A DNA stretch of 64,000 bases from Amoebophrya sp. A120 (lineage: Eukaryota; Protista; Dinoflagellata): the NCBI GenBank assembly GCA_905178155.1, contig CAJINV010000003.1, forward strand, positions 3,963,600 through 4,027,599, in the 5' to 3' direction. A model generated the notes under the pieces. It was not told where the DNA came from and made no database searches. It saw only the letters and a program-made list of their open reading frames with translations. Position numbers and translations under genes: made by a program. The first letter of the stretch is position 1. Every line of letters starts with the position of its first letter. Shown here piece by piece: positions 1-64,000 of this stretch.

Positions 1-1047
1 GCAGCCTTCTTCGCGCGCACGTACTGCCCCTCGAAAATACCCGAAGTCGTGTCACTCTGGAAAGAAGGTAAAATCTAGTGGTTCCTGGAGGTGTTGACGT
101 TGAGCCATTGATACTCCTCGCACAGCATTGGTTAATACCCGTCTTTGTGATGCTCTTCTTTTGAATTTAGTTTAGTACATGCCAAAATCAAAATATATCA
201 TAGCTGCATGCAAGAATCAAATGGATGCAGGTGAAGCTGAGTAAAAAATTCAGGGATCGCAACATGATAGATTGATTCTTGATTTGAAACAACAGACCTG
301 CGCACGGTAAACGAGAAGCTTTCCGCCTCCATTGCGCACCCGGAGGAGTTTCCCGATCTGTTTCCAGAGTATGCGCACCAGAAAACGGCGGAGCAAATAT
401 TGCGGAAAGTCCCGTTTTCCACGCTGCCAGCCAGCCAATACACGAGCGTAAAGGAGAAAACGAAAGACATAAACGTCCTGGACCAGATTGCCAAGCAGGG
501 CGGTGCCACCTTCGCCAAAGCCTGGTCTGAAGACATACTCGGGTTAAAACCCACAACGCCCTCAGCAGCAGCAGCGAAACCGGCTCCGATAACGACGAAC
601 GGAACGTCCTCCTCTTCATCCACAGCGACAAAGGCAGCTCCCACACCCAAGGCCTCAAAAGATGGAGCTGCACCTACTACAGGAGCACCCGCACCTTCCG
701 GTACAACTGCAGCGACGCCCACGGCAGCGGCGGCGCGAGTATCCTCCTCAAGCACGACACCTACGGCCGGCGCGGCAACCTCCTCGTCCAAAAACAGCAC
801 ATCTGGTGGAACAACCGGCGTACTACCGCCAACAACCGCGACGCCGACAAGCGCAGGAGGTGGAACCGCAAGCGCTACCGTCAGTACTACACCGGCACCA
901 GTAGTTCTAGCAGACACGACGAAACAAGATTTCAAACCGCCTACGCGGGCATCCGGGGATAAGAAGTCGGAATCCCCGAGTACCGACTCAAAGGAGGGGA
1001 GCTACGAGATCATACAAGACAGCGGTGACATGCCAAACGAGCCCTAG
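1..1047 (+). CDS. COPB2: Coatomer subunit beta' (beta'-COP), 3' part; exons 1-67 and 296-1047
   Basis: Spliced translation AAFFARTYCPSKIPEVVSLWKE-DLRTVNEKLSASIAHPEEFPDLFPEY matches the conserved beta'-COP C-terminal motif; GT-AG intron 68-295; low-complexity Thr/Ala tail. Confidence 0.85.
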
Positions 1048-2284
1048 CGCTTCGACAATCCTTCTCGTCAGTTGTCCGGTTCGAAGCGCACTTGATTTTT
1101 CTCGAGATCGAGTACTAGCAGCTCACCACGCTGATGAAGAAAGATTGGAAAGTAGTTATTTTTGTCGCTCGCGAATTTTATTTCTGCGATTTCCTAGAAA
1201 GAAAATTGGCTCGTGGGCTAATGACGTGTGACGAGTGTCATTTTTCCGAAGCGAGAAACCCTCGTGTCAAAAAAAACACTATACATGAACATGGGTTCTT
1301 GGAAAAAAACGTATTCCTTACGACCCACCCGGAAAAGTGAGAACTAGAAGAAGCATGAACATTCCCCTCTTCATAGGGTTTGTGTAATGTAGCAAAACTG
1401 TGAGAAAACAAAAGCGACATCAAAAACAGAAAAACGACCGTGCCGTCGTGCCGCCTCGCTGTGGCAGAGACTGACTCTTCTACCCGAGCCTTGTTAACAT
1501 GCATTCTTTTTTGTGTAGTCAACCTCTCGCCGAAGATCTGTTTTATGTGCCTCAGTTGATTCACTATGCTACGAATTGAAAGAATAAGAAGCGATCATCC
1601 CACATTCCGTGCTCCGTGCGTGGTCGGAAAAATCATAAGTGCAGCATAAGAGCTTCAATCGAAGGTCCGCGCGATGACAAGTATCTAGGATTTGATCTCA
1701 TTCCTGCTAGGGATCCTCGACATTGTCAACTTGGACGCCACAAAAGAGATCTCAAGTTGTGACGCATCGCTGGGAGAGGTTTCGTCGTGTGAGTGCTTGT
1801 AGTCAATGGTGGTAGGACTAGGATCTTGAACCTAGTAGTTCCTTCAATCGCAGACCGATCTGCAGACTCTTATTTTGTTTATCCCCGCCGTGAAAGGGCG
1901 TTTTATGAGGTCGCTTCTCTTTCGTTTTCGGGGGTTTCATATCCTTTTTTTTGGGTCTTTGACGGCGCGCACGGCTGCGGCAAAAGCTCCGTTAGAAATG
2001 AATGTGTTTCTGATTTTACGCAGTCCCGACGAGCAATTTCTCATTTACGAATTTTGCTATCTTGCTTGCGCATGATTGAAGATAAAAACAAGTCGGATAC
2101 ACATTTCACTCGCTACGTCTGTTATTTTGTGCCTACTTCATCTTTCATTTCCCATTTGTCGTTGTGTCAAAATGGTACCGAGCATCGACCAGAGCGCATG
2201 ACCAGAAAACAGCATCGCTGGCCTTGTTGTATTACCTTCAGCCAACTGCGCCTACCACTACTTGCAGTAAGCGTTAGGTAGGAC

Positions 2285-3177
2285 ATGATTCCGTCCCCCA
2301 ATGCCGCAGCATCGACTGGTACTACGAGCAGAAACGGGGGCACGTCCACGCCACAGAGTCAAAATACGCCAAATTACAACGGAACACCGGGAACTGGAAC
2401 AATCCCAAGCACGACACCACCACCGACTGTTCTTGCAGGAAGCAAGGATACGCAGTCGTCAAGCAAGGCAGGTGAGCACGACCAGGAAATCAAAATCTCG
2501 AAGGGCGAGAAGCTCCGGCCCGTGAGCTTGCGCCTGATCACGCGGCAACTAATCGAAAATCCGGAGGGGACCGTTGTGCGGATATCCGGACTCGGGCACG
2601 CAATCCAGGAAGCCGCCGTCATTTTCAACCTCCTGTTCGACTTATCGCAAGAAAAAACTGTTTCATTGTGAACTTGTGATGCAAAGAACGACACACCAAA
2701 GTGTTTGTCTTGCTACACCTGCAACACAATGGATTTCTAAGCGTGTTTTCCCTTGGGAAACGCGCATGGCAAATTTTCTGTGTCATGTGTAACAAACTTG
2801 TGATGCGATTCTTGCAAGAGCATCACAGTGAAACAGTTTTTTCGTGGGATACGACTACGTCAAAGTGCACAAATACGAAACCCGCTGGATCAAGAGCCTC
2901 GGGACCACTTACCGTGCCAAGGCAGAGTTTTTTCCCCAGCTCAGGATCCACTTCAGTATTTTTTATTTTTCTCACTTTTTTCTTCTTGGTCTATAGCTAT
3001 ACTCACAGTTCGGTGGATCCATGCCTGTACTTTTCCAAGCTCGTTCCCATTGTTCCAAGAAGAAATGAAATTATGCGTGTTCCTTTAATATATAATGGAT
3101 TGTAAGCCAATGGGCATGGCTCTGACTGGCGCGACGCTATTGTAGCATTTTCATTCACGTCGACCTCGACGTCTTGA
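2285..3177 (+). CDS. Putative Alba-like nucleic-acid-binding protein (3 exons)
   Basis: VVRISGLGHAIQEAAVIF resembles the Alba GxAIxxA motif. Frame continues (LFD-YVKVHKYETRWIKS) after removing element 2643-2851 plus one TSD; probable second intron ~2914-3106, then NGHGSDWRDAIVAFSFTSTSTS*. Confidence 0.45.
2643..2851. mobile_element. Introner element, TIR family E (209 bp), TSD CGACT
   Basis: Ends TATCGCAAGAAAAAACTGTTTCATTGTGA ... TCACAGTGAAACAGTTTTTTCGTGGGATA; CGACT at 2638-2642 and 2852-2856. Confidence 0.9.
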
Positions 3178-3364
3178 TTGTACTTCCTTAAATCATAACC
3201 ATTTTCATTCGGTTCCGCTTTCATCGTACCGATTCGTAGCGCCTTCGACTTGTCTTGAGTAGGCACCAGTTTCCCGACAGAAAATGGGCTCATCTTGCTG
3301 TTCAACCTATCCTGTTTGCTGTACGACTTCAGGTCGTGCTGCCGGATTTCGCATGCGGATTCCA

Positions 3365-5367
3365 ATGGCGCTGAAACCGGAGAAGGTCGCGTTTCTGGCG
3401 AAGCCGACCAGCTTCACGCCGATCTACGAAAAAGAGATACCTGACGAAGTGCACGTGGGGTCCGTCAATGCAGGGAGTGACCAGCTCTTCGTATTATAGA
3501 CCTGGGAGTGTTTTTCTTTTTGTCTTTGTTCATCTGTGATGTTTTTTTATGGTTCTTCACGTGTTCACCGTCACCGAGCTGTACACGACGTCGTGAAGAT
3601 GTCTGATGCACAATATTTTACCATTGCCACAGGTAGGCGGATCCGCAATCAACGCAGCGTTTAAGAGAGCCTTGGATGAGGCCGGCATCGAGACTGGCAA
3701 GTATCAGGACCTACAGCGAAATATCAAATGCAAATATGTCTGGGTCTGGAAGAATGCAGATTTTTGCCATGCTGTTTTTGCATGACACAGAAGGTCTGTC
3801 ATGGAAGCCCTAGCATCACAGATTTCGAGAACGTTCCGCAATGCTTAATCCGCATGACAAATCCCTCTGTTTGGTAACAGAAAATGGAAACCTTTTGCTG
3901 CCTATGCATCAGAGATTTGCGCGTGTTGTGGAATTCGCATCACAAGTTCGGATCCTTCCAGACCCAGACATTTTTGCATTCGACGCGAAAGCTGTGGAAG
4001 TCCGCTTCAGAGCAGCTGGATATCACAGGAAAAAAGTGTTGCAGTTACACATTTGTTGGAGTTTCTGCATTACAAAGCCGCTCGACATGGCAAAGAAAAC
4101 CTGTGATGCGCAGACTATAAGGGAAAACACGAATGAAATGAGGCTGGCAAGCATTTCCTGCAATACAGAGGTCGTCTGTCTTGCTTGTCTTGCATCAAAG
4201 TGTGTAACTGTAACACTTTTTTCTCAGGATACTGGACCGGGTCGTCCTAGCCGACGCCGAGACCTGCAAGGAACTCAAAGTAAACTATCTCTCTTGCAGG
4301 GCAAGCTACGCGGACTCCACCACATGCTCCTGCTTCTTGCACGTCTTCGAGCCGGCAGCGCGACCCATGGGAAACGCGAAGAATGCTGCCATGGTCTATG
4401 TCGTAGGACCGCGAGGTAAGTATAAGTAAGTTGTACTTCTGGCCCTGCTTCTGTGCATTTCCATTTGTCTTCACAAGCGGGAGCTGCTACATGTACCGTC
4501 TTTCGTATGTCAATGCTGTTTCACCTCCCCTGGTGTCGTGGTGAAAACACTGACTGTACGTTGCAAGATGATGTAGAGAACAAGTACAGAACTCATTCCA
4601 CCAAGAACGACCTGTATCCAGGTTCGGAGTGTGGATCGGGCGAAGATTTTCTGGAGAAGCTGCGCAACTGCGGCAAGAATGTAGTCGTGTCCGTGAACCA
4701 GTACAACCTGAAGCATGCCAAGAAGTACACGGAAGAGCTTCCGCGCATCGACCGGGTGCGGGTGTGTCTGGTGAGCGGCGGTATCTACAAGCACCCGGAC
4801 GTGGACAAAAACGACATTGCGCGTGCCCTGATGGAGGGGCTCTACTTGAATCCGAGTGCGCAGGTGGAGCATTCCCCGGTGTTTGAGTTCGCGTACGACG
4901 AAGACGCATTCAAGCTGGCATACGAAAAAGCGCTCTGGATTCCGATCAACGAGCAAAAAACCGTGAGCACCAAAGACCACGACTTGCGGCTGGTGCATCA
5001 AGAACGAGTCGAGGAAGGGCAAGGTGGAGAGGGAACAAGTGGGGAGGTGGTCCAGGACGAGGGCAGCAAGGACGGATCTTCGTCCCCGGGTGGTGGGGCG
5101 CGGGAAAGCAAGAAACCCCGCCTGATAACGAGGGAGCTGAGGGAGGTGGTTGTATCTGCAGGCAGCAACGCGACAGCCACAACGCCGGAAGGAACTAGTA
5201 CCGTCGGAGGAGGTGCTGGACAAGCCTCGGCAACGTCCCCCGTAAGCGACGACAATAAACCGGAAGACGAAGCAGATGAACAAAAAGACGGCGATCGATT
5301 CGTCTCCGCTGGATCAGTAAATCCAGACGAGGTGGTGGCCGGAGAGAATACGGGCAATGCCGTCTGA
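3365..5367 (+). CDS. Macro-domain-like protein, interrupted by two GT-AG introns (3491-3632, ~4416-4621) and two introners
   Basis: Spliced motifs VNAGSDQLF-VGGSAINAAF, MVYVVGPRG and VCLVSGGIYKHP resemble the macro-domain NAxN/GGG, H-x-V-G-P and S-x-G-I-Y motifs; acidic low-complexity tail. Confidence 0.7.
3722..3985. mobile_element. Introner element, main TIR, internal family A (264 bp), TSD CGAAA
   Basis: TATCAAATGCAAATATGTCTGGGTCTGGAAG ... CTTCCAGACCCAGACATTTTTGCATTCGACG; removal gives DLQR-KLWKSASEQ. Confidence 0.9.
4021..4231. mobile_element. Introner element, TIR family E (211 bp), opposite orientation to 2643-2851, TSD CTGGA
   Basis: TATCACAGGAAAAAAGTGTTGCAGTTACACA ... TGTGTAACTGTAACACTTTTTTCTCAGGATA; CTGGA at 4016-4020 and 4232-4236; removal gives EQLD-RVVLAD. 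Confidence 0.9.
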
Positions 5368-6249
5368 AACGTCTACGTCGTTGACTTCTAGTCGGGGCCA
5401 CGTCGTTCTTGCAGATCAGAATTCTACGTCTCGCTATAATTGTGGAGCACGAGCTCCTGCTCCCTGTTATTTGGTGCGATAGTTAGTAGAATTCTATTTT
5501 CCGTTAGCTGACAAGCACTTGGTCAAGGAAGTCATGCTACGCTGACAAATGCATCCACACGACGCGGCCCCAGCCTGGTAACATCGAAGCGATATATATT
5601 TCAGCCTCGAGCAATCACACATAGAATTGCTAAAAGGCTTCGCTGCGCTCATGTTTCTTCTACGTAAACGCATGCAAATTGACATAGTAGTACGCAACAC
5701 ACAAGGTCGTTAGGAAGACAGAAGATGGATGCACACACCTGTTCGCTCGAGTATATTCCTACAGTTGCGCACCTTTTGCTTTTCGAGTGTCGTGGTTTCT
5801 TTGCCACCGTCTCCACTTTCGCTGCAGAAGGCAGTAGAAAAGGACGCACGCACAGTTGCACAACCTTTCTGATAGATGGATCTCGATCGCAACCTTTCCA
5901 AATTACGGCTCAGGCGTTCTCTTCTGTGTTTTTCGCTTCGCCAATAAACTTCGATCGCTATCTGAGATCTTCTTTTCGATTGTTCTTTTTGCTTATTTTT
6001 TTCTACAGCGACGCCACTTGTCTTTGTCACATTCACGTAGCCGTACTAGCGTCTATTCAGATTACGACTGACTTTCCTCTTCTAGACCGCCTTTTTCCCT
6101 CACCTCATCCTCATGTAGCATCGTTTCCGAAATTATAGTAAATTTGCCTTCGACTCGGAACGAAATGAGTATAACAAGCAAGAAAACGTTGAAGTATCGT
6201 GTATGTTGGATAAAACACATGTGCTGCGACGTCCTAGAGTTGCAGTGTC

Positions 6250-9200
6250 ATGAGCAGCAATTCCTCCAGTTCGGCAGCGGGGAGGCAGCGGAGCAGTAGC
6301 TACATTAGGGGGCGCAACGCCAACGCGCGAGCGACTGCACAGCCACATGCTGCAACCGGAGGGAAGAATGCTGGGCAACACCGGCGAAACCAACAGCAAC
6401 AACCGCAACAGCAGCAGACCTACTGGTCTGGCACCTACGAGGCACATTGCGCCACGTACGACAGTAACGCCTGGGGCGCCAACGGATCAACCGCATCGCA
6501 AAGCGCGGCCGCGGTGCACACAAGAAATGGTACCTACCTAGATTTTTTTACTTCTTTTCTACGCTTTTTCTTTACTTGTTTTTGTTTCACTGCCCGAGTG
6601 GAATGCGGCGCTGCTCGGCTCTGGATGATTTGTAGCACCTGTTTGTCCTCATGCCAAGGACGAGAGCTAGGGCTGCGAGGGATTTGATATGTGACATTGT
6701 CTGCATGGATGCAGAAGTCAATTGAAATCAGTACACGTCGAAGTCATTATTTTATTCTATTTTACAGTTACATGGGTTGCCGCGTCCCAGGCTGTTGCTA
6801 CCGCTTCAGCGTCCTCTAACTCGTCTCACCGAGTGCAGTTGCACCAGCACTCCTCGTGGACGCCAGGGTCACCAGCTGAGGAGCAATCCTGTCTCACGAC
6901 GGGTCATTATAGCAGCACGACCTCCGCCGCGGTAGAACACGAGCAGGATAGCAGCCCCGTTCCGACGAGCCAGTGGGTAAAACCCGAGCACCTGCTGAAG
7001 AGCCATCCCGGGGTGCGATGGAACCCCTGCGATTTGCTGTTCCAGCTACAGCCAAAGCGCGAACGGGCGACGTCAAACTCGGGGAAGAACACGGGGCGCG
7101 ATCCGGGCGACGATCACGAAAAGGAGCTGGATCATGGAGCAGCACCTTCAGGAGACGACAGGGCGCAAAATGATGGTCGTGGCCCCGACGACGCTCCGCG
7201 TTCTCCCGGCCAAGTAAAGTTGACTTCCAACGAGAACGACAGAGCACACAAGATGGATGTGGATACTAGCATTGGACCAGCAGCCGACGGAACGCCAGCA
7301 ACAAGGGCAGTGGAAAAAAACGCCAACAATTCCTCCATCGCAGACCCGAAGATCGCAGGAAGTCCTGGAGTCGCGTCCGGAGATAAAAATATTATACGAG
7401 GAGGGAACGAAGTTTCGCCGAAGAGCATTGACAACCAGATTGAGGTGCGCGTTGACTCTGCTCCATCACCGCGTTCCAGATCTGAAGCAGGTGGCATCTC
7501 AACGGGGGACGTCGTATGGGAAATGCGGCCGCATTTTCGGGGCGTTCGCTTTCCCGAGCGTGACTTTGTACTTGACCTGTCGGAAGAACCCGGCGAGAAC
7601 AGCATGGTGGGTAGACACTCACATACCTACAGATCCACAGACCCGGGCCGCTTGGTACTCAAGTACGCAGCGAAGTGTAATGGCGTCGAGGACGCCCTGC
7701 AGCGACTTCACCGGACAGGGTTTCCCTTTGACCTGCCCCCGACCATTCCTCCCAAAGATGTGTTTTCGTCACGCGACGGTGCCCTCGTGCAAGAGATGAA
7801 TTCAAACGCCAGTTCCTCCTCCTCCTCCTCCTCGTCTCGCTCTGTGTCCAAGCGTGAAGATCTACCGGTACGAGCGGATCAAGACCAAGCTCCGTCTTCC
7901 GCTAGCGAACATTGTTCCTCGGACGAGGTGGAACGCGATGCTGACGTTCGTAATGCTGGCGCAGAAAAAACCAAAAAGAAAAAGCTGGCTTCTACTTCAC
8001 CTCGGCCGTCCTCCAGCAAAAGATCTGCGCAGATGACCTCTGCTCCAGTGACCACCACAGGGAATAATATTAAACAAGGTGAAGCAGGAGCAGGAGCCCC
8101 TCCTCCTCCATTGTTCGTCCCCTCCGGACGAACAAGCGGAGTACTACCAACGAGCGCCACGGCTAGTACAAGTGTTGTCGGTGCTGCTGCCAGCACACTA
8201 GGTAGTACGGTGTCGGTACCCGTTCCCCTAGCAGTGAAAATGTCGAAGTTGGAAGCTGATTCTCAACTCCTGAAAACGAACAAGACTACGACCGGCCAGC
8301 AAAAGCAGGCACAGCAGTCGAGTCCTGATAGTAGTTCGTCCCAGCAGCTGCAGAGTTTTAATGGTGCCGGTGGTCGTCCAGCGCAAGAAGTTGTCGCTGC
8401 AGCAGCAGCTTCGTCGTCGGCACGACCTTCAGATCAAGTTGTAAAACAGGAGGGCGCGGCCCAGCAAATGACCACGACTTCCCAGGCATCCGCCCCTGCT
8501 ACCACTTCTATGCGGCGCCCCAGAATCGCCGAACTGAAACAGAAGCTGCTCCGGCACAAGGAGCAACGACGGCAAGATACAACGATCGCTGTTTTAACCA
8601 CGGCCGACCAGCAGCAGCAGCAGCTACTTCATCAAGTGGAAATCGCGAGTGCCGGGTCTTCTACTCCAGCCGCTGCTAGAAGTGCAGCAGGTGCTGTCGG
8701 GTTTACACTACTTCCATCTGTCGCTCCGGTCGCCGCATCTACTGCTACCGCCACGTCCAGTCTGCTGGAACAAGTGGAAGCTGCCAGTGTCGGCGGAAGC
8801 GCCGTGAACAAGAACTCATTGCCAAATAAACCTAATTTCGAAATCGCCTCGACAACCCGAACCCCCTCGGGTGCGTCGTCGCGCGCCACGACTCCCGCGT
8901 TCTTCATCGCAAATTCGACAGCGTCGGTGCCCGTTCTACCAACGAAGCGGGAGCACCCCGGTGCTTCGGAGGTCTCCGGGGCGGTAAAAATGTTGAATAC
9001 ACCTGAGGGCGGCACGGCGAAGACGAGGACGCCGAAACAAAACATGCAGCCGCACCCAAGGTCGACCCTGCTGGTTCCACAAAATACTAACGTCGTGCCA
9101 AAAGTAGCAGCTGCAGCCAAACCCTTGGCGGATGCGGCCCCAGGACTCGCGACCGTGGTGGCTGCAGCGCCCTCGTCTTCGGATCACCTAACCGAGGGCG

Positions 9201-12200
9201 GGACAATCGTGCCCGCCCTTTCTCCAGCACTTGTTGATTTCGGGGCAGCCGGCGCAGGATCGGTCGTGACGGCTCCGGTGCAGGAGACGACTGCAGTCGT
9301 AGAAATAGAGGCTGACGACGACGACATTCTATCGTCTTCCGCACCGTCTGAGCAAGATGAACAAAACGAGGAGAGGGAAGAACCAAATGAAAACCCCGTC
9401 GTTGCGGCGCAAAAGAACCAAGAGCAGCTTTCCTCTCCCCTGAAGAAGCGATCCTCCAAAAGAACTGTTCTTGCCGAGAACGAAACGCGGCGAGATGAAC
9501 GTAGCCACGATAGAGCGACTAAAGAAAGTAGAAACTACGACAGGGCCGGGAGGACTTCGACTGCTGAGGAAGCAGCAGCTGCTGCGAGCGACAACCAGAA
9601 GAAAAAAAAGAAGAAAGACAAGAGAGAGGCGACAAGTGTGTCACTAGCTTCGGGTCTTCCGGATGAAATCGTGGAGACTGGGGAAACTCAAAAAGGCACC
9701 GGCGCCGGGAAAGGTCAACTGCAAAATGGTGTGGACAAGGAAGTAGATCATCTGCAACAAGGCTCGAAGGCGAAGAAGAAGCGGAAGAAAGAAATAGAGG
9801 ACGACGACGTTGAGCTGGAAATGCTCCCAGCAAAGAAAAAGAAAAACAAGCGGAAGAGGGAGGATCGTTCCGCGGAAAGGCGGGAGAAAGTCCCAAAAGA
9901 CGCACCACACGCAGACTCGATGGCGAGTCAGGCCAACGACGAACATCATGTTGGGGGTACGAGAAGTCAGGGCTTCCTGCCTGCGAAAATAAAGCACAGT
10001 AAAGACTACGACACGGAAGCCAGTGGTAGACACCGAGAAGATCCGGCGGCACTGGGCGACACCAGCACGGCGGGAGAATTACATCAAGCCGCGGGGAAAA
10101 AAAAGAAGAAGAGGAAATCGGACAAAAACACTGGTGCCCCCAAGGATCCGCCGGTACAAGAGATCCTCGAGCAGATCCGGCCGAAGCTGTCAGCTGCTTC
10201 AGATGGTGACCACGACGAGGCCGAAGACGACAACCTGCAGGAGGCAGCGGAGGAGGTTCTTCTGCCCTCGTCTTCTCGGACGCAGCAAAAGATCAAAGAA
10301 ACGCTGGACAAACTGAAGCCCGCTGCGGGCCTTCAAGCGCGACCGGAGGTTATAAAAGAGCACTCGCACAACTCGTCTTCCTCCTCGCGCTCAGGATGGA
10401 CCACCAGTTCCAGCCAGGAAAACGACGACAGTACCCGCCGCAAGAAACCGAGAGAGCCCAGCAACAAGCAACCGAAGTTGTCCGCGAAGGCTCTGCGGCG
10501 TCTGGAAAGACAATCGGAGAGAGAAAAAGAAAAGCGCGCGGTCCAAAAGCAGAAAGACGAGCTCAAGAAAGCCCTACTGCTCGCCCAGAAGCGAAAAGGA
10601 AAGAAAGTTGAGGACAAGGACCTGCGTGCGACCGCCAAGTACTTGCGTTTTTTATTTTTGTAGGATGTCAATCTCAATGCAAATGCTTTTCTACGATCAC
10701 GATTGAACAGAAACACGGGGGTCTTCTTTGTGTTTCATCCATTCAATTGCGTCGTGTGGAAATGTAAATGAACATGTTTACTCACTACTTTTGCTACGGG
10801 GCCGCGATAGCAGAGTGCAGCGTTCTTCTCTCCATCGATCGTGGACCGCGATGTAACGCATTGAGATTGTTTTCACTTAAGGTTAAGTGTAAGTAGTTAC
10901 CTTCGTGAGCAGCGACTGTACTTAGATAACTTTGAAAAACTAAATCAAAATCGCACAAAAAAAAATCAGGGATAAGGACAAGCGCGTTCCTGCTTCCGCA
11001 AAGGAAGCTGCTGCGACTGCCAAGCGCGGCCCGACGCGTCTTGTCCGGCCCCGGGAAGAGAAGACCAAGGATGGTCGCAAAGACGGCGTCGCGGTGCTCA
11101 AGAAGAGAAAACGCAAGGAATCTTCTCCGGTGGAGGAACCCGACACGGTATCAAGATCGAGTCAACGGCTATCTTTTTCCGAGCCGCCAAAGGATAAGGA
11201 GCGTCGCCTAAGAAAAGAGAGACAAAACGCGATAAGGCCTTCTCGTAATAAAGAACCAACGGGAAAAAGTAAGGACACGGCAGCGGTAGCGGTTTCCGCG
11301 GGCTTGCGAGGTCGGCGTAGAATGGACAAGAATTACGTACTTCCGTCGTCTAGATCGTCACACCGCGAAGCCGCTGCAACGGCCAGGTCTTCGTCTAGTG
11401 CGAGCAGGAGCAGCGCAGCCCCCGTGCAAAAGAGGATCAAGCGCTCGCCCGGACGGCGTGGTCCCAAGGATGGCCGCGACTATAATGATATGGTGCAGAA
11501 AAAAACCAAAAATCGCGTCGAGGAGCCGGGGCGCCACGGTTCGCGATCGCGCTCTAGAGCACGACGCCGGAACGAGATCGATGATTCTCGGAGACATGCC
11601 GCGGTGCGGCGCGATGGAGGCGAACAGTTGTACAAAGATGGTGCCGCGCGTTCTCACCGACGCAAGAAGAGGGAGGACCACTATCAAGATGACGAGGGAA
11701 GTGGTCATGCAAGCGCAGGAGCAGAGGACGGCAGCAAAGATCCGAATTATCATGGTAAAAAGCGCAGCTACCGGCGACCTCACTCCCAGTCTCGTCGGCG
11801 TGGGAGGGGGAGGCTCCGCGATGCCGGTGTAGCGAGCAAGTCACAGTCAGCAGGAGACCGCAGCTCCAAGGAGCGAGGTGGAAGGACCACGCGCCGGCGC
11901 GACGACGGCCGGGAAGCAGACAAGAAGAAGCCTGATCTTGGGCCTCGTGGATATGGGAAAGTAATCCAGACAGAAGACGGTGAGAATCGCCCGCCCCCCT
12001 TGATACCACTTGAGCTCAAAGACCCGGACGACAAAAAATCATCGAAACGAAACCGAGATCATGAGGATAGTGAAGGCAAAAAGAAAAAGAATGCCGCTTC
12101 TCGCGCCGGTTCAAGTAAAGCCAAAGACAAGAAGAACAGCAAAAATGACGAAGGCCCTGAGCGGACAAGTGAAAATAAAGAGACGAAAGCACGACCAGCT

Positions 12201-15200
12201 GCTAGTTCGTCGGCTTTTGAAACGGCAAAAGCGGGACTTGATCAGCAGGACCAAGTGAAGTTGACGCAAACCTCAACAAACAACGATGTTGCGGAGCTTC
12301 AAAACCACGATCCGTCGCAGGACAAAAACCGCGCGCCGTCCTCCGATGCACGCACGCCGGCCTCGGCCGCCGGTGCGCTGGACGTAAAAGGGTTTAAGCT
12401 AAAAGGACGAACGGTAAAAACTCTAGACGAGGTGCAAAAGGCTGCGCTCCGAGTTCAGCAGGAGGCAGAGGACCGAGCGGCGAAGTCCGCGCAAAACGGA
12501 ACACAGCAGCCCAGCCACACCAGCAAGAGTTTCGATGAAGTGAATCGAGAGGCAGCGCTTCGCATACAACAACATGCGGAGCTTGATCGGAAAAACGATC
12601 ACCATGCTCCGGATGATACAACGGTAACAACAAGGGACGACCGCCAGCACGCGACGAGAGGCGCGTCAGGAGAAGCTCTTGCACCTGGAGCCGCAGGGGC
12701 TTCGCGGAAGAAAACTACGGCCGAAGTGAATAAAGCGGCAAAGCTGACCAACCAACAGCTGTTGTTGAAGAGAGCTGCAGCCATCATCGACCCGCACAGG
12801 CAGAAGAACATTTCCAGTGGTTCGACAGGTGATCAGCACAGATCACGTAGCCCGGATGAGCAGCCCTCGAACAATTTTGACACGAGCAAGATTTCTTTCA
12901 AATTTCTCACCAAGGAGGATGTTTCGGTGCGCACTAGGATTCCGCAACCGTTTGCTACGGTGGGGGGCGCGCAGAAGAAAACTCCTGCGCAGATGAGTCT
13001 GGAGGAGATCATGCAGAGTGAACAGCCGGCAGCGGGGGCACCGGTGGCAGCCTCGGAGGAGCTCCAGCCGTCAGAGAAAATGGCGACGGTTTTGCTGAAC
13101 AGAAATGCAGTACTAGGAATCGAAGCGCCGGACGAAGGCGAAGCAGGTGCGTCTTCCGCGCATGAAGAGCAGGGAAGACGCCACCCTTCCGATGGAAATG
13201 AGCGACGAGGACCGTCTGCGCAGCGGACTCCGAGGACTGCGGTTTTTGTTTCCAAGGAGAAGGTGTACGAACCTGCTGCCGGCGCGAGAAAAGCTGAATC
13301 CAGCAGTGCAGGCCAACACAGGAGGCTCACAGCCAGCGGACCAAAGACAATAGTGGAAATTGCGCCGCAACAAGTAGCCCCGAAGCGGACTGCCGACGAA
13401 CAAGAACTGAAGCGGAAGACCGTGCTGATCGGAAGCTCGGCACAGCCCAGAACCGGCTTTGAGACGAGCGTTACATCCGCGTTGCTTTCGTCTGCGCCAA
13501 ACAGGCATCCCATCGAGCCGGCCGCCGCGGTGCCAGACCTGAAAACCCTTGCCAGTCGGGATCCCACCGCGGCTTTTTCGAAAGCGTCCGTTACCATTTC
13601 GGCCCGGATAGAGCAGGGTCTTGCTCCTCCCGGAGCTGCTGCGTCGGTCCTGAGAGCGGGCATTCAGCCAGGTACTAAAAGTAGTGCTGAGCAGCAGCCA
13701 CAACTACCGGGAGCTGCGCCGAAAGCTGCGTCTGCGACCGTGAAAGCAGCACCGGAAATCGGGCCCGTGCGTCTGAAGTCGACGGTGCGTCCAATCGGGG
13801 AGCAGGAGCAGCCAGTGGAGAAAAAGAAAACCTTTTGGGCACGTCTGGTCGAGCAAGCCGCCGGAAAAGGCACAGCACCTGCGCAACCCGAAACGAAGCT
13901 GACACGGGCTCAAGAATTGATGGCGCGATCACAACCCTTCATTATTCCCAAAGCCGGCGGCGCTGCCGTCTCCAGCAAAAGTCGTGCCTCAAAGAAGCAG
14001 CAGGCGCAAAGCCCCGGGCAGCTGCCCATGGATTGGAGCAGTGAGTCGGATGCGGAACGAAATACGGCGAGCGGAAAAATACGGATTCGCGATAAGCACG
14101 CCAAGCAGCAGAAAGATGCTTTTTTTCAGGAAGCCGCAATTCCCGCAGCCGTCAAGATGGCGCGTGGAGGGAAGAAAACGAAGGAGGAAATCCGGGCCAA
14201 TCTGCTCAAGTTGAGGTCAGACCAAATGCAGCACAAAGTCAACGAAGAGGAAGTTGTGCCCGTTCAAGAAGAAAAGGCGGGAGACAAGAGCGGGCGCGAG
14301 AAAAAAGCTAGTCCAGCTTCGGAAGTAGAAAGTAAAGGCAAGAACAGTGCGCCGCACGCCGCAAGCTCTTCAACTGCGGTTCATCGAAATCAAACCAGGC
14401 AACAGCAGCCCAAAAAGCAGTTTCGACTCAGCGACGTGCAGCCCAACAGGCGCACGAGCGGTGGCGCTATCGCAGAGGACGAGCAGCACGAAGCCTTTGC
14501 TCGGCACGCCCTTCTGCAACTCTCAGACGATCCTTTCGATATGGTGGGGCCTGAAGAGGAAGTAGAACATCGGCCACAGACGGAGGAAGAAGACTTGGTG
14601 TTAGTTCCGCCGCCGCATTATGCGCCGGAGCTTCTAGTCTCCGCGAACTACATAGAACAAGAAAACGTCGCAGAAAGAATTCCTGGATCGAGCGGGAATG
14701 AAGACCTGAAAGTCAGCATAGATCGTTCCGTGTCATCGTCCTCCAAGCTACAGAATCCCCGCACAAACGCCAGGAGCAGAGAAAGCAGGCCCGCCGGCAC
14801 AACGGGTCGCACTGGAGCTGCAGCTACTGCCGGAATACAGGACCACTCGGGTGTGATAGTATTGGAGGATGAAGATGGCAAAGAGCCGGCGCTTCGAGGG
14901 TCTTCTAAAATTCTTGAGAAAGAGAAGGCACAGGCTGCAAGAAATGCGCCTAAGCAGGCAGCCCCACAGATCGAGCTGATTGCAAGTTCTAGAGGGCCCC
15001 GAGCAGCAGCGACTAGCGGGCGCACCGCCCCGGCGCCAACAAGCCAAGTGATAGCGACCTCGAGACACCCGCCACCACCTCCCAGCGGCCCATCTTCCAC
15101 TTCTGCGGCAGCGAGGTACTTGGATCATTTTTTCGCTTTCGTTTTTTTTTTTTTCGTATATATCTGTTTGGTATGGTATGCCGGCGAGGCGAGAGCGTGA

Positions 15201-15785
15201 AAATTTTCCATTGAGCCTTGAAAAAAAAACAGGAATGCGCCTCCACCTCCCCCACCGCGGGCGAAGGAACCGCCACAACCGCCAACGGTCGAGCAGCAGC
15301 AAAAGGGCGCAGCTGCAAGTAATCCCCCTGCCAGCACAGCCTCAACTGGGACGACCACCGGGACAAAGAAATACGATACTCTCTTGCCGGGGCATTTGGA
15401 TTTAGTGTCTCGCAACCGAGACAAGCGCGCCGTCACCAACAAAGGCGTGGGACTTCTGCTGTTGAGCAACAAGGAAGCAGAGCTAAGAGGTGCGGCCCGT
15501 AGTACAACTACGCAGCACCAGCAGAGCAATGGCTCGCATCCCCTTCCTCACATGTTGTTGGGGGGCGGTAGATCCTCATCTTCCTCGGTCCCCGGCGGAG
15601 AGCCTGCCGAAACGACCCCCAGTGCGCTCCAAACGGCCCGGACCCCGGGAGGGACCGTGCGGCCACTGGTAGGAGGGGCTACGCGAGTGCCCAAGGCGTC
15701 CTTCAAAGCTCCTCAGCCTAAGAAGTCGGACGCCAGCACCCGGACCAGCAGCTACCTCGACCGCTTGAAAGAGCGTTTGGGCTGA
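6250..15785 (+). CDS. Very large (~2,950 aa) low-complexity, Lys/Arg/Ser-rich hypothetical protein; exons 6250-6529, 6768-10638, 10970-15115, 15233-15785
   Basis: ORFs of 1313 and 1368 aa plus flanking ORFs join in frame across three GT-AG introns; many poly-Lys NLS-like tracts; no recognisable domain. Confidence 0.7.
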
Positions 15786-17046
15786 GCACGGGGACGAGAC
15801 AGCGGGCGGAGAATTTTTTGACCCGCCCTACTTACCGTTGATAAAGTGTGATCTCTCAGCAGTCAGCAATGAGACTGACAGCGTTCCATTGCTCAAGCGA
15901 GCACGACCACGTGCCTTCCTGGTAAGTACGATGCAAGCGAGCTTTTCTGCGCGACCTTTTCTCATCCCTGTCGGCTTTTATTGAAAAGAATATACCTTAA
16001 TTGTTGCTGTTCAGCTTCAGTGCAAGTCTACTAGCAGATACACGACTTTTTGAAACACGCATGAAACCAAAAAAGAAAACGAAAATCTAAAACTATCAAC
16101 TTACTACAAAAGAATAAAAAAGCACTGCCAGACGGACTGTATTTCCAGATGGCAAGCAAAACTAAAGACGACCGATTTGCAACATGGGTATTTTTCGAAT
16201 GAAATTACGGAAAAACTAGGACTACAATACCGACGTTCACATTTGGTGCCCTAGGTAGAGGACACTCTGAGAACGCAAGATCCTTTTTTTCCTTCATCAA
16301 GTTAACCCCGAACGAGTACGACGACACTCCCTTCAAGAATTTCATACTTTTAGCGACCGAAACTACAAAGAACCAAAATAAAACTGAAGCGTATTACATC
16401 CATGAATCCCCCATCGGCCGCAATCATAATAAATTGGGCAGGAGGAATAAATGCGAGTTGCTTCTTGTTCTGCATGATACGTGCTCGCCTGGGCAGCAAC
16501 TTGTGAATTTGCCAGAGCTCCTTGTCTACTAGTTCGTTTCAATAACATATAGAAATTTAATGATGTCACGCCGTCTTTATGGAGACAGAGTCGTCGCGGC
16601 TGCAAATCTTCGCAATCGAAATCGTTATCGTCGCTTCTATTCATTTTCGTTCTCGATAATGTCGTCGTCGTCTTTCTCGTCATCGAATCGTTTTATATGC
16701 TCCTAGATTTGGGTTTGTCTTGCTCTCGCTTGTTCGTCTTTTTTGGCCGGTTGATTGTCGAAGACCCGCGTGTCGGTAAAAACTTGAACAGAGGATGTAT
16801 CGCGACATTGATGCATTATGACTATAGACTAATTTAACCGCCAAAGCCATAGCCAATCGGAAACGAAATCGCAAGTAAGGTGTTATCGCAACAACGCGTA
16901 GGAGAGGTTTCGTGGGTCCTCGTCATCAATATCATGGCAGTCGGGTATCAATGGAGATAAGTAGTAAGCAGGTATGGAAGACGAAGAACACCATAGTATT
17001 TTGGAACTTGAAGTTGTAGATCGACGAGTGTTGTTGAAACTCATAC

Positions 17047-18292
17047 TTGCCAGCCATGCTGCCTGTGGACCCGTTGCGAGGTTCGGCCCTGCGAGGAAAT
17101 CCCGGTGGTTTTCGGGAGCCCAGTGCGAATGTGACTGGATACGCTGCCATTGTTGGATACGTCTTTGCGCTGCTCAGCTTCGTATCAATTGATCTATTTG
17201 TGCTAGAACTGTACATGCAAGTGAATGTGTATCTATACGTTTGGTTTGTCTACTCTTGAGTTGGTGATTTTTGCCTTCGCAAAACGTGTGAGCGAACTTG
17301 TCCGCTTTTCGATGTGTTGCAACTTCTGAGAGAGACTTTTCTCTCCCTCTCATCAATTATTTTTTCCCTGATAAAAAACCGAACAAACAGCTCGGGCTGA
17401 TCTTGTGGCTGGTGCTGGTTTGGATCTCCTGGGGCAACAAGTCGGCGACGAAAACAACACTGTTTTCCATCCCGCTGCTGCAGAACATTGTGGCTTGCTG
17501 TCGGTGCATATGACAGTGCACGACAAGAACTCCCCCTCCCCCTCATTTGTATAGCACGAACGGCAATACAAGCATCAGCAAGAGTGCTGGTTTTGCATGA
17601 CGAATTTGCACTGGAGTGTAATGCTATTTGGGCTACGAGAACTTGTCACGCAAATAGTGCCAAGAGGCAAAGGGTGGATTGGGTATTTTGCATGACGAAT
17701 TTTTAGGGGGAGCGGGAGTTGTGCACTTTCATAGTGCAGGAGCCTTTTCAGCCGGGTCTTGGGCGAAGAAGAGGAAGGTCAGTCTTCTTCTGATCCAGAC
17801 GACAGCGACGAGTCGTGTCCCGAGTCCGCTAACGAAGAAGAATCCCGTGCGATGAACGGCGCAAACTCGCGGCTAGACAAGTCAGGCGGCGCGCTGAGCA
17901 GTACAGTGACAACCCTCGTAGCAGATGGTACAACATCGATGGCACAGGAGTCGTCGGGGAAGCCACTACAACTTCCAATGATATCGAGTAAAACTTCCTC
18001 AAAAAACAAGAAGAAGACCAGCAGATGGACGCGCGTAACCGAACTTCATCAAGCAAGGGAAAAGAATTTCGCCGCCGAGGAGAGCGTGGGGGTCGCGGTG
18101 CGGAAGCCAAAACGGAGTTCGAAGCAAGCGACTGGCGGTGTGGAACAAGATGGCAGTGGCCGTGCCGATGGGGACCACGAACTACACGACCCTAGCACGG
18201 CCAGGAAGGGCTCGAAGAACACGGGTGCCTCGAGCAAATACAAGCCGTTCAAGCTGCGGTCGTACATGGAAGCATCGCCATTTGGTCCATGA
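17047..18292 (+). CDS. Hypothetical membrane protein (two hydrophobic segments, charged tail); 5' end uncertain
   Basis: YAAIVGYVFALLSFVSIDLFVLELYMQ, GT-AG intron 17221-17390, LGLILWLVLVWISW, introner 17509-17733, then RSLFSRVLGEEEE in frame with ORF 17759-18292. Confidence 0.55.
17509..17733. mobile_element. Introner element, distinct TIR family G (225 bp), TSD GTGCA
   Basis: TATGACAGTGCACGAC...CTCCCCCTCCCCCT at the left, AGGGGGAGCGGGAGTTGTGCACTTTCATA at the right; GTGCA at 17504-17508 and 17734-17738; frame restored on removal. Confidence 0.85.
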
Positions 18293-18984
18293 ATACGGCG
18301 TTCTCATGGACTTTGTAAAAATACGAGATGAGTTGGAGCTGTTGCCCATTACACTGAAGCTCGCGCTTCTCTTTACTTCTGCCGTACAAGTAATTTCCAA
18401 TTTTCATAGCCTCAATGTATCAATTTGGAATGTACAGAATTTATACGAAAATTAGAATGATAGCTACTGAATCTTCCCATTATGTTCATAATTGTACAAG
18501 ACTCGCCGGTGCAAGTGCATTGATGAAGAGAAGAAGTCATTCAAGTTGCGTCGCTCGTATCAGGATAAGGAACGACAGCTGTATGAAAGCTTGAGATTTT
18601 CAGAAAAGGTAAAAGAAACAGCAAAAGAGCAGAAAAAAAGACAGCATCGACCTGCTCTACTGTCGTCGTGCGCGGTACATGCCTTATTCCTACCGCTGTG
18701 GTTTTTTTCTTTTTTTGCGCCTGCCTGGCATTTCGCTGCGCATAGCGTCTCTCAGTATCTGAGTTGTGCCGGTAAAAGCCCGGACCTTAAAGAACTAATT
18801 GTACACACGGCGAGTCTGTCAATCTCGAGAGGGACATAAGCTAGAGTAGCTCGTCAAGGATGAGCTGTGCTCATTTAGTGCGTCCCAGGTCGCCGGCACG
18901 AGAGTTCTTTACGCCATAAAGTTAGATTCGGACTGAAATTCGCAGCCAGAATAACAAGAGCATCGCAATCGGCGCAAACTGAAA

Positions 18985-20626
18985 ATGCTTGCCTCACTCC
19001 AGGGTTACGCGGACGCGGTGCGGGGCAAGTTTAGATCGCAGAAGGAGGTGTTGCAGAAGAGCTTCACGGAGAACTCGCTTTGGGGAAACAAAAACAGCAA
19101 CAGCCGTAATTTCACCACCGCAGCGCCGTCGTACCCAATCACAGCGGAGTGCTTCGTCGGACCACGCGGCAAGGTGTGCGGTGGCGGGGAAGAGCAGGCA
19201 GATACCTGCGTGGGCAAGGTGACCTTCGTACAACCGAGCGAAGACATCTGCAACATAGCATGGGACCTGACGGGATGCGGGAAGGAGGGAGAGCACGGCT
19301 TCCACATTCACGAAAAGGCCGACTTTTCCAACGGCTGCGACTCGGCCGGGCCGCATTACAATCCCTTCGGTAATACACGAAGAAATATACAGAGTTGGAG
19401 TAGCAACAAGTTGTAACAGCACTCTATTGGACTGGTGTACGGTCATAGAAATAGTCATGTAGCAGGTGCTGATGTTGCGCGTTGCTCCCTGTAGGTGCAC
19501 AGATGTGACTGGCCACATGATCCGCCCCTGCTAGAGCTATAAAACTGTTGACCATTTTGGCAATTTGTTAGCTTTGCAAAGTGTTGAATTTTCTGTACCA
19601 GGCAAAACGCATGGCGGTCCGCAGGACGAAGAGCGACACGTTGGGGACATGGGGAACATCATCGTCGACAAAAGTGGCAGTTCGACGGGGACTCTCTCGG
19701 ACCATTTAATCAAGCTAACGGGGGAATACAGGTATGAATTGCTGCGTCGCTAAGCGGCCCTGAACTTTTTTTCGCTGCAAAATGACACTCGGATTACATG
19801 GAGCAATAGGAACGCGGTGCGTCATTTCAAACCTCTGCTTCATAACCTTAACCGCAGCGTCATCGGCCGGTCCGATATTGAAGGGAAAACAGCCGCTCGT
19901 TAACAGGTTGGCATGCTACTTTCTTATTACATATATAAATATAACCACACCTTGCGAGCCTCCTCGTGGTCTGCTTCATTGTTCTGTGATGTTCTGCTCC
20001 TCAGTTAAAAGCGGAACATAAGTGCGATCATGATCCAATATACCATTCTGCGCGTGCGGCTCACCGAAGAGGAGTTCAGCCTTGCGGCATTCACTCATTG
20101 CGGCATTCACAGTCCATGAACCTGGAGCGTGCAGCTGCGTTCTTCGTTTGCATACTCGTTATGGTGCACGCGGATCCGGACGATCTCGGTCGTGGCGACA
20201 ATAGCGAAACAGGCGTCAACGATATCCAATGGAGTTTCTTTCGTCAGAAATACTGCGCAGAACTAATGCATGCGCGAGGGTGTACTTGTAGTTGAAGAGA
20301 CATGCAGTTGGGTTTGATGTTTGACGGGTGCAAATAGGACGCAGCTCGCTGTAGCTGCTTCCGTCGAAGAGCTTTTTGATCACCAGACAGACAGGAGACA
20401 CTGCTGCATGAAGAAATATCCTGCAGTGTTCAAAGTCGGTCTTCGGATTCGGAACATCTTTTTTGAAGCGCATAGGCAAATTGTGATTGCTTGGCAGAAG
20501 TAAGCAACAGAAACATAAATCAGACTGGCACGGCCGGGATTTCCTGATGAAGGAAGTTTTCTTTTGGATAATCGGCAAGACGTCGAAAACAACCGGAAAT
20601 GCGGGGGCGCGCATAGCGTGTGGTGA
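18985..20626 (+). CDS. SOD1: Cu/Zn superoxide dismutase, multi-exon, with N-terminal extension; last codons unresolved
   Basis: [67 protein letters not shown]: the canonical metal-ligand motifs across exons. Confidence 0.92.
20223..20570. mobile_element. Eroded introner-type non-canonical intron in SOD
   Basis: Ends TATCCAA...TTGGATA; imperfect flanks AACGA/ATCGG; removal of element plus 5 bp joins GVN-GKTSKTTGNAG; no GT-AG at the boundaries. Confidence 0.65.
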
Positions 20627-21502
20627 AAGTATGCAGTCGCAACGATCGGCGGTCGCAAATCAAGCGGGGCCGATTCCAAATTGAAATTCTTGCATGATTT
20701 GAGAAACTTGCTTCCACTTACGAAGTAACGCGTCGGCGTGGCTGGTAAAAAGAGAGCATTTGTTTTGATATTTTTGCCGCGCAAACAAAGGGGGCCACGG
20801 AGTTCAAAATCCGGGCTTGATTTTCGTTTTTGGGCTTCATAAAGATCGTTCTCGCCTGACCCCGGGCACGGCATCGAATGTATCTTCGGTACGGGCGGAC
20901 CAGACGCTAAAACGTCTTCGTTGGAGAAGGAGAGAGCGTAGCACGACAGGTATTAGTATGAATAGGAATAGCAGGAACTATGCTGGCAACAGCACCACAT
21001 TCAAACGTCCTAAACAGGTCGTAAGCACACAAAGAATAACAAGGATCTGTCCAATAGCAATATTCGTCGCGACATGTCGTGATCGACCACTGAAGACGCA
21101 GATACAAAACTGTCGCATCGTTCTTGCTCGAAACCCAAAAGGCAAACGTGAAGGACGTGCCATACACCGAAAATGCAGCCGCAATCGAACAAAGACTCGA
21201 TACTGCGACACAGTCATGATGCAGTTTCTCTTTTGCCCTTTGTAATCGCATGTTCATTTTTGCTTGATCTCCGTTCTTACTTCGCCTGTTTTACTGGCCG
21301 CGTTCACTTTTTCAGCCACTTCGTACCTTGTGGACCTCCTTTCACCGTTACTTTTGTTCGATCCGATCCCATCCATCGTGGATATCTGATCAGTAGATCT
21401 TTCACACCAGAACTTGATTTTATATGGAGGTAGGCGGCCAGTAGACAGTGATAGGGAAGTTGTGTGTGCTGCTTTACCGGTGCTAGGACTGAGTCAGTGG
21501 TC

Positions 21503-24500
21503 ATGCGGGTTGTCCTTTCGTCTGCCGTGGCCATGGCTGGCCTGGCCGCCGCGTCCGAGAAGAGCAGACCAGTGTCCAAGGTGATCAAGCTTCTGAAGGA
21601 CATGCAGGCGCAACTGGAGGCAGAAGGCGAGGAGGTACCTTGTCTTCTAAATTTAGGCTACACGAAGATCTCCGCGCCATTTAGTTTGACACGTCAGCCT
21701 TTTCTAAATACGCGAAATTTCTGTTGATGTTGAATTTGCGACTACTCATATGGGTAGGCATAGCTTGAGCTTGAAGCACCGCTCCCAAAATTCCCTTTTC
21801 AGGATGAGAGCACCTTTAAGAAGATGGGTTGCTGGTGCGACACAACAAAAGCAGAGACTGCCGAGGCAATCGAAACCGACAAGTATCAACTGTAAAAATG
21901 TCTGGGTCTGGAAGATTCTGAGACCTGTCATGCATGTTTTGCCTTGGCCATGATGTCTGTGATGCATGCCCTAGCATCACAGATTTTTTGAGGGCTTCGC
22001 GATGCCTATTCCGCATGACAAATGCCCTCTCCGCGTAGCAAAAATTGCATTCCCTTTGCTGCTCATGCAATACAGATTTTTCTGGAATCCAAATTCAGCA
22101 TCACAAGTTCCAACTTTCCAGACCCAGACATTTTTACATTTGATAACAAGAAGTGCATTGCAAAAGCCACGGCCGACATTGAGCAGGCCACCGGGGCCAA
22201 AGCCGCGGCAAAGACGGCAAAAGCTGAGCTCGAGGAGCGCATCGCCAAGGACACACAGGATTTGGAAACAGCAACAGAGATGCGAGCAAAAGAGCTCGCG
22301 GCCTTCACGGAAGAGACCAAGGAGATGGTCCAGGCTATCGGGGCTCTGAAGAGCGCTATCACGGTGCTGAAGAAGCACCAGAGCTTTCTGCAGACCGACT
22401 CGAAATTCAAGTCCGTGCGGGACACCCTGATGAGCAACATGGAGCTGTTCGACCGCCGACATCTCGGCGAGATCTCCGGGCAGCAGAAGCGCGCTCTGTC
22501 TAAATTTCTCCAGCAACCCAGCTTCTCCGCTTACAGGTATATCTTCTACCGAAGAAAGTTGATATTGCCGCTGTGATTTTTGAAGGTATGATTTTCAATT
22601 CGTGTATCTTAGTGAAGCTAAATTGCAATCTCGCGTTTGTCGAAAATACCGAAACATCGAAAAACAGCTCGCAGTCGGGCGAGATCTTTGGAATTCTCGA
22701 GAACATGCTGGACACCTTCAATGCTGATCTCAAGACCGCCGAGGAAGAGGAGGCCGCGGCGGTGCAGCAGTTCACCGAACTGAAGAAACTGAAGGAAGAG
22801 CAGATTGCCCGCGACACCGAGCAGCTGGGCAAGGAAAACGAAAAGTTCGCGGCTGCCACCACCAAGCTGGCGGACTCGGAGGCCACTAAAGCGGACTGCG
22901 AGGACTCTTTGGAAAAGGACACGCAGCTCCTTTACGGAATGAGAAGCGGCGGAGGAAAGTTCGTTAGTAGAGTTAAGATTGAACGTGGGTCGGCTGGAGG
23001 CGATGTAGTACTTAGCTATCGAAATACTGTTGCGTTCAGCGTTGCTTCGCAGGCACAGCGCTAGACGACAGCGCCATCGTTTAGTTCAGTTTTGCATTAA
23101 TAATGATGACGTGGATTTCCTGTCGCGCTTCTCTCCTTCCATACTTTCGCCGAAGCCACTGAGACCTGCACGCAGAATGAGCAGGAGTACTCGGAGCGCT
23201 CGAAGTCCCGCGCTGAGGAGCTTGCCGCTGTCGGTAAGGCCCTGGAATTCTTGAACAGCGACGAAGCCCATGAGCTCTTTGGCAAGGCCCTCGGCTTTTT
23301 GCAGGTTGCCTCGGACTCTGCCGACAAGGCGCGCGATGTGCTGCGCAGGGCTGGCCAGCAGTACGGAAACCCGGAGATCCTCAGCTTGGCACAGAAGGTA
23401 ATAAATAAGGATGTTTTTTAAAATTAAATCCACCTGACATCAGCACCTCTACTTATGTGCACATGCACTCTTACATCATGAAGCTGCACTTGCAAAATTT
23501 TTTTATCTCTCCTGCCCCACCGGGTGACTACATCAATGTTTGTCTTTACCTCAGGTGAAGTCCGATGCTTTCGCGCCGGTCATCCACGCCATTGACGACC
23601 TGGTGAAGGACATTAAGGCACAGATGGCCGATGACGTCAAGCAGCGGGACACCTGCACCAAGGAGATCAACGAGCGCACCAAGGTCGTTACCAAGCTCGA
23701 CAACGAAATCACCAACCTCAGCGCGGAGATGGAGCGTCTGGAGGCCGCCATTGCCACGCTGAAGGAGAACATCGAGCAGACCGCGGCGGAGATCAAGGAG
23801 GCCGAGGAGCAGCTGTCCAAGGCCTCCGCGCTGCGCCAGCAGGCCAACGTGGACTTCCAGGTCGCGCTGAAGGATGAAAAGGACAGCATTGCCGTGCTGA
23901 AGAAGGCCGAACAGGTGCTGGCCAAGGTGTACGCCCCGAAGCTGCTGCAGCAGAGCCCGACCTTCAAGACCTACGAGAAGTCCTCCGGCGGCAACAAGGT
24001 CTTGTCCATGATCGCCACTATCATCGCAGATACTGAAAAGTTATCAACTGCAAAAATGTCTGGGTCTGGAAGATCTGAGACCTGTCATGCAAGTTTTGCA
24101 TGAGCCATGATGTCTGTGATGCATGCCCTAGGATCAGAGATTTTTTGAGGGCTTCTTGATGCCTATTCCGCATGACAAGTGCCCTCTTCCCGTATCAAAA
24201 ATCACATTTCCTTTGCCGCTCATGCAATACAGATTTTTTTGGAATCCAAACGCAGCATCACAAGTTGCAATCTTCCAGACCCAGACATTTTTGCATTTGA
24301 TAAAAGTCCGCGGAACTCCGCATCGCCGAGGAAAAGGCGTCGCAGAAAGAGTATTTTACAAAAACTACGCCCCGTTTTACTTTTCGCGATTTTCCTCTTG
24401 ATGGGGAACGACATGTTAACCATGACATGTTTTGGGTGAATTCAATGCAACGAGTCAAAAAATGCTGAAATTCGAATTTCTCTCAGGTACGAAAAGTTCG

Positions 24501-25029
24501 TGAAGAACTCCAACGACAGTATCAAGGACAAGAAGGCGCTGAAGGCCCAGCTCACGGAAGAGAAGGCCAGCAGTGAGGAGAAGCTGCAAGAGACGACGGA
24601 CAAGAAGAAATTCACGACCGACAGCCACACGGCCGAGACCGCGGCGCTGGACCAGTGGAAGTCCGACTGCAAGTTATCAAATGCAAAAATGCCTGGGTCT
24701 GGAAACTTTTGATGCAACTCCGTGAAAAGTAAGTGGAGTGCTCTGCAATTGGCCGCCTCGCATGACAACTTTTTTCGTGCTTGTGTGATGCGTATTTCGC
24801 ATGCGAAGCTGCGCTTTTGCACGGCAGGCAGGAGGACCTCTTGGCGGCCACGCAATACAGAGTGCAGAGTCATGCCAGACTGGCGTGACAATCTTCCAGA
24901 CCCAGACATATTTGCACTTGATACAAGTTCTTGTTCGACAACTTCGAAATCCGCCAAGAGCACATGTCCGGCGAGATTGAGGCTCTGGGCGAGGCAAAGG
25001 CTTTCTTAAAGGGGATGAAGCTGGACTAA
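21503..25029 (+). CDS. Secreted coiled-coil protein of a dinoflagellate-type uncharacterised family
   Basis: Signal-peptide-like N-terminus, RPVSKVIKLLKDM...KMGCWC, long heptad regions, ends EIEALGEAKAFLKGMKLD*. Continuous frame after removing four GT-AG introns and four TIR-type introns. Confidence 0.8.
21884..22145. mobile_element. Introner element, main TIR, family B (262 bp), TSD ACAAG
   Basis: ~30-bp TIRs; ACAAG on both sides; removal gives AIETDK-KCIAKA. Confidence 0.93.
22933..23143. mobile_element. Eroded introner-type non-canonical intron (211 bp)
   Basis: TACGGAATGAGAAGCGGCGGAGGAAA ... TTTCCTGTCGCGCTTCTCTCCTTCCATA imperfect inverted repeat; removal plus 5 bp gives DTQLL-AEATETC. 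Confidence 0.65.
24042..24302. mobile_element. Introner element, main TIR, family B (261 bp), TSD AAAGT
   Basis: TIRs present; close copy of 21884-22145; removal gives TEK-SAELRIAEE. Confidence 0.93.
24675..24923. mobile_element. Introner element, main TIR, family D (249 bp), TSD CAAGT
   Basis: TIRs present; removal gives SDCK-FLFDNFEIRQ. Confidence 0.93.
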
Positions 25030-26306
25030 ACTAAGTACCTAGAAGTGCGCCGTCTGCACCTAGTGGTCCTTCTCTTGTCCGCACAGCGCCATTTTTCGTA
25101 TACAATTCACAAACTTTTCGTAGGTTTTGATTACCACTATGGATCGTGTCTTTGTCGAGGGAGAGCGGTTTGTACGATTAATTTTGCTTTGTTTCACCCG
25201 GACAACCAAATGTGACCCGCTTTCTGGAGAACCCAAACTTTGTTATTTATCCTTCAACACTTTTTTATGGTATACAATTCAGCTTTTCACTATCAGCACA
25301 GCTCGTATTTAGAATTTTTCAGCAAACTTTGTTCATATTTATTTTCAGCTTCAGGTAGATAACTTGTAAACAGCGTGTATGGAAATATCAGCAACAGGAT
25401 CGTAAACAATCTTCAGCGACAGGAAGTGGTATTTGGTCACGACACGTTTCCAGATTCTCATTGTACAAAATTTCCTTCGACGAGGAATGGTGACAAATTT
25501 ATTTTCAAGACGGGACAGTCTGCGTCGCCCTCGCCAGTTGTTACGCAATTGAAGTCACCACTGGTTTCACCTTTCTTGATAAGCTTTCGTCTAGTGTTGA
25601 ACCAACGTGTAGTCGCGTGCAAAAGTGCAGGAGTTGCTATTTACCTTCAGAGCATGGACAACCTGAGAGTTTGGAGAGACGAGACACTGAAGCTTACCTT
25701 CCAGGAATGCGTCTGGTCTAGTTTCCGAGCCTGGCTTTGATGAATACATGCAAGCACCATGCGCTTCGCGTACTTTTAGGAGCAAAGTCATGTGCTCAAT
25801 TAAGAAACTCTTCACACATGTGACTGCGTTTCTCGTAATTCTTTTCTTTGCTTTGCAGTCGGTTCTTCTCACAAAAATCGCAAAGATGATGTCCGTTGCT
25901 GCCTTGTTTGAGAAGAAGAAGTGCGGAAAGCCGCTGACAGGCGGAGCGGGGCGGTCCTGCTGCCACCGTAAGTCCAAGGCGATGCTGCTGGTGGCGGGAG
26001 CGATGAAGCTTGACATTGCCTCCGCGAACGAGCACCCGCTGAAGAAAGCGGGGGGGGGGTGAAAACCTCGTTCTGGCGCCGGACGGCGAAACGGAGCATA
26101 CGGACCACTCCACGCAGGATACGACAGCGGAGGATGGTTCGTCGTCTTTCCCCTCCTTGGCAGATATCCCGAAGTCAGTTTTTCTCATTTCCCTTTCTCC
26201 TTTGGTTAGGTTCAGGCAGAGTTTGGCCACAAATCGTAAGAGACTAATACAAATAGGTAGCTTAGTGGGCATGTCCTCCTGCCCAGGTTAGCGTCTACAC
26301 TGCCAT

Positions 26307-26678
26307 TTGGTATTCTCTGCCCCTGTCGATCGAGGCCACAGCTGCCCACCAAGCAGCGAAAGCGAAAGAATTTTCTGTATCTGTATCAGGTTGATCAGTG
26401 GAGGGTCAGGCGGATATGGAGGAGGGTCAGGCGATACCCGTGCAGTGGAAGGCGAGCTGGAACCGCGGTGCGCTTTAAACACCGAGCGAGAAACATTTCC
26501 GTGCTTGCATACTTGCGCGCCCAAAAAAGGACGACGACCAGCTTCGAACTGGTCCGTTGACAGGAACCAGTGCTGCGTGTATGAAATCGAAGGTGGCGAC
26601 GACAAGCAGTGGCAATGCAATATCAATGAAAAGAAAAGCGCAGATCCAACATGCTCATGCGGAAACGATGCGAACTAG
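26307..26678 (+). CDS. Possible exon of a small Cys-rich protein
   Basis: Open frame with about ten Cys and a GGSGGYGGGSG linker; no clear start codon or homology recognised. Confidence 0.2.
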   Translation: MVFSAPVDRGHSCPPSSESERIFCICIRLISGGSGGYGGGSGDTRAVEGELEPRCALNTERETFPCLHTCAPKKGRRPASNWSVDRNQCCVYEIEGGDDKQWQCNINEKKSADPTCSCGNDAN

Positions 26679-27571
26679 GAAAAACGATGACCGACGTTGA
26701 TAAAACGATTCGCACGGAGGGGTACACAGAACGGCCAAAAGATCACGGAGTTTGCACGACAAGATCAAAGGTACGAACAACACGTTGCCTGCAAGATGGT
26801 AGTGATGATGGAGATGAGAGTGATGTTTGGATAATAGTAGAATAAAAAAGATTTCTGGTACGAACAAGGTCGCCCGCGGTCCGGTGGGTCTCCGAATCGA
26901 ACAATAATGTGACGGAGCTTCTCTCACAACTTTCAAATTCAATTTCTGAAATACTCGATACATTGCTCATATTTCGAATATATCGACCGGAATTGGGAAG
27001 AAGATTTTGGACCTCATTGACACAACAAAGTAATGCGCTATTTCAGTTCGAGTAGTCGTTGAGATACCCACAAAGGATTGAGGAGATTTGGGCTCAGAAG
27101 ATTGATATTGTTTCATTTTCTTTTTCCATCATGATCCGTTTCTTTTTCCTCATCATCTCGTGTGGAAAAAATCGAAAAAGCGAAGTGCTCATGGGAAAAC
27201 GTTTTGCTCATGGGAAAACGTTTTATTTCGAGTGACAGATTTTTATTAATAATGATTCATAGTGTCGTTGTCATAGATTTGATATGGACAAAATTAAAAA
27301 TTGAAGGTCCCAGGAGAGATTGAAGGTTAATATTTTCCAGGAATGTATGTCTGGTTGAGTTTGTGATTTAGAAAGTCTGTGAGAATGTATAATTCTCTCT
27401 CGACATGAAGAGAAAAAAGAGAAATGTGAGAGAATCTTTAATTGAGGATATATCAATCAAATTTCATTTTCCATATTAATGATAACCAATTGATTTCATC
27501 TCAATCTGATATTATTTCTGAATCTCGGAAGAAAATTATCATATTATGAGATAATATTTGTATATATCATA

Positions 27572-27996
27572 GTATGAGTGTTGTTTCCCGCTCGTTAGGA
27601 ATTACTAGAGGCGTGCGGGGCGGTTTTGTGGGCATTAGGGACAGGTACAGAAACACCACCAAAGATGGAAGAGCAGCGTAGCGCGAGCGATGTTGCACTA
27701 CTATGGTTGTCGCCTCTTTTGCGCAGCATACGAGCACGCAGGCAACCTGGTGGCGTGACTCATTGCCTACTGACCGATGTGAATAACTGTAGCATTGTCG
27801 CGAGGAGAAGGGACGAGCAGTCTGGAGCCGCAAGGCGAAGGGGTCAGATGGCATTTACGAACCACGAATAGAGAACCGCGAAGGAACAAGGACCGACGAC
27901 GAGCCAAGATCATTCCACTTTCCGATCTGAAGTTGTCTATGTGCTAACTCGCTGTTTTTAGATAGTTTGTGACTTGTATGTTTAAAAAAAAAAAAA
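27572..27996 (+). mobile_element. 5'-truncated non-LTR retroelement (LINE/SINE-like) with poly(A) tail and 19-bp TSD
   Basis: AATATTTGTATATATCATA at 27553-27571 and 27997-28015; A15 at 27984-27998; GC-richer than its flanks; 3' ~250 bp homologous to 30291-30542. Confidence 0.8.
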
Positions 27997-28117
27997 AATA
28001 TTTGTATATATCATAATTTGGATATATCATATCACTTCCTTCATTTTTCTCCATTTCTTTGAGATAATAATTTTCAAGAAAGGCGTTTCCTTTCAGGTCT
28101 GTAATAATAATTTTCAA

Positions 28118-30542
28118 TAAGATAAGAGGAACAGTGTTTCCTGCAGTCTGTCGAGCGAAATCAGCTACATCGCCTAGAGGTTCGTATGGGGAGGGCTAAC
28201 TGAGCAGGATAGAGAGTCTCGATTTCGATATCTGTTTGTGTATCGCGGTTTTACAGCGTTAGCGCTCGTTGTTCGATTGGCTAAAGCAACACACAAAACC
28301 AAACGGATTCCACAGTTGGGGCAAAGGATGGGGTAATGGAGTAGGTAGCTTAGATGTCCACTACGCCTGATGCCCCAACAGACTCAACGACATTCTCTAT
28401 CTGTTACTAGCTCGCATTTTTTTTTTCGGGCGGGGACACAAAGGAAGGGCAAAGATAAAGATGTCGCTAGTGCGTGACTCCTAACGTTAAAAAAGGCCCC
28501 AACGTGTTGCTTTTTATTTCTTTACAAATGGACCCAAAACAGGAGACCTAAAGTTCGGGTGTGAATTTCTTCGCCCGGCTTCTGCTCCCTTCCTTGAGTT
28601 GCTGCGGTGTTGAAGTTCTCACTCATGATCGACTGTGTAGGAGGGTTGATGTTGCCTCACCCCTCTAAGGTCTCAGGAGTCACGCTGCCACACTGTCAAG
28701 CCCCAGTAGGACCATCAACATCGCGCTGCGCCCAGCCATGCATGTCATGGCAAAACAGGATCCCAAAAGTTGCTTCTTCAAAACTCACGCAATTGTGATT
28801 CGAGATTTCCCGGCCTTTAGGCTTAATTTTTTAGGCGTGAGGGGCGGGGCAATGGGCCACTCGGATCAGGTACAGAATCACCACCGAAAAAAGGAAGAGC
28901 AACACAGCGTCTGTGCTGTTGCATCACTACAGTTGTCGACTCTCTTGCACTCAGTTGGAGGACGCGGGGCGATTTCGCCCGCTAAATTGTGGCTAATTTC
29001 TTCGGGATTTTTGAAAAATCCACGAAGCGAAAAATGGGCCCGGTGGAGTTGCTATCGCACGAAAAGGAAACACCCGATCGGAGCGGGTGGGAGAAAACAA
29101 AAGCCCCAAGGAGGTGCAAGCGGCTTGCGCATAACAACCCGGACAAGGCGCGCGCGGGAACATACGAAGCCCAATTGCCAACAGAACACGAAAACCCACG
29201 AAGACGGAAAACCCTTACCCCCGGAAAGACAGACCCAAACAGAAGCCGATCCCGATGAAACTCCGGGCGGAGCCCGGATATGGGTGAGAGCCTACCCCGT
29301 TTGTGGGCTTCAAACTTTGCGCCCACCCCATCATCGACCCAACACTAAGCTTCAAGGAGCTTTGCCGCCCGCGGCTAAATCAATGACTTAGCCGAGGGCG
29401 GCAAAGTTTTGTTCTAAATCGGGCGGCTAAATATTGTTCTAAATCAGCCCGCTAAATCCTATTCTAAATCGGCTTCTATTTTTTGTTCTAAATCGCCCGG
29501 CTAAATCACGTTCTAAATCGACCCTCTAATTCTTGTTCTAACTTTTTCGGGATCCACACCTCTTTCATCTGCTCTCCGAACGGCAAAACTCGGCAGCACA
29601 GGGATTTCCCTAAGGAAGTTCCCACTTTGCCGATTTAGCCACGGATTTCGCAGATGAAAAAGTGTGAATCCCGCGACTTTGGAAGAACAGAAGTCATCTC
29701 GACTTCTAAACTTCCAAAGCCGGAGTTAGAACAAGAATCCCATGACGAAGGCCGACGTTGTCAGAACTACAAATATCTTGCCCCGCAGGGCGCAATGCAG
29801 AACACCGCTCACAGAACCAGACCAGATGGCATGGTCGAGATAGCGACGCGCGCCATCTCGAGCATGCTCTTCCCGAGATAATACCCCAACCCACCACACA
29901 CATGACGAAGCGGCCAGATATTTTGCGGGACGCAAAATGTCCGGCATACCACCACCGGGAACTTGAGCAAAATACCAAGGCGGCGCATTTCAACAGAAAA
30001 CCGGGCAAATTTTTAAATTTTAAAACCCGGCCCGGGGCCAAACGCAAAAAACCCGGCGGCGGCAGAAGCCACGGGCCCACTGCCCCAAAGGCCCCCCGGA
30101 GCAAATTGGGCCGGAAGAAGCGGCCCAAGCGGGGGAAGCGGAAAAGCATTGCCAAAGGCGGAGGGCCCACCAGACCAGACCCGGCGCCACCTGCGCCCTG
30201 GGGTCTTGAAAAAATCCCGAAAAATTTAGCCACTTTATAGCCAAGGAACTGGCCCCGTTGCCCTCCAACTGATTGCACAACGAGATTGAAGGCAACTCGG
30301 TGGTGTGACTCACCGCCTGCTGACCATGTGAACAACTGCAGCATGTCGCGACGAGAAGGGACAAGCAATCTGGAGCCGAAAGACGAAGGGGTAAGATGGC
30401 ACTTACGAACCACGAATACGATGCCGCGATAGAACAAGGACGACGAGCCTGGATCACCTCTTTTTCCGATCTGAAGTTGTCTATGTGATATTTCGCTGCG
30501 TTATTTTTGTGGTTTGTATTTTTTTTAAAAAAAAAAAAAAAA
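28118..30542 (+). mobile_element. Longer degenerate copy of the same poly(A)-tailed retroelement family (5' boundary approximate)
   Basis: 30291-30542 aligns with 27741-27998 (e.g. TTTCCGATCTGAAGTTGTCTATGTG) and ends in A16; candidate TSD AATTTTCAA (28109-28117 and 30541-30549); no intact ORF. Confidence 0.6.
29372..29542. repeat. Degenerate tandem array of (T/G)CTAAATC units
   Basis: Alternating GTTCTAAATC / GGCTAAAT motifs spaced ~11-13 bp apart. Confidence 0.75.
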
Positions 30543-31365
30543 TTTTCAAAAAATCCGGAGAGAATGAGATAGAATGATATATTTTTTAAATTTCTTTTCA
30601 GATCAAGAATATTATGAGAACAATAGATGAGATTATTATCATCTTCGATTTATGGAATCTGATATGATATGTATCTATGGTTGGGGAGGATAGGAATAAT
30701 CTGGTAGAGAATACCCTAAAATTGATGAGATTGAGAGAAGAATTGCGAAGAAAGAAATTTATCGGAAATTTCGAAAAATATATTTGGGATATTTATGAAA
30801 GAATTTGGATTTTGGATATTTGACATCTTAAATATATTATTTTTCCATCATATCTTCATATTAAAAATAATCTAGATTATATAATTCGAGATAAATAAAT
30901 CATTTGGAAAATTTTTATTTTTTTTGGGAATTCCCATCCTCCTCCAGAGATAATATAAATAGATATGATGAGGAGATGATGATATTCTATTCTTTTAAAA
31001 TGTTATTCTTTCAAATTCTGTTCTATTCTTTTATAACAATCATCATTTTTTTTGAAATAACATTAGACATATGACAAGAATGAAAGAAAGATCAATTTTC
31101 AACCGGTACCATATGACCATCCTCAACAAACAATAAACAAACATTGGATTGAACACAAAGATTGAAGAAACCCGACTGACCGAGAGACCGAAGAAATTCG
31201 AATCATTCTGAATGTCCTCCAATATCGAATCTGGGTTTGAAAGAATGGGAAAAGGAAAAGTCATGACTCCATGGGTGTTAGTTTTGTTAAAGTGAGTAGA
31301 ATATAAGAATAAGCAATTATTTGAGCAGTGGGGTCACAAACATAAACGCCAAGTCCGCACCGGGC

Positions 31366-34300
31366 TTAAGGTACCGGTGCCGGTACCCCATTTATCGTTA
31401 CTGCACATCCGCGATTCTGTAACGTACGCAAGGATTCCCATCCCGCTAACGTCGGCCCGCCCTTGCAAACTCCCGGTTGCGGGAGCTCTCCGTTGCGGGA
31501 GGGGGGGGGTCGCTCTCCGTTGCGGGAGCGCGGCCTCCTCTTGCTTTTACCTTTTTTCGGTACCGGACGATCGGCCACCGCCGGCCTTTCCTGTTGTGCT
31601 GCCCCTCGCCCTGCCTGTTTGGCCTTTTGTGCTGGCTGTTCGACCTCTCGGAAATTTGTGCTGTCGGTGATTTCAATATTCTCGGGCCTGAACAATGCTT
31701 CGACTTTTTGACCGCCTTCGGAAATCATTTCCACCGCCCACTGCCCGCTTTGTGCATTGAAGCTCCCCAAGAGCCCTGTCTTGCGATTCAGCTCCGGAGA
31801 ACCTAGAAGGCCGGAGAGGCGGACAGCTTGTAGTGGCTTCGCGGCCTCCGGCGGGTAGGCTTCGGACTGAAGAGGGTCGTTCAGGTGCGCCATTTCCAAA
31901 ATCGCGATCTCGCGGAGCTGCTGAAATTCTTCATGGAAGAAACCCCGTAGCTTGCCGTCTAACTCATCTGCGTAGTCCTCGCCGTAGCTGCCCTTTAGCT
32001 CTTTCGTCCATTTCGGGAGCTCTGTTTCCACCGCTGCTTTTAGATCTTGTACCCGTCCCACCATGTCAACGTCGACGCTAAAACCACAGTGATGCGGCCG
32101 ATACTGAACTCCGAGCGCTCCGGTCGCCGGCTGCTCTGCTTTTGTCCTCGCTTGCTTGCTCAACAGCAGCCGCGCCTCCTTAATTTCGTTTGATTCGGGT
32201 GCCACTGCTAGCCGGGGAAAGCATCTTCTCGCTGAATAGATCTGCGAAGTATAGACATCCACAACCACATCGGCCTTGTACGCCATTAGGCGAGAATGGA
32301 AAACACTTGTGAGGGCTGTGAGGATGGACGTGGCGTTTTCCGCCTTTAGATGTTCCGTATGCCCACTCCAAATGCTCTGAAGCCAAAGCGTCTGAGCGAA
32401 GAACCCACGCACCCACTCACAGTGCGTGCGCGCCGCTGGAATTGCGGGCTCGATAAAAACAGACACCGCGCTTATGTTATCGGGCTTTAATAGTATGCTC
32501 AGCTCCTGCCTTCCAGCAGCAGAGGTGAGGCGTACCTGCCAACGCCCTTTGTCGCGGAAGAAGGGGCCCAATTGCCCTAATCTGCCATTGAGCTCCGGTT
32601 TCGATACGAGCCCATGAATAGTGACTATTTTCCCTGGCTGCAGCAAATTCACAGGCGCCGTTTCACGAGCCGCACCCGCCTCGTCGCCCGCGTTTCCGCC
32701 GCCAGGACCTTGCCCGCCGGGTGGCCCGGATGCAGGGCCAGGTCGGCCACCATCACCTTCGCCAGCAAGCTCCTCACTCGCCAGGTTCCTCTGCTTGAAA
32801 GTCTCATCACGCTGCAACCCGAGAAAGCTTGCCGCCTCCCCGGCTTCCACAACCCAGGACCAGGATTCGTCTGCCATGCGCTTTGCTTCGTCCTGCTCGG
32901 CTACTAAATCGCGAAACACCTTCCACGCGGCATCCAGCGGGCGTTCCGCGAAATGCCAGGAGGCTTTGCCCCGCAGCATCCTCGCGACAATGCAGTCAAG
33001 AGACCTGTCGCCAAACGCGCGGAACTTCTTGCGCCAGTGCGCGGGGCGCTCCCCTGCCGCGCCGCCTTCGCCGTCGAACAGGTGCTTTGCAAAGCTGGCT
33101 TTTGCTTGTTCCTGTGTTTGCTCGTTAGCCAAATACTCGGCGAAGGAGCTTACCCACGTGCGGGCGCTGCGCCGCGTTGTCTTCAGAATCTCTCTGAGCT
33201 GCGCAGCGTTTTTCGCTACCGCGAAGTCTTGCGTCCCTACGGAGAGACCCAGAGCCTCCTGCAGGCGGACCGGATTTTTCGTCAATATGAGAACGCGCTC
33301 TGTCGCCCGTGAAAGTGCGACAAACAGCTTGGCGAGCCCGTCTGCACGCTCGCGCACCGCGACCGGGCCGTCATTGCGACTACTCAGGATTTCATGTGGG
33401 TCCGCGACAACAACGATGGGCCACTCTTGGCCTTGTGCCTGCAGGGCCGAAAGGCTGGTCGCATCGCTGTCCCACTTTTTCGCCCCGTCTTCATCGAGGT
33501 AGATCCAGGGCATGCTGTCGAGGGTGTCGACCTTAGCGTTAGTGCTGCTGGTGTTCGCAGACGCAGGCTCTCCCTCTGAAGATGCCGCGCGCCCGAAAAC
33601 GGTCCGCTTCCGTTCACTCTTCACTGCTACCCTACGCCGCTGATGCACGCGGGCGCCACCTGCCTTCTTTTTGTGTTTCAAAATCCGACTTCCCTTGCGC
33701 ACAGTCATCCTCTTCGTGCGTTGCGCATTTCGCGCCACTCCTGTACCCCCTGCACGACGCCGGGCACCGCTTTCACCTTCCGATACCTGCAGGCCATCTT
33801 CAAAGTGCTCCTTGATATCGGCAAAACTAACCTGGTCCTTGTTCAAATGAAGCGCCACGATCACGGGGCCGTCGCTGTTCGCACTACCCTCTACGTCCTC
33901 GCGCTCTTCGTAGGCGCTATGAAACTTCTGGTCTGGACCCGCGCCACCAGTACGCGGGCTCGTTAAGCATTGGCGCATGGTGGCAATTACCTGGAGAACC
34001 GGCACGAGGCGTGACGGAGAGCGCCAGACCCCCGGAAGCTGGGCCTCCCAGATTACACCAGAATCGCTTTCTTTTTCTTTATTTTTTGAATAAAAGTCGC
34101 TCTTCACCATTTCGCGCACGAACAGGCGCTTGTCGTTCAAACCGCCCAAAAGCTGCTGATTCTGGTCAAACGCGAAAACTAGGCGGAGTGTAGGGCTTCG
34201 CCGGGCAAAGTCGAGGTAGCGCGCCAAGGCCATTGGCGAGAGATTCTGGGCTTCGTCGATCGCGATGTAAGCTATTTGCGCACTCTTCAAGATCCTTCTG

Positions 34301-36120
34301 AGGTTCGTCACAAAGGAGCTGTCTCCTTCGTAGGCTTTCGACCACCGTGTCAACGGGCCCGGCGCAGTTTTCTGGGCGGAGTCGCGCCAAAAGGAAAAGG
34401 CCAGAAACGCGCCTGCCAGATGCAAAGCGAAGTTGTCACCGAGATGCGCAGCCATGTTGTTGACCTTCCGAGAGAAGCTACTCTCGATGCGTTCCTTGCA
34501 CTTTTTCCGAGGACCGCGCAGGCGTCCGTCTTGCTCTTGTGCGAACAGGTCTAGGTCAAAACAGATGGCGGCAGTCATCTGATACAAATCTAGAAGGCCT
34601 ATCAAGTGCAAATGCGTCTGGCGGGTCTCCAAGAATGCAAGACTTGTCATGCATCTTGAGGAGGCGGACCACGTCCACGATGATGATTTGGAATGCACAC
34701 AAAAGCATCACAGACTTTGCGAGACCTTCGTCATCCATGCCTATGTTGCCGCATAAAAAAACCGACTTTTGCCTAACAAGAAGTGGGTACCTCGTGGCGT
34801 TCATGCAACACAGATTTTCTTATTTTTGTGATCGAGATCTCGCATGACAAGTTGCAACCCTCCAGCTCCACCGAGACACATTTGCAATGCATAAGGCCGC
34901 GGCTGCCCCAACTACTTCTGTACTCCGACGCGCCCTGGTAATCGTGGAGAGGCTGTTTCTCCACCGCGGCAAGTAGTTTCTCCTCCTGCTTCGTTTTATG
35001 CATTGCAAATAAGTATATGTCTGGGTCTGGAAGAGTGTCATGCTGTTCCTGTTTTTACATGACATAGAGGGCCCGTCATGGAAGCAGTACCGTCACACAT
35101 TTCGAGAAGCTGCCGCAACGCCTAATCGACATGACAAATCACCCACATTTTGGTGACAGCGACAGGAAGTGGCAGCGGACATCTTTTGCTGCCAATGCAT
35201 GGGAGAATTGTGTGTGCTGTGAAGCGCGCGTCACAAGTTCGCATCCTTCCAGCCCCAGACATATTTGCAGCGCATACGGTGACAGTGCCGACAATTTAAG
35301 TGGCCCGGGTTGTACAGAGATTCCGTGTCTCTGGGCCGGTTTTACTAGCATAGCCTCTTTTGAAGTTGTTCCATCTGCTTTCTGCTCGCCGTCAGACGAG
35401 TTGTCCGAGCCCGAGAAAGATTCGGGCACTACAGCGCACTGCTTCTGCAGCCGAGTCTCAATGTCCTGCCGTAGCCGCTCGCTTTGGGTGTGGTACTGCA
35501 GGACTATCTCGCCCTTGCCCACGGCCTCCGGTACTTCTGCCTCGATCTTGGTCAGAAGCGCAAGCAGCTGTACACTTTTGCCGCTTCCAGGAGGGCCACT
35601 GATGAAAGTGATTCGCTTGCGAAGGGGTATTTTGCCCGAGCGGCCGACACTTGTTCCTTCTGGTCCCAACACAGCTTCTTGAAACGCGCGGTCCGCCTCA
35701 ATGGCCAAGTGCCGGCTCAAAATCTGCACCTCCTCTTTCTGGATTACCGGCTCCTGGCGTTGCCATCTCGCTACAGGTTGTTCGTTTCCTCGACGCCTGC
35801 CACCACTTCTCATCGGTTGCTTTCTTAGCTGGCGCAGCTGCTGCCCGTCAAACAGAGTAAACCCAGCACTGCCTTCGTGAATTGCAGCCGCAAGAGTCTC
35901 CAGCGGCTGGGGCTGCTGGTGCTGGTGCGCTTCAAGGACTTTTGTGAGTGCCTGGGGTAGTGCCAGTTTCCAGCGTCTTTCCGCACTGCCGGTGATGTGG
36001 TCGTAGTGGTGCCCATCCAGCAAGAGCTCCACGAGAAACCACAGCGTGACCACACTGGGTAGCGTAGAACCTCGCGCCTCGACAGCGGGCAGCACTGTAA
36101 CGGTTTGCGCTTTCCAGATG
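31366..36120 (-). CDS. Superfamily-1 (UvrD/Rep-like) helicase-domain protein with two SH3-like repeats; 5' end unresolved (possible upstream exon 36546-36821)
   Basis: Walker A ISGPPGSGKS (~35574-35603), Walker B IAIDEAQN, AFDQNQQL, GVWRSP, AQGQEWPIVVV, LFVALSRATERV. ORFs 35139-36257, 34773-35003 and 31366-34698 join in frame when two introners are removed. Confidence 0.8.
34600..34893. mobile_element. Diverged introner, family B-like (294 bp), TSD AGGCC
   Basis: Degenerate TIRs TATCAAGTGCAAATGCGTCT ... AGACACATTTGCAATGCATA; perfect TSD; removal gives SWGSRG-LLDLYQ on the minus strand. Confidence 0.85.
34997..35276. mobile_element. Diverged introner, family A (280 bp), imperfect TSD CGTTT/CGGTG
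   Basis: TATGCATTGCAAAT...TGTCTGGGTCTGGAAG ... CTTCCAGCCCCAGACATATTTGCAGCGCATA; removal gives LSALSP-KQEEKLL. Confidence 0.82.
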
Positions 36121-37771
36121 TATATGCACTCCAAAAGGATCGCACTACTCGTAGTAATTGCAATCATGCACGACAAGCCCGACTGTCTACCTGAACTAAC
36201 ATGACAAGTTGCCCTTGCTTTTCTTTGTTCTCGAGAAAATGAAAACTCGCGATGCAATGGATACTAGTGCGATACTTTGTTTTGCAATGCATAGTGTAAC
36301 GATAGCAACCATTTGCGCGAGAAGCATACCACTTTTCGCTTTGCGACTTTCCGAGACCGTCTTTTTTCTGCTGAATGCCGGTGCGGTATCGGAGCGGCGA
36401 AAGATGGAGCGCCATGTTATCCACATGCAATTTAATCCCGCACATGTAAAAAATTCATCACACTTCTCGCCACCTTAGAGCATGCCGCTTGTGACGCTTT
36501 TTGTCATGTAGAAAGTGCATTTTTAGTTGTACGTGTACGGAAAATTTACTGTGGATACATGTCGCGGGCCGTGAGTTTTTCGATCAGCTGCGCGCTCTCC
36601 TCGTACTCTGTCAGCTTCGTTTTGTAGAAGTACACGTTCTTTATCTGCGGCACCTCAACATGGTTCGACTTCGACGCCGCTCCGGCACTCGAGACCGAGA
36701 GGGCCGCCACACGCGAAAAAAGAACGCCTAAGACAATCGGAACTTCGAACGCGACGACGAACATAGTGCGGGCAACCAGCCCTGGAGACCAGCGGCTTGG
36801 AGTGTAGTTCTTTATAATCATCTTTGTAAACAGAATGATATATGCGATCTCTGCAGCAATAAATAAACTGATAGCCTTAGCCTGTCAGGTTGGAAATAAC
36901 AAATCTGGTTTCGTGAAGTCTAGTTGTAGTCGTGTGCGGTTTGTCGCTCTTGCTGCCGTAGCTGGCTGTAGTGGTGGTAAGTTCCTCTACTTGCTGCAGT
37001 TTCTACGGGTAAAAACCCAGCAGGACCTCCTTGGATAAAAATAATGCTGGCTACGGAGGACGAAATAAGAAGGATGAGGATCTTCATCTTTGTAGTTGTA
37101 CTACCTCTAAGCGTCAGAAAATAAAGATGCGCGCTAAGGTTAAGAATGACAAATATTAGAACGTTGCTCCTTGGCCGCGCCGTCACGATTAATTTTTGGG
37201 AAAGTTGTCAGGTTTTGTTGAGAGTTCGAGTTTACTTGTTGCACAAAATAATAAAGTACAGTAGCAGTAGGTATGATAGAAGCTTCTGCACTGTTCAAAC
37301 TGTATAGACATTTTGTTCGTGGATTCTAATAAGTAGGACGATTCATCACCGACATTTTGCGTGCAAGCGCCACCATCGCCATCAAGACGGACCGAGCTGC
37401 AGCAATACAAATTCATTTTTATATACATGAATCCGAATAGTACATAAAGCGAGCCTCGAAGAGACTACTTACATTTGAGGATCATGGCTAGATGAAGATT
37501 ATTTGCCTTCGGCTGAGATTTTTTGATTTTGGGTGATCCTTGTTCTGTTTCATTTCATCGGCGTCACAAGAGCAAGTTTCTCATTTTTTACCGACACTGG
37601 CAACCGCGATGCACTTGAAAGATCGCAATGCGTTGCGTTCCATGAAGATACAAGACTGTTCAACAGGAATTCCTGCGTACTACTAGTAGTTGTAGCTCAT
37701 CGTCGTCAGTGCTCGTCTTAGTAAGTTATGATGATTCTTATTAATTTGTTGGTATATATGTTTTTGGGTGT

Positions 37772-39994
37772 TTATTTTTCTTTTTGTGTCATCAAGATTT
37801 GATCAGCGTAGGGCCGCCAGAAGTCTAGGAGGCGCACATAGATGCCTAGATGCATGCAGAGCGAGCGAATCATAAAAGCGGCGCGATTAACAGTGATGAT
37901 GTCCTCATCGATGGTTCCGCGTGGATCTTCCTGGTGCCAGCGCCGCACTAGGGAGTCCAGATTTTCCTTTCCGCCGCGTGTGTACAGATCCGGATGGTCC
38001 TCACTCATCCAGAAGCGCAACACCTGAAGCCGCAGCTTGTCGCTCATCTTGTCCGACCGGGCCCCCAATTCCTCTACGGCAATGCGATTCGCCTCCGCGT
38101 CGTGTTTTTCGCGAACTTCAGCATCCACCGCCCGCTCTCCTTCGTCGAGCGCCACGATCAGCCGCGCCAGGGCCAAGCGTTTCCGGATCGGGACCTCCTT
38201 CATCTGGCCAAAATCGATGCAACCCAGGCGCCCGTCCGGGAGCAGCAGGTAGTTCCCCGGGTGCGGATCAGCCTGGTGACAGCCGTCCACCAGCACCTGC
38301 CGGCAGAAAAAGTGCAGGAGCCGCTCCAATACCTCCGCCGGATTAATCGCCACGACGTCACCGCCGTATCGCAGTCTCGCGAGCTGGAACCGCGCCTTCG
38401 CGTCGGCCAAGGACTCGTAGCCCTCCACGCGGATGCGCTCGCGCAACTCCGCTTCCAGTTGTTCTTTGGAAACGTTCTTTTTGTCTGCGAGTTTTTGCAC
38501 CAGCAATTCCAGTCCCTGGATCAGTGTGTTCCCTTCCACGTACTCCATCACCAGAATGTTTTTCGATGCCAGAAGCGCCTCAGGCACGTAGATTCGTTTC
38601 CAGTCAGCGCTTCCCAACGCCACTATTTTTTGACGGCGCTCGTTCACCTCCTGCTGACGCGGAGCTGGGCTATGCTGCTGTTCTTGTGCAGACGTCGAGA
38701 TCGCTGGGACTGTACGCTTTCGCCAAAGAAATGCGAGGGGTTGAATGAGGATTCTGTTGAGAAACTGGTAAAGGCCTCTTCCTGCTTCCTGCCAGGCCAC
38801 TGCTGCAGCGGATGAATTAGAATTATCACGGGCGCAGCTGGCGAGCCAGTGGGCGCGGACCTTGTTTAGGTTGTTCGCCTCGCGTTCGTAATCAAACTCG
38901 GTAAGAAACATTTGCTCCAGTTCGGAAAGCTGCGGTACGAAACTGGGGTACGCCAAGTGGCAAAACGCCCGCATTGTCGCCATGTCGGAGCGAAAAAGCT
39001 TTTCGGTCCCCGGGACCTGGATCTTCACTGCCACATCGACCGTGCCTTTTCTTGTTTCGTCGGTATAAAATTTTCCACGGTATACCATGCCGATTGCCGC
39101 ACTGCCGATCGGTTTTTCGAGATTCAATCGTTCGAAGAACTGTTTTTCAATGTCCAAAGTACCGTCCTTGGATACCTTTGGATCAACATTGCGTGCACCT
39201 GCACTCTTTCCTGTACTACTTTGGTTTCCGACGTTCTCGTCCGTTTGCTTTTTTACTTTCTCCAGATCCTCGCAAAGGATTTTGCGTGCCTCCTCTGCCG
39301 TGAGACACACCGGCGCCTCGTGCTGCAGCTGTCGACACCAGGTGAGGTACGGCTCGGGCACGACGTCTTCCCGGAGGGACATAAACTGGGCGTTTTTCAA
39401 GTACAGGCCGCGGAGCGAGAGGCAGAGACGCTTCACTCGCGGGGAGTAGCGGTAGTGCAAGCTCTGGAACACATCGTCGCGATCCCCGCCGAACAGCCAG
39501 GCGGCGTAGTCGGCGTTTTGCCGATAAGCGAGGTCCAAGCTGCGGTAGTGCAGATAAATGGGGAACGCATTGGCCCAAAACAACGCACTGCGCCGGCGTC
39601 CCTTGTCCGCTAGAACGAGCGCCACCACCAGCGCGAGCGCCGAACCGCTCAGGAGAAAGATGCGCCCATTGTTCCGCGAGGAGGTCGACGATGTTTTTGA
39701 AGGGGACTGGTTTGATATGCTCTGCGGTGGCTCGGAATCTGGGACTGGAGATGCTGAACTTGTGGAGAAAAAGGTTGCATTGTAACCGCGAAGCCTCGGC
39801 GTCGTCGTCATCTCCAGAGAATCCAGAGTCGGCGCAGCGATGACGCTTTTGGCCGGACGGTCGTGGCCGGCTGATGTCCACCATGCGGGGCGACTGAGCG
39901 GTAGTGACCAAGTCGCGCACAGGCCGCCGTTGTACCCTCTATTAAGAGAGGACGAGCGTAGAAATCGGAGACCACGGCCAATGCATATCGACAT
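37772..39994 (-). CDS. ABC1/UbiB (ADCK) atypical kinase, intronless, probable mitochondrial transit peptide
   Basis: LRGLYLKNAQ, PIGSAAIGMVYRG, VAVKIQVPG, EFDYEREANN, LVMEYVEG, QADPHPGN, IDFGQ motifs. Confidence 0.92.
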   Translation of the reverse strand: MSICIGRGLRFLRSSSLNRGYNGGLCATWSLPLSRPAWWTSAGHDRPAKSVIAAPTLDSLEMTTTPRLRGYNATFFSTSSASPVPDSEPPQSISNQSPSKTSSTSSRNNGRIFLLSGSALALVVALVLADKGRRRSALFWANAFPIYLHYRSLDLAYRQNADYAAWLFGGDRDDVFQSLHYRYSPRVKRLCLSLRGLYLKNAQFMSLREDVVPEPYLTWCRQLQHEAPVCLTAEEARKILCEDLEKVKKQTDENVGNQSSTGKSAGARNVDPKVSKDGTLDIEKQFFERLNLEKPIGSAAIGMVYRGKFYTDETRKGTVDVAVKIQVPGTEKLFRSDMATMRAFCHLAYPSFVPQLSELEQMFLTEFDYEREANNLNKVRAHWLASCARDNSNSSAAAVAWQEAGRGLYQFLNRILIQPLAFLWRKRTVPAISTSAQEQQHSPAPRQQEVNERRQKIVALGSADWKRIYVPEALLASKNILVMEYVEGNTLIQGLELLVQKLADKKNVSKEQLEAELRERIRVEGYESLADAKARFQLARLRYGGDVVAINPAEVLERLLHFFCRQVLVDGCHQADPHPGNYLLLPDGRLGCIDFGQMKEVPIRKRLALARLIVALDEGERAVDAEVREKHDAEANRIAVEELGARSDKMSDKLRLQVLRFWMSEDHPDLYTRGGKENLDSLVRRWHQEDPRGTIDEDIITVNRAAFMIRSLCMHLGIYVRLLDFWRPYADQILMTQKEK

Positions 39995-40632
39995 AATCGG
40001 TTTTCATGACTCAACTTTTCGTTTTGTGGCGGCAGTCAAAAAACTGATCAAACATCTAGATAGAAGGAGAAAGTGCAGAGGTAAACACGTGCGGAGCGCC
40101 TCAACATGTCCTCATCTTTTGTCGTGCGTAATCGGACCTCCATCTCCATGTTGTTGAGAACGAGAACACGCAATTTTGAGTGATGCTTCTTGCGATGCGT
40201 GAGCTTGTCAGCAGACGTTTTCGGCTTCTGGTATCTTTTGTAGAGTGCGTGTACGGGCTACAAACTTACGTTTGGGTGAAAATCGAAGAGAGCGGCCGCC
40301 TGTTTCGGTCCGGACATATCTTTTCGGAGGTCCGATGTCATTTAGAGCGAAACAAGAGTCATACTTCAGTTTTTTCTCTTGTAAGTTATTTTTGCTTTTG
40401 ACATTCTTGATGACGGATGGACATGTACAAATAAGGAATCAGAAAATGGAAAGCTGGGGAGCTCATTTTTTAGTACATTGAAACCAAGATGATGAAACGT
40501 TAACTAGACTACAAGATCCCATCCGCAGAGTAAAAAGAGATAGTTGCAAAAAGTAAAATAAAGGTCGTTGGTTTCGGTGACTCGAACCCATACGTGCCAG
40601 GGTGACGTTTCCTAGTCGGAGATCTTCTCCAG

Positions 40633-41919
40633 CTACAGTGAGTCATGCGCCCACCGCAAAAGCTGCAGCGATTTCTCGAGGAAGAAGATACTGCACGCCA
40701 GGCTAGCCCTGACAGCGGCCTGGGTAGCTGAAAGGCTACTACTCCCAAGCCACCAGACCGCCGCTACGAATTGCTCTGATCGTGCAGCCAGCTGGGACAA
40801 GACGTCGCTCAGATACTTTTCCGAAGCGCCATAGGTTGGCACCGTCAGCAGGAGCGCAGCGCTCGAACTCCAACTCGTCGTGGGCTCGTCGGCTACACTT
40901 GTAGTCCCAGTCGCGCTGCCTAGATCCCGCTGAGCCGTGGTGGCCTCAAGTGGGTCTTGAAGAGGAGGAAATCGAACGAATTTCTCGCTCACTTGACCGC
41001 CTTGCGATGGAGGTGCACTACTGGTATTCCGATTGAGGTACAGGCGCAGGTAGGCATCACTGCACGCATCGGAGAGTTGCTGCGTCCACACTTCAAAGTA
41101 GCCGTGAGCGCCAAGCAGTATGAGGAGCGTGACTCCGAGGAGAATGACAAAACGCAGGAAACGCGACGTTGTGCTAACAGCGCTGCTACCACGTACAAAC
41201 TGTATCCCGCCGCTTCCTCGTGGAAATTTCGCTGCGGCGTCGTCCAAAATCCAAGAAAAACTCGGCAAACTTGTGTGCTGTTCGTGCTTGATTTCCACAG
41301 CACTTGAAGAATGCAGTGTAGTTGGCGTAGTTTCCGCACCGGAAAGGTCGACGAGGCCGCGTATTTCGAGGGAGTCATCGTCGAGAAAGCTAGGTCGGGC
41401 CAGATTGTTTCGTTGCGAAGGACGCTGGTGGAGTGTTCTTGGGACCACCTGTTGCGGAGCCGCGTCCAGCAACGGCCCGATGTTGACGCGAGAGCTGCTT
41501 CGCCCTCTGGAAGTGGCACTCCAGGGCTCCCTTGGTCTGCTCCTGGCAGCTGCGGTTGAAGCACTGGCACTGCCAGTAGAAGTAGACAGCCGGTACCGAG
41601 GCCCACTCGTTGCACGGGTATCAGACGTGTAGAAGCTGGCGCGGCTGGTGGTCGCAGAGCGAAAACGCGGCGAAGAATTTTGCCGCAGTCTCGAGCTCTG
41701 CGTGTTAAAGATCGGCGCTGCAGATCTTGTGGAGGGCGCTGCCAGACCCAGACCGGACGAGTTGCTTGAGGACTTCGAGCGCCACTTCGCGCATGTGGAG
41801 CATCCACGTCTACTATCACTCCCCGTCGCGCCATGCAGGAACATATTTTTCGGCTTCGTACTGCTATCGTGCGCCGATCGGAGTTGAGCAACCATCTTTT
41901 CTGCTTCTGACAACTCCAT
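40633..41919 (-). CDS. Hypothetical protein with one transmembrane segment; may be the last exon of the 47103 gene
   Basis: 428-aa ORF, hydrophobic FVILLGVTLLILLGA, frame open upstream of the ATG. Confidence 0.55.
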   Translation of the reverse strand: MELSEAEKMVAQLRSAHDSSTKPKNMFLHGATGSDSRRGCSTCAKWRSKSSSNSSGLGLAAPSTRSAAPIFNTQSSRLRQNSSPRFRSATTSRASFYTSDTRATSGPRYRLSTSTGSASASTAAARSRPREPWSATSRGRSSSRVNIGPLLDAAPQQVVPRTLHQRPSQRNNLARPSFLDDDSLEIRGLVDLSGAETTPTTLHSSSAVEIKHEQHTSLPSFSWILDDAAAKFPRGSGGIQFVRGSSAVSTTSRFLRFVILLGVTLLILLGAHGYFEVWTQQLSDACSDAYLRLYLNRNTSSAPPSQGGQVSEKFVRFPPLQDPLEATTAQRDLGSATGTTSVADEPTTSWSSSAALLLTVPTYGASEKYLSDVLSQLAARSEQFVAAVWWLGSSSLSATQAAVRASLACSIFFLEKSLQLLRWAHDSL

Positions 41920-42853
41920 CAGTGGATAAAACGTATAGATGCGGCTGCGGGTTGTAGTTTGGACACACGGACTTAAATACCAACTGCCTTTACAACGTGC
42001 AAGAGAACTACAACTAGCAGTGTACGGTGTGATGCTGTACAGTATTTTTCTCGAGGGCGCACCACCCAGAGTTCGAGAACCTGAAGCTCGACACGAGTCT
42101 TAATTCTGTCACTCTCTCTCTCTCTCTCTCTCATGTTGCAGTCGAGTACTATCCGTCGTACGATGAGCAGACGCGACGTCGACAGGAGGAGCTAGTGCGA
42201 AACTACGGGTCAGACAGGCACACAAATCCGATTATCGATATCGTGTAGCTGAGACGAAGACAAAACAGCACGTCAAAGCGAGTTTAAACTTTTCGTGCTC
42301 TTGCAAGCACTGTGGTGCGCGCAATGAAAATGAAATCATGGGGTTGGGAGCAACATGAATCATTGATCAGCATTTGGAAAGAGGACGGCATTGACATTCA
42401 CACTGTCCTGCACTGCGACTGTAATTGCATCCCTTGCGACGTCCCGCTCAGCGTGGTATTCTTCGGGGACTTGCTGCAATAGTCGGAAGCACCCCAACCG
42501 TAAACAGATCTGCCCATACTCTTTTCCATACCTCGTTGCCGCTTCAGTGAGGAAAAAGCACACTTCTCTACAGGGGCCAACTCGTTGCACTGCCAAGCGC
42601 ACCTGGTCGTGCAGGAGTTGATTTTCTGTTGCAAGTGATACGAAGTTACGAGTATGACGATGACCCTAATAAATGGAAAATTGAAAAAATTCATTGCGTC
42701 TGCAGCTGTCCATAGAATTTTCCGTCAATGATGGTAAAAAGTAAAAATGAGAAAAGAAAAATGCTAAATCCCAATTATACCGCACGAGAAAACAAGCCGA
42801 TCCTTATTCTCCCGGCCTTGAGGCCATTTGCAAAAACCAGCATGGCTTGCTGA

Positions 42854-45800
42854 TCAACAAGTGGGTCCCCGCGCACGCTGCAATTCTCCACCATGGATAT
42901 GACTGCCTCGAATATACTCGAGCGGAGCACCTGCGAAAAGACGGATAGGAGAGTCAAAACATAAGCAACCAAAAAACCTACAGCATAGCAGACAGACGTA
43001 ACGTGGACAAACAAACCGCGTAGTCAAGCCGTACAAGCCAACAAGTACCTCCGAGGAAATGTGGTAAATGCAGTGCACAAATATGCGCATGGTTTTCCGG
43101 CACAACGTTACGGGTTGCAGTTGTGCCGATGTCAACCCTCCCTCTGGACATGTTGCCGCGGACGATGAAGATGGCGAAGCGGCGTTGTCGCTCCAGTTCT
43201 CCTTGTGGGTGAAGTTGCAGGCACGCTTTGCAAGCAGTTCCACGAGGTCGCTGCAATTACTTCCCTTGGGCTTCTGCGCTTCGACAACAGCAATTGCTTT
43301 TTCTAGCGTTTCGGAGAGGAAGTTTAAGTCTTCTCCCTGCGGATTGGTCGTATGGCGGAGCGTTGCCAGAACACTTTGCTTCAAGTCCTGTATGGTACTC
43401 GCGGCTTGCTTGTTAAGACGGGTGTGAGCAGGACTCCGCGCACCTCCTGCACCAGTACCAGAGGACTGCCACGGCTGTTGCTGTTCGATCATGACAGCCT
43501 CGCGCTCCTGGAGCATCAGATCTGCTGAATCCGCGTTGCGTGAAACTTCCACTTTGTTCGTACCGGAGCTGCCATCTTCTCTCGCTGTCTTGGAACCTCC
43601 AGTCGTCGCTGCTACAACAGATCTCTTCGACACTGAGTCTTGATGCGATTGCGAAGTCACAACGACGGCGCGATCATCAGATTTTTCTTCTGTCTTGCTT
43701 CTGCTGTTCCCTTTGCGGGGTATGCGCGGTTCCTGCCCGAGCTCGGGGTTCGCAGTTGTCCCGAGAGACACCGTATCAAATGTAAAAGTGTCTGGGTCTG
43801 GAAACTTGTGATGCTGGGTGGCGTATCATGATGAGGCCACAAGTGCTGGCCCATCATGACAAGTTTCCGAGCTTCTAGGTGTTGCCTATTCTGCATGACA
43901 AACTGCGTTTCTGCATGACAGAAAAGTGGAGCGCTTGGGCAACGTGCGTGACAGATTCAAGAGTCATGCCAGACAAGCATGACAAACATGCATTCTTCCA
44001 GACCCAGACACTTTTGCAATCCATACACCGTGCGAGTCGTCGGGACTCGCGGTTTTCGATGCGGCAGGGCCGCGTCGGCGGCGCGCACAGCGGGTCCACG
44101 GGGACTAGTCTGTGTGGTGGTGGCAGCTCTATTTTTCTGTGCGATCTGCTTCGGCGGCTGGGGCTGAGCCGGTACGGTGCCCGCCGAGATTGGCACTCGC
44201 ACTCTCGCTTTCGGTTTAGTCTTTGCTCCTCTGTTGCGATTGCAAGTAGTCTCGCCCGTAGCGGACGCACGGTTAGAAGTACTACCGACTTGCTTAGTGA
44301 CTTCGCTTTTGGATCGCTTCATCAAGACGCCTTGATTACTCACCCGCTGTGCGGCGACGTCATTCTGAAACGCTTTTCGTGAGCGCGCTGTCAGGGCCGC
44401 GATTTTCTCCGGCGGAAGGTCCAGGGAGTCTAGTTGAAGGCTGTCGAGGAACTGCTCTACACGCGGATCGTCTCCAACCGTCTGTGTCCCATCCTTCCCA
44501 CTCACGCCATTTGGATCTGCGTGGTCGACGGCAAGAACTACACCGAGACCCGCGGCGACCTGCGGAGCCTGTACTGGCTTCGCGCGCAATGCTCCTGTCT
44601 CCTCCTGTGCGCCGCTAGAAGTAGAATTCGTGTGCTCTGGATACAGCATCGTCGTCACAACAGACCCGCGCGAGGGTGCTTGATTGGTCGAGATGGGCGA
44701 GACGTGGTTCTTCGTATTGAAACGCGACGAAGAGGAGGCTGCGGGTTGCTGGTGCGCAACTTGTTTAACACTTGCAGGTTTCATCTCAGCCACGACCACT
44801 TTGGTTTGCGGTTGCGGTTTTCCAGTGCGGTGTGCTACGAAAGGATCATGCGGGTTCGATGTAGCGGACGGTGACTCACCGTGGTTTTTGTCTACAGGTT
44901 TCATCTTGTCGGCGGGCCGGCCCTTGGGACGAGTCGTTGTACCAGCACTGGCACTGGACGCCGTGGTCGAGGTGGTGGTGAGAAGGATAGTACCCGAAGC
45001 GGCAGGAGCGCCGGCACCGGTGTCTCCCGACGAACCCTTTGAAGATGCCCCACTGGCAGCAGCGGAAAAGACAGCCGAGGCACTCATCGGAGCCTGGATT
45101 TTCAGCGTTGAAAACGGAGCACGCAGGGGTCGCGGCGATAACGTTGTCCAAGGATGGTTGGAACTGGCATTTTTACTGGTGTGCTGGAAGAGACGCGAGG
45201 AGCCACTACTGGAAGTAGAAACCTCCTTTGTGCAAGCGCGCGCAGTACTACTACCCGCACCGTGCAAAGCTGCCTTGGAAAGCACTGACGTGCCTCTCGT
45301 GCTGTTTGTACGGATGGCATCTTGCAGGTCCTTTAAGCTCGCTCGTCTTTGCAGGGTTGCTACCGTGCGATCGAAAGAACGCTTCAGAGGAGGAGAGGCA
45401 AACCGCAGGAGCGGAAACTCACTTTTTCGTGCGAGGCTGCTCTTGCTGCCGCCATGACTGCAGGTCGTTGGGCTCTGTGGCCTGCGGTAGTGTTGCGATT
45501 CTTGCTTTCGATCGCGTCCAGCACCATCAAGCGGGCCGTTTGCATTCTTACTTTGTCGACAGGACGAGTCTGCAGCTTCAGCATCACCAATTTCGGAAGT
45601 TTTTCCACTGGACGCCGGAACAAGTTCAACATGTTCATCTTGTTGGCGCAGCAAAGACGTACTACTTTGACCAGTCGCGTCACGTGAGTAAGCATTAGAC
45701 CACGCGTTCGTCGTGTTAATCGTCCTCTGCGCTGCGGCTGCTTCTGTTTGTGGCCATGCGAACTGCGGCGGAATGTGCACGGCTGGTGAGGCGGCGATCT

Positions 45801-47103
45801 GTGGCACGACCCATCCGTTTTGCGATGGCGGGCGCACCTGTGCGGAAGCCGCTCGACTCGGAACGAAGGGCGGCACTTTTATGCTCGTGTCCCCAAAACC
45901 AGCCGCGTCGACGGGAATACGCACCGGCTTGTCGATCTTTTTCAGTAGCGGAGATCGGAAGTCCACGACCTGGTGCGACACATTGGTAGTGATTGCGGTC
46001 CTTGGTCTGTTAATTGCTAGTGCACCACTCGATGGCCGCGGACCTGCAATGCGTGCGGAAGAAATCGGCCTGCTGGTTGAGCCGTGAGCCTGACGAGAAA
46101 GCGTTCGTGACGGGGGGTAGAAAAGAGTGAATCCCTTGCTGGTCGTCCTCTGGGCTCGTGACGAGGTTGCTGCCACTGCGCCTCCTGGTGCTTGGTCTCG
46201 CTTCTTCCGATAGCCTATACTTGTGGAACTGACAGACCGGCTCACTTGCGAACAAAACGCAGCCTGGTCAACGACCGTATCAGGTTCAGGGCCGCGAGCT
46301 GCTGCGCTTGCATTTTCGGTTTCTGAAGATAGGACTTGTCCCCGCTCCATCGGTATCGGTCTGCCTGCGTTTTCATCTCCCTCTGTGTTTCCACCGTACA
46401 CGACCTCACGTTTCGAGCTCCCACCATCTCCGTCTAGAACTTCAACTTCTCCCGCTTCGGTTTCAATGGGTTGTTCCTTTTTATCCAATTCTCCGCCGAC
46501 CGCGGACTTCTGCTTTTTCGGAGACGCGCTGCGGCTGCTGGGGGTCGTGTAACTGTGCGGCTTCCGTCCGGTGGGCGTACCGGGGTACTGTTGGGTGCTG
46601 AGGCGCTGCAGGTGCTGTCGGGATGCTTGAATCGCTGCCCGGGCGCGCTCGCACAATTCTTCTGAGCTCTTCAACTTGCTTTGCAACAGTACCGACGCAG
46701 TCGTGGCACTAGCTGGTATGGGGGCGAAGTCTCTCGAGTCGTCTTTTTCCACTGCAGCTATGGTGCAGTTTGCGTCCGAAGGTGAATAACTCTTCTTCGG
46801 CGTCATCAGCACCGACTCTGCATGTTGTTCTCCACCTTGCGTGTCGGTGGCGCCAGGTCGAGGTCGGTAAATCTTCAAGATTTTATCGTCTTCGATCTCT
46901 CCTCCAGCTAGGCCACGTCCCAGATCTTCCCGGGTGCTCGAAGTACCCGTTGTGCGATCGGGAACAGCGGCAGCCAAATCTTCCTCATCGACGCCGGGCG
47001 ACAAGTGCGGCTTCCCAAGCTGGTGCCCCTGGGTAAACATGAACGCCCCCCGGCGGGTTCCATACGCAGCCGGTCCGGGATGCTGCGTTGGACTGGGAAT
47101 CAT
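42854..47103 (-). CDS. Large low-complexity hypothetical protein (>1,250 aa) interrupted by introner 43774-44025; 3' exons unresolved
   Basis: 1048-aa and 305-aa ORFs join (PTTRTV-SLGTTANPE) upon element removal. Confidence 0.7.
43774..44025. mobile_element. Introner element, main TIR, family C (252 bp), TSD CACCG
   Basis: TIRs present; CACCG at 43769-43773 and 44026-44030; frame restored. Confidence 0.93.
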
Positions 47104-47783
47104 AATCGATCAGTTTGCCTATAGCACTTCCACTTCTAGGGAAGCATGAATTTTGCTATGTATCAAAATTATCTTGCCGCAACTACGCTGTGGTGCCCGC
47201 ATGTTATCAAATACAACGAAATCGATTGTTGGCTTCATTTTTCGCGCTTTGAAGTCTGGTCGCTCCAAGTGTTAAGTATAAGTACACGTTTTTCGTGCTT
47301 CTTTTTCCAATTTAAAGGCTGGGACCGCCTCTATCAACACAGTCTGGTTGCACAAGACAACTCGAACTCTGCGGTTTACGAATAAGATATAAGATTCGCC
47401 CGGGGGGGAAAGAAAAACAAACAGAAGAAAATGAAAATCGCACGAATTAAGCAATAGTGTATCTCATACCCTAACTGTACCACCGCTTCATAAAAATTGC
47501 GTGCAAACTTTTCAGCCTTGGTGTATAAGGACACATAGAAATACTAGAACACCTTCGTCCGTCCCTGAGTGAGTGGTGGAAAGCTACGGCGTTCTCACCC
47601 GGAGCGAGAACCTCAACCTTGAGGGTGGCGGTGGGAATCGAATTGAAATTGTTCGTTCGCAATCCATCAATAACAACCCTGAGCAGTCGCCCTTGGCAGC
47701 AGCAAGGCGCTTCAGAGGGCTCTTTTGTTCATTCAGTCTAGCTTTATCAGCAGTTCTTTGAGAATTGATACGCGCGTCATTAA

Positions 47784-48521
47784 TTATATTGCGTACGTTT
47801 CACCTGCGAATTGGTTGTTGAGAACGTACGTTTCTTCGCGGTAGAGTATTCGGCGAATTTTGAATTTTTCTCCTTTCGGGTCCAACACTTTTTTGCGGCG
47901 CAGGTCGGTGGCGAGATTTGCGTCGTCGAGCACCACAGCCGTGCTGCTTGCACTGCTCATCGAGGCCACCGTCCAGCCGTGCTGCTTGTCGGCGGTAGTC
48001 AGGAATAGGGAAAGCGACGAGTTCGCAACGACGTGCTGGTGGTCCCGAAGCTGCGGTGGCTTCGGCATCAGCCCGAGGCTGGCAATCAGCGCTGCTGGTA
48101 GCTCGCTGCCGGCAACGTCGCCGATGCCGGGTACGAAGGTTTGCCCCTCGAGATGAGAAGAACTATTAGGTGAATTCTCCGAAGAACCGGAGATCCCCAT
48201 AGTGATCAGTTTCGACTGCAACATGCTGGTCTTTTGCAGCTGATACTGTTCTCCTTTCGCACCGCCTCCGGCCGCGGCCTGCTTGTCCGCATCGGTGGCA
48301 GGCGTCAAATCCATGTCCACTGACGTTGTTCCACCATCTCCTGGAGGGGCACTGGTTCCTGCGTCCACGATCCGGAAGATTTCGACGGCATCTGGAAAAC
48401 GTACGCGCAAAATGGCCTTCTTTGCGTCGTCCGGAAGAGGTACCAGGGGGCGCTTGACCTCGATTTGCTCCTCCCAGCTGTTGGGAATCTTACCCTTGCA
48501 GCAACAACACAGACAGCCCAT
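47784..48521 (-). CDS. Hypothetical protein with N-terminal acylation motif; probably continues past an intron
   Basis: MGCLCCCC start (ATG at 48521) fits myristoylation/palmitoylation; ~245 open codons. Confidence 0.55.
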   Translation of the reverse strand: MGCLCCCCKGKIPNSWEEQIEVKRPLVPLPDDAKKAILRVRFPDAVEIFRIVDAGTSAPPGDGGTTSVDMDLTPATDADKQAAAGGGAKGEQYQLQKTSMLQSKLITMGISGSSENSPNSSSHLEGQTFVPGIGDVAGSELPAALIASLGLMPKPPQLRDHQHVVANSSLSLFLTTADKQHGWTVASMSSASSTAVVLDDANLATDLRRKKVLDPKGEKFKIRRILYREETYVLNNQFAGETYAI

Positions 48522-51146
48522 TACGAGATGATGTGCTCGCAAAAGGTGCACCTACTTCATTTCATGATCGACACACACTGGCGAGGGATGAAAAACTATC
48601 ATAAAGGCGCTTTCTATTTTTGATTTTGCAGTTGATTAAAGCTCACGAAAATCGTCACTCAAAAACAGGAAGGAACTAGACACTAAACTCTTTCATTGAA
48701 CTAGGGGTGTTACTGAATGAAAAGCAAAACGATTTTTCCGGGCGAATAAATGGGAAAACTCGAACTACCAAACGAACACGGAGAACTACAATATATGAGT
48801 TGCAGGACCTGCTTACTGACCACAGGAGCGTTTGGTTTTTGCGAATAGGAAAACACACACGGACGAGCGACTGATTCGAAGAGATGATGGATCCACGGCA
48901 CTTTTTGGACCTACAAAAATACTGACTCTCACGAAACTCGAGATTAATTCTCTCATGAGACTAACACTGAATCGACCTCTTCCACTCTTTTTCTACATTC
49001 TCCACACACCCAAAATCTGTACAACATTTGCGAGAATATCGACGAAATACATGGAATCTGAATCAAATTTGGAACTATCTGGTGTGGACGGACAGCATCA
49101 TATCGTTGCGTCCTACTCGCACACTGTTGCCATCGGCATCCTGATTGAGCGTCGATATCTAAAGCGCACTGGTGGCTGGCAATCAAAGGCAACAATAAAC
49201 TGGTCCTCGAAATGGAAAATTAGTGTAAGCCACCACGTGTAGTTCTGCGTCTGGATTGATTTCGCCCAGGAGATTCAGACGACACTATAGTCGTGCGGCT
49301 TCAGATATATTTCTGTCCTGTAGATACAGCAGCCAAAAGAATCGAAATTATTCATTTTCACATGCGGTTCCCTATTGCATAAATATATTGTCCCATATCA
49401 ATGTTGATAAATCACTGAGATAATTGGTACAACGGGGTAGCAATCTGCAGTAGAATATTACTTAGTAGTCTCGCGCAAAGCAGATGAAGCACTACAGCGT
49501 TAGCGTGCGCTGCGAAAACGTGAAAGTCAAAATCTTCGCATGCGCCGCAGAATCTGCTGCATGGATTGCGCCACTATTCCGGCTTCGTTGTGTAGCACGT
49601 CAACTAAAAGTTTTTGGTGACACTTAGAAAGAATTTATTGTGGTGAATAAGATACCTAAAAAAGAGGTCGGACATCTGTACAGATGTGATAGGAAAACAC
49701 AGACACGAATGAGTGAGCAGGCGGTTCATGCCTTTGTCAAAAAGAAGGTGGGGGCAGAGAGAGGAAAGGACAAGGAGTGCAGACAGAATAAAGCAGCCGT
49801 GCGTGGACAAGCCTTGTGGCTGCACTGCAAAGGCGCCTCTACTCCGGACATTCAAGTCCCTTTCCTCGTTCGTGTTTCCGGGAATCTAAGCTTTACTCGG
49901 TAGGCGAGTTATCCGAGAGAAAAGTGTTTCGCTCTCCTTTTCCGGGAACAGCTCATCGGTTCTACTCAGAAGTAGGGGCGAAACGGCGAAAACGTGGTCG
50001 CTGGGCTGAGTCAATATTGCTTTTGTTGTCTAAAAATATCAAATTCAAATTAAGTTCGAAGTTGCATAGTTTGATTGTGAGTAGTTCCAGCCTCGTCTAG
50101 TAGTAGTGTACTAAACAAAAAAGTACAAAGCTGAAGATGAAAAATCGTTTTTTTTTTTCTGAGATTGCAAATTATCGAGCAACCACGATTGACAGCGGGC
50201 GGTCTTCGATAGTTTTAACAAGTAGTGCCAATCCAGGATAGCGTCGTGGAATTCTCCAAGACTGTCAACTGTACTGTAAGGGCACAAACATAAGATATCA
50301 ACATGCTCATGTTTTCGTTCCATAGCTAGTACGAGCCGCGAGCTATCGCATTCGATATCCGGTATGGGATTGCCTTTCTAGTCGCGCCATTATCGACATT
50401 CATACGTTTTACAACTACACAGCAACGCAAGTAGATTTTCTGCCTCAACGGTTCTACATACAAGTGCATACATTGCAATACACTTAAGTCAAGTTGATAG
50501 GATAATACACTCGAAACGAAAATAAACCATAGGTACATCTATATCTCTGATTTTTTTTCTGATTTGCGACACTTGCCAGGCACGAAAACGTACCCTCTTC
50601 TTGTATTTTTTTGTGTATCTATGGAGAGACAATCCTTTTTGTGTCTGAGGGTAGTCGTGGTAAGAAACGTAGCTGATTTGATGTGATAAGAAGGTGTTGC
50701 AGGCGAAGAATTGCGCCTTTTCTTGCCAGGATGTCTGTTAGTCCCATAGTCTTGTTGAATCAGAAACCATGCTTTCTTGAACTACTTGTTACATCGAAAC
50801 ATTAAAAAATCTAAATGACTTAATATTACGGCTTTCGAGCCGTCTTTGAGCCGCCGAGTACGTGGTATCCCTATTTCAGCTGGTGACGTGCCAAACTGCC
50901 ATATCGAGCCTTGATGTGAGAATAAATACTAGAAATCAGAGAGTGTGAATAAGCAGTGAGTCCAAGACCTCCGCTCCTTCGGAGTACCAGCGAAGATCTA
51001 GATCCTGCCTTTCCTTTCAGCGAGTTTAATTTTTATCAAGAGGTGTGTGAGAGAGTTTATTTCGGTAGTTTCTTTCAACGATCGAGAGCATGCATAGGGG
51101 TGTGCCAAATCGCAACTGTGATACGAGATGAAAACATGTTGAGCGA

Positions 51147-52611
51147 TTAGAGTCTAGACACCGTTGGCTCCGCGTACAGTTGACGCAAAAAAGCCATGTT
51201 ATTCGCTGCGGACTGCAGTGGATTAGATTTTGCCTCGCCGAGGAGATCTTGTTCCACAACGATCCAGCCCTTGAAAGCGTTATCCACCTGCCATTTCTTG
51301 ACGCCTTCGAAATCGACCATGCCTCGACCGAGTTCCGGGAAGCAACCGTTGTTCACGAGCTCGAAGTAGTCTTTTCCTTTGGCATTACCGTCGTAATCCT
51401 TGAAGTGAAAGCTGTGGATCTGGTGTGTTTTAGTTTTTGTGTGCGACTTCTACTTCTACTGGTACGTCGCTGCAGATCTTCGAGTCTATGTATACGACCG
51501 CGCAAGCTAGTCGTCTAGAAAAAAAAATGTGTAGTAATATCATGCGTTTAGACTTTTCAAATTCAACAAAGAACCTACCTCAAATGCATGAAGATATTAC
51601 CTTGTCTGGGTGTCTTTTGAGAAACTCCACGCAGGCCAGCGGGTTCCCAGCCCCCATGGTTACGTGCGCCGTGTCGTAAATGAGTTTCAGCCCCGGCACG
51701 TCTCGCACGAGGGCCTCGATTTCCCACGGCGTCTCGATGAAGCTACCACAGTGCGGGTGAAAGTGCACTTTGATGCCGTATTCGGACTCAATCATGTTCT
51801 TCAGGATCTGCACCTCTTCCGTCAGGACCGACCAATACTTTGCGCTCAGAGACATTTTCTTCGTAATGCGGCTGGTATTCTTTATCCGGTCGGGGTCTGA
51901 TACGTTGTCGGCCAATACCTTTTTTGATTTTCGGTATTAATTGGCATAGGCATTCGATCAAACGTATAATTTTTTGTATCACTTTGTATCACTTGTCGTT
52001 TACGTTTTCTTCACCCGATGCGTTTTGGAAAAAACGAAAAAGAATAGCATAAGCAAGTGTTAGTTGTTTTAACACACAAGTAGAAGTACGATGTGCGGCG
52101 GAAACTTCTGGTTCGCGAACGGCTGCAGTTGCGCAGCAATCTTGCGAGCATACGCGCGACCCTCCTCGTGCTTGGTTTTATCCCACAGAGCATAGGTGCA
52201 GAAAGCTCCTATCATTTGCAGGTCCTTCGACCTAGTATAAGGCGAAAGTGTATGTAGAAGTTTCCCCGCTAGCTCTACCATGCCACACGGGTTCTTGCAA
52301 TCATGTCCTACATCAAATTGGTAGCGTGGTGAGACTTTTTAAACATGCACCGAACATCAATTTCTGTGGCGCGTTTCTAAAAACTATTTGTGGAAGATTC
52401 TTTGCATATGCATTTTGAGATCTCGTCTATACCGCATCAGGTCCTTCAGCTGTTTCTCACAAGTCGGGAAAAACCCGTAGTCGCCGAGCTCCGTGCCGGT
52501 GTAGCCTGCGAGCTTCAGTTCGTCGAGCATCTGCTCCGGCTTCATGCTACTTTCGATTCCGAATTCGTTGATGCCCCAGCTAATGGGCGCGTTCGCAAAC
52601 TGCACCTCCAT
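51147..52611 (-). CDS. IolE-like (myo-inosose-2 dehydratase / xylose-isomerase-like TIM barrel) protein, paralog 1; three GT-AG introns
   Basis: ANAPISWG, GYTGTELG, FHPHCGSFIET, YDTAH, FHFKD, FPELGRGMVDF, GWIVVEQD motifs; ends AEPTVSRL*. Confidence 0.85.
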
Positions 52612-54750
52612 TTTCCAGACTGCCTGTTCTGGTAGTTCGTTCTACTCTTTCGACTACTTAAGCCTGCGCGTTGCAGAAGTATACTTCTCGTTATTTTTGA
52701 TTCCGCCGGAGCAGGCCGGAAGCAGGTTCTTGTCGATGCAGACGACTCCAACAGGGTCAGGTTTTTGCCAGCGCGATTTTTGTATGTTTAGTAGCTTGTA
52801 GTTTTCCGCCTAGTGCCGCGGGCTCAGCAGCACGCAACTCCACCAGAGCGGACACACATATCGACTGTAGAGGCTTTCACGGCGGAGCCGACGGTAAGTC
52901 CGCAATCGTCTTTGATTTCCCGCCCTGGACGAGCGTTGTCCTGCGTCTTGATGAAGAGCAATAGCAAGTCCGCTTTGACACGCTGATGCTGGTAGGAACG
53001 TTTCTTGTGTCGGGTCGTTTGTTTTTGCAACAAGAATGTTGAAACAAAGTGGATCTTCCTGCCTGTTGCGCCACGGTGACGACGAAAGGGACTCTGGTGA
53101 AGGGAAAAATGGGAATCGCTACTCTGATTCCCACCTTCTATCAATCACCACAACGAACTCACGGTGCCTAAAAGAATTCATTTACGATTTGTGAATGTGT
53201 CCAATATGGAGGATGAAACACAAGAGGATCTTCATATATTGCTTAGGTACGCATAGGAGAAGATTTGTTGAGCGAATTTGATGATCCCACGGACGCAGAG
53301 TTGCTTGACTTGAAGGCTAGTTGCAAAAGGAGGGAGGAAGAGCACGCAAACTCAGAAGGAGGTTTTTTGTTGGGATAGAATAGCAATCTTCCCCACACTT
53401 GGCGGGCTCAGCGCAGAACTCCGAAACCACGCTGACATTTGAGTTTTCATTTGCACTTCGAACCTTGGTCGCTCTCTCTCAATTGCCAATTTATCACGCA
53501 CACCAAAACAGCCAAGAATTGAAGAAGTACCTCAAAGGCAACAGGGCGATCTCAACATCATGGTGAACAAGAACTCAATAATGTGATGTCAAGCTAGAAA
53601 CTGCGCAACAATGCTGCGCTTCTTTCTTGCCCATGTTGATGATTTTTGCCCTGGCTGTGCCTTTTGAATGAGCGGAATTTTCCGCAACACTCAACAAATC
53701 CAGCCGCCACTTGGCTCCCCTAATACGGAAACAACAAACAAGAATCTATTCCGTTTTACCCATTTTTAGTGCGGACATGAAGCTCTAGCTAGAAACGTGT
53801 CACATTTTTGTACCAATCAGGGCTTGAGCACGACCAAAGTGATGTGCATAACTACGCCTGGAAATAGATTCTTCCGGTGCACGACCATGATGATGTTGAT
53901 ATTTCAGCATTCCTTCCTTCAGCGGTCATCCTAGAGAAACCCCGGAGACGCTGCGAAACGCGAAAAAAATCATCTAGATACATGCAGAAAACTCACAGAA
54001 GGAAATATATCTAGCGAGGATTAATACACGTTGAAAACGTATTGTCAATTGGCACTATTGGTGATGTGAGAGAGGATTCTCGGATGCGTTTATATTGTAA
54101 ATGAAATAGCAGCTCTCGGGAAGCACGCGGTTATGTGCATCGACAAAACTATTGAACCGATCAAAACATGTCCCTCTAGCAGTGTACTACTCGCATTATA
54201 ATTTCGTCATGATCTTGATCATGAAAAAGAAAATATCAAACGCAAACGACAAAAACAAAAGTGGAAAATCTATCATATGAAACTTTTGTATGTATCTACT
54301 ATTAGCATTTTCATTTTCGATCACCATGAGAGAAAATAATCGCTACTGTGAAGTCTGATATTACACGGGTCAAAATTTTCTCGCACGTTTTGCTACGGAC
54401 GGTGGTATTGTCTACCGTGACTTGCGCAACTGCACGGCGCTAAGACCGCGCGCTGCTGCACGTTAATACTGAGGTAATCTCAACATCCTATGTAGCGTGC
54501 TTGTCCAAGTGGGGTTGTTGTGTTGTTCACGTATTGCAAACGGCTTCGAAAGATTTTTGAGCGGTTGCGGGTTGACGACACCACAGTTAATTTGAGTTCC
54601 AAAAGAGCAAGAAGTGCTAGTACGTATGCGCCGGGAATTTGTCTTACACACTTACACAACTCGTAGACATCACCAGGATATGACTGATGCAAGTGCATGG
54701 TAACAACTGCTTTTTCACAGCCTCGAAACAAATTGCGTGGGCGGAACCTC

Positions 54751-55001
54751 TATCAAATGTAAAAATGTCTGGGTCTGGAAGAGTCATGCTGTTTCTGCAT
54801 GACACAGAAGGTCTGGCATGGAAGCTCTAGCATCACAGGTTTCGAGAAGCTTCCGCAATGCCGAATCCGCATGACAAGTCCCCCATTTTGGTGACAGAAA
54901 GTGAGCAGCCTTTGCTGCCTATGCATCAGAGATTTTTGTGTGTTCTGAAATGCGCATCACAAGTTACATCCTTCCAGACCCAGACATTTTTACATTTGAT
55001 A
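54751..55001. mobile_element. Introner family A (251 bp), TSD ACCTC
   Basis: Perfect TIRs; empty site visible at ~58196-58210. Confidence 0.93.
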
Positions 55002-55055
55002 ACCTCGTCCTTGTAGAGTCGTTTCATGAACGACATGTTGTTTGCTGCGGACTGC

Positions 55056-55319
55056 TATCAAATGTAAAAATGTCTGGGTCTGGAAGAATGCACGTTTGTC
55101 ATGCTTGTCTGGCATGACTCTTAAATCTGTCATGCACGTTGCCCAAGAGCCCGAGCCGCAGGTTTCTGTCATGCGGAGACGCAGTTTGTCATGCAGAATA
55201 GGCAACACCTACTCCTACAAGCTCAGAAATTTGTCATGCTGAGCCAGCAGTCGTGGCCTCCTCGTGCTACGCCACTCAGCATCACAAGTTTCCAGACCCA
55301 GACATTTTTGCAATGCATA
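55056..55319. mobile_element. Introner family C (264 bp), flanks ACTGC/ACTGG
   Basis: TIRs; reverse-complement relative of 43774-44025. Confidence 0.92.
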
Positions 55320-55379
55320 ACTGGCTTTTTCACAGCCTCGAAACAAATTGCGTGGGCGAAACCTCGTCCTTGTAGAGTC

Positions 55380-55630
55380 TATCAAATGTAAAAATGTCTG
55401 GGTCTGGAAGGATCCGAACTTGTGATGCGCATTTTCGAACACAGAAAAATCTCTCATGCATAGGTAGCAAAAGCTGCTCAATTCTGTCACCAAAATGGGG
55501 GATTTCTCATGCGGGTTCGGCATTGCGGAGGCTTCTCGAAACCTGTGATGCTAGAGCTTCCATGCCAGACCTTCTGTGTCATGCAAAAACAGCATGAATC
55601 TTCCAGACCCAGACATTTTTACATTTGATA
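55380..55630. mobile_element. Introner family A, inverted (251 bp), TSD GAGTC
   Basis: Perfect TIRs; reverse-complement relative of 54751-55001. Confidence 0.93.
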
Positions 55631-55712
55631 GAGTCGATTCATGAACGACATGTTGTTTGCTGCGGACTGCAGTGGATTAGTTTTTGCCTCGCCGAGAAGA
55701 TCCTGCTCCACA

Positions 55713-56109
55713 TATCAAAAAGAAAAATCCCCCCTCCCCATATCGAAAACGAAATTTGTGATGCAGTATTTGAGGCGTGAGGCGAAACTGGTACCGCTAA
55801 GAGGAAGTGGAACAATCAGCAGCCCGAACAGATGCAGTATTTGAGTACACAGATCGCATTTGTCTTGCTGGAGAGGACTGCAGACCCATATCAAGCCTGA
55901 GTACTAGAGAGGCTTTGACTTAGGCGCTTAGCATGAAAAGCGTCCGCGATGTTGGCTCAACAGCATGACAAACCGGCTCCATAATGGGACGGAAGCTGCT
56001 GCCCTTGTCTTCTTGCAGCACAAACGTGATTTGTGACCTCAAATCAGCAACGCAAATTTTCGAAAACCTACCTCTTCAATATGGGGAGGGGGGATTTTTC
56101 CTTGCGATA
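55713..56109. mobile_element. Introner TIR family F (397 bp), TSD CCACA
   Basis: TATCAAAAAGAAAAATCCCCCCTCCCCATAT ... ATATGGGGAGGGGGGATTTTTCCTTGCGATA; empty site at ~58556-58570. Confidence 0.92.
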
Positions 56110-56136
56110 CCACAACGATCCAGCCCTTGAAGTCGT

Positions 56137-56389
56137 TATCAAATGCAAAAGTGTCTGGGTCTGGAAGATTCCGGGATTTGTCATGCTAGTCCAGCATGAC
56201 TCTGAGCTCTGTATTGCGTGGCCGCAAAGGGCTTCTCTTGCCTGTCATGCAAAAACGCAGTTTCTCATGCGGAGTTCGCAACACTGAACCACGGAAAACC
56301 TTGTCATGCTTGGCAGTGCATTACAGTATGCGCATTTTTCCCTGACTTGCATCACAAGTTTCCAGACCCAGACACTTTTACATTTGATA
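56137..56389. mobile_element. Introner family D (253 bp), TSD GTCGT
   Basis: TIRs; reverse-complement relative of 24675-24923. Confidence 0.92.
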
Positions 56390-56481
56390 GTCGTTGTCAC
56401 AGCCTCGAAACAAATTGCGCGGGCGAAACCTCGTCCTTGTAGAGTCGCTTCATGAACGACATGTTGTTTGCTGCGGACTGC

Positions 56482-56733
56482 TATCAAATGCAAAAATGTC
56501 TGGGTCTGGAAGAATGCACGTTTGTCATGCTTGTCTGGCATGACTCTTAAATCTGTCATGCACGTTGCCCAAGAGCCCCAGGCTTCTGTCATGCGGAGAC
56601 GCAGTTTGTCATGCAGAATAGGCAACACCTACAAGCTCAGAAATTTGTCATGCTGAGCCAGCAGTCGTGGCCTCCTCGTGCTACGCCACTCAGCATCACA
56701 AGTTTCCAGACCCAGACATTTTTGCAATGCATA
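56482..56733. mobile_element. Introner family C (252 bp)
   Basis: Copy of 55056-55319 lacking two 6-bp insertions. Confidence 0.92.
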
Positions 56734-56793
56734 ACTGGCTTTTTCACAGCCTCGAAACAAATTGCGTGGGCGAAACCTCGTCCTTGTAGAGTC

Positions 56794-57044
56794 TATCAAA
56801 TGTAAAAATGTCTGGGTCTGGAAGGATCCGAACTTGTGATGCGCATTTTCGAACACAGAAAAATCTCTCATGCATAGGTAGCAAAAGCTGCTCAATTCTG
56901 TCACCAAAATGGGGGATTTCTCATGCGGGTTCGGCATTGCGGAGGCTTCTCGAAACCTGTGATGCTAGAGCTTCCATGCCAGACCTTCTGTGTCATGCAA
57001 AAACAGCATGAATCTTCCAGACCCAGACATTTTTACATTTGATA
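56794..57044. mobile_element. Introner family A, inverted; duplicate of 55380-55630
   Basis: TIRs, TSD GAGTC. Confidence 0.92.
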
Positions 57045-57126
57045 GAGTCGCTTCATGAACGACATGTTGTTTGCTGCGGACTGCAGTGGATTAGTTTTTG
57101 CCTCGCCGAGAAGATCCTGCTCCACA

Positions 57127-57523
57127 TATCAAAAAGAAAAATCCCCCCTCCCCATATCGAAAACGAAATTTGTGATGCAGTATTTGAGGCGTGAGGCGAA
57201 ACTGGTACCGCTAAGAGGAAGTGGAACAGTCAGCAGCCCGAACAGATGCAGTATTTGAGTACACAGATCGCATTTGTCTTGCTGGAGAGGACTGCAGACC
57301 CATATCAAGCCTGAGTACTAGAGAGGCTTTGACTTAGGCGCTTAGCATGAAAAGCGTCCGCGATGTTGGCTCAACAGCATGACAAACCGGCTCCATAATG
57401 GGACGGAAGCTGCTGCCCTTGTCTTCTTGCAGCACAAACGTGATTTGTGACCTCAAATCAGCAACGCAAATTTTCGAAAACCTACCTCTTCAATATGGGG
57501 AGGGGGGATTTTTCCTTGCGATA
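57127..57523. mobile_element. Introner family F; duplicate of 55713-56109
   Basis: TIRs, TSD CCACA. Confidence 0.92.
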
Positions 57524-57550
57524 CCACAACGATCCAGCCCTTGAAGTCGT

Positions 57551-57803
57551 TATCAAATGCAAAAGTGTCTGGGTCTGGAAGATTCCGGGATTTGTCATGC
57601 TAGTCCAGCATGACTCTGAGCTCTGTATTGCGTGGCCGCAAAGGGCTTCTCTTGCCTGTCATGCAAAAACGCAGTTTCTCATGCGGAGTTCGCAACACTG
57701 AACCACGGAAAACCTTGTCATGCTTGGCAGTGCATTACAGTATGCGCATTTTTCCCTGACTTGCATCACAAGTTTCCAGACCCAGACACTTTTACATTTG
57801 ATA
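57551..57803. mobile_element. Introner family D; duplicate of 56137-56389
   Basis: TIRs, TSD GTCGT. Confidence 0.92.
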
Positions 57804-57895
57804 GTCGTTGTCACAGCCTCGAAACAAATTGCGCGGGCGAAACCTCGTCCTTGTAGAGTCGCTTCATGAACGACATGTTGTTTGCTGCGGACTGC

Positions 57896-58159
57896 TATCA
57901 AATGTAAAAATGTCTGGGTCTGGAAGAATGCACGTTTGTCATGCTTGTCTGGCATGACTCTTAAATCTGTCATGCACGTTGCCCAAGAGCCCGAGCCGCA
58001 GGTTTCTGTCATGCGGAGACGCAGTTTGTCATGCAGAATAGGCAACACCTACTCCTACAAGCTCAGAAATTTGTCATGCTGAGCCAGCAGTCGTGGCCTC
58101 CTCGTGCTACGCCACTCAGCATCACAAGTTTCCAGACCCAGACATTTTTGCAATGCATA
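57896..58159. mobile_element. Introner family C (264 bp), just past the stop codon of IolE paralog 2
   Basis: TIRs; matches 55056-55319 including both 6-bp insertions. Confidence 0.92.
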
Positions 58160-58169
58160 ACTGGCTTTT

Positions 58170-59670
58170 TCACAGCCTCGAAACAAATTGCGTGGGCGGA
58201 ACCTCGTCCTTGTAGAGTCGTTTCATGAACGACATTACCAACAGTAAAAATGTCTGGGTCTGGAAAAATCCAACTTGTCATGCTGATTTTGGATTCTAAA
58301 AAAATCTGTATTGCATGAGCAGCAAAAAGAATCCAAGTTTTGCTACACGGACAGAGCATTTGTCATGCGGTAGAGGCATCAGGAATCCCTCACAAAATCT
58401 GTGATGCTAGGGCATGCATCACAGACATCAGGAGTCATGCAAAATGTGCATGACAAACCTGGCAATCTTCCAGACCCAGACATTTTTGCATTTGATAGAC
58501 ATGTTGTTCGCTGCGGACTGCAGTGGGTTCGATTTCGCGTCGCCGAGAAGATCCTGTTCCACAACGATCCAGCCCTTGAAGTCGTTGTCGCGTTGCCACT
58601 TCTTGACACCTTCGAAATCGACCATGCCTCGACCGAGTTCCGGGAAGCAGCCGTTGTTCACAAGCTCAAAGTAGTCTTTGCCGGTTGCATTCCCGTCGTA
58701 ATCCTTGAAGTGGAAGCTGTGGATCTGTTGTGTTTATTTTGTGAGCGAAGTAATACTTCGCTGCAGATCTTAAAATCCATACGACTGGCGCGCAAGCTAG
58801 TCGTCTAGAAGAAAAAAAATGTGCATCATGCACGTAGACTTTTCAAACTCAAAGGACCTGAAATCCATCAAAAATATACCTTGTCTGGATGTCTTTTGAG
58901 AAACTCCACACAGGCCAGCGGGTTTCCAGCCCCCATGGTTACGTGTGCCGTGTCGTAGATGAGCTTCAGCCCCGGCACGTCTCGCACCAGCGCCTCGATT
59001 TCCCACGGCGTCTCGATGAAACTGCCACAGTGGGGGTGAAAGTGCACCTTGATGCCGTATTCGGACTCAATCATGTTTTTCAGGTAGGCGACCTCCTGCA
59101 CGAGCGTTTCCCAGTACGGCTTGGAGAGCGACATCTTCTTCGTGATCCGGCTTGTGTGCCTTATTCTGGTCGGGTCACTAACGTTGTCCGCGAGCACAAT
59201 GTGCGGCGGGTACTTTTGCTTGGCGAACGGCTGCAGCTGTGCCGCGATCTTGCGAGCGTAGGCGCGACCTTCCTCGTGCTTGGAGGTGTCCCACAACGCA
59301 TACGTGCAAAACGCCCCGATCATGTCCAACCCACGTACCCTGCATTTTTTCGAATGCGAAAACAAAACGATTGAACTCGAAGTAAATGGTGAAGTGGAAG
59401 ATCTTCTGCATTCTTATGCGCATTTTCAAGTATGGATGCAAGAATATTTCAAATTTCTAAATTCATGCCGCGTACATCAAATTCATACCTTAGCATCTCG
59501 TCGAGCTGCCCCGGCTGCGTTGGAAAGAAACCGTAGTCGCCGAGCTCGGTGCCGGTGTAGCCTGCCAACTTCAGCTCATCCAGCATTTGTTCGGGCTTCA
59601 TGCCGCTCTCGATGCCAAACTCATTTATGCCCCAGCTGATGGGCGCATTCGCGAAGTGCAACTCCATCAT
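58170..59670 (-). CDS. IolE-like TIM-barrel protein, paralog 2; two GT-AG introns and one introner
   Basis: Highly similar to paralog 1; removing 58236-58497 plus TSD gives NNMS-FMKRLYKDEVPPTQFVSRL*, matching paralog 1 NNMAFLRQLYAEPTVSRL*. Confidence 0.85.
58236..58497. mobile_element. Introner family B (262 bp), TSD GACAT
   Basis: TIRs (left end TACCAACAGTAAAAATGTCTGGG); empty site in paralog 1 and in the array fragments. Confidence 0.93.
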
Positions 59671-62037
59671 GTTGGCCGATGGTTATCCGTGTGGTCCCAC
59701 GTCGGTTTCCTACTTACTTTTTTTCAGGACGAGTGCGTGCGCAATGGAAACAAAAGAAACCAAACGTCAAAACTCAAACGTCAAGTTGTACAAAGGTAGT
59801 TCAACTTCAAGTGCGAAGCAAAATTTCTTGTATGGTCGTGTTATACGTGTTTGATATACAACTTGCAACGGACAGTGCCGAGGAATGTCAAGACAAGGGA
59901 GCGGAGTAGAGATGAAGTACCAGGATACTTTTGTATCACAAATACCACAACTTACTCACAAAACGGGCTCGTTTTTGTTTTTGTCTTTCGAAAATGAAAA
60001 TGCCGCAAGAGGATGCAACCGGTTCCGGTATAAGATTTTCCCTATATAATAAATCTGATTTTACTTTTGTTACACAGTTAAACTATAATTCTGCTACTGA
60101 AACTAGTCCTCTAGGCTGAGCTCTAGTTATCGAGTGCACCGCCTGTACTTACTTCTTCAGCCTTCTGCTTCTTCCCGTCCCTCGACTTTCCCCCATGAAA
60201 GTAGCGAGGCCTTTAATTAAGAAAAAAAGCAGATGAATCAATCAGGACGCGGGGACGAATTTATTTGACAACAGGGAGGGGTCATGGAAAGTTGTTTTTC
60301 GATGGAAAGCATTGAACAATACGAAAACCAAAATGAGGTTCATGTTCTTCATCTGTCTTACGAGAAGTCGCGTCTGTAGCACGTTTTTTTACAACGAGGG
60401 GGACTTGCGCTCGCGATATCGATAGCAGCCGAGGCCGACTGTGGCGGCGGTGTACGATGTACGATGTACGAGGGATAGCGGTGGCGTAAAGAAAAATCTT
60501 CCTCAAGTGTCCGATTTGCGTTTCTTCGATTGCACGAAAAAAAAAACCGACAATGCGATCTCTCTTTGAGTTGGAGTCAAACGGAAAAAGCGAAACGAGA
60601 CCGATGAGCGACAAATGAAGTGCTGAAGCTCTTTCTTTGTTTTGGTACATCATGCCAAAGAATATGAAGTCGGCAAGAAAGGCAACTTTGCAGAGCAATT
60701 GCTGAGCGCCGCAGTGATCCTACTCCTCGATTTTTGGTTTTTCGCAAAATGGCGGCGTTAGGTTACTGTCAGTTTGAGGTATTCTCGAGATATTTGCAAA
60801 ATGTTCGTGGCAAGACTGCAGGTACTACTACCGTATATCAGCACCAGCGTCTATTGCTCTAATATTTTTTTGTGTCTTGCCGTTGCAGTGGTTCGTTTCG
60901 TGATTGTGTGTCGTCAAGACGGCCGAGCTGCATCGACTCGAGTCTTTGCCTACGATTTTTCATTGAGATACGTCAAGAAAGGAAAGTGGTGGGGGCGAAG
61001 CCGCAGCTGCTGCCGAAGCCGAAGCCGAAGAACCGGGACGCGGCTCTGGAGGAGATACAATTATTCGTGCGCCGGCTCGGATTTGCGTTGACCCCTGCTG
61101 CGGTTCTTTGGGTGTGCTGGAAGGCGAATTCGAAAACAGTTTGACCGCGCAATCCTTCACGAGCTCCTCGGCACCGTTGTCCGAAGACATGCAGAGACCA
61201 AAAATGGCACTGAGTGTTCCGCCGGTGAAAAGGAGGACCATCTTGATCTTCTTCACCAAGGACAGCTCTACGTGATTGCCTGCTGAGGTTCCCGAGGAAG
61301 TAGTAGAGAGACCACGTGCGTCAGTTTGGCTGGGCGCTATCATCGTCGCCTCTGTAGAACCGCCCCCTGTAGTACAGGCAGCCTCCGTTTCTGCCGCAGC
61401 GGATTTCAAGGAAACTCCAATCACGACGGGGTATAGAGCGATGAAGAAAAAGGTCGACAGCGCCCCGCACGTATCCTATGTAAAAACATCCCCACCCCAG
61501 AGTTGTCATGCTAAACAAAATGCGACACACTTTGCCCCCCCATTGTACCATGGCCGCAGATGGCTTGGCACGCAGGACGGGTGGGTCAGGCGGACACCGA
61601 AGTGCCATCACCATCATCTCCCGGCCACTATATCCCAACTCTGTTTTCGCCAACCAACCATACTGCGCCAACAACCATACTGTGCCAACTTGTGCCAACT
61701 TGCCAACAGAACAACACCTCACTTTTATGCCAACAATTCCTACCACTGATTCTCGCAAACTTCCAACTCGCTACCACTATAACGGGAGTATACAGCCAGG
61801 CTCACAACAACAAGAAAAAGCTGCAGCCTGCGGCAAAACCCGTAATTCCTGTCTGGATGAATGCATTCACTGGAGACACTAAGCGACAAGCGCCAGCCTG
61901 AAGTGACGTTTAACAACCAAGTTAAAGGTAAAAGATGCGAGATTGAATACTGATCTTCCTGATCGCTAGACTTAGCGTTCAAGAAGCATGCTTTCCACAT
62001 GACCGGAAGCTCGAGGCACAGAAATACAATTGGCAAG

Positions 62038-62120
62038 GCAGCACAAGTAGAACACGACTCTGCACCCGATCCGCAGGCAGCACAAGAAGAAAATGACTCT
62101 GCACCCGAACCGCTGGGCTC
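62038..62120. repeat. Two-copy 39-bp tandem repeat
   Basis: GCAGCACAAGTAGAACACGACTCTGCACCCGATCCGCAG / GCAGCACAAGAAGAAAATGACTCTGCACCCGAACCGCTG. Confidence 0.7.
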
Positions 62121-64000
62121 ACGGAACCACCGGGTCTATTATCGGTTTCCTGCTTCGTGGGCACCCACTTGGATCGTTGTCAGGGGCTGCTAACTCGAAG
62201 GCGATCCAGTCAGGCGTCGTTCACAGCCTCAGCGGCGCCCGACTAGCTACCCGTCCCGGGTACTTGCGTCTCCGCCGACAAGTACTGAAACTCGTGCAGC
62301 TCGGGAACCCGCGACAGCCGGAGATCGGGGGAAGTGGTTTTGCCCGCGCGCCGCCCCTCGGCGGCTTCTCGCTACCCCGGCTTCGACACCCTCGCGCGAA
62401 TACCGCCTGAGTCCTCGTATTCCGTATACTCTAGGCGAGTGCCATCCGAAGGTGAAACATGCGACTTCCACCGGCCCGTTCTAAGGTGGAGGCGATCCGG
62501 TGCGACCCGAGCCTTGCCCTTCAACACATATGCACGTAGTCGCCAGCCTACTGCATCGCAGTAGCGCCTCTCCTACGGAGCTGCATTACACCTTGCCTCA
62601 AAGTTCTGTTATCGTGAGCTCTTGTCCGCGCGCCTAGATTGGAGGAAGATAATCTTAGAGAAAAACTACATAGCTCACTAGCTTAGCAGGGGGACCAGGC
62701 GAGACGGATGCAGTAAAGCCTGTTGCTCGCTGTCATTTTATGAACTGCTTCTGTTCAAAAACCTTAGGAGAAATGAGCAACGCACCAGCCTAGCACGGGA
62801 ACAAGGCGAGACGGATGGATCCAATAATAACGCCGCTTTTGGTTCGTGTTGCGCGTTGTGGAATACCAAAACTTATCAGCTCACGGAAACTTACATGGAC
62901 ATGTTTGAGAGGCCTTTTACTGAGCGACTACTCAGACTGATTCGGGGGGGGCTGGCGGTCTGGACTTCGGGCCAGGCGGGGAGGCTGGGGGAGGATCTGA
63001 GGACTGAGTGGGCGTCCTCCCTGGCTGAACGCACGTCCTCTCCTCTGGTGCGGCGACTGCCACCACGATACTGCTCCGCCGCTCCGCAGCACGGCCCTCG
63101 TCGTCGACCATAGTATGATGGCGTATTCTCATCTGAAAGAGGAGGCAGAACACGCATGGGATCTTGTCGCTAGATTTTTATATAAATTCACATTCCTGGC
63201 GCAATTCACCCAACGAGCGAAAGCGCGCGGAAACGATGATAATCGAAGGCAGTGCTGACGCGCGCTGCAGTCCTCGTCGCGGGACGCCCTGCGACGGTCA
63301 CACTGGCGAGCAAGAAGAGAACCCGGCCGGCACAGCGAGCTACAAGTAGCAAGCCGCGCGAGCCAAGCTCTCAAACCCCACAGAGCCACGCCCCGGACGT
63401 GAAGGTGGGCCAAGCCGTGGAACACGACATGGCCCACCGAACATCTTCCCCAAATGTGACTCAACGGGGCGGCCTGGCTCTGTCGGTGCAGAGATCCAGG
63501 CGCGCGGGGCTGTGTTGTAGCTAGGTAGCGAGCACGTGGGAAACGCGCCGGGGTAGGGCACCACCGTGGAGCCCGGAACCCGGGCGACGCAGCGGGGTCT
63601 TGCTCCCAATCGTGACTAAGTTCCGGGAAGTTCCCGCGGGTATGTGATCTAGCGGACGCAGCACATCGCGCTGCGACCTGTCTGAGACGCCAGGATTGGC
63701 GCTCCAAATGTAAAAAGGCAAATCAAGCGTCCCCAGGTACGCTGGATGAATCGAACGACTCTGGCTCGTGGAGCAGCAGAGAAATCCGAAACAGGAGAAG
63801 GACCTGCTAAAACTGCACCACAGCTCCTCGCCCCCACACCAACCACTGAACCCCTCGACTGCGCTAATCACCTGCAGGCAATCAACGCCGGCGGACCGAC
63901 GTCGAGGGGCGAAGGACGGAGCAACGACGCCGATAGGCTAACGCGCTCAGCTCTCCTTCCAAGTCAGCACCCCTGATACCAAAGCACAAGCGACTCAGAG

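Follow-up and report, generated by a model that had tools for sequence, protein, structure and literature searches.

How can short mobile elements that sit inside exons, and whose boundaries offer no GT-AG signals, be removed precisely from a gene, at which level does this happen and what sets the cut? These questions are raised by the window, a stretch of 64,000 nucleotides of Amoebophrya sp. A120 DNA. The elements are the published introner elements of the A120 type, so that the phenomenon itself is already known. In its accessible part, Farhat et al. 2021 (PMC7789003) describes them as TAT followed by seven variable bases and an A run, with direct repeats of 3-5 bp, a mean length of about 240 nt and RNA-supported removal without GT-AG. 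The window elements carry this end motif and are of the same kind in every respect given there, including the 5-bp repeat of the paper's example; the earlier note had assigned them correctly to this type. It had also called the removal mechanism unsettled, and the accessible literature indeed names no enzyme. In the literature searched (subscription papers lay outside its scope) neither a cut register nor an enzyme is stated for Amoebophrya, and the accessible part of Farhat et al. 2021 calls the cut position relative to the hairpin variable or unknown.

Elements of the window and their family

Relaxed scans yielded 23 elements with TAT...ATA ends between positions 2643 and 58497, corresponding to 18 independent insertions (Table 1). 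Eleven of them lie inside a tandem array (54751-58497) that holds only 6 independent insertions, the repeat unit of 54751..58159 being 1160/1162 identical. The elements are 140-397 nt long, and the inverted repeats at both ends satisfy the length of A120 introner elements (8-20 nt or more). The 5-bp target-site duplication (TSD) is exact in 18 of the 23 and imperfect in the remaining five; element 3722 ends in ACG in place of ATA, and element 58236 starts with TAC. TAT, seven variable bases and at least three A are found in the main family, TATCAAATGTAAAAA, and also in elements 2643, 4021 and 55713. The kind of element and of site described in the earlier note was thus confirmed, including each of the ten TSDs that it named, while its count of about 21 becomes 23, with a few atypical ends and TSDs. 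A generic scan for a 5-bp direct repeat with inverted ends returned 16 distinct elements with at least 16/20 terminal matches, and its control, three dinucleotide shuffles, gave none above 15. One candidate, 62549-62715 (TAC...GTA, CAGCC/AAGCC), was without a host frame and was excluded from the count.

Table 1. Coordinates of the elements and introns discussed in the text
Feature	Position	Strand	Evidence
Young element, TSD CGACT, exon of the 2288-5367 gene	2643..2851	+	RNA joint 2637>2852 skips 214 = 209+5, 4/4 runs
Young element, TSD CGAAA, right end ACG	3722..3985	+	RNA joint 3715>3985 skips 269 = 264+5, 4/4 runs
Young element, TSD CTGGA	4021..4231	+	RNA joint 4015>4232 skips 216 = 211+5, 4/4 runs
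Young element, TSD GTGCA	17509..17733	+	RNA joint 17503>17734 skips 230 = 225+5, 4/4 runs
Old TAT...ATA intron, Cu/Zn SOD gene, decayed TSD TCCGA/CTCGT, 3' of 15-nt microexon	19876..20154	+	RNA joint 19731>20157, the microexon's 15 letters between
Old TAT...ATA intron, SOD gene, decayed TSD AACGA/ATCGG	20223..20570	+	RNA joint 20219>20573
Old TAT...ATA intron, SOD gene, decayed TSD GAAAG/AAGAT	20630..20841	+	RNA joint 20627>20845; yields SOD C-terminus RIACGEIVLA
Young element, TSD ACAAG, coiled-coil gene	21884..22145	+	RNA joint 21878>22146 skips 267 = 262+5
Old TAC...ATA intron, decayed TSD TCCTT/CTTTC	22933..23143	+	RNA joint 22930>23147
Young element, TSD AAAGT	24042..24302	+	RNA joint 24035>24302 skips 266 = 261+5
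Young element, TSD CAAGT	24675..24923	+	RNA joint 24669>24924 skips 254 = 249+5
Element, TSD AGGCC, helicase-like gene	34600..34893	-	scan and frame; RNA depth near 0-2
Element, imperfect TSD CGTTT/CGGTG, helicase-like gene	34997..35276	-	scan and frame
Short element, TSD ATGTA/GTGTA, helicase-like gene	36123..36293	-	scan and frame
Short element, TSD CATGT, helicase-like gene	36418..36557	-	scan and frame
Element, TSD CACCG, 43-47 kb gene	43774..44025	-	scan and frame
Inferred GT-AG intron, TIM-barrel paralog 1, reads G-TAT...ATA-CTAG	52232..52432	-	boundaries by eye from paralog
Tandem array, partial last-exon copies, 10 elements of 5 insertions (TSDs ACCTC, ACTGC/ACTGG, GAGTC, CCACA, GTCGT)	54751..58159	-	sequence
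Element, TSD GACAT, last exon of TIM-barrel paralog 2	58236..58497	-	frame against paralog 1

The elements are non-coding (longest open stretch 91 codons) and short, and with their terminal inverted repeats (TIRs) and fixed-length TSD they have the features of a MITE or non-autonomous TIR transposon. No transposase or integrase match was found among the 28 window frames scanned. One weak zinc-finger match (E 0.024) was obtained from the window frames. Another group of TIR-flanked introners of the same organism, A120 family 38 (Gozashti et al. 2025, PMC12130899), differs in its Copia/Gypsy-like frames, which these elements lack, a separation made from the published description.

An alignment and at least 138 loci in one metagenome assembly show that the elements form a repeated family; their summed DNA depth of about 100,000 against 25 is not a copy number. 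In the metagenome assembly, an exact 5-bp repeat was found at 95 of 113 elements, with 89 different 5-mers, and TAT at 222/226 ends of the fetched loci, one end being fixed by the search pattern. The TSD 5-mers showed no bias towards splice signals (G at position 5 in 14/52, AG at positions 3-4 in 4/52). Both orientations occur without bias, about 21 against 26 of 47 strand-called elements; the caller was correct in 11/12 window cases, and four rows were re-signed by hand (one reference was inverted). By alignment, element 24675 of the window is inverted relative to the two that precede it.

RNA joints and the register of the cut

At all seven young elements with listed joints, out of 23, RNA contigs skip the element plus exactly 5 nt, which bears out the proposed precise removal with one TSD kept. 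The contigs that provide this evidence all carry a single sample label and come from a single study; the "RNA" type is a guessed label, and rare forms are lost in contigs. Two raw-read RNA runs, X10 (5 partial reads) and X11 (2), left the stretch uncovered. The contigs that skip elements also skip 14 GT-AG introns, and the element-less form is the main RNA contig (depth 1604 and 277). The earlier note held that no frame-preserving GT-AG pair exists at the boundaries. Such a pair does occur at 17509, one of the seven RNA-tested elements: it is in frame, lies within 8 nt (+6) and is left unused in the RNA. Likewise, a GT-AG pair one base longer is present at 4/7 young elements and is not the listed joint.

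Besides the young elements, four older non-canonical introns were found, which the earlier note had missed. Among the joints listed, 25 lie inside genes, 14 GT-AG and 11 non-GT-AG, and none of the 11 can be placed at GT/GC-AG. TA(T/C)...ATA with a 5-nt overhang was observed at 10/11 non-GT-AG against 0/14 canonical joints (Fisher p 3e-6), and at 4/4 against 0/14 (p 3e-4) for the old introns alone. In these four the duplications have decayed, the intronic duplication positions being identical at 4/16, the chance level. In all four, the cut falls 1-2 nt ahead of TAT on the left and 4-3 nt past ATA on the right, a position that fits 0/14 canonical introns, and only registers 2/3 and 1/4 are common to them. 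The new result is that decayed copies confine the cut to two adjacent registers, as read from four informative introns, three of them in one gene.

We infer that the intron is N-TAT...ATA-NNNN, the 1/4 register; it would open with the final base of the left duplication and run through the element to the fourth base of the right duplication. The four junctions alone fit 2/3 equally, and 1/4 was chosen because of the donor match and of Table S4 of Farhat et al. 2021, whose positions an aligner chose. Canonical donors read GTA in 13/14 cases and GTA(T/C) in 9/14, and under the inferred register N-TA(T/C) is found in 11/11 non-canonical introns, matching donor positions +2 to +4. The element's TAT is thereby set on +2 to +4, as in the genome's own GTA(T/A/C) donors. 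In the accessible part of the paper, T stands at +2 in 9/9 predominant A120 non-canonical motifs (Table S4, PMC7789003). The inferred intron 52232..52432 would be canonical and in the 1/4 register at once. The 3' ends under this register are arbitrary (AC, AA, GG, GC, AA, AG, AG, CG, CG, GA, TT).

N-TAT...ATA-NNNN is probably a code in which the hairpin serves as ruler: any 5-bp target, in either orientation, would give a precise intron, the first base and the last four being free and the paired ends overriding a GT-AG pair one base away. With a fixed register, the vague "variable boundary" becomes a sharp prediction, testable on existing genome and RNA data; the register also shows where primers for lariats or circles belong, would improve gene models and would explain the low cost of element entry into any exon. 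A further rule, that position 4 of both duplication copies must stay identical, agrees with 4/4 old introns (chance about 0.004 before correction) and was unsupported elsewhere. Among 18 imperfect repeats in the fetched loci, two that are flanked on either side by open frames, L098 and L110, have different bases at sense position 4; L022 and L119 fit, and the remainder carry no information, are ambiguous or were paired wrongly. When old introns were sought without any motif, the scan returned 2037 candidates and was uninformative.

Machinery of removal and related systems

We consider it moderately likely that these hairpin-ended mobile elements are removed from pre-mRNA by a relaxed spliceosome that takes its cut positions from the hairpin. 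Insertion would duplicate 5 host bases and the element would stay in the DNA; its TA(T/C) would act as donor positions +2 to +4, and end pairing would substitute for the G at +1 and the acceptor AG. As the ends are symmetric, either orientation would work. Spread may depend on a DDE transposase or integrase provided from elsewhere; an integrase-like helper would fit the 5-bp duplication. A relaxed ordinary spliceosome is favoured over the "non-standard excision system" of the earlier note by the register and by the donor match. Against this reading stand the arbitrary 3' ends, hard for a standard second step, TSDs without G or AG bias and the removal of element 3722 despite its ACG end; neither excised RNA nor a lariat or branch point was observed. 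According to the accessible part of Farhat et al. 2021 (PMC7789003), A120 retains U2, U4, U5, U6 and 83/89 proteins, U1 snRNA being undetected. The motif YTRAY is present in 6/11 non-canonical and 5/14 canonical introns and does not discriminate, and no clear pyrimidine tract was seen, even in the canonical introns examined.

End pairing amounts to -10 to -28 kcal/mol in non-canonical introns, compared with -2 to -9 in canonical ones, and is better than shuffles in only 1/4 old introns. The hairpin of element 21884 has z = -7.2; in intron 22933 the ends are paired in the fold, with a whole-intron z of -0.15. Terminal mismatches showed no sense-strand G-U excess (7 G-U against 8 A-C). A donor that would lie inside a stem of about 30 bp, the ignored near-canonical GT-AG pairs and the freedom of the first base and last two bases would all suit cutting of RNA at a fixed offset from the hairpin by an endonuclease and a ligase that act independently of the spliceosome, or by a second machinery, as suggested for Euglena, whose fixed-offset paired code comes with excised introns reported as non-lariat circles. 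This reading is unlikely, if far from negligible, since the genome's own donor consensus agrees with the 1/4 register, the same layout of repeats is seen in 15% of the canonical introns of A120 (Farhat et al. 2021, PMC7789003, accessible part) and tunicate spliceosomes can do without GT-AG.

The nonconventional introns of Euglena (code N3CDG...CHGN5-6|R; Nomura et al. 2025, PMC12501133; review PMC11282704) resemble the present ones in that their paired ends stand at a constant distance from the cuts, and also in direct repeats, a probable MITE origin and an unassigned enzyme. They differ in their signature, with 8-9 unpaired bases compared with 5 in the N-TAT...ATA-N4 read here, in the unrelated lineage and in the reported circles. 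In the tunicate Fritillaria borealis, a changed U2-type spliceosome removes transposon-derived introns without GT-AG (bioRxiv 10.1101/2025.08.15.670264; review PMC11282704); there, however, preferred end dinucleotides (AG-AC, AG-AT) and a duplicated U2AF are found, in contrast to the arbitrary host end bases here. Introners of Micromonas and Aureococcus, like MITEs, are likewise TIR elements without coding sequence that duplicate their target and turn into introns. These build real GT/GC-AG sites from element and duplication and therefore need particular targets, whereas the Amoebophrya elements take any 5-mer (89 distinct in 95). If the relaxed spliceosome acts here, it dispenses with terminal G bases regarded as almost universal; if it is not responsible, a novel nuclear splicing enzyme would exist. 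Should the code be true, the machine behind it, either a spliceosome or a new nuclear apparatus that cuts and joins, would need neither terminal G, and a code like that of Euglena would have arisen independently a second time.

It is improbable that RNA is cut loosely inside the duplication, as a figure legend of Farhat et al. has it, the agreement of the old introns being small-sample luck or gene-specific history. The small number of informative introns would allow this, and the accessible part of the paper (PMC7789003) places inverted repeats 1-5 nt from annotated sites. Such a published spread is expected, however, because an aligner slides within perfect repeats; moreover, the Table S4 motifs are all N-T, and the two registers shared by 4/4 old introns, with duplications at chance identity, argue for a fixed cut.

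Level of removal and host genes

The earlier note left RNA and DNA excision side by side. RNA is strongly favoured, since the elements are absent from RNA-type contigs and present in DNA-type ones. Contigs of DNA run X1 (depth 23-30) lead from the flank into element ends and pass unbroken through the four old introns; no element-free joint was found in them at the 7 sites that have RNA joints, 3 young and 4 old, although rare forms would escape. Precise excision from DNA, programmed or by a transposase as with the sequences that ciliates eliminate, followed by transcription of the cleaned templates, is very improbable. Transposon-like ends and the exact loss of one duplication are typical of it, and rare or stage-specific empty sites are compatible with the contig data; yet the DNA contigs are unbranched and of even depth, the old introns are removed although their repeat is lost, and the register is asymmetric relative to the transcribed strand.

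Removal of element plus 5 nt opens frames in six genes; the earlier note was right about the restoration and had counted seven. Frames are opened in the 2288-5367 gene, the 17037-18292 gene and the coiled-coil gene at 21503-25029. The helicase-like frame of 1537 codons needs four removals; RNA cover of this gene is almost nil, and its four elements are supported by the frame, compensating offsets leaving its length unchanged. In the 43-47 kb gene, removal at +5 gives 1271 codons, compared with 1058 (+4) and 1064 (+6). For the TIM-barrel protein (Pfam PF01261 match; the IolE of the earlier note), only removal of element plus 5 nt gives paralog 2 a C-terminus resembling that of paralog 1, the internal control proposed in the earlier note. 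The nearest named proteins are from Amoebophrya; over the queried exon the best of them, an A25 ortholog, stands at 88%, and a paralog from A120 stands at 61%.

Least probable of all is reverse-transcriptase template switching across hairpins between direct repeats, with damaged genes: a strong hairpin between 5-nt repeats is a classic substrate, according to a review passage, and the skips are known from assembled contigs, not direct RNA reads, but skipping is just as clean at the four old introns (1-2 nt slide, weak folds), the main contig has the skipped form, frames agree with the A25 ortholog across all junctions and the Cu/Zn SOD is completed. The junction peptide at element 21884 is conserved in the A25 ortholog P0001.

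Insertion elements in the window and beyond

The window was scanned for a 5-bp direct repeat combined with inverted ends, nothing else being assumed. Sixteen distinct elements showed at least 16 of 20 terminal matches; shuffling the window three times left 9, 3 and 6 candidates, all at 15/20 or below. Relaxed scans brought the total to 23, of which 18 carry an exact 5-bp repeat. The approximately 21 elements claimed in the earlier note are real. Since 11 of them lie in a 3.7-kb array and represent only six insertions, the independent events amount to 18. The commonest inverted repeat has the 30-bp end TATCAAATG(T/C)AAAAATGTCTGGGTCTGGAA. An internal motif, TGT(C/G)ATGC, and its complement gave 75 matches, nearly all within elements of at least three families, and may represent shared transposase binding sites.

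An exact-pattern scan returned at least 138 loci, and the 80 listed all belong to one metagenome assembly. The listed loci hold, judged from genomic sequence alone, 113 complete elements of 240-324 nt. The exact repeat was 5 bp in 95 of these (3, 4 and 6 bp in 2, 2 and 0), with 89 different 5-mers among the 95. Both orientations occurred, length was unbiased modulo 3, no element had an open stretch above 91 codons, and among 52 strand-called perfect repeats neither G at position 5 nor AG at 3-4 was overrepresented. A conserved position 4 in both repeat copies was rejected, as the metagenome loci argue against it. A second element was often located 50-200 bp away (L002, L003, L006, L008, L011, L022, L046, L069, L090).

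According to Farhat et al. (2021, PMC7789003), the ends of A120 introners consist of TAT followed by seven variable bases and three or more A, and their direct repeats measure 3-5 nt, with a 5-bp example. The window elements share this end motif and repeat type and are therefore an already published class; TIR-flanked A120 introners with integrase-like frames are also described (Gozashti 2025, PMC12130899). The new part is a rule on cut position, from a small sample of four old introns, which makes the mechanism of removal directly testable. No statement of the register was found in the text of the literature consulted, two reviews (PMC11453091, PMC13149111) included; figures or further papers may contain one.

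Features of the window
Feature	Position	Strand	Remarks
15-nt microexon, Cu/Zn superoxide dismutase gene	19858-19872		GT-AG intron on one side, hairpin intron on the other
Three old non-GT-AG introns, Cu/Zn superoxide dismutase gene (Pfam Sod_Cu)			RNA joints
One old non-GT-AG intron, coiled-coil gene			RNA joint
Example of TGT(C/G)ATGC matches	21926-22098		
Related A-run stretches	27640-28000; 30260-30545		about 300-350 bp, long terminal A runs, raised DNA depth
Inverted repeat	28965-29021 / 30201-30257		between the A-run stretches
1537-codon frame	31366-36884	-	weak AAA and UvrD-like helicase matches, four elements
Tandem array	54704-58497		partial copies of TIM-barrel gene last exon
Inverted repeat TAC...GTA	62549-62715		167 nt, flanks CAGCC/AAGCC, host frame not evident

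Removal from RNA and retention in DNA

Public runs were compared over positions 17000-36900 and 1-18900, which hold 11 of the 23 elements. Over 17000-36900, two raw-read runs with the same species label gave no cover. The contigs of four runs (X3-X6), whose RNA type is the tool's guess and which share a single sample label and study, skip 14 GT-AG introns. All seven young elements with a listed joint were skipped by their own length plus 5, as the earlier note had proposed in claiming exact loss of the element and one repeat copy. Skips of 214, 269, 216 and 230 nt appeared in 4/4 RNA runs (1-18900), and those of 267, 266 and 254 nt, at a depth of 1604, in the one RNA run compared over 17000-36900, among the joints listed there (149 weaker ones follow). 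When an exon of the coiled-coil gene was used as query, eight proteins were obtained, the best named one from Amoebophrya sp. A25 (88%; A120 paralog, 61%). The A25 protein is continuous across all element positions, and its peptides are those predicted after removing element plus 5.

In the DNA run X1, introns and spacers were evenly covered (23-30 fold). Its contigs reach 25-60 bases from the flank into elements, run unbroken across the four old introns and contain none of the RNA joints over 17000-36900, a comparison that would overlook infrequent or stage-specific events. Common DNA-level excision, which the earlier note had admitted beside removal from RNA, is therefore not supported. The elements inserted with an arbitrary 5-bp duplication, stay in DNA and are lost with five bases from RNA contigs.

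Four of the seven young elements offer a GT...AG pair one base longer, and one an in-frame pair six bases longer. In this one element a frame-preserving GT-AG pair is thus present, contrary to the earlier note. The listed joints use none of these pairs. Minor use could go unnoticed if out-of-frame products are degraded or contigs simplify the transcript set.

Position of the cut

In young elements the cut cannot be placed, because it slides within the perfect repeat; a figure legend on A120 introners calls the excision site variable and unknown (PMC7789003). The four old introns came from RNA joints and were not chosen by motif. Each carries TAT or TAC close to its start and ATA close to its end, with a total of five unpaired bases. 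Decay has altered their repeats (TCCGA/CTCGT, AACGA/ATCGG, GAAAG/AAGAT, TCCTT/CTTTC), and the mRNA keeps the left copy's first three or four bases plus the remainder of the right copy. With the register given as bases before TAT/bases after ATA, two introns allow 3/2, 2/3 and 1/4 and the other two 2/3 and 1/4; no canonical intron fits any register (0/14, p 3e-4). Therefore the direct repeat is not required for removal and the element ends set the cut, which in these four introns is limited to two adjacent registers, 2/3 and 1/4. An element with ACG replacing ATA was still removed exactly.

The 1/4 register is probably the correct one, since its N-TA(T/C) starts (11/11 non-canonical introns) match three sets of sequences: canonical donors (GTA in 13/14, GTA(T/C) in 9/14); the predominant non-canonical A120 motifs of Table S4, with T second in 9/9 and a variable end (PMC7789003; jointly about a fifth of introns, positions aligner-placed); and a GT-AG intron inferred from sequence in a TIM-barrel gene, G-TAT...ATA-CTAG.

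Candidate mechanism and further features

The element ends would pair in the pre-mRNA fold, TA(T/C) would serve as donor +2 to +4, and the acceptor may be measured as four bases beyond the stem. One young element gave a hairpin z of -7.2. End duplexes ranged from -10 to -28 kcal/mol in non-canonical introns versus -2 to -9 in canonical ones, and beat shuffles in only one of the four old introns. The removing agent is most likely the spliceosome, because A120 retains U2, U4, U5, U6 and 83/89 proteins (U1 snRNA not detected; PMC7789003) and tunicate spliceosomes reportedly show comparable relaxation (bioRxiv 10.1101/2025.08.15.670264). Canonical donors over 1-26400 read GTA(T/A/C) without G at +5, and several acceptors there are A-rich and have neither a pyrimidine tract nor a clear branch motif. 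Both features agree with a spliceosome from which U1 snRNA is reportedly missing. Removal by endonuclease and ligase, as for Euglena, is retained as an alternative because the first and last intron bases are under no demand; Euglena introns are described as having a genetically defined fixed-offset code (PMC12501133) and as being excised as circles (PMC11282704).

In the tandem array the elements occupy 3095 of 3747 nt and mark six separate insertion points, all in a target of about 200 bp. One unit occurs twice with 1160/1162 identity, a duplication that is either very recent or an assembly repeat. At each duplication joint lies one element whose flanks, ACTGC/ACTGG, come from two different sites, the arrangement expected after two elements have recombined. 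The helicase-like frame, whose four elements have almost no RNA cover, shows raised DNA depth and many variant letters and is likely a multi-copy or mobile gene. The A-run stretches resemble the 3' ends of a non-LTR retroelement; the interval between them also holds a weak match to a gag-type zinc finger (E 0.024).
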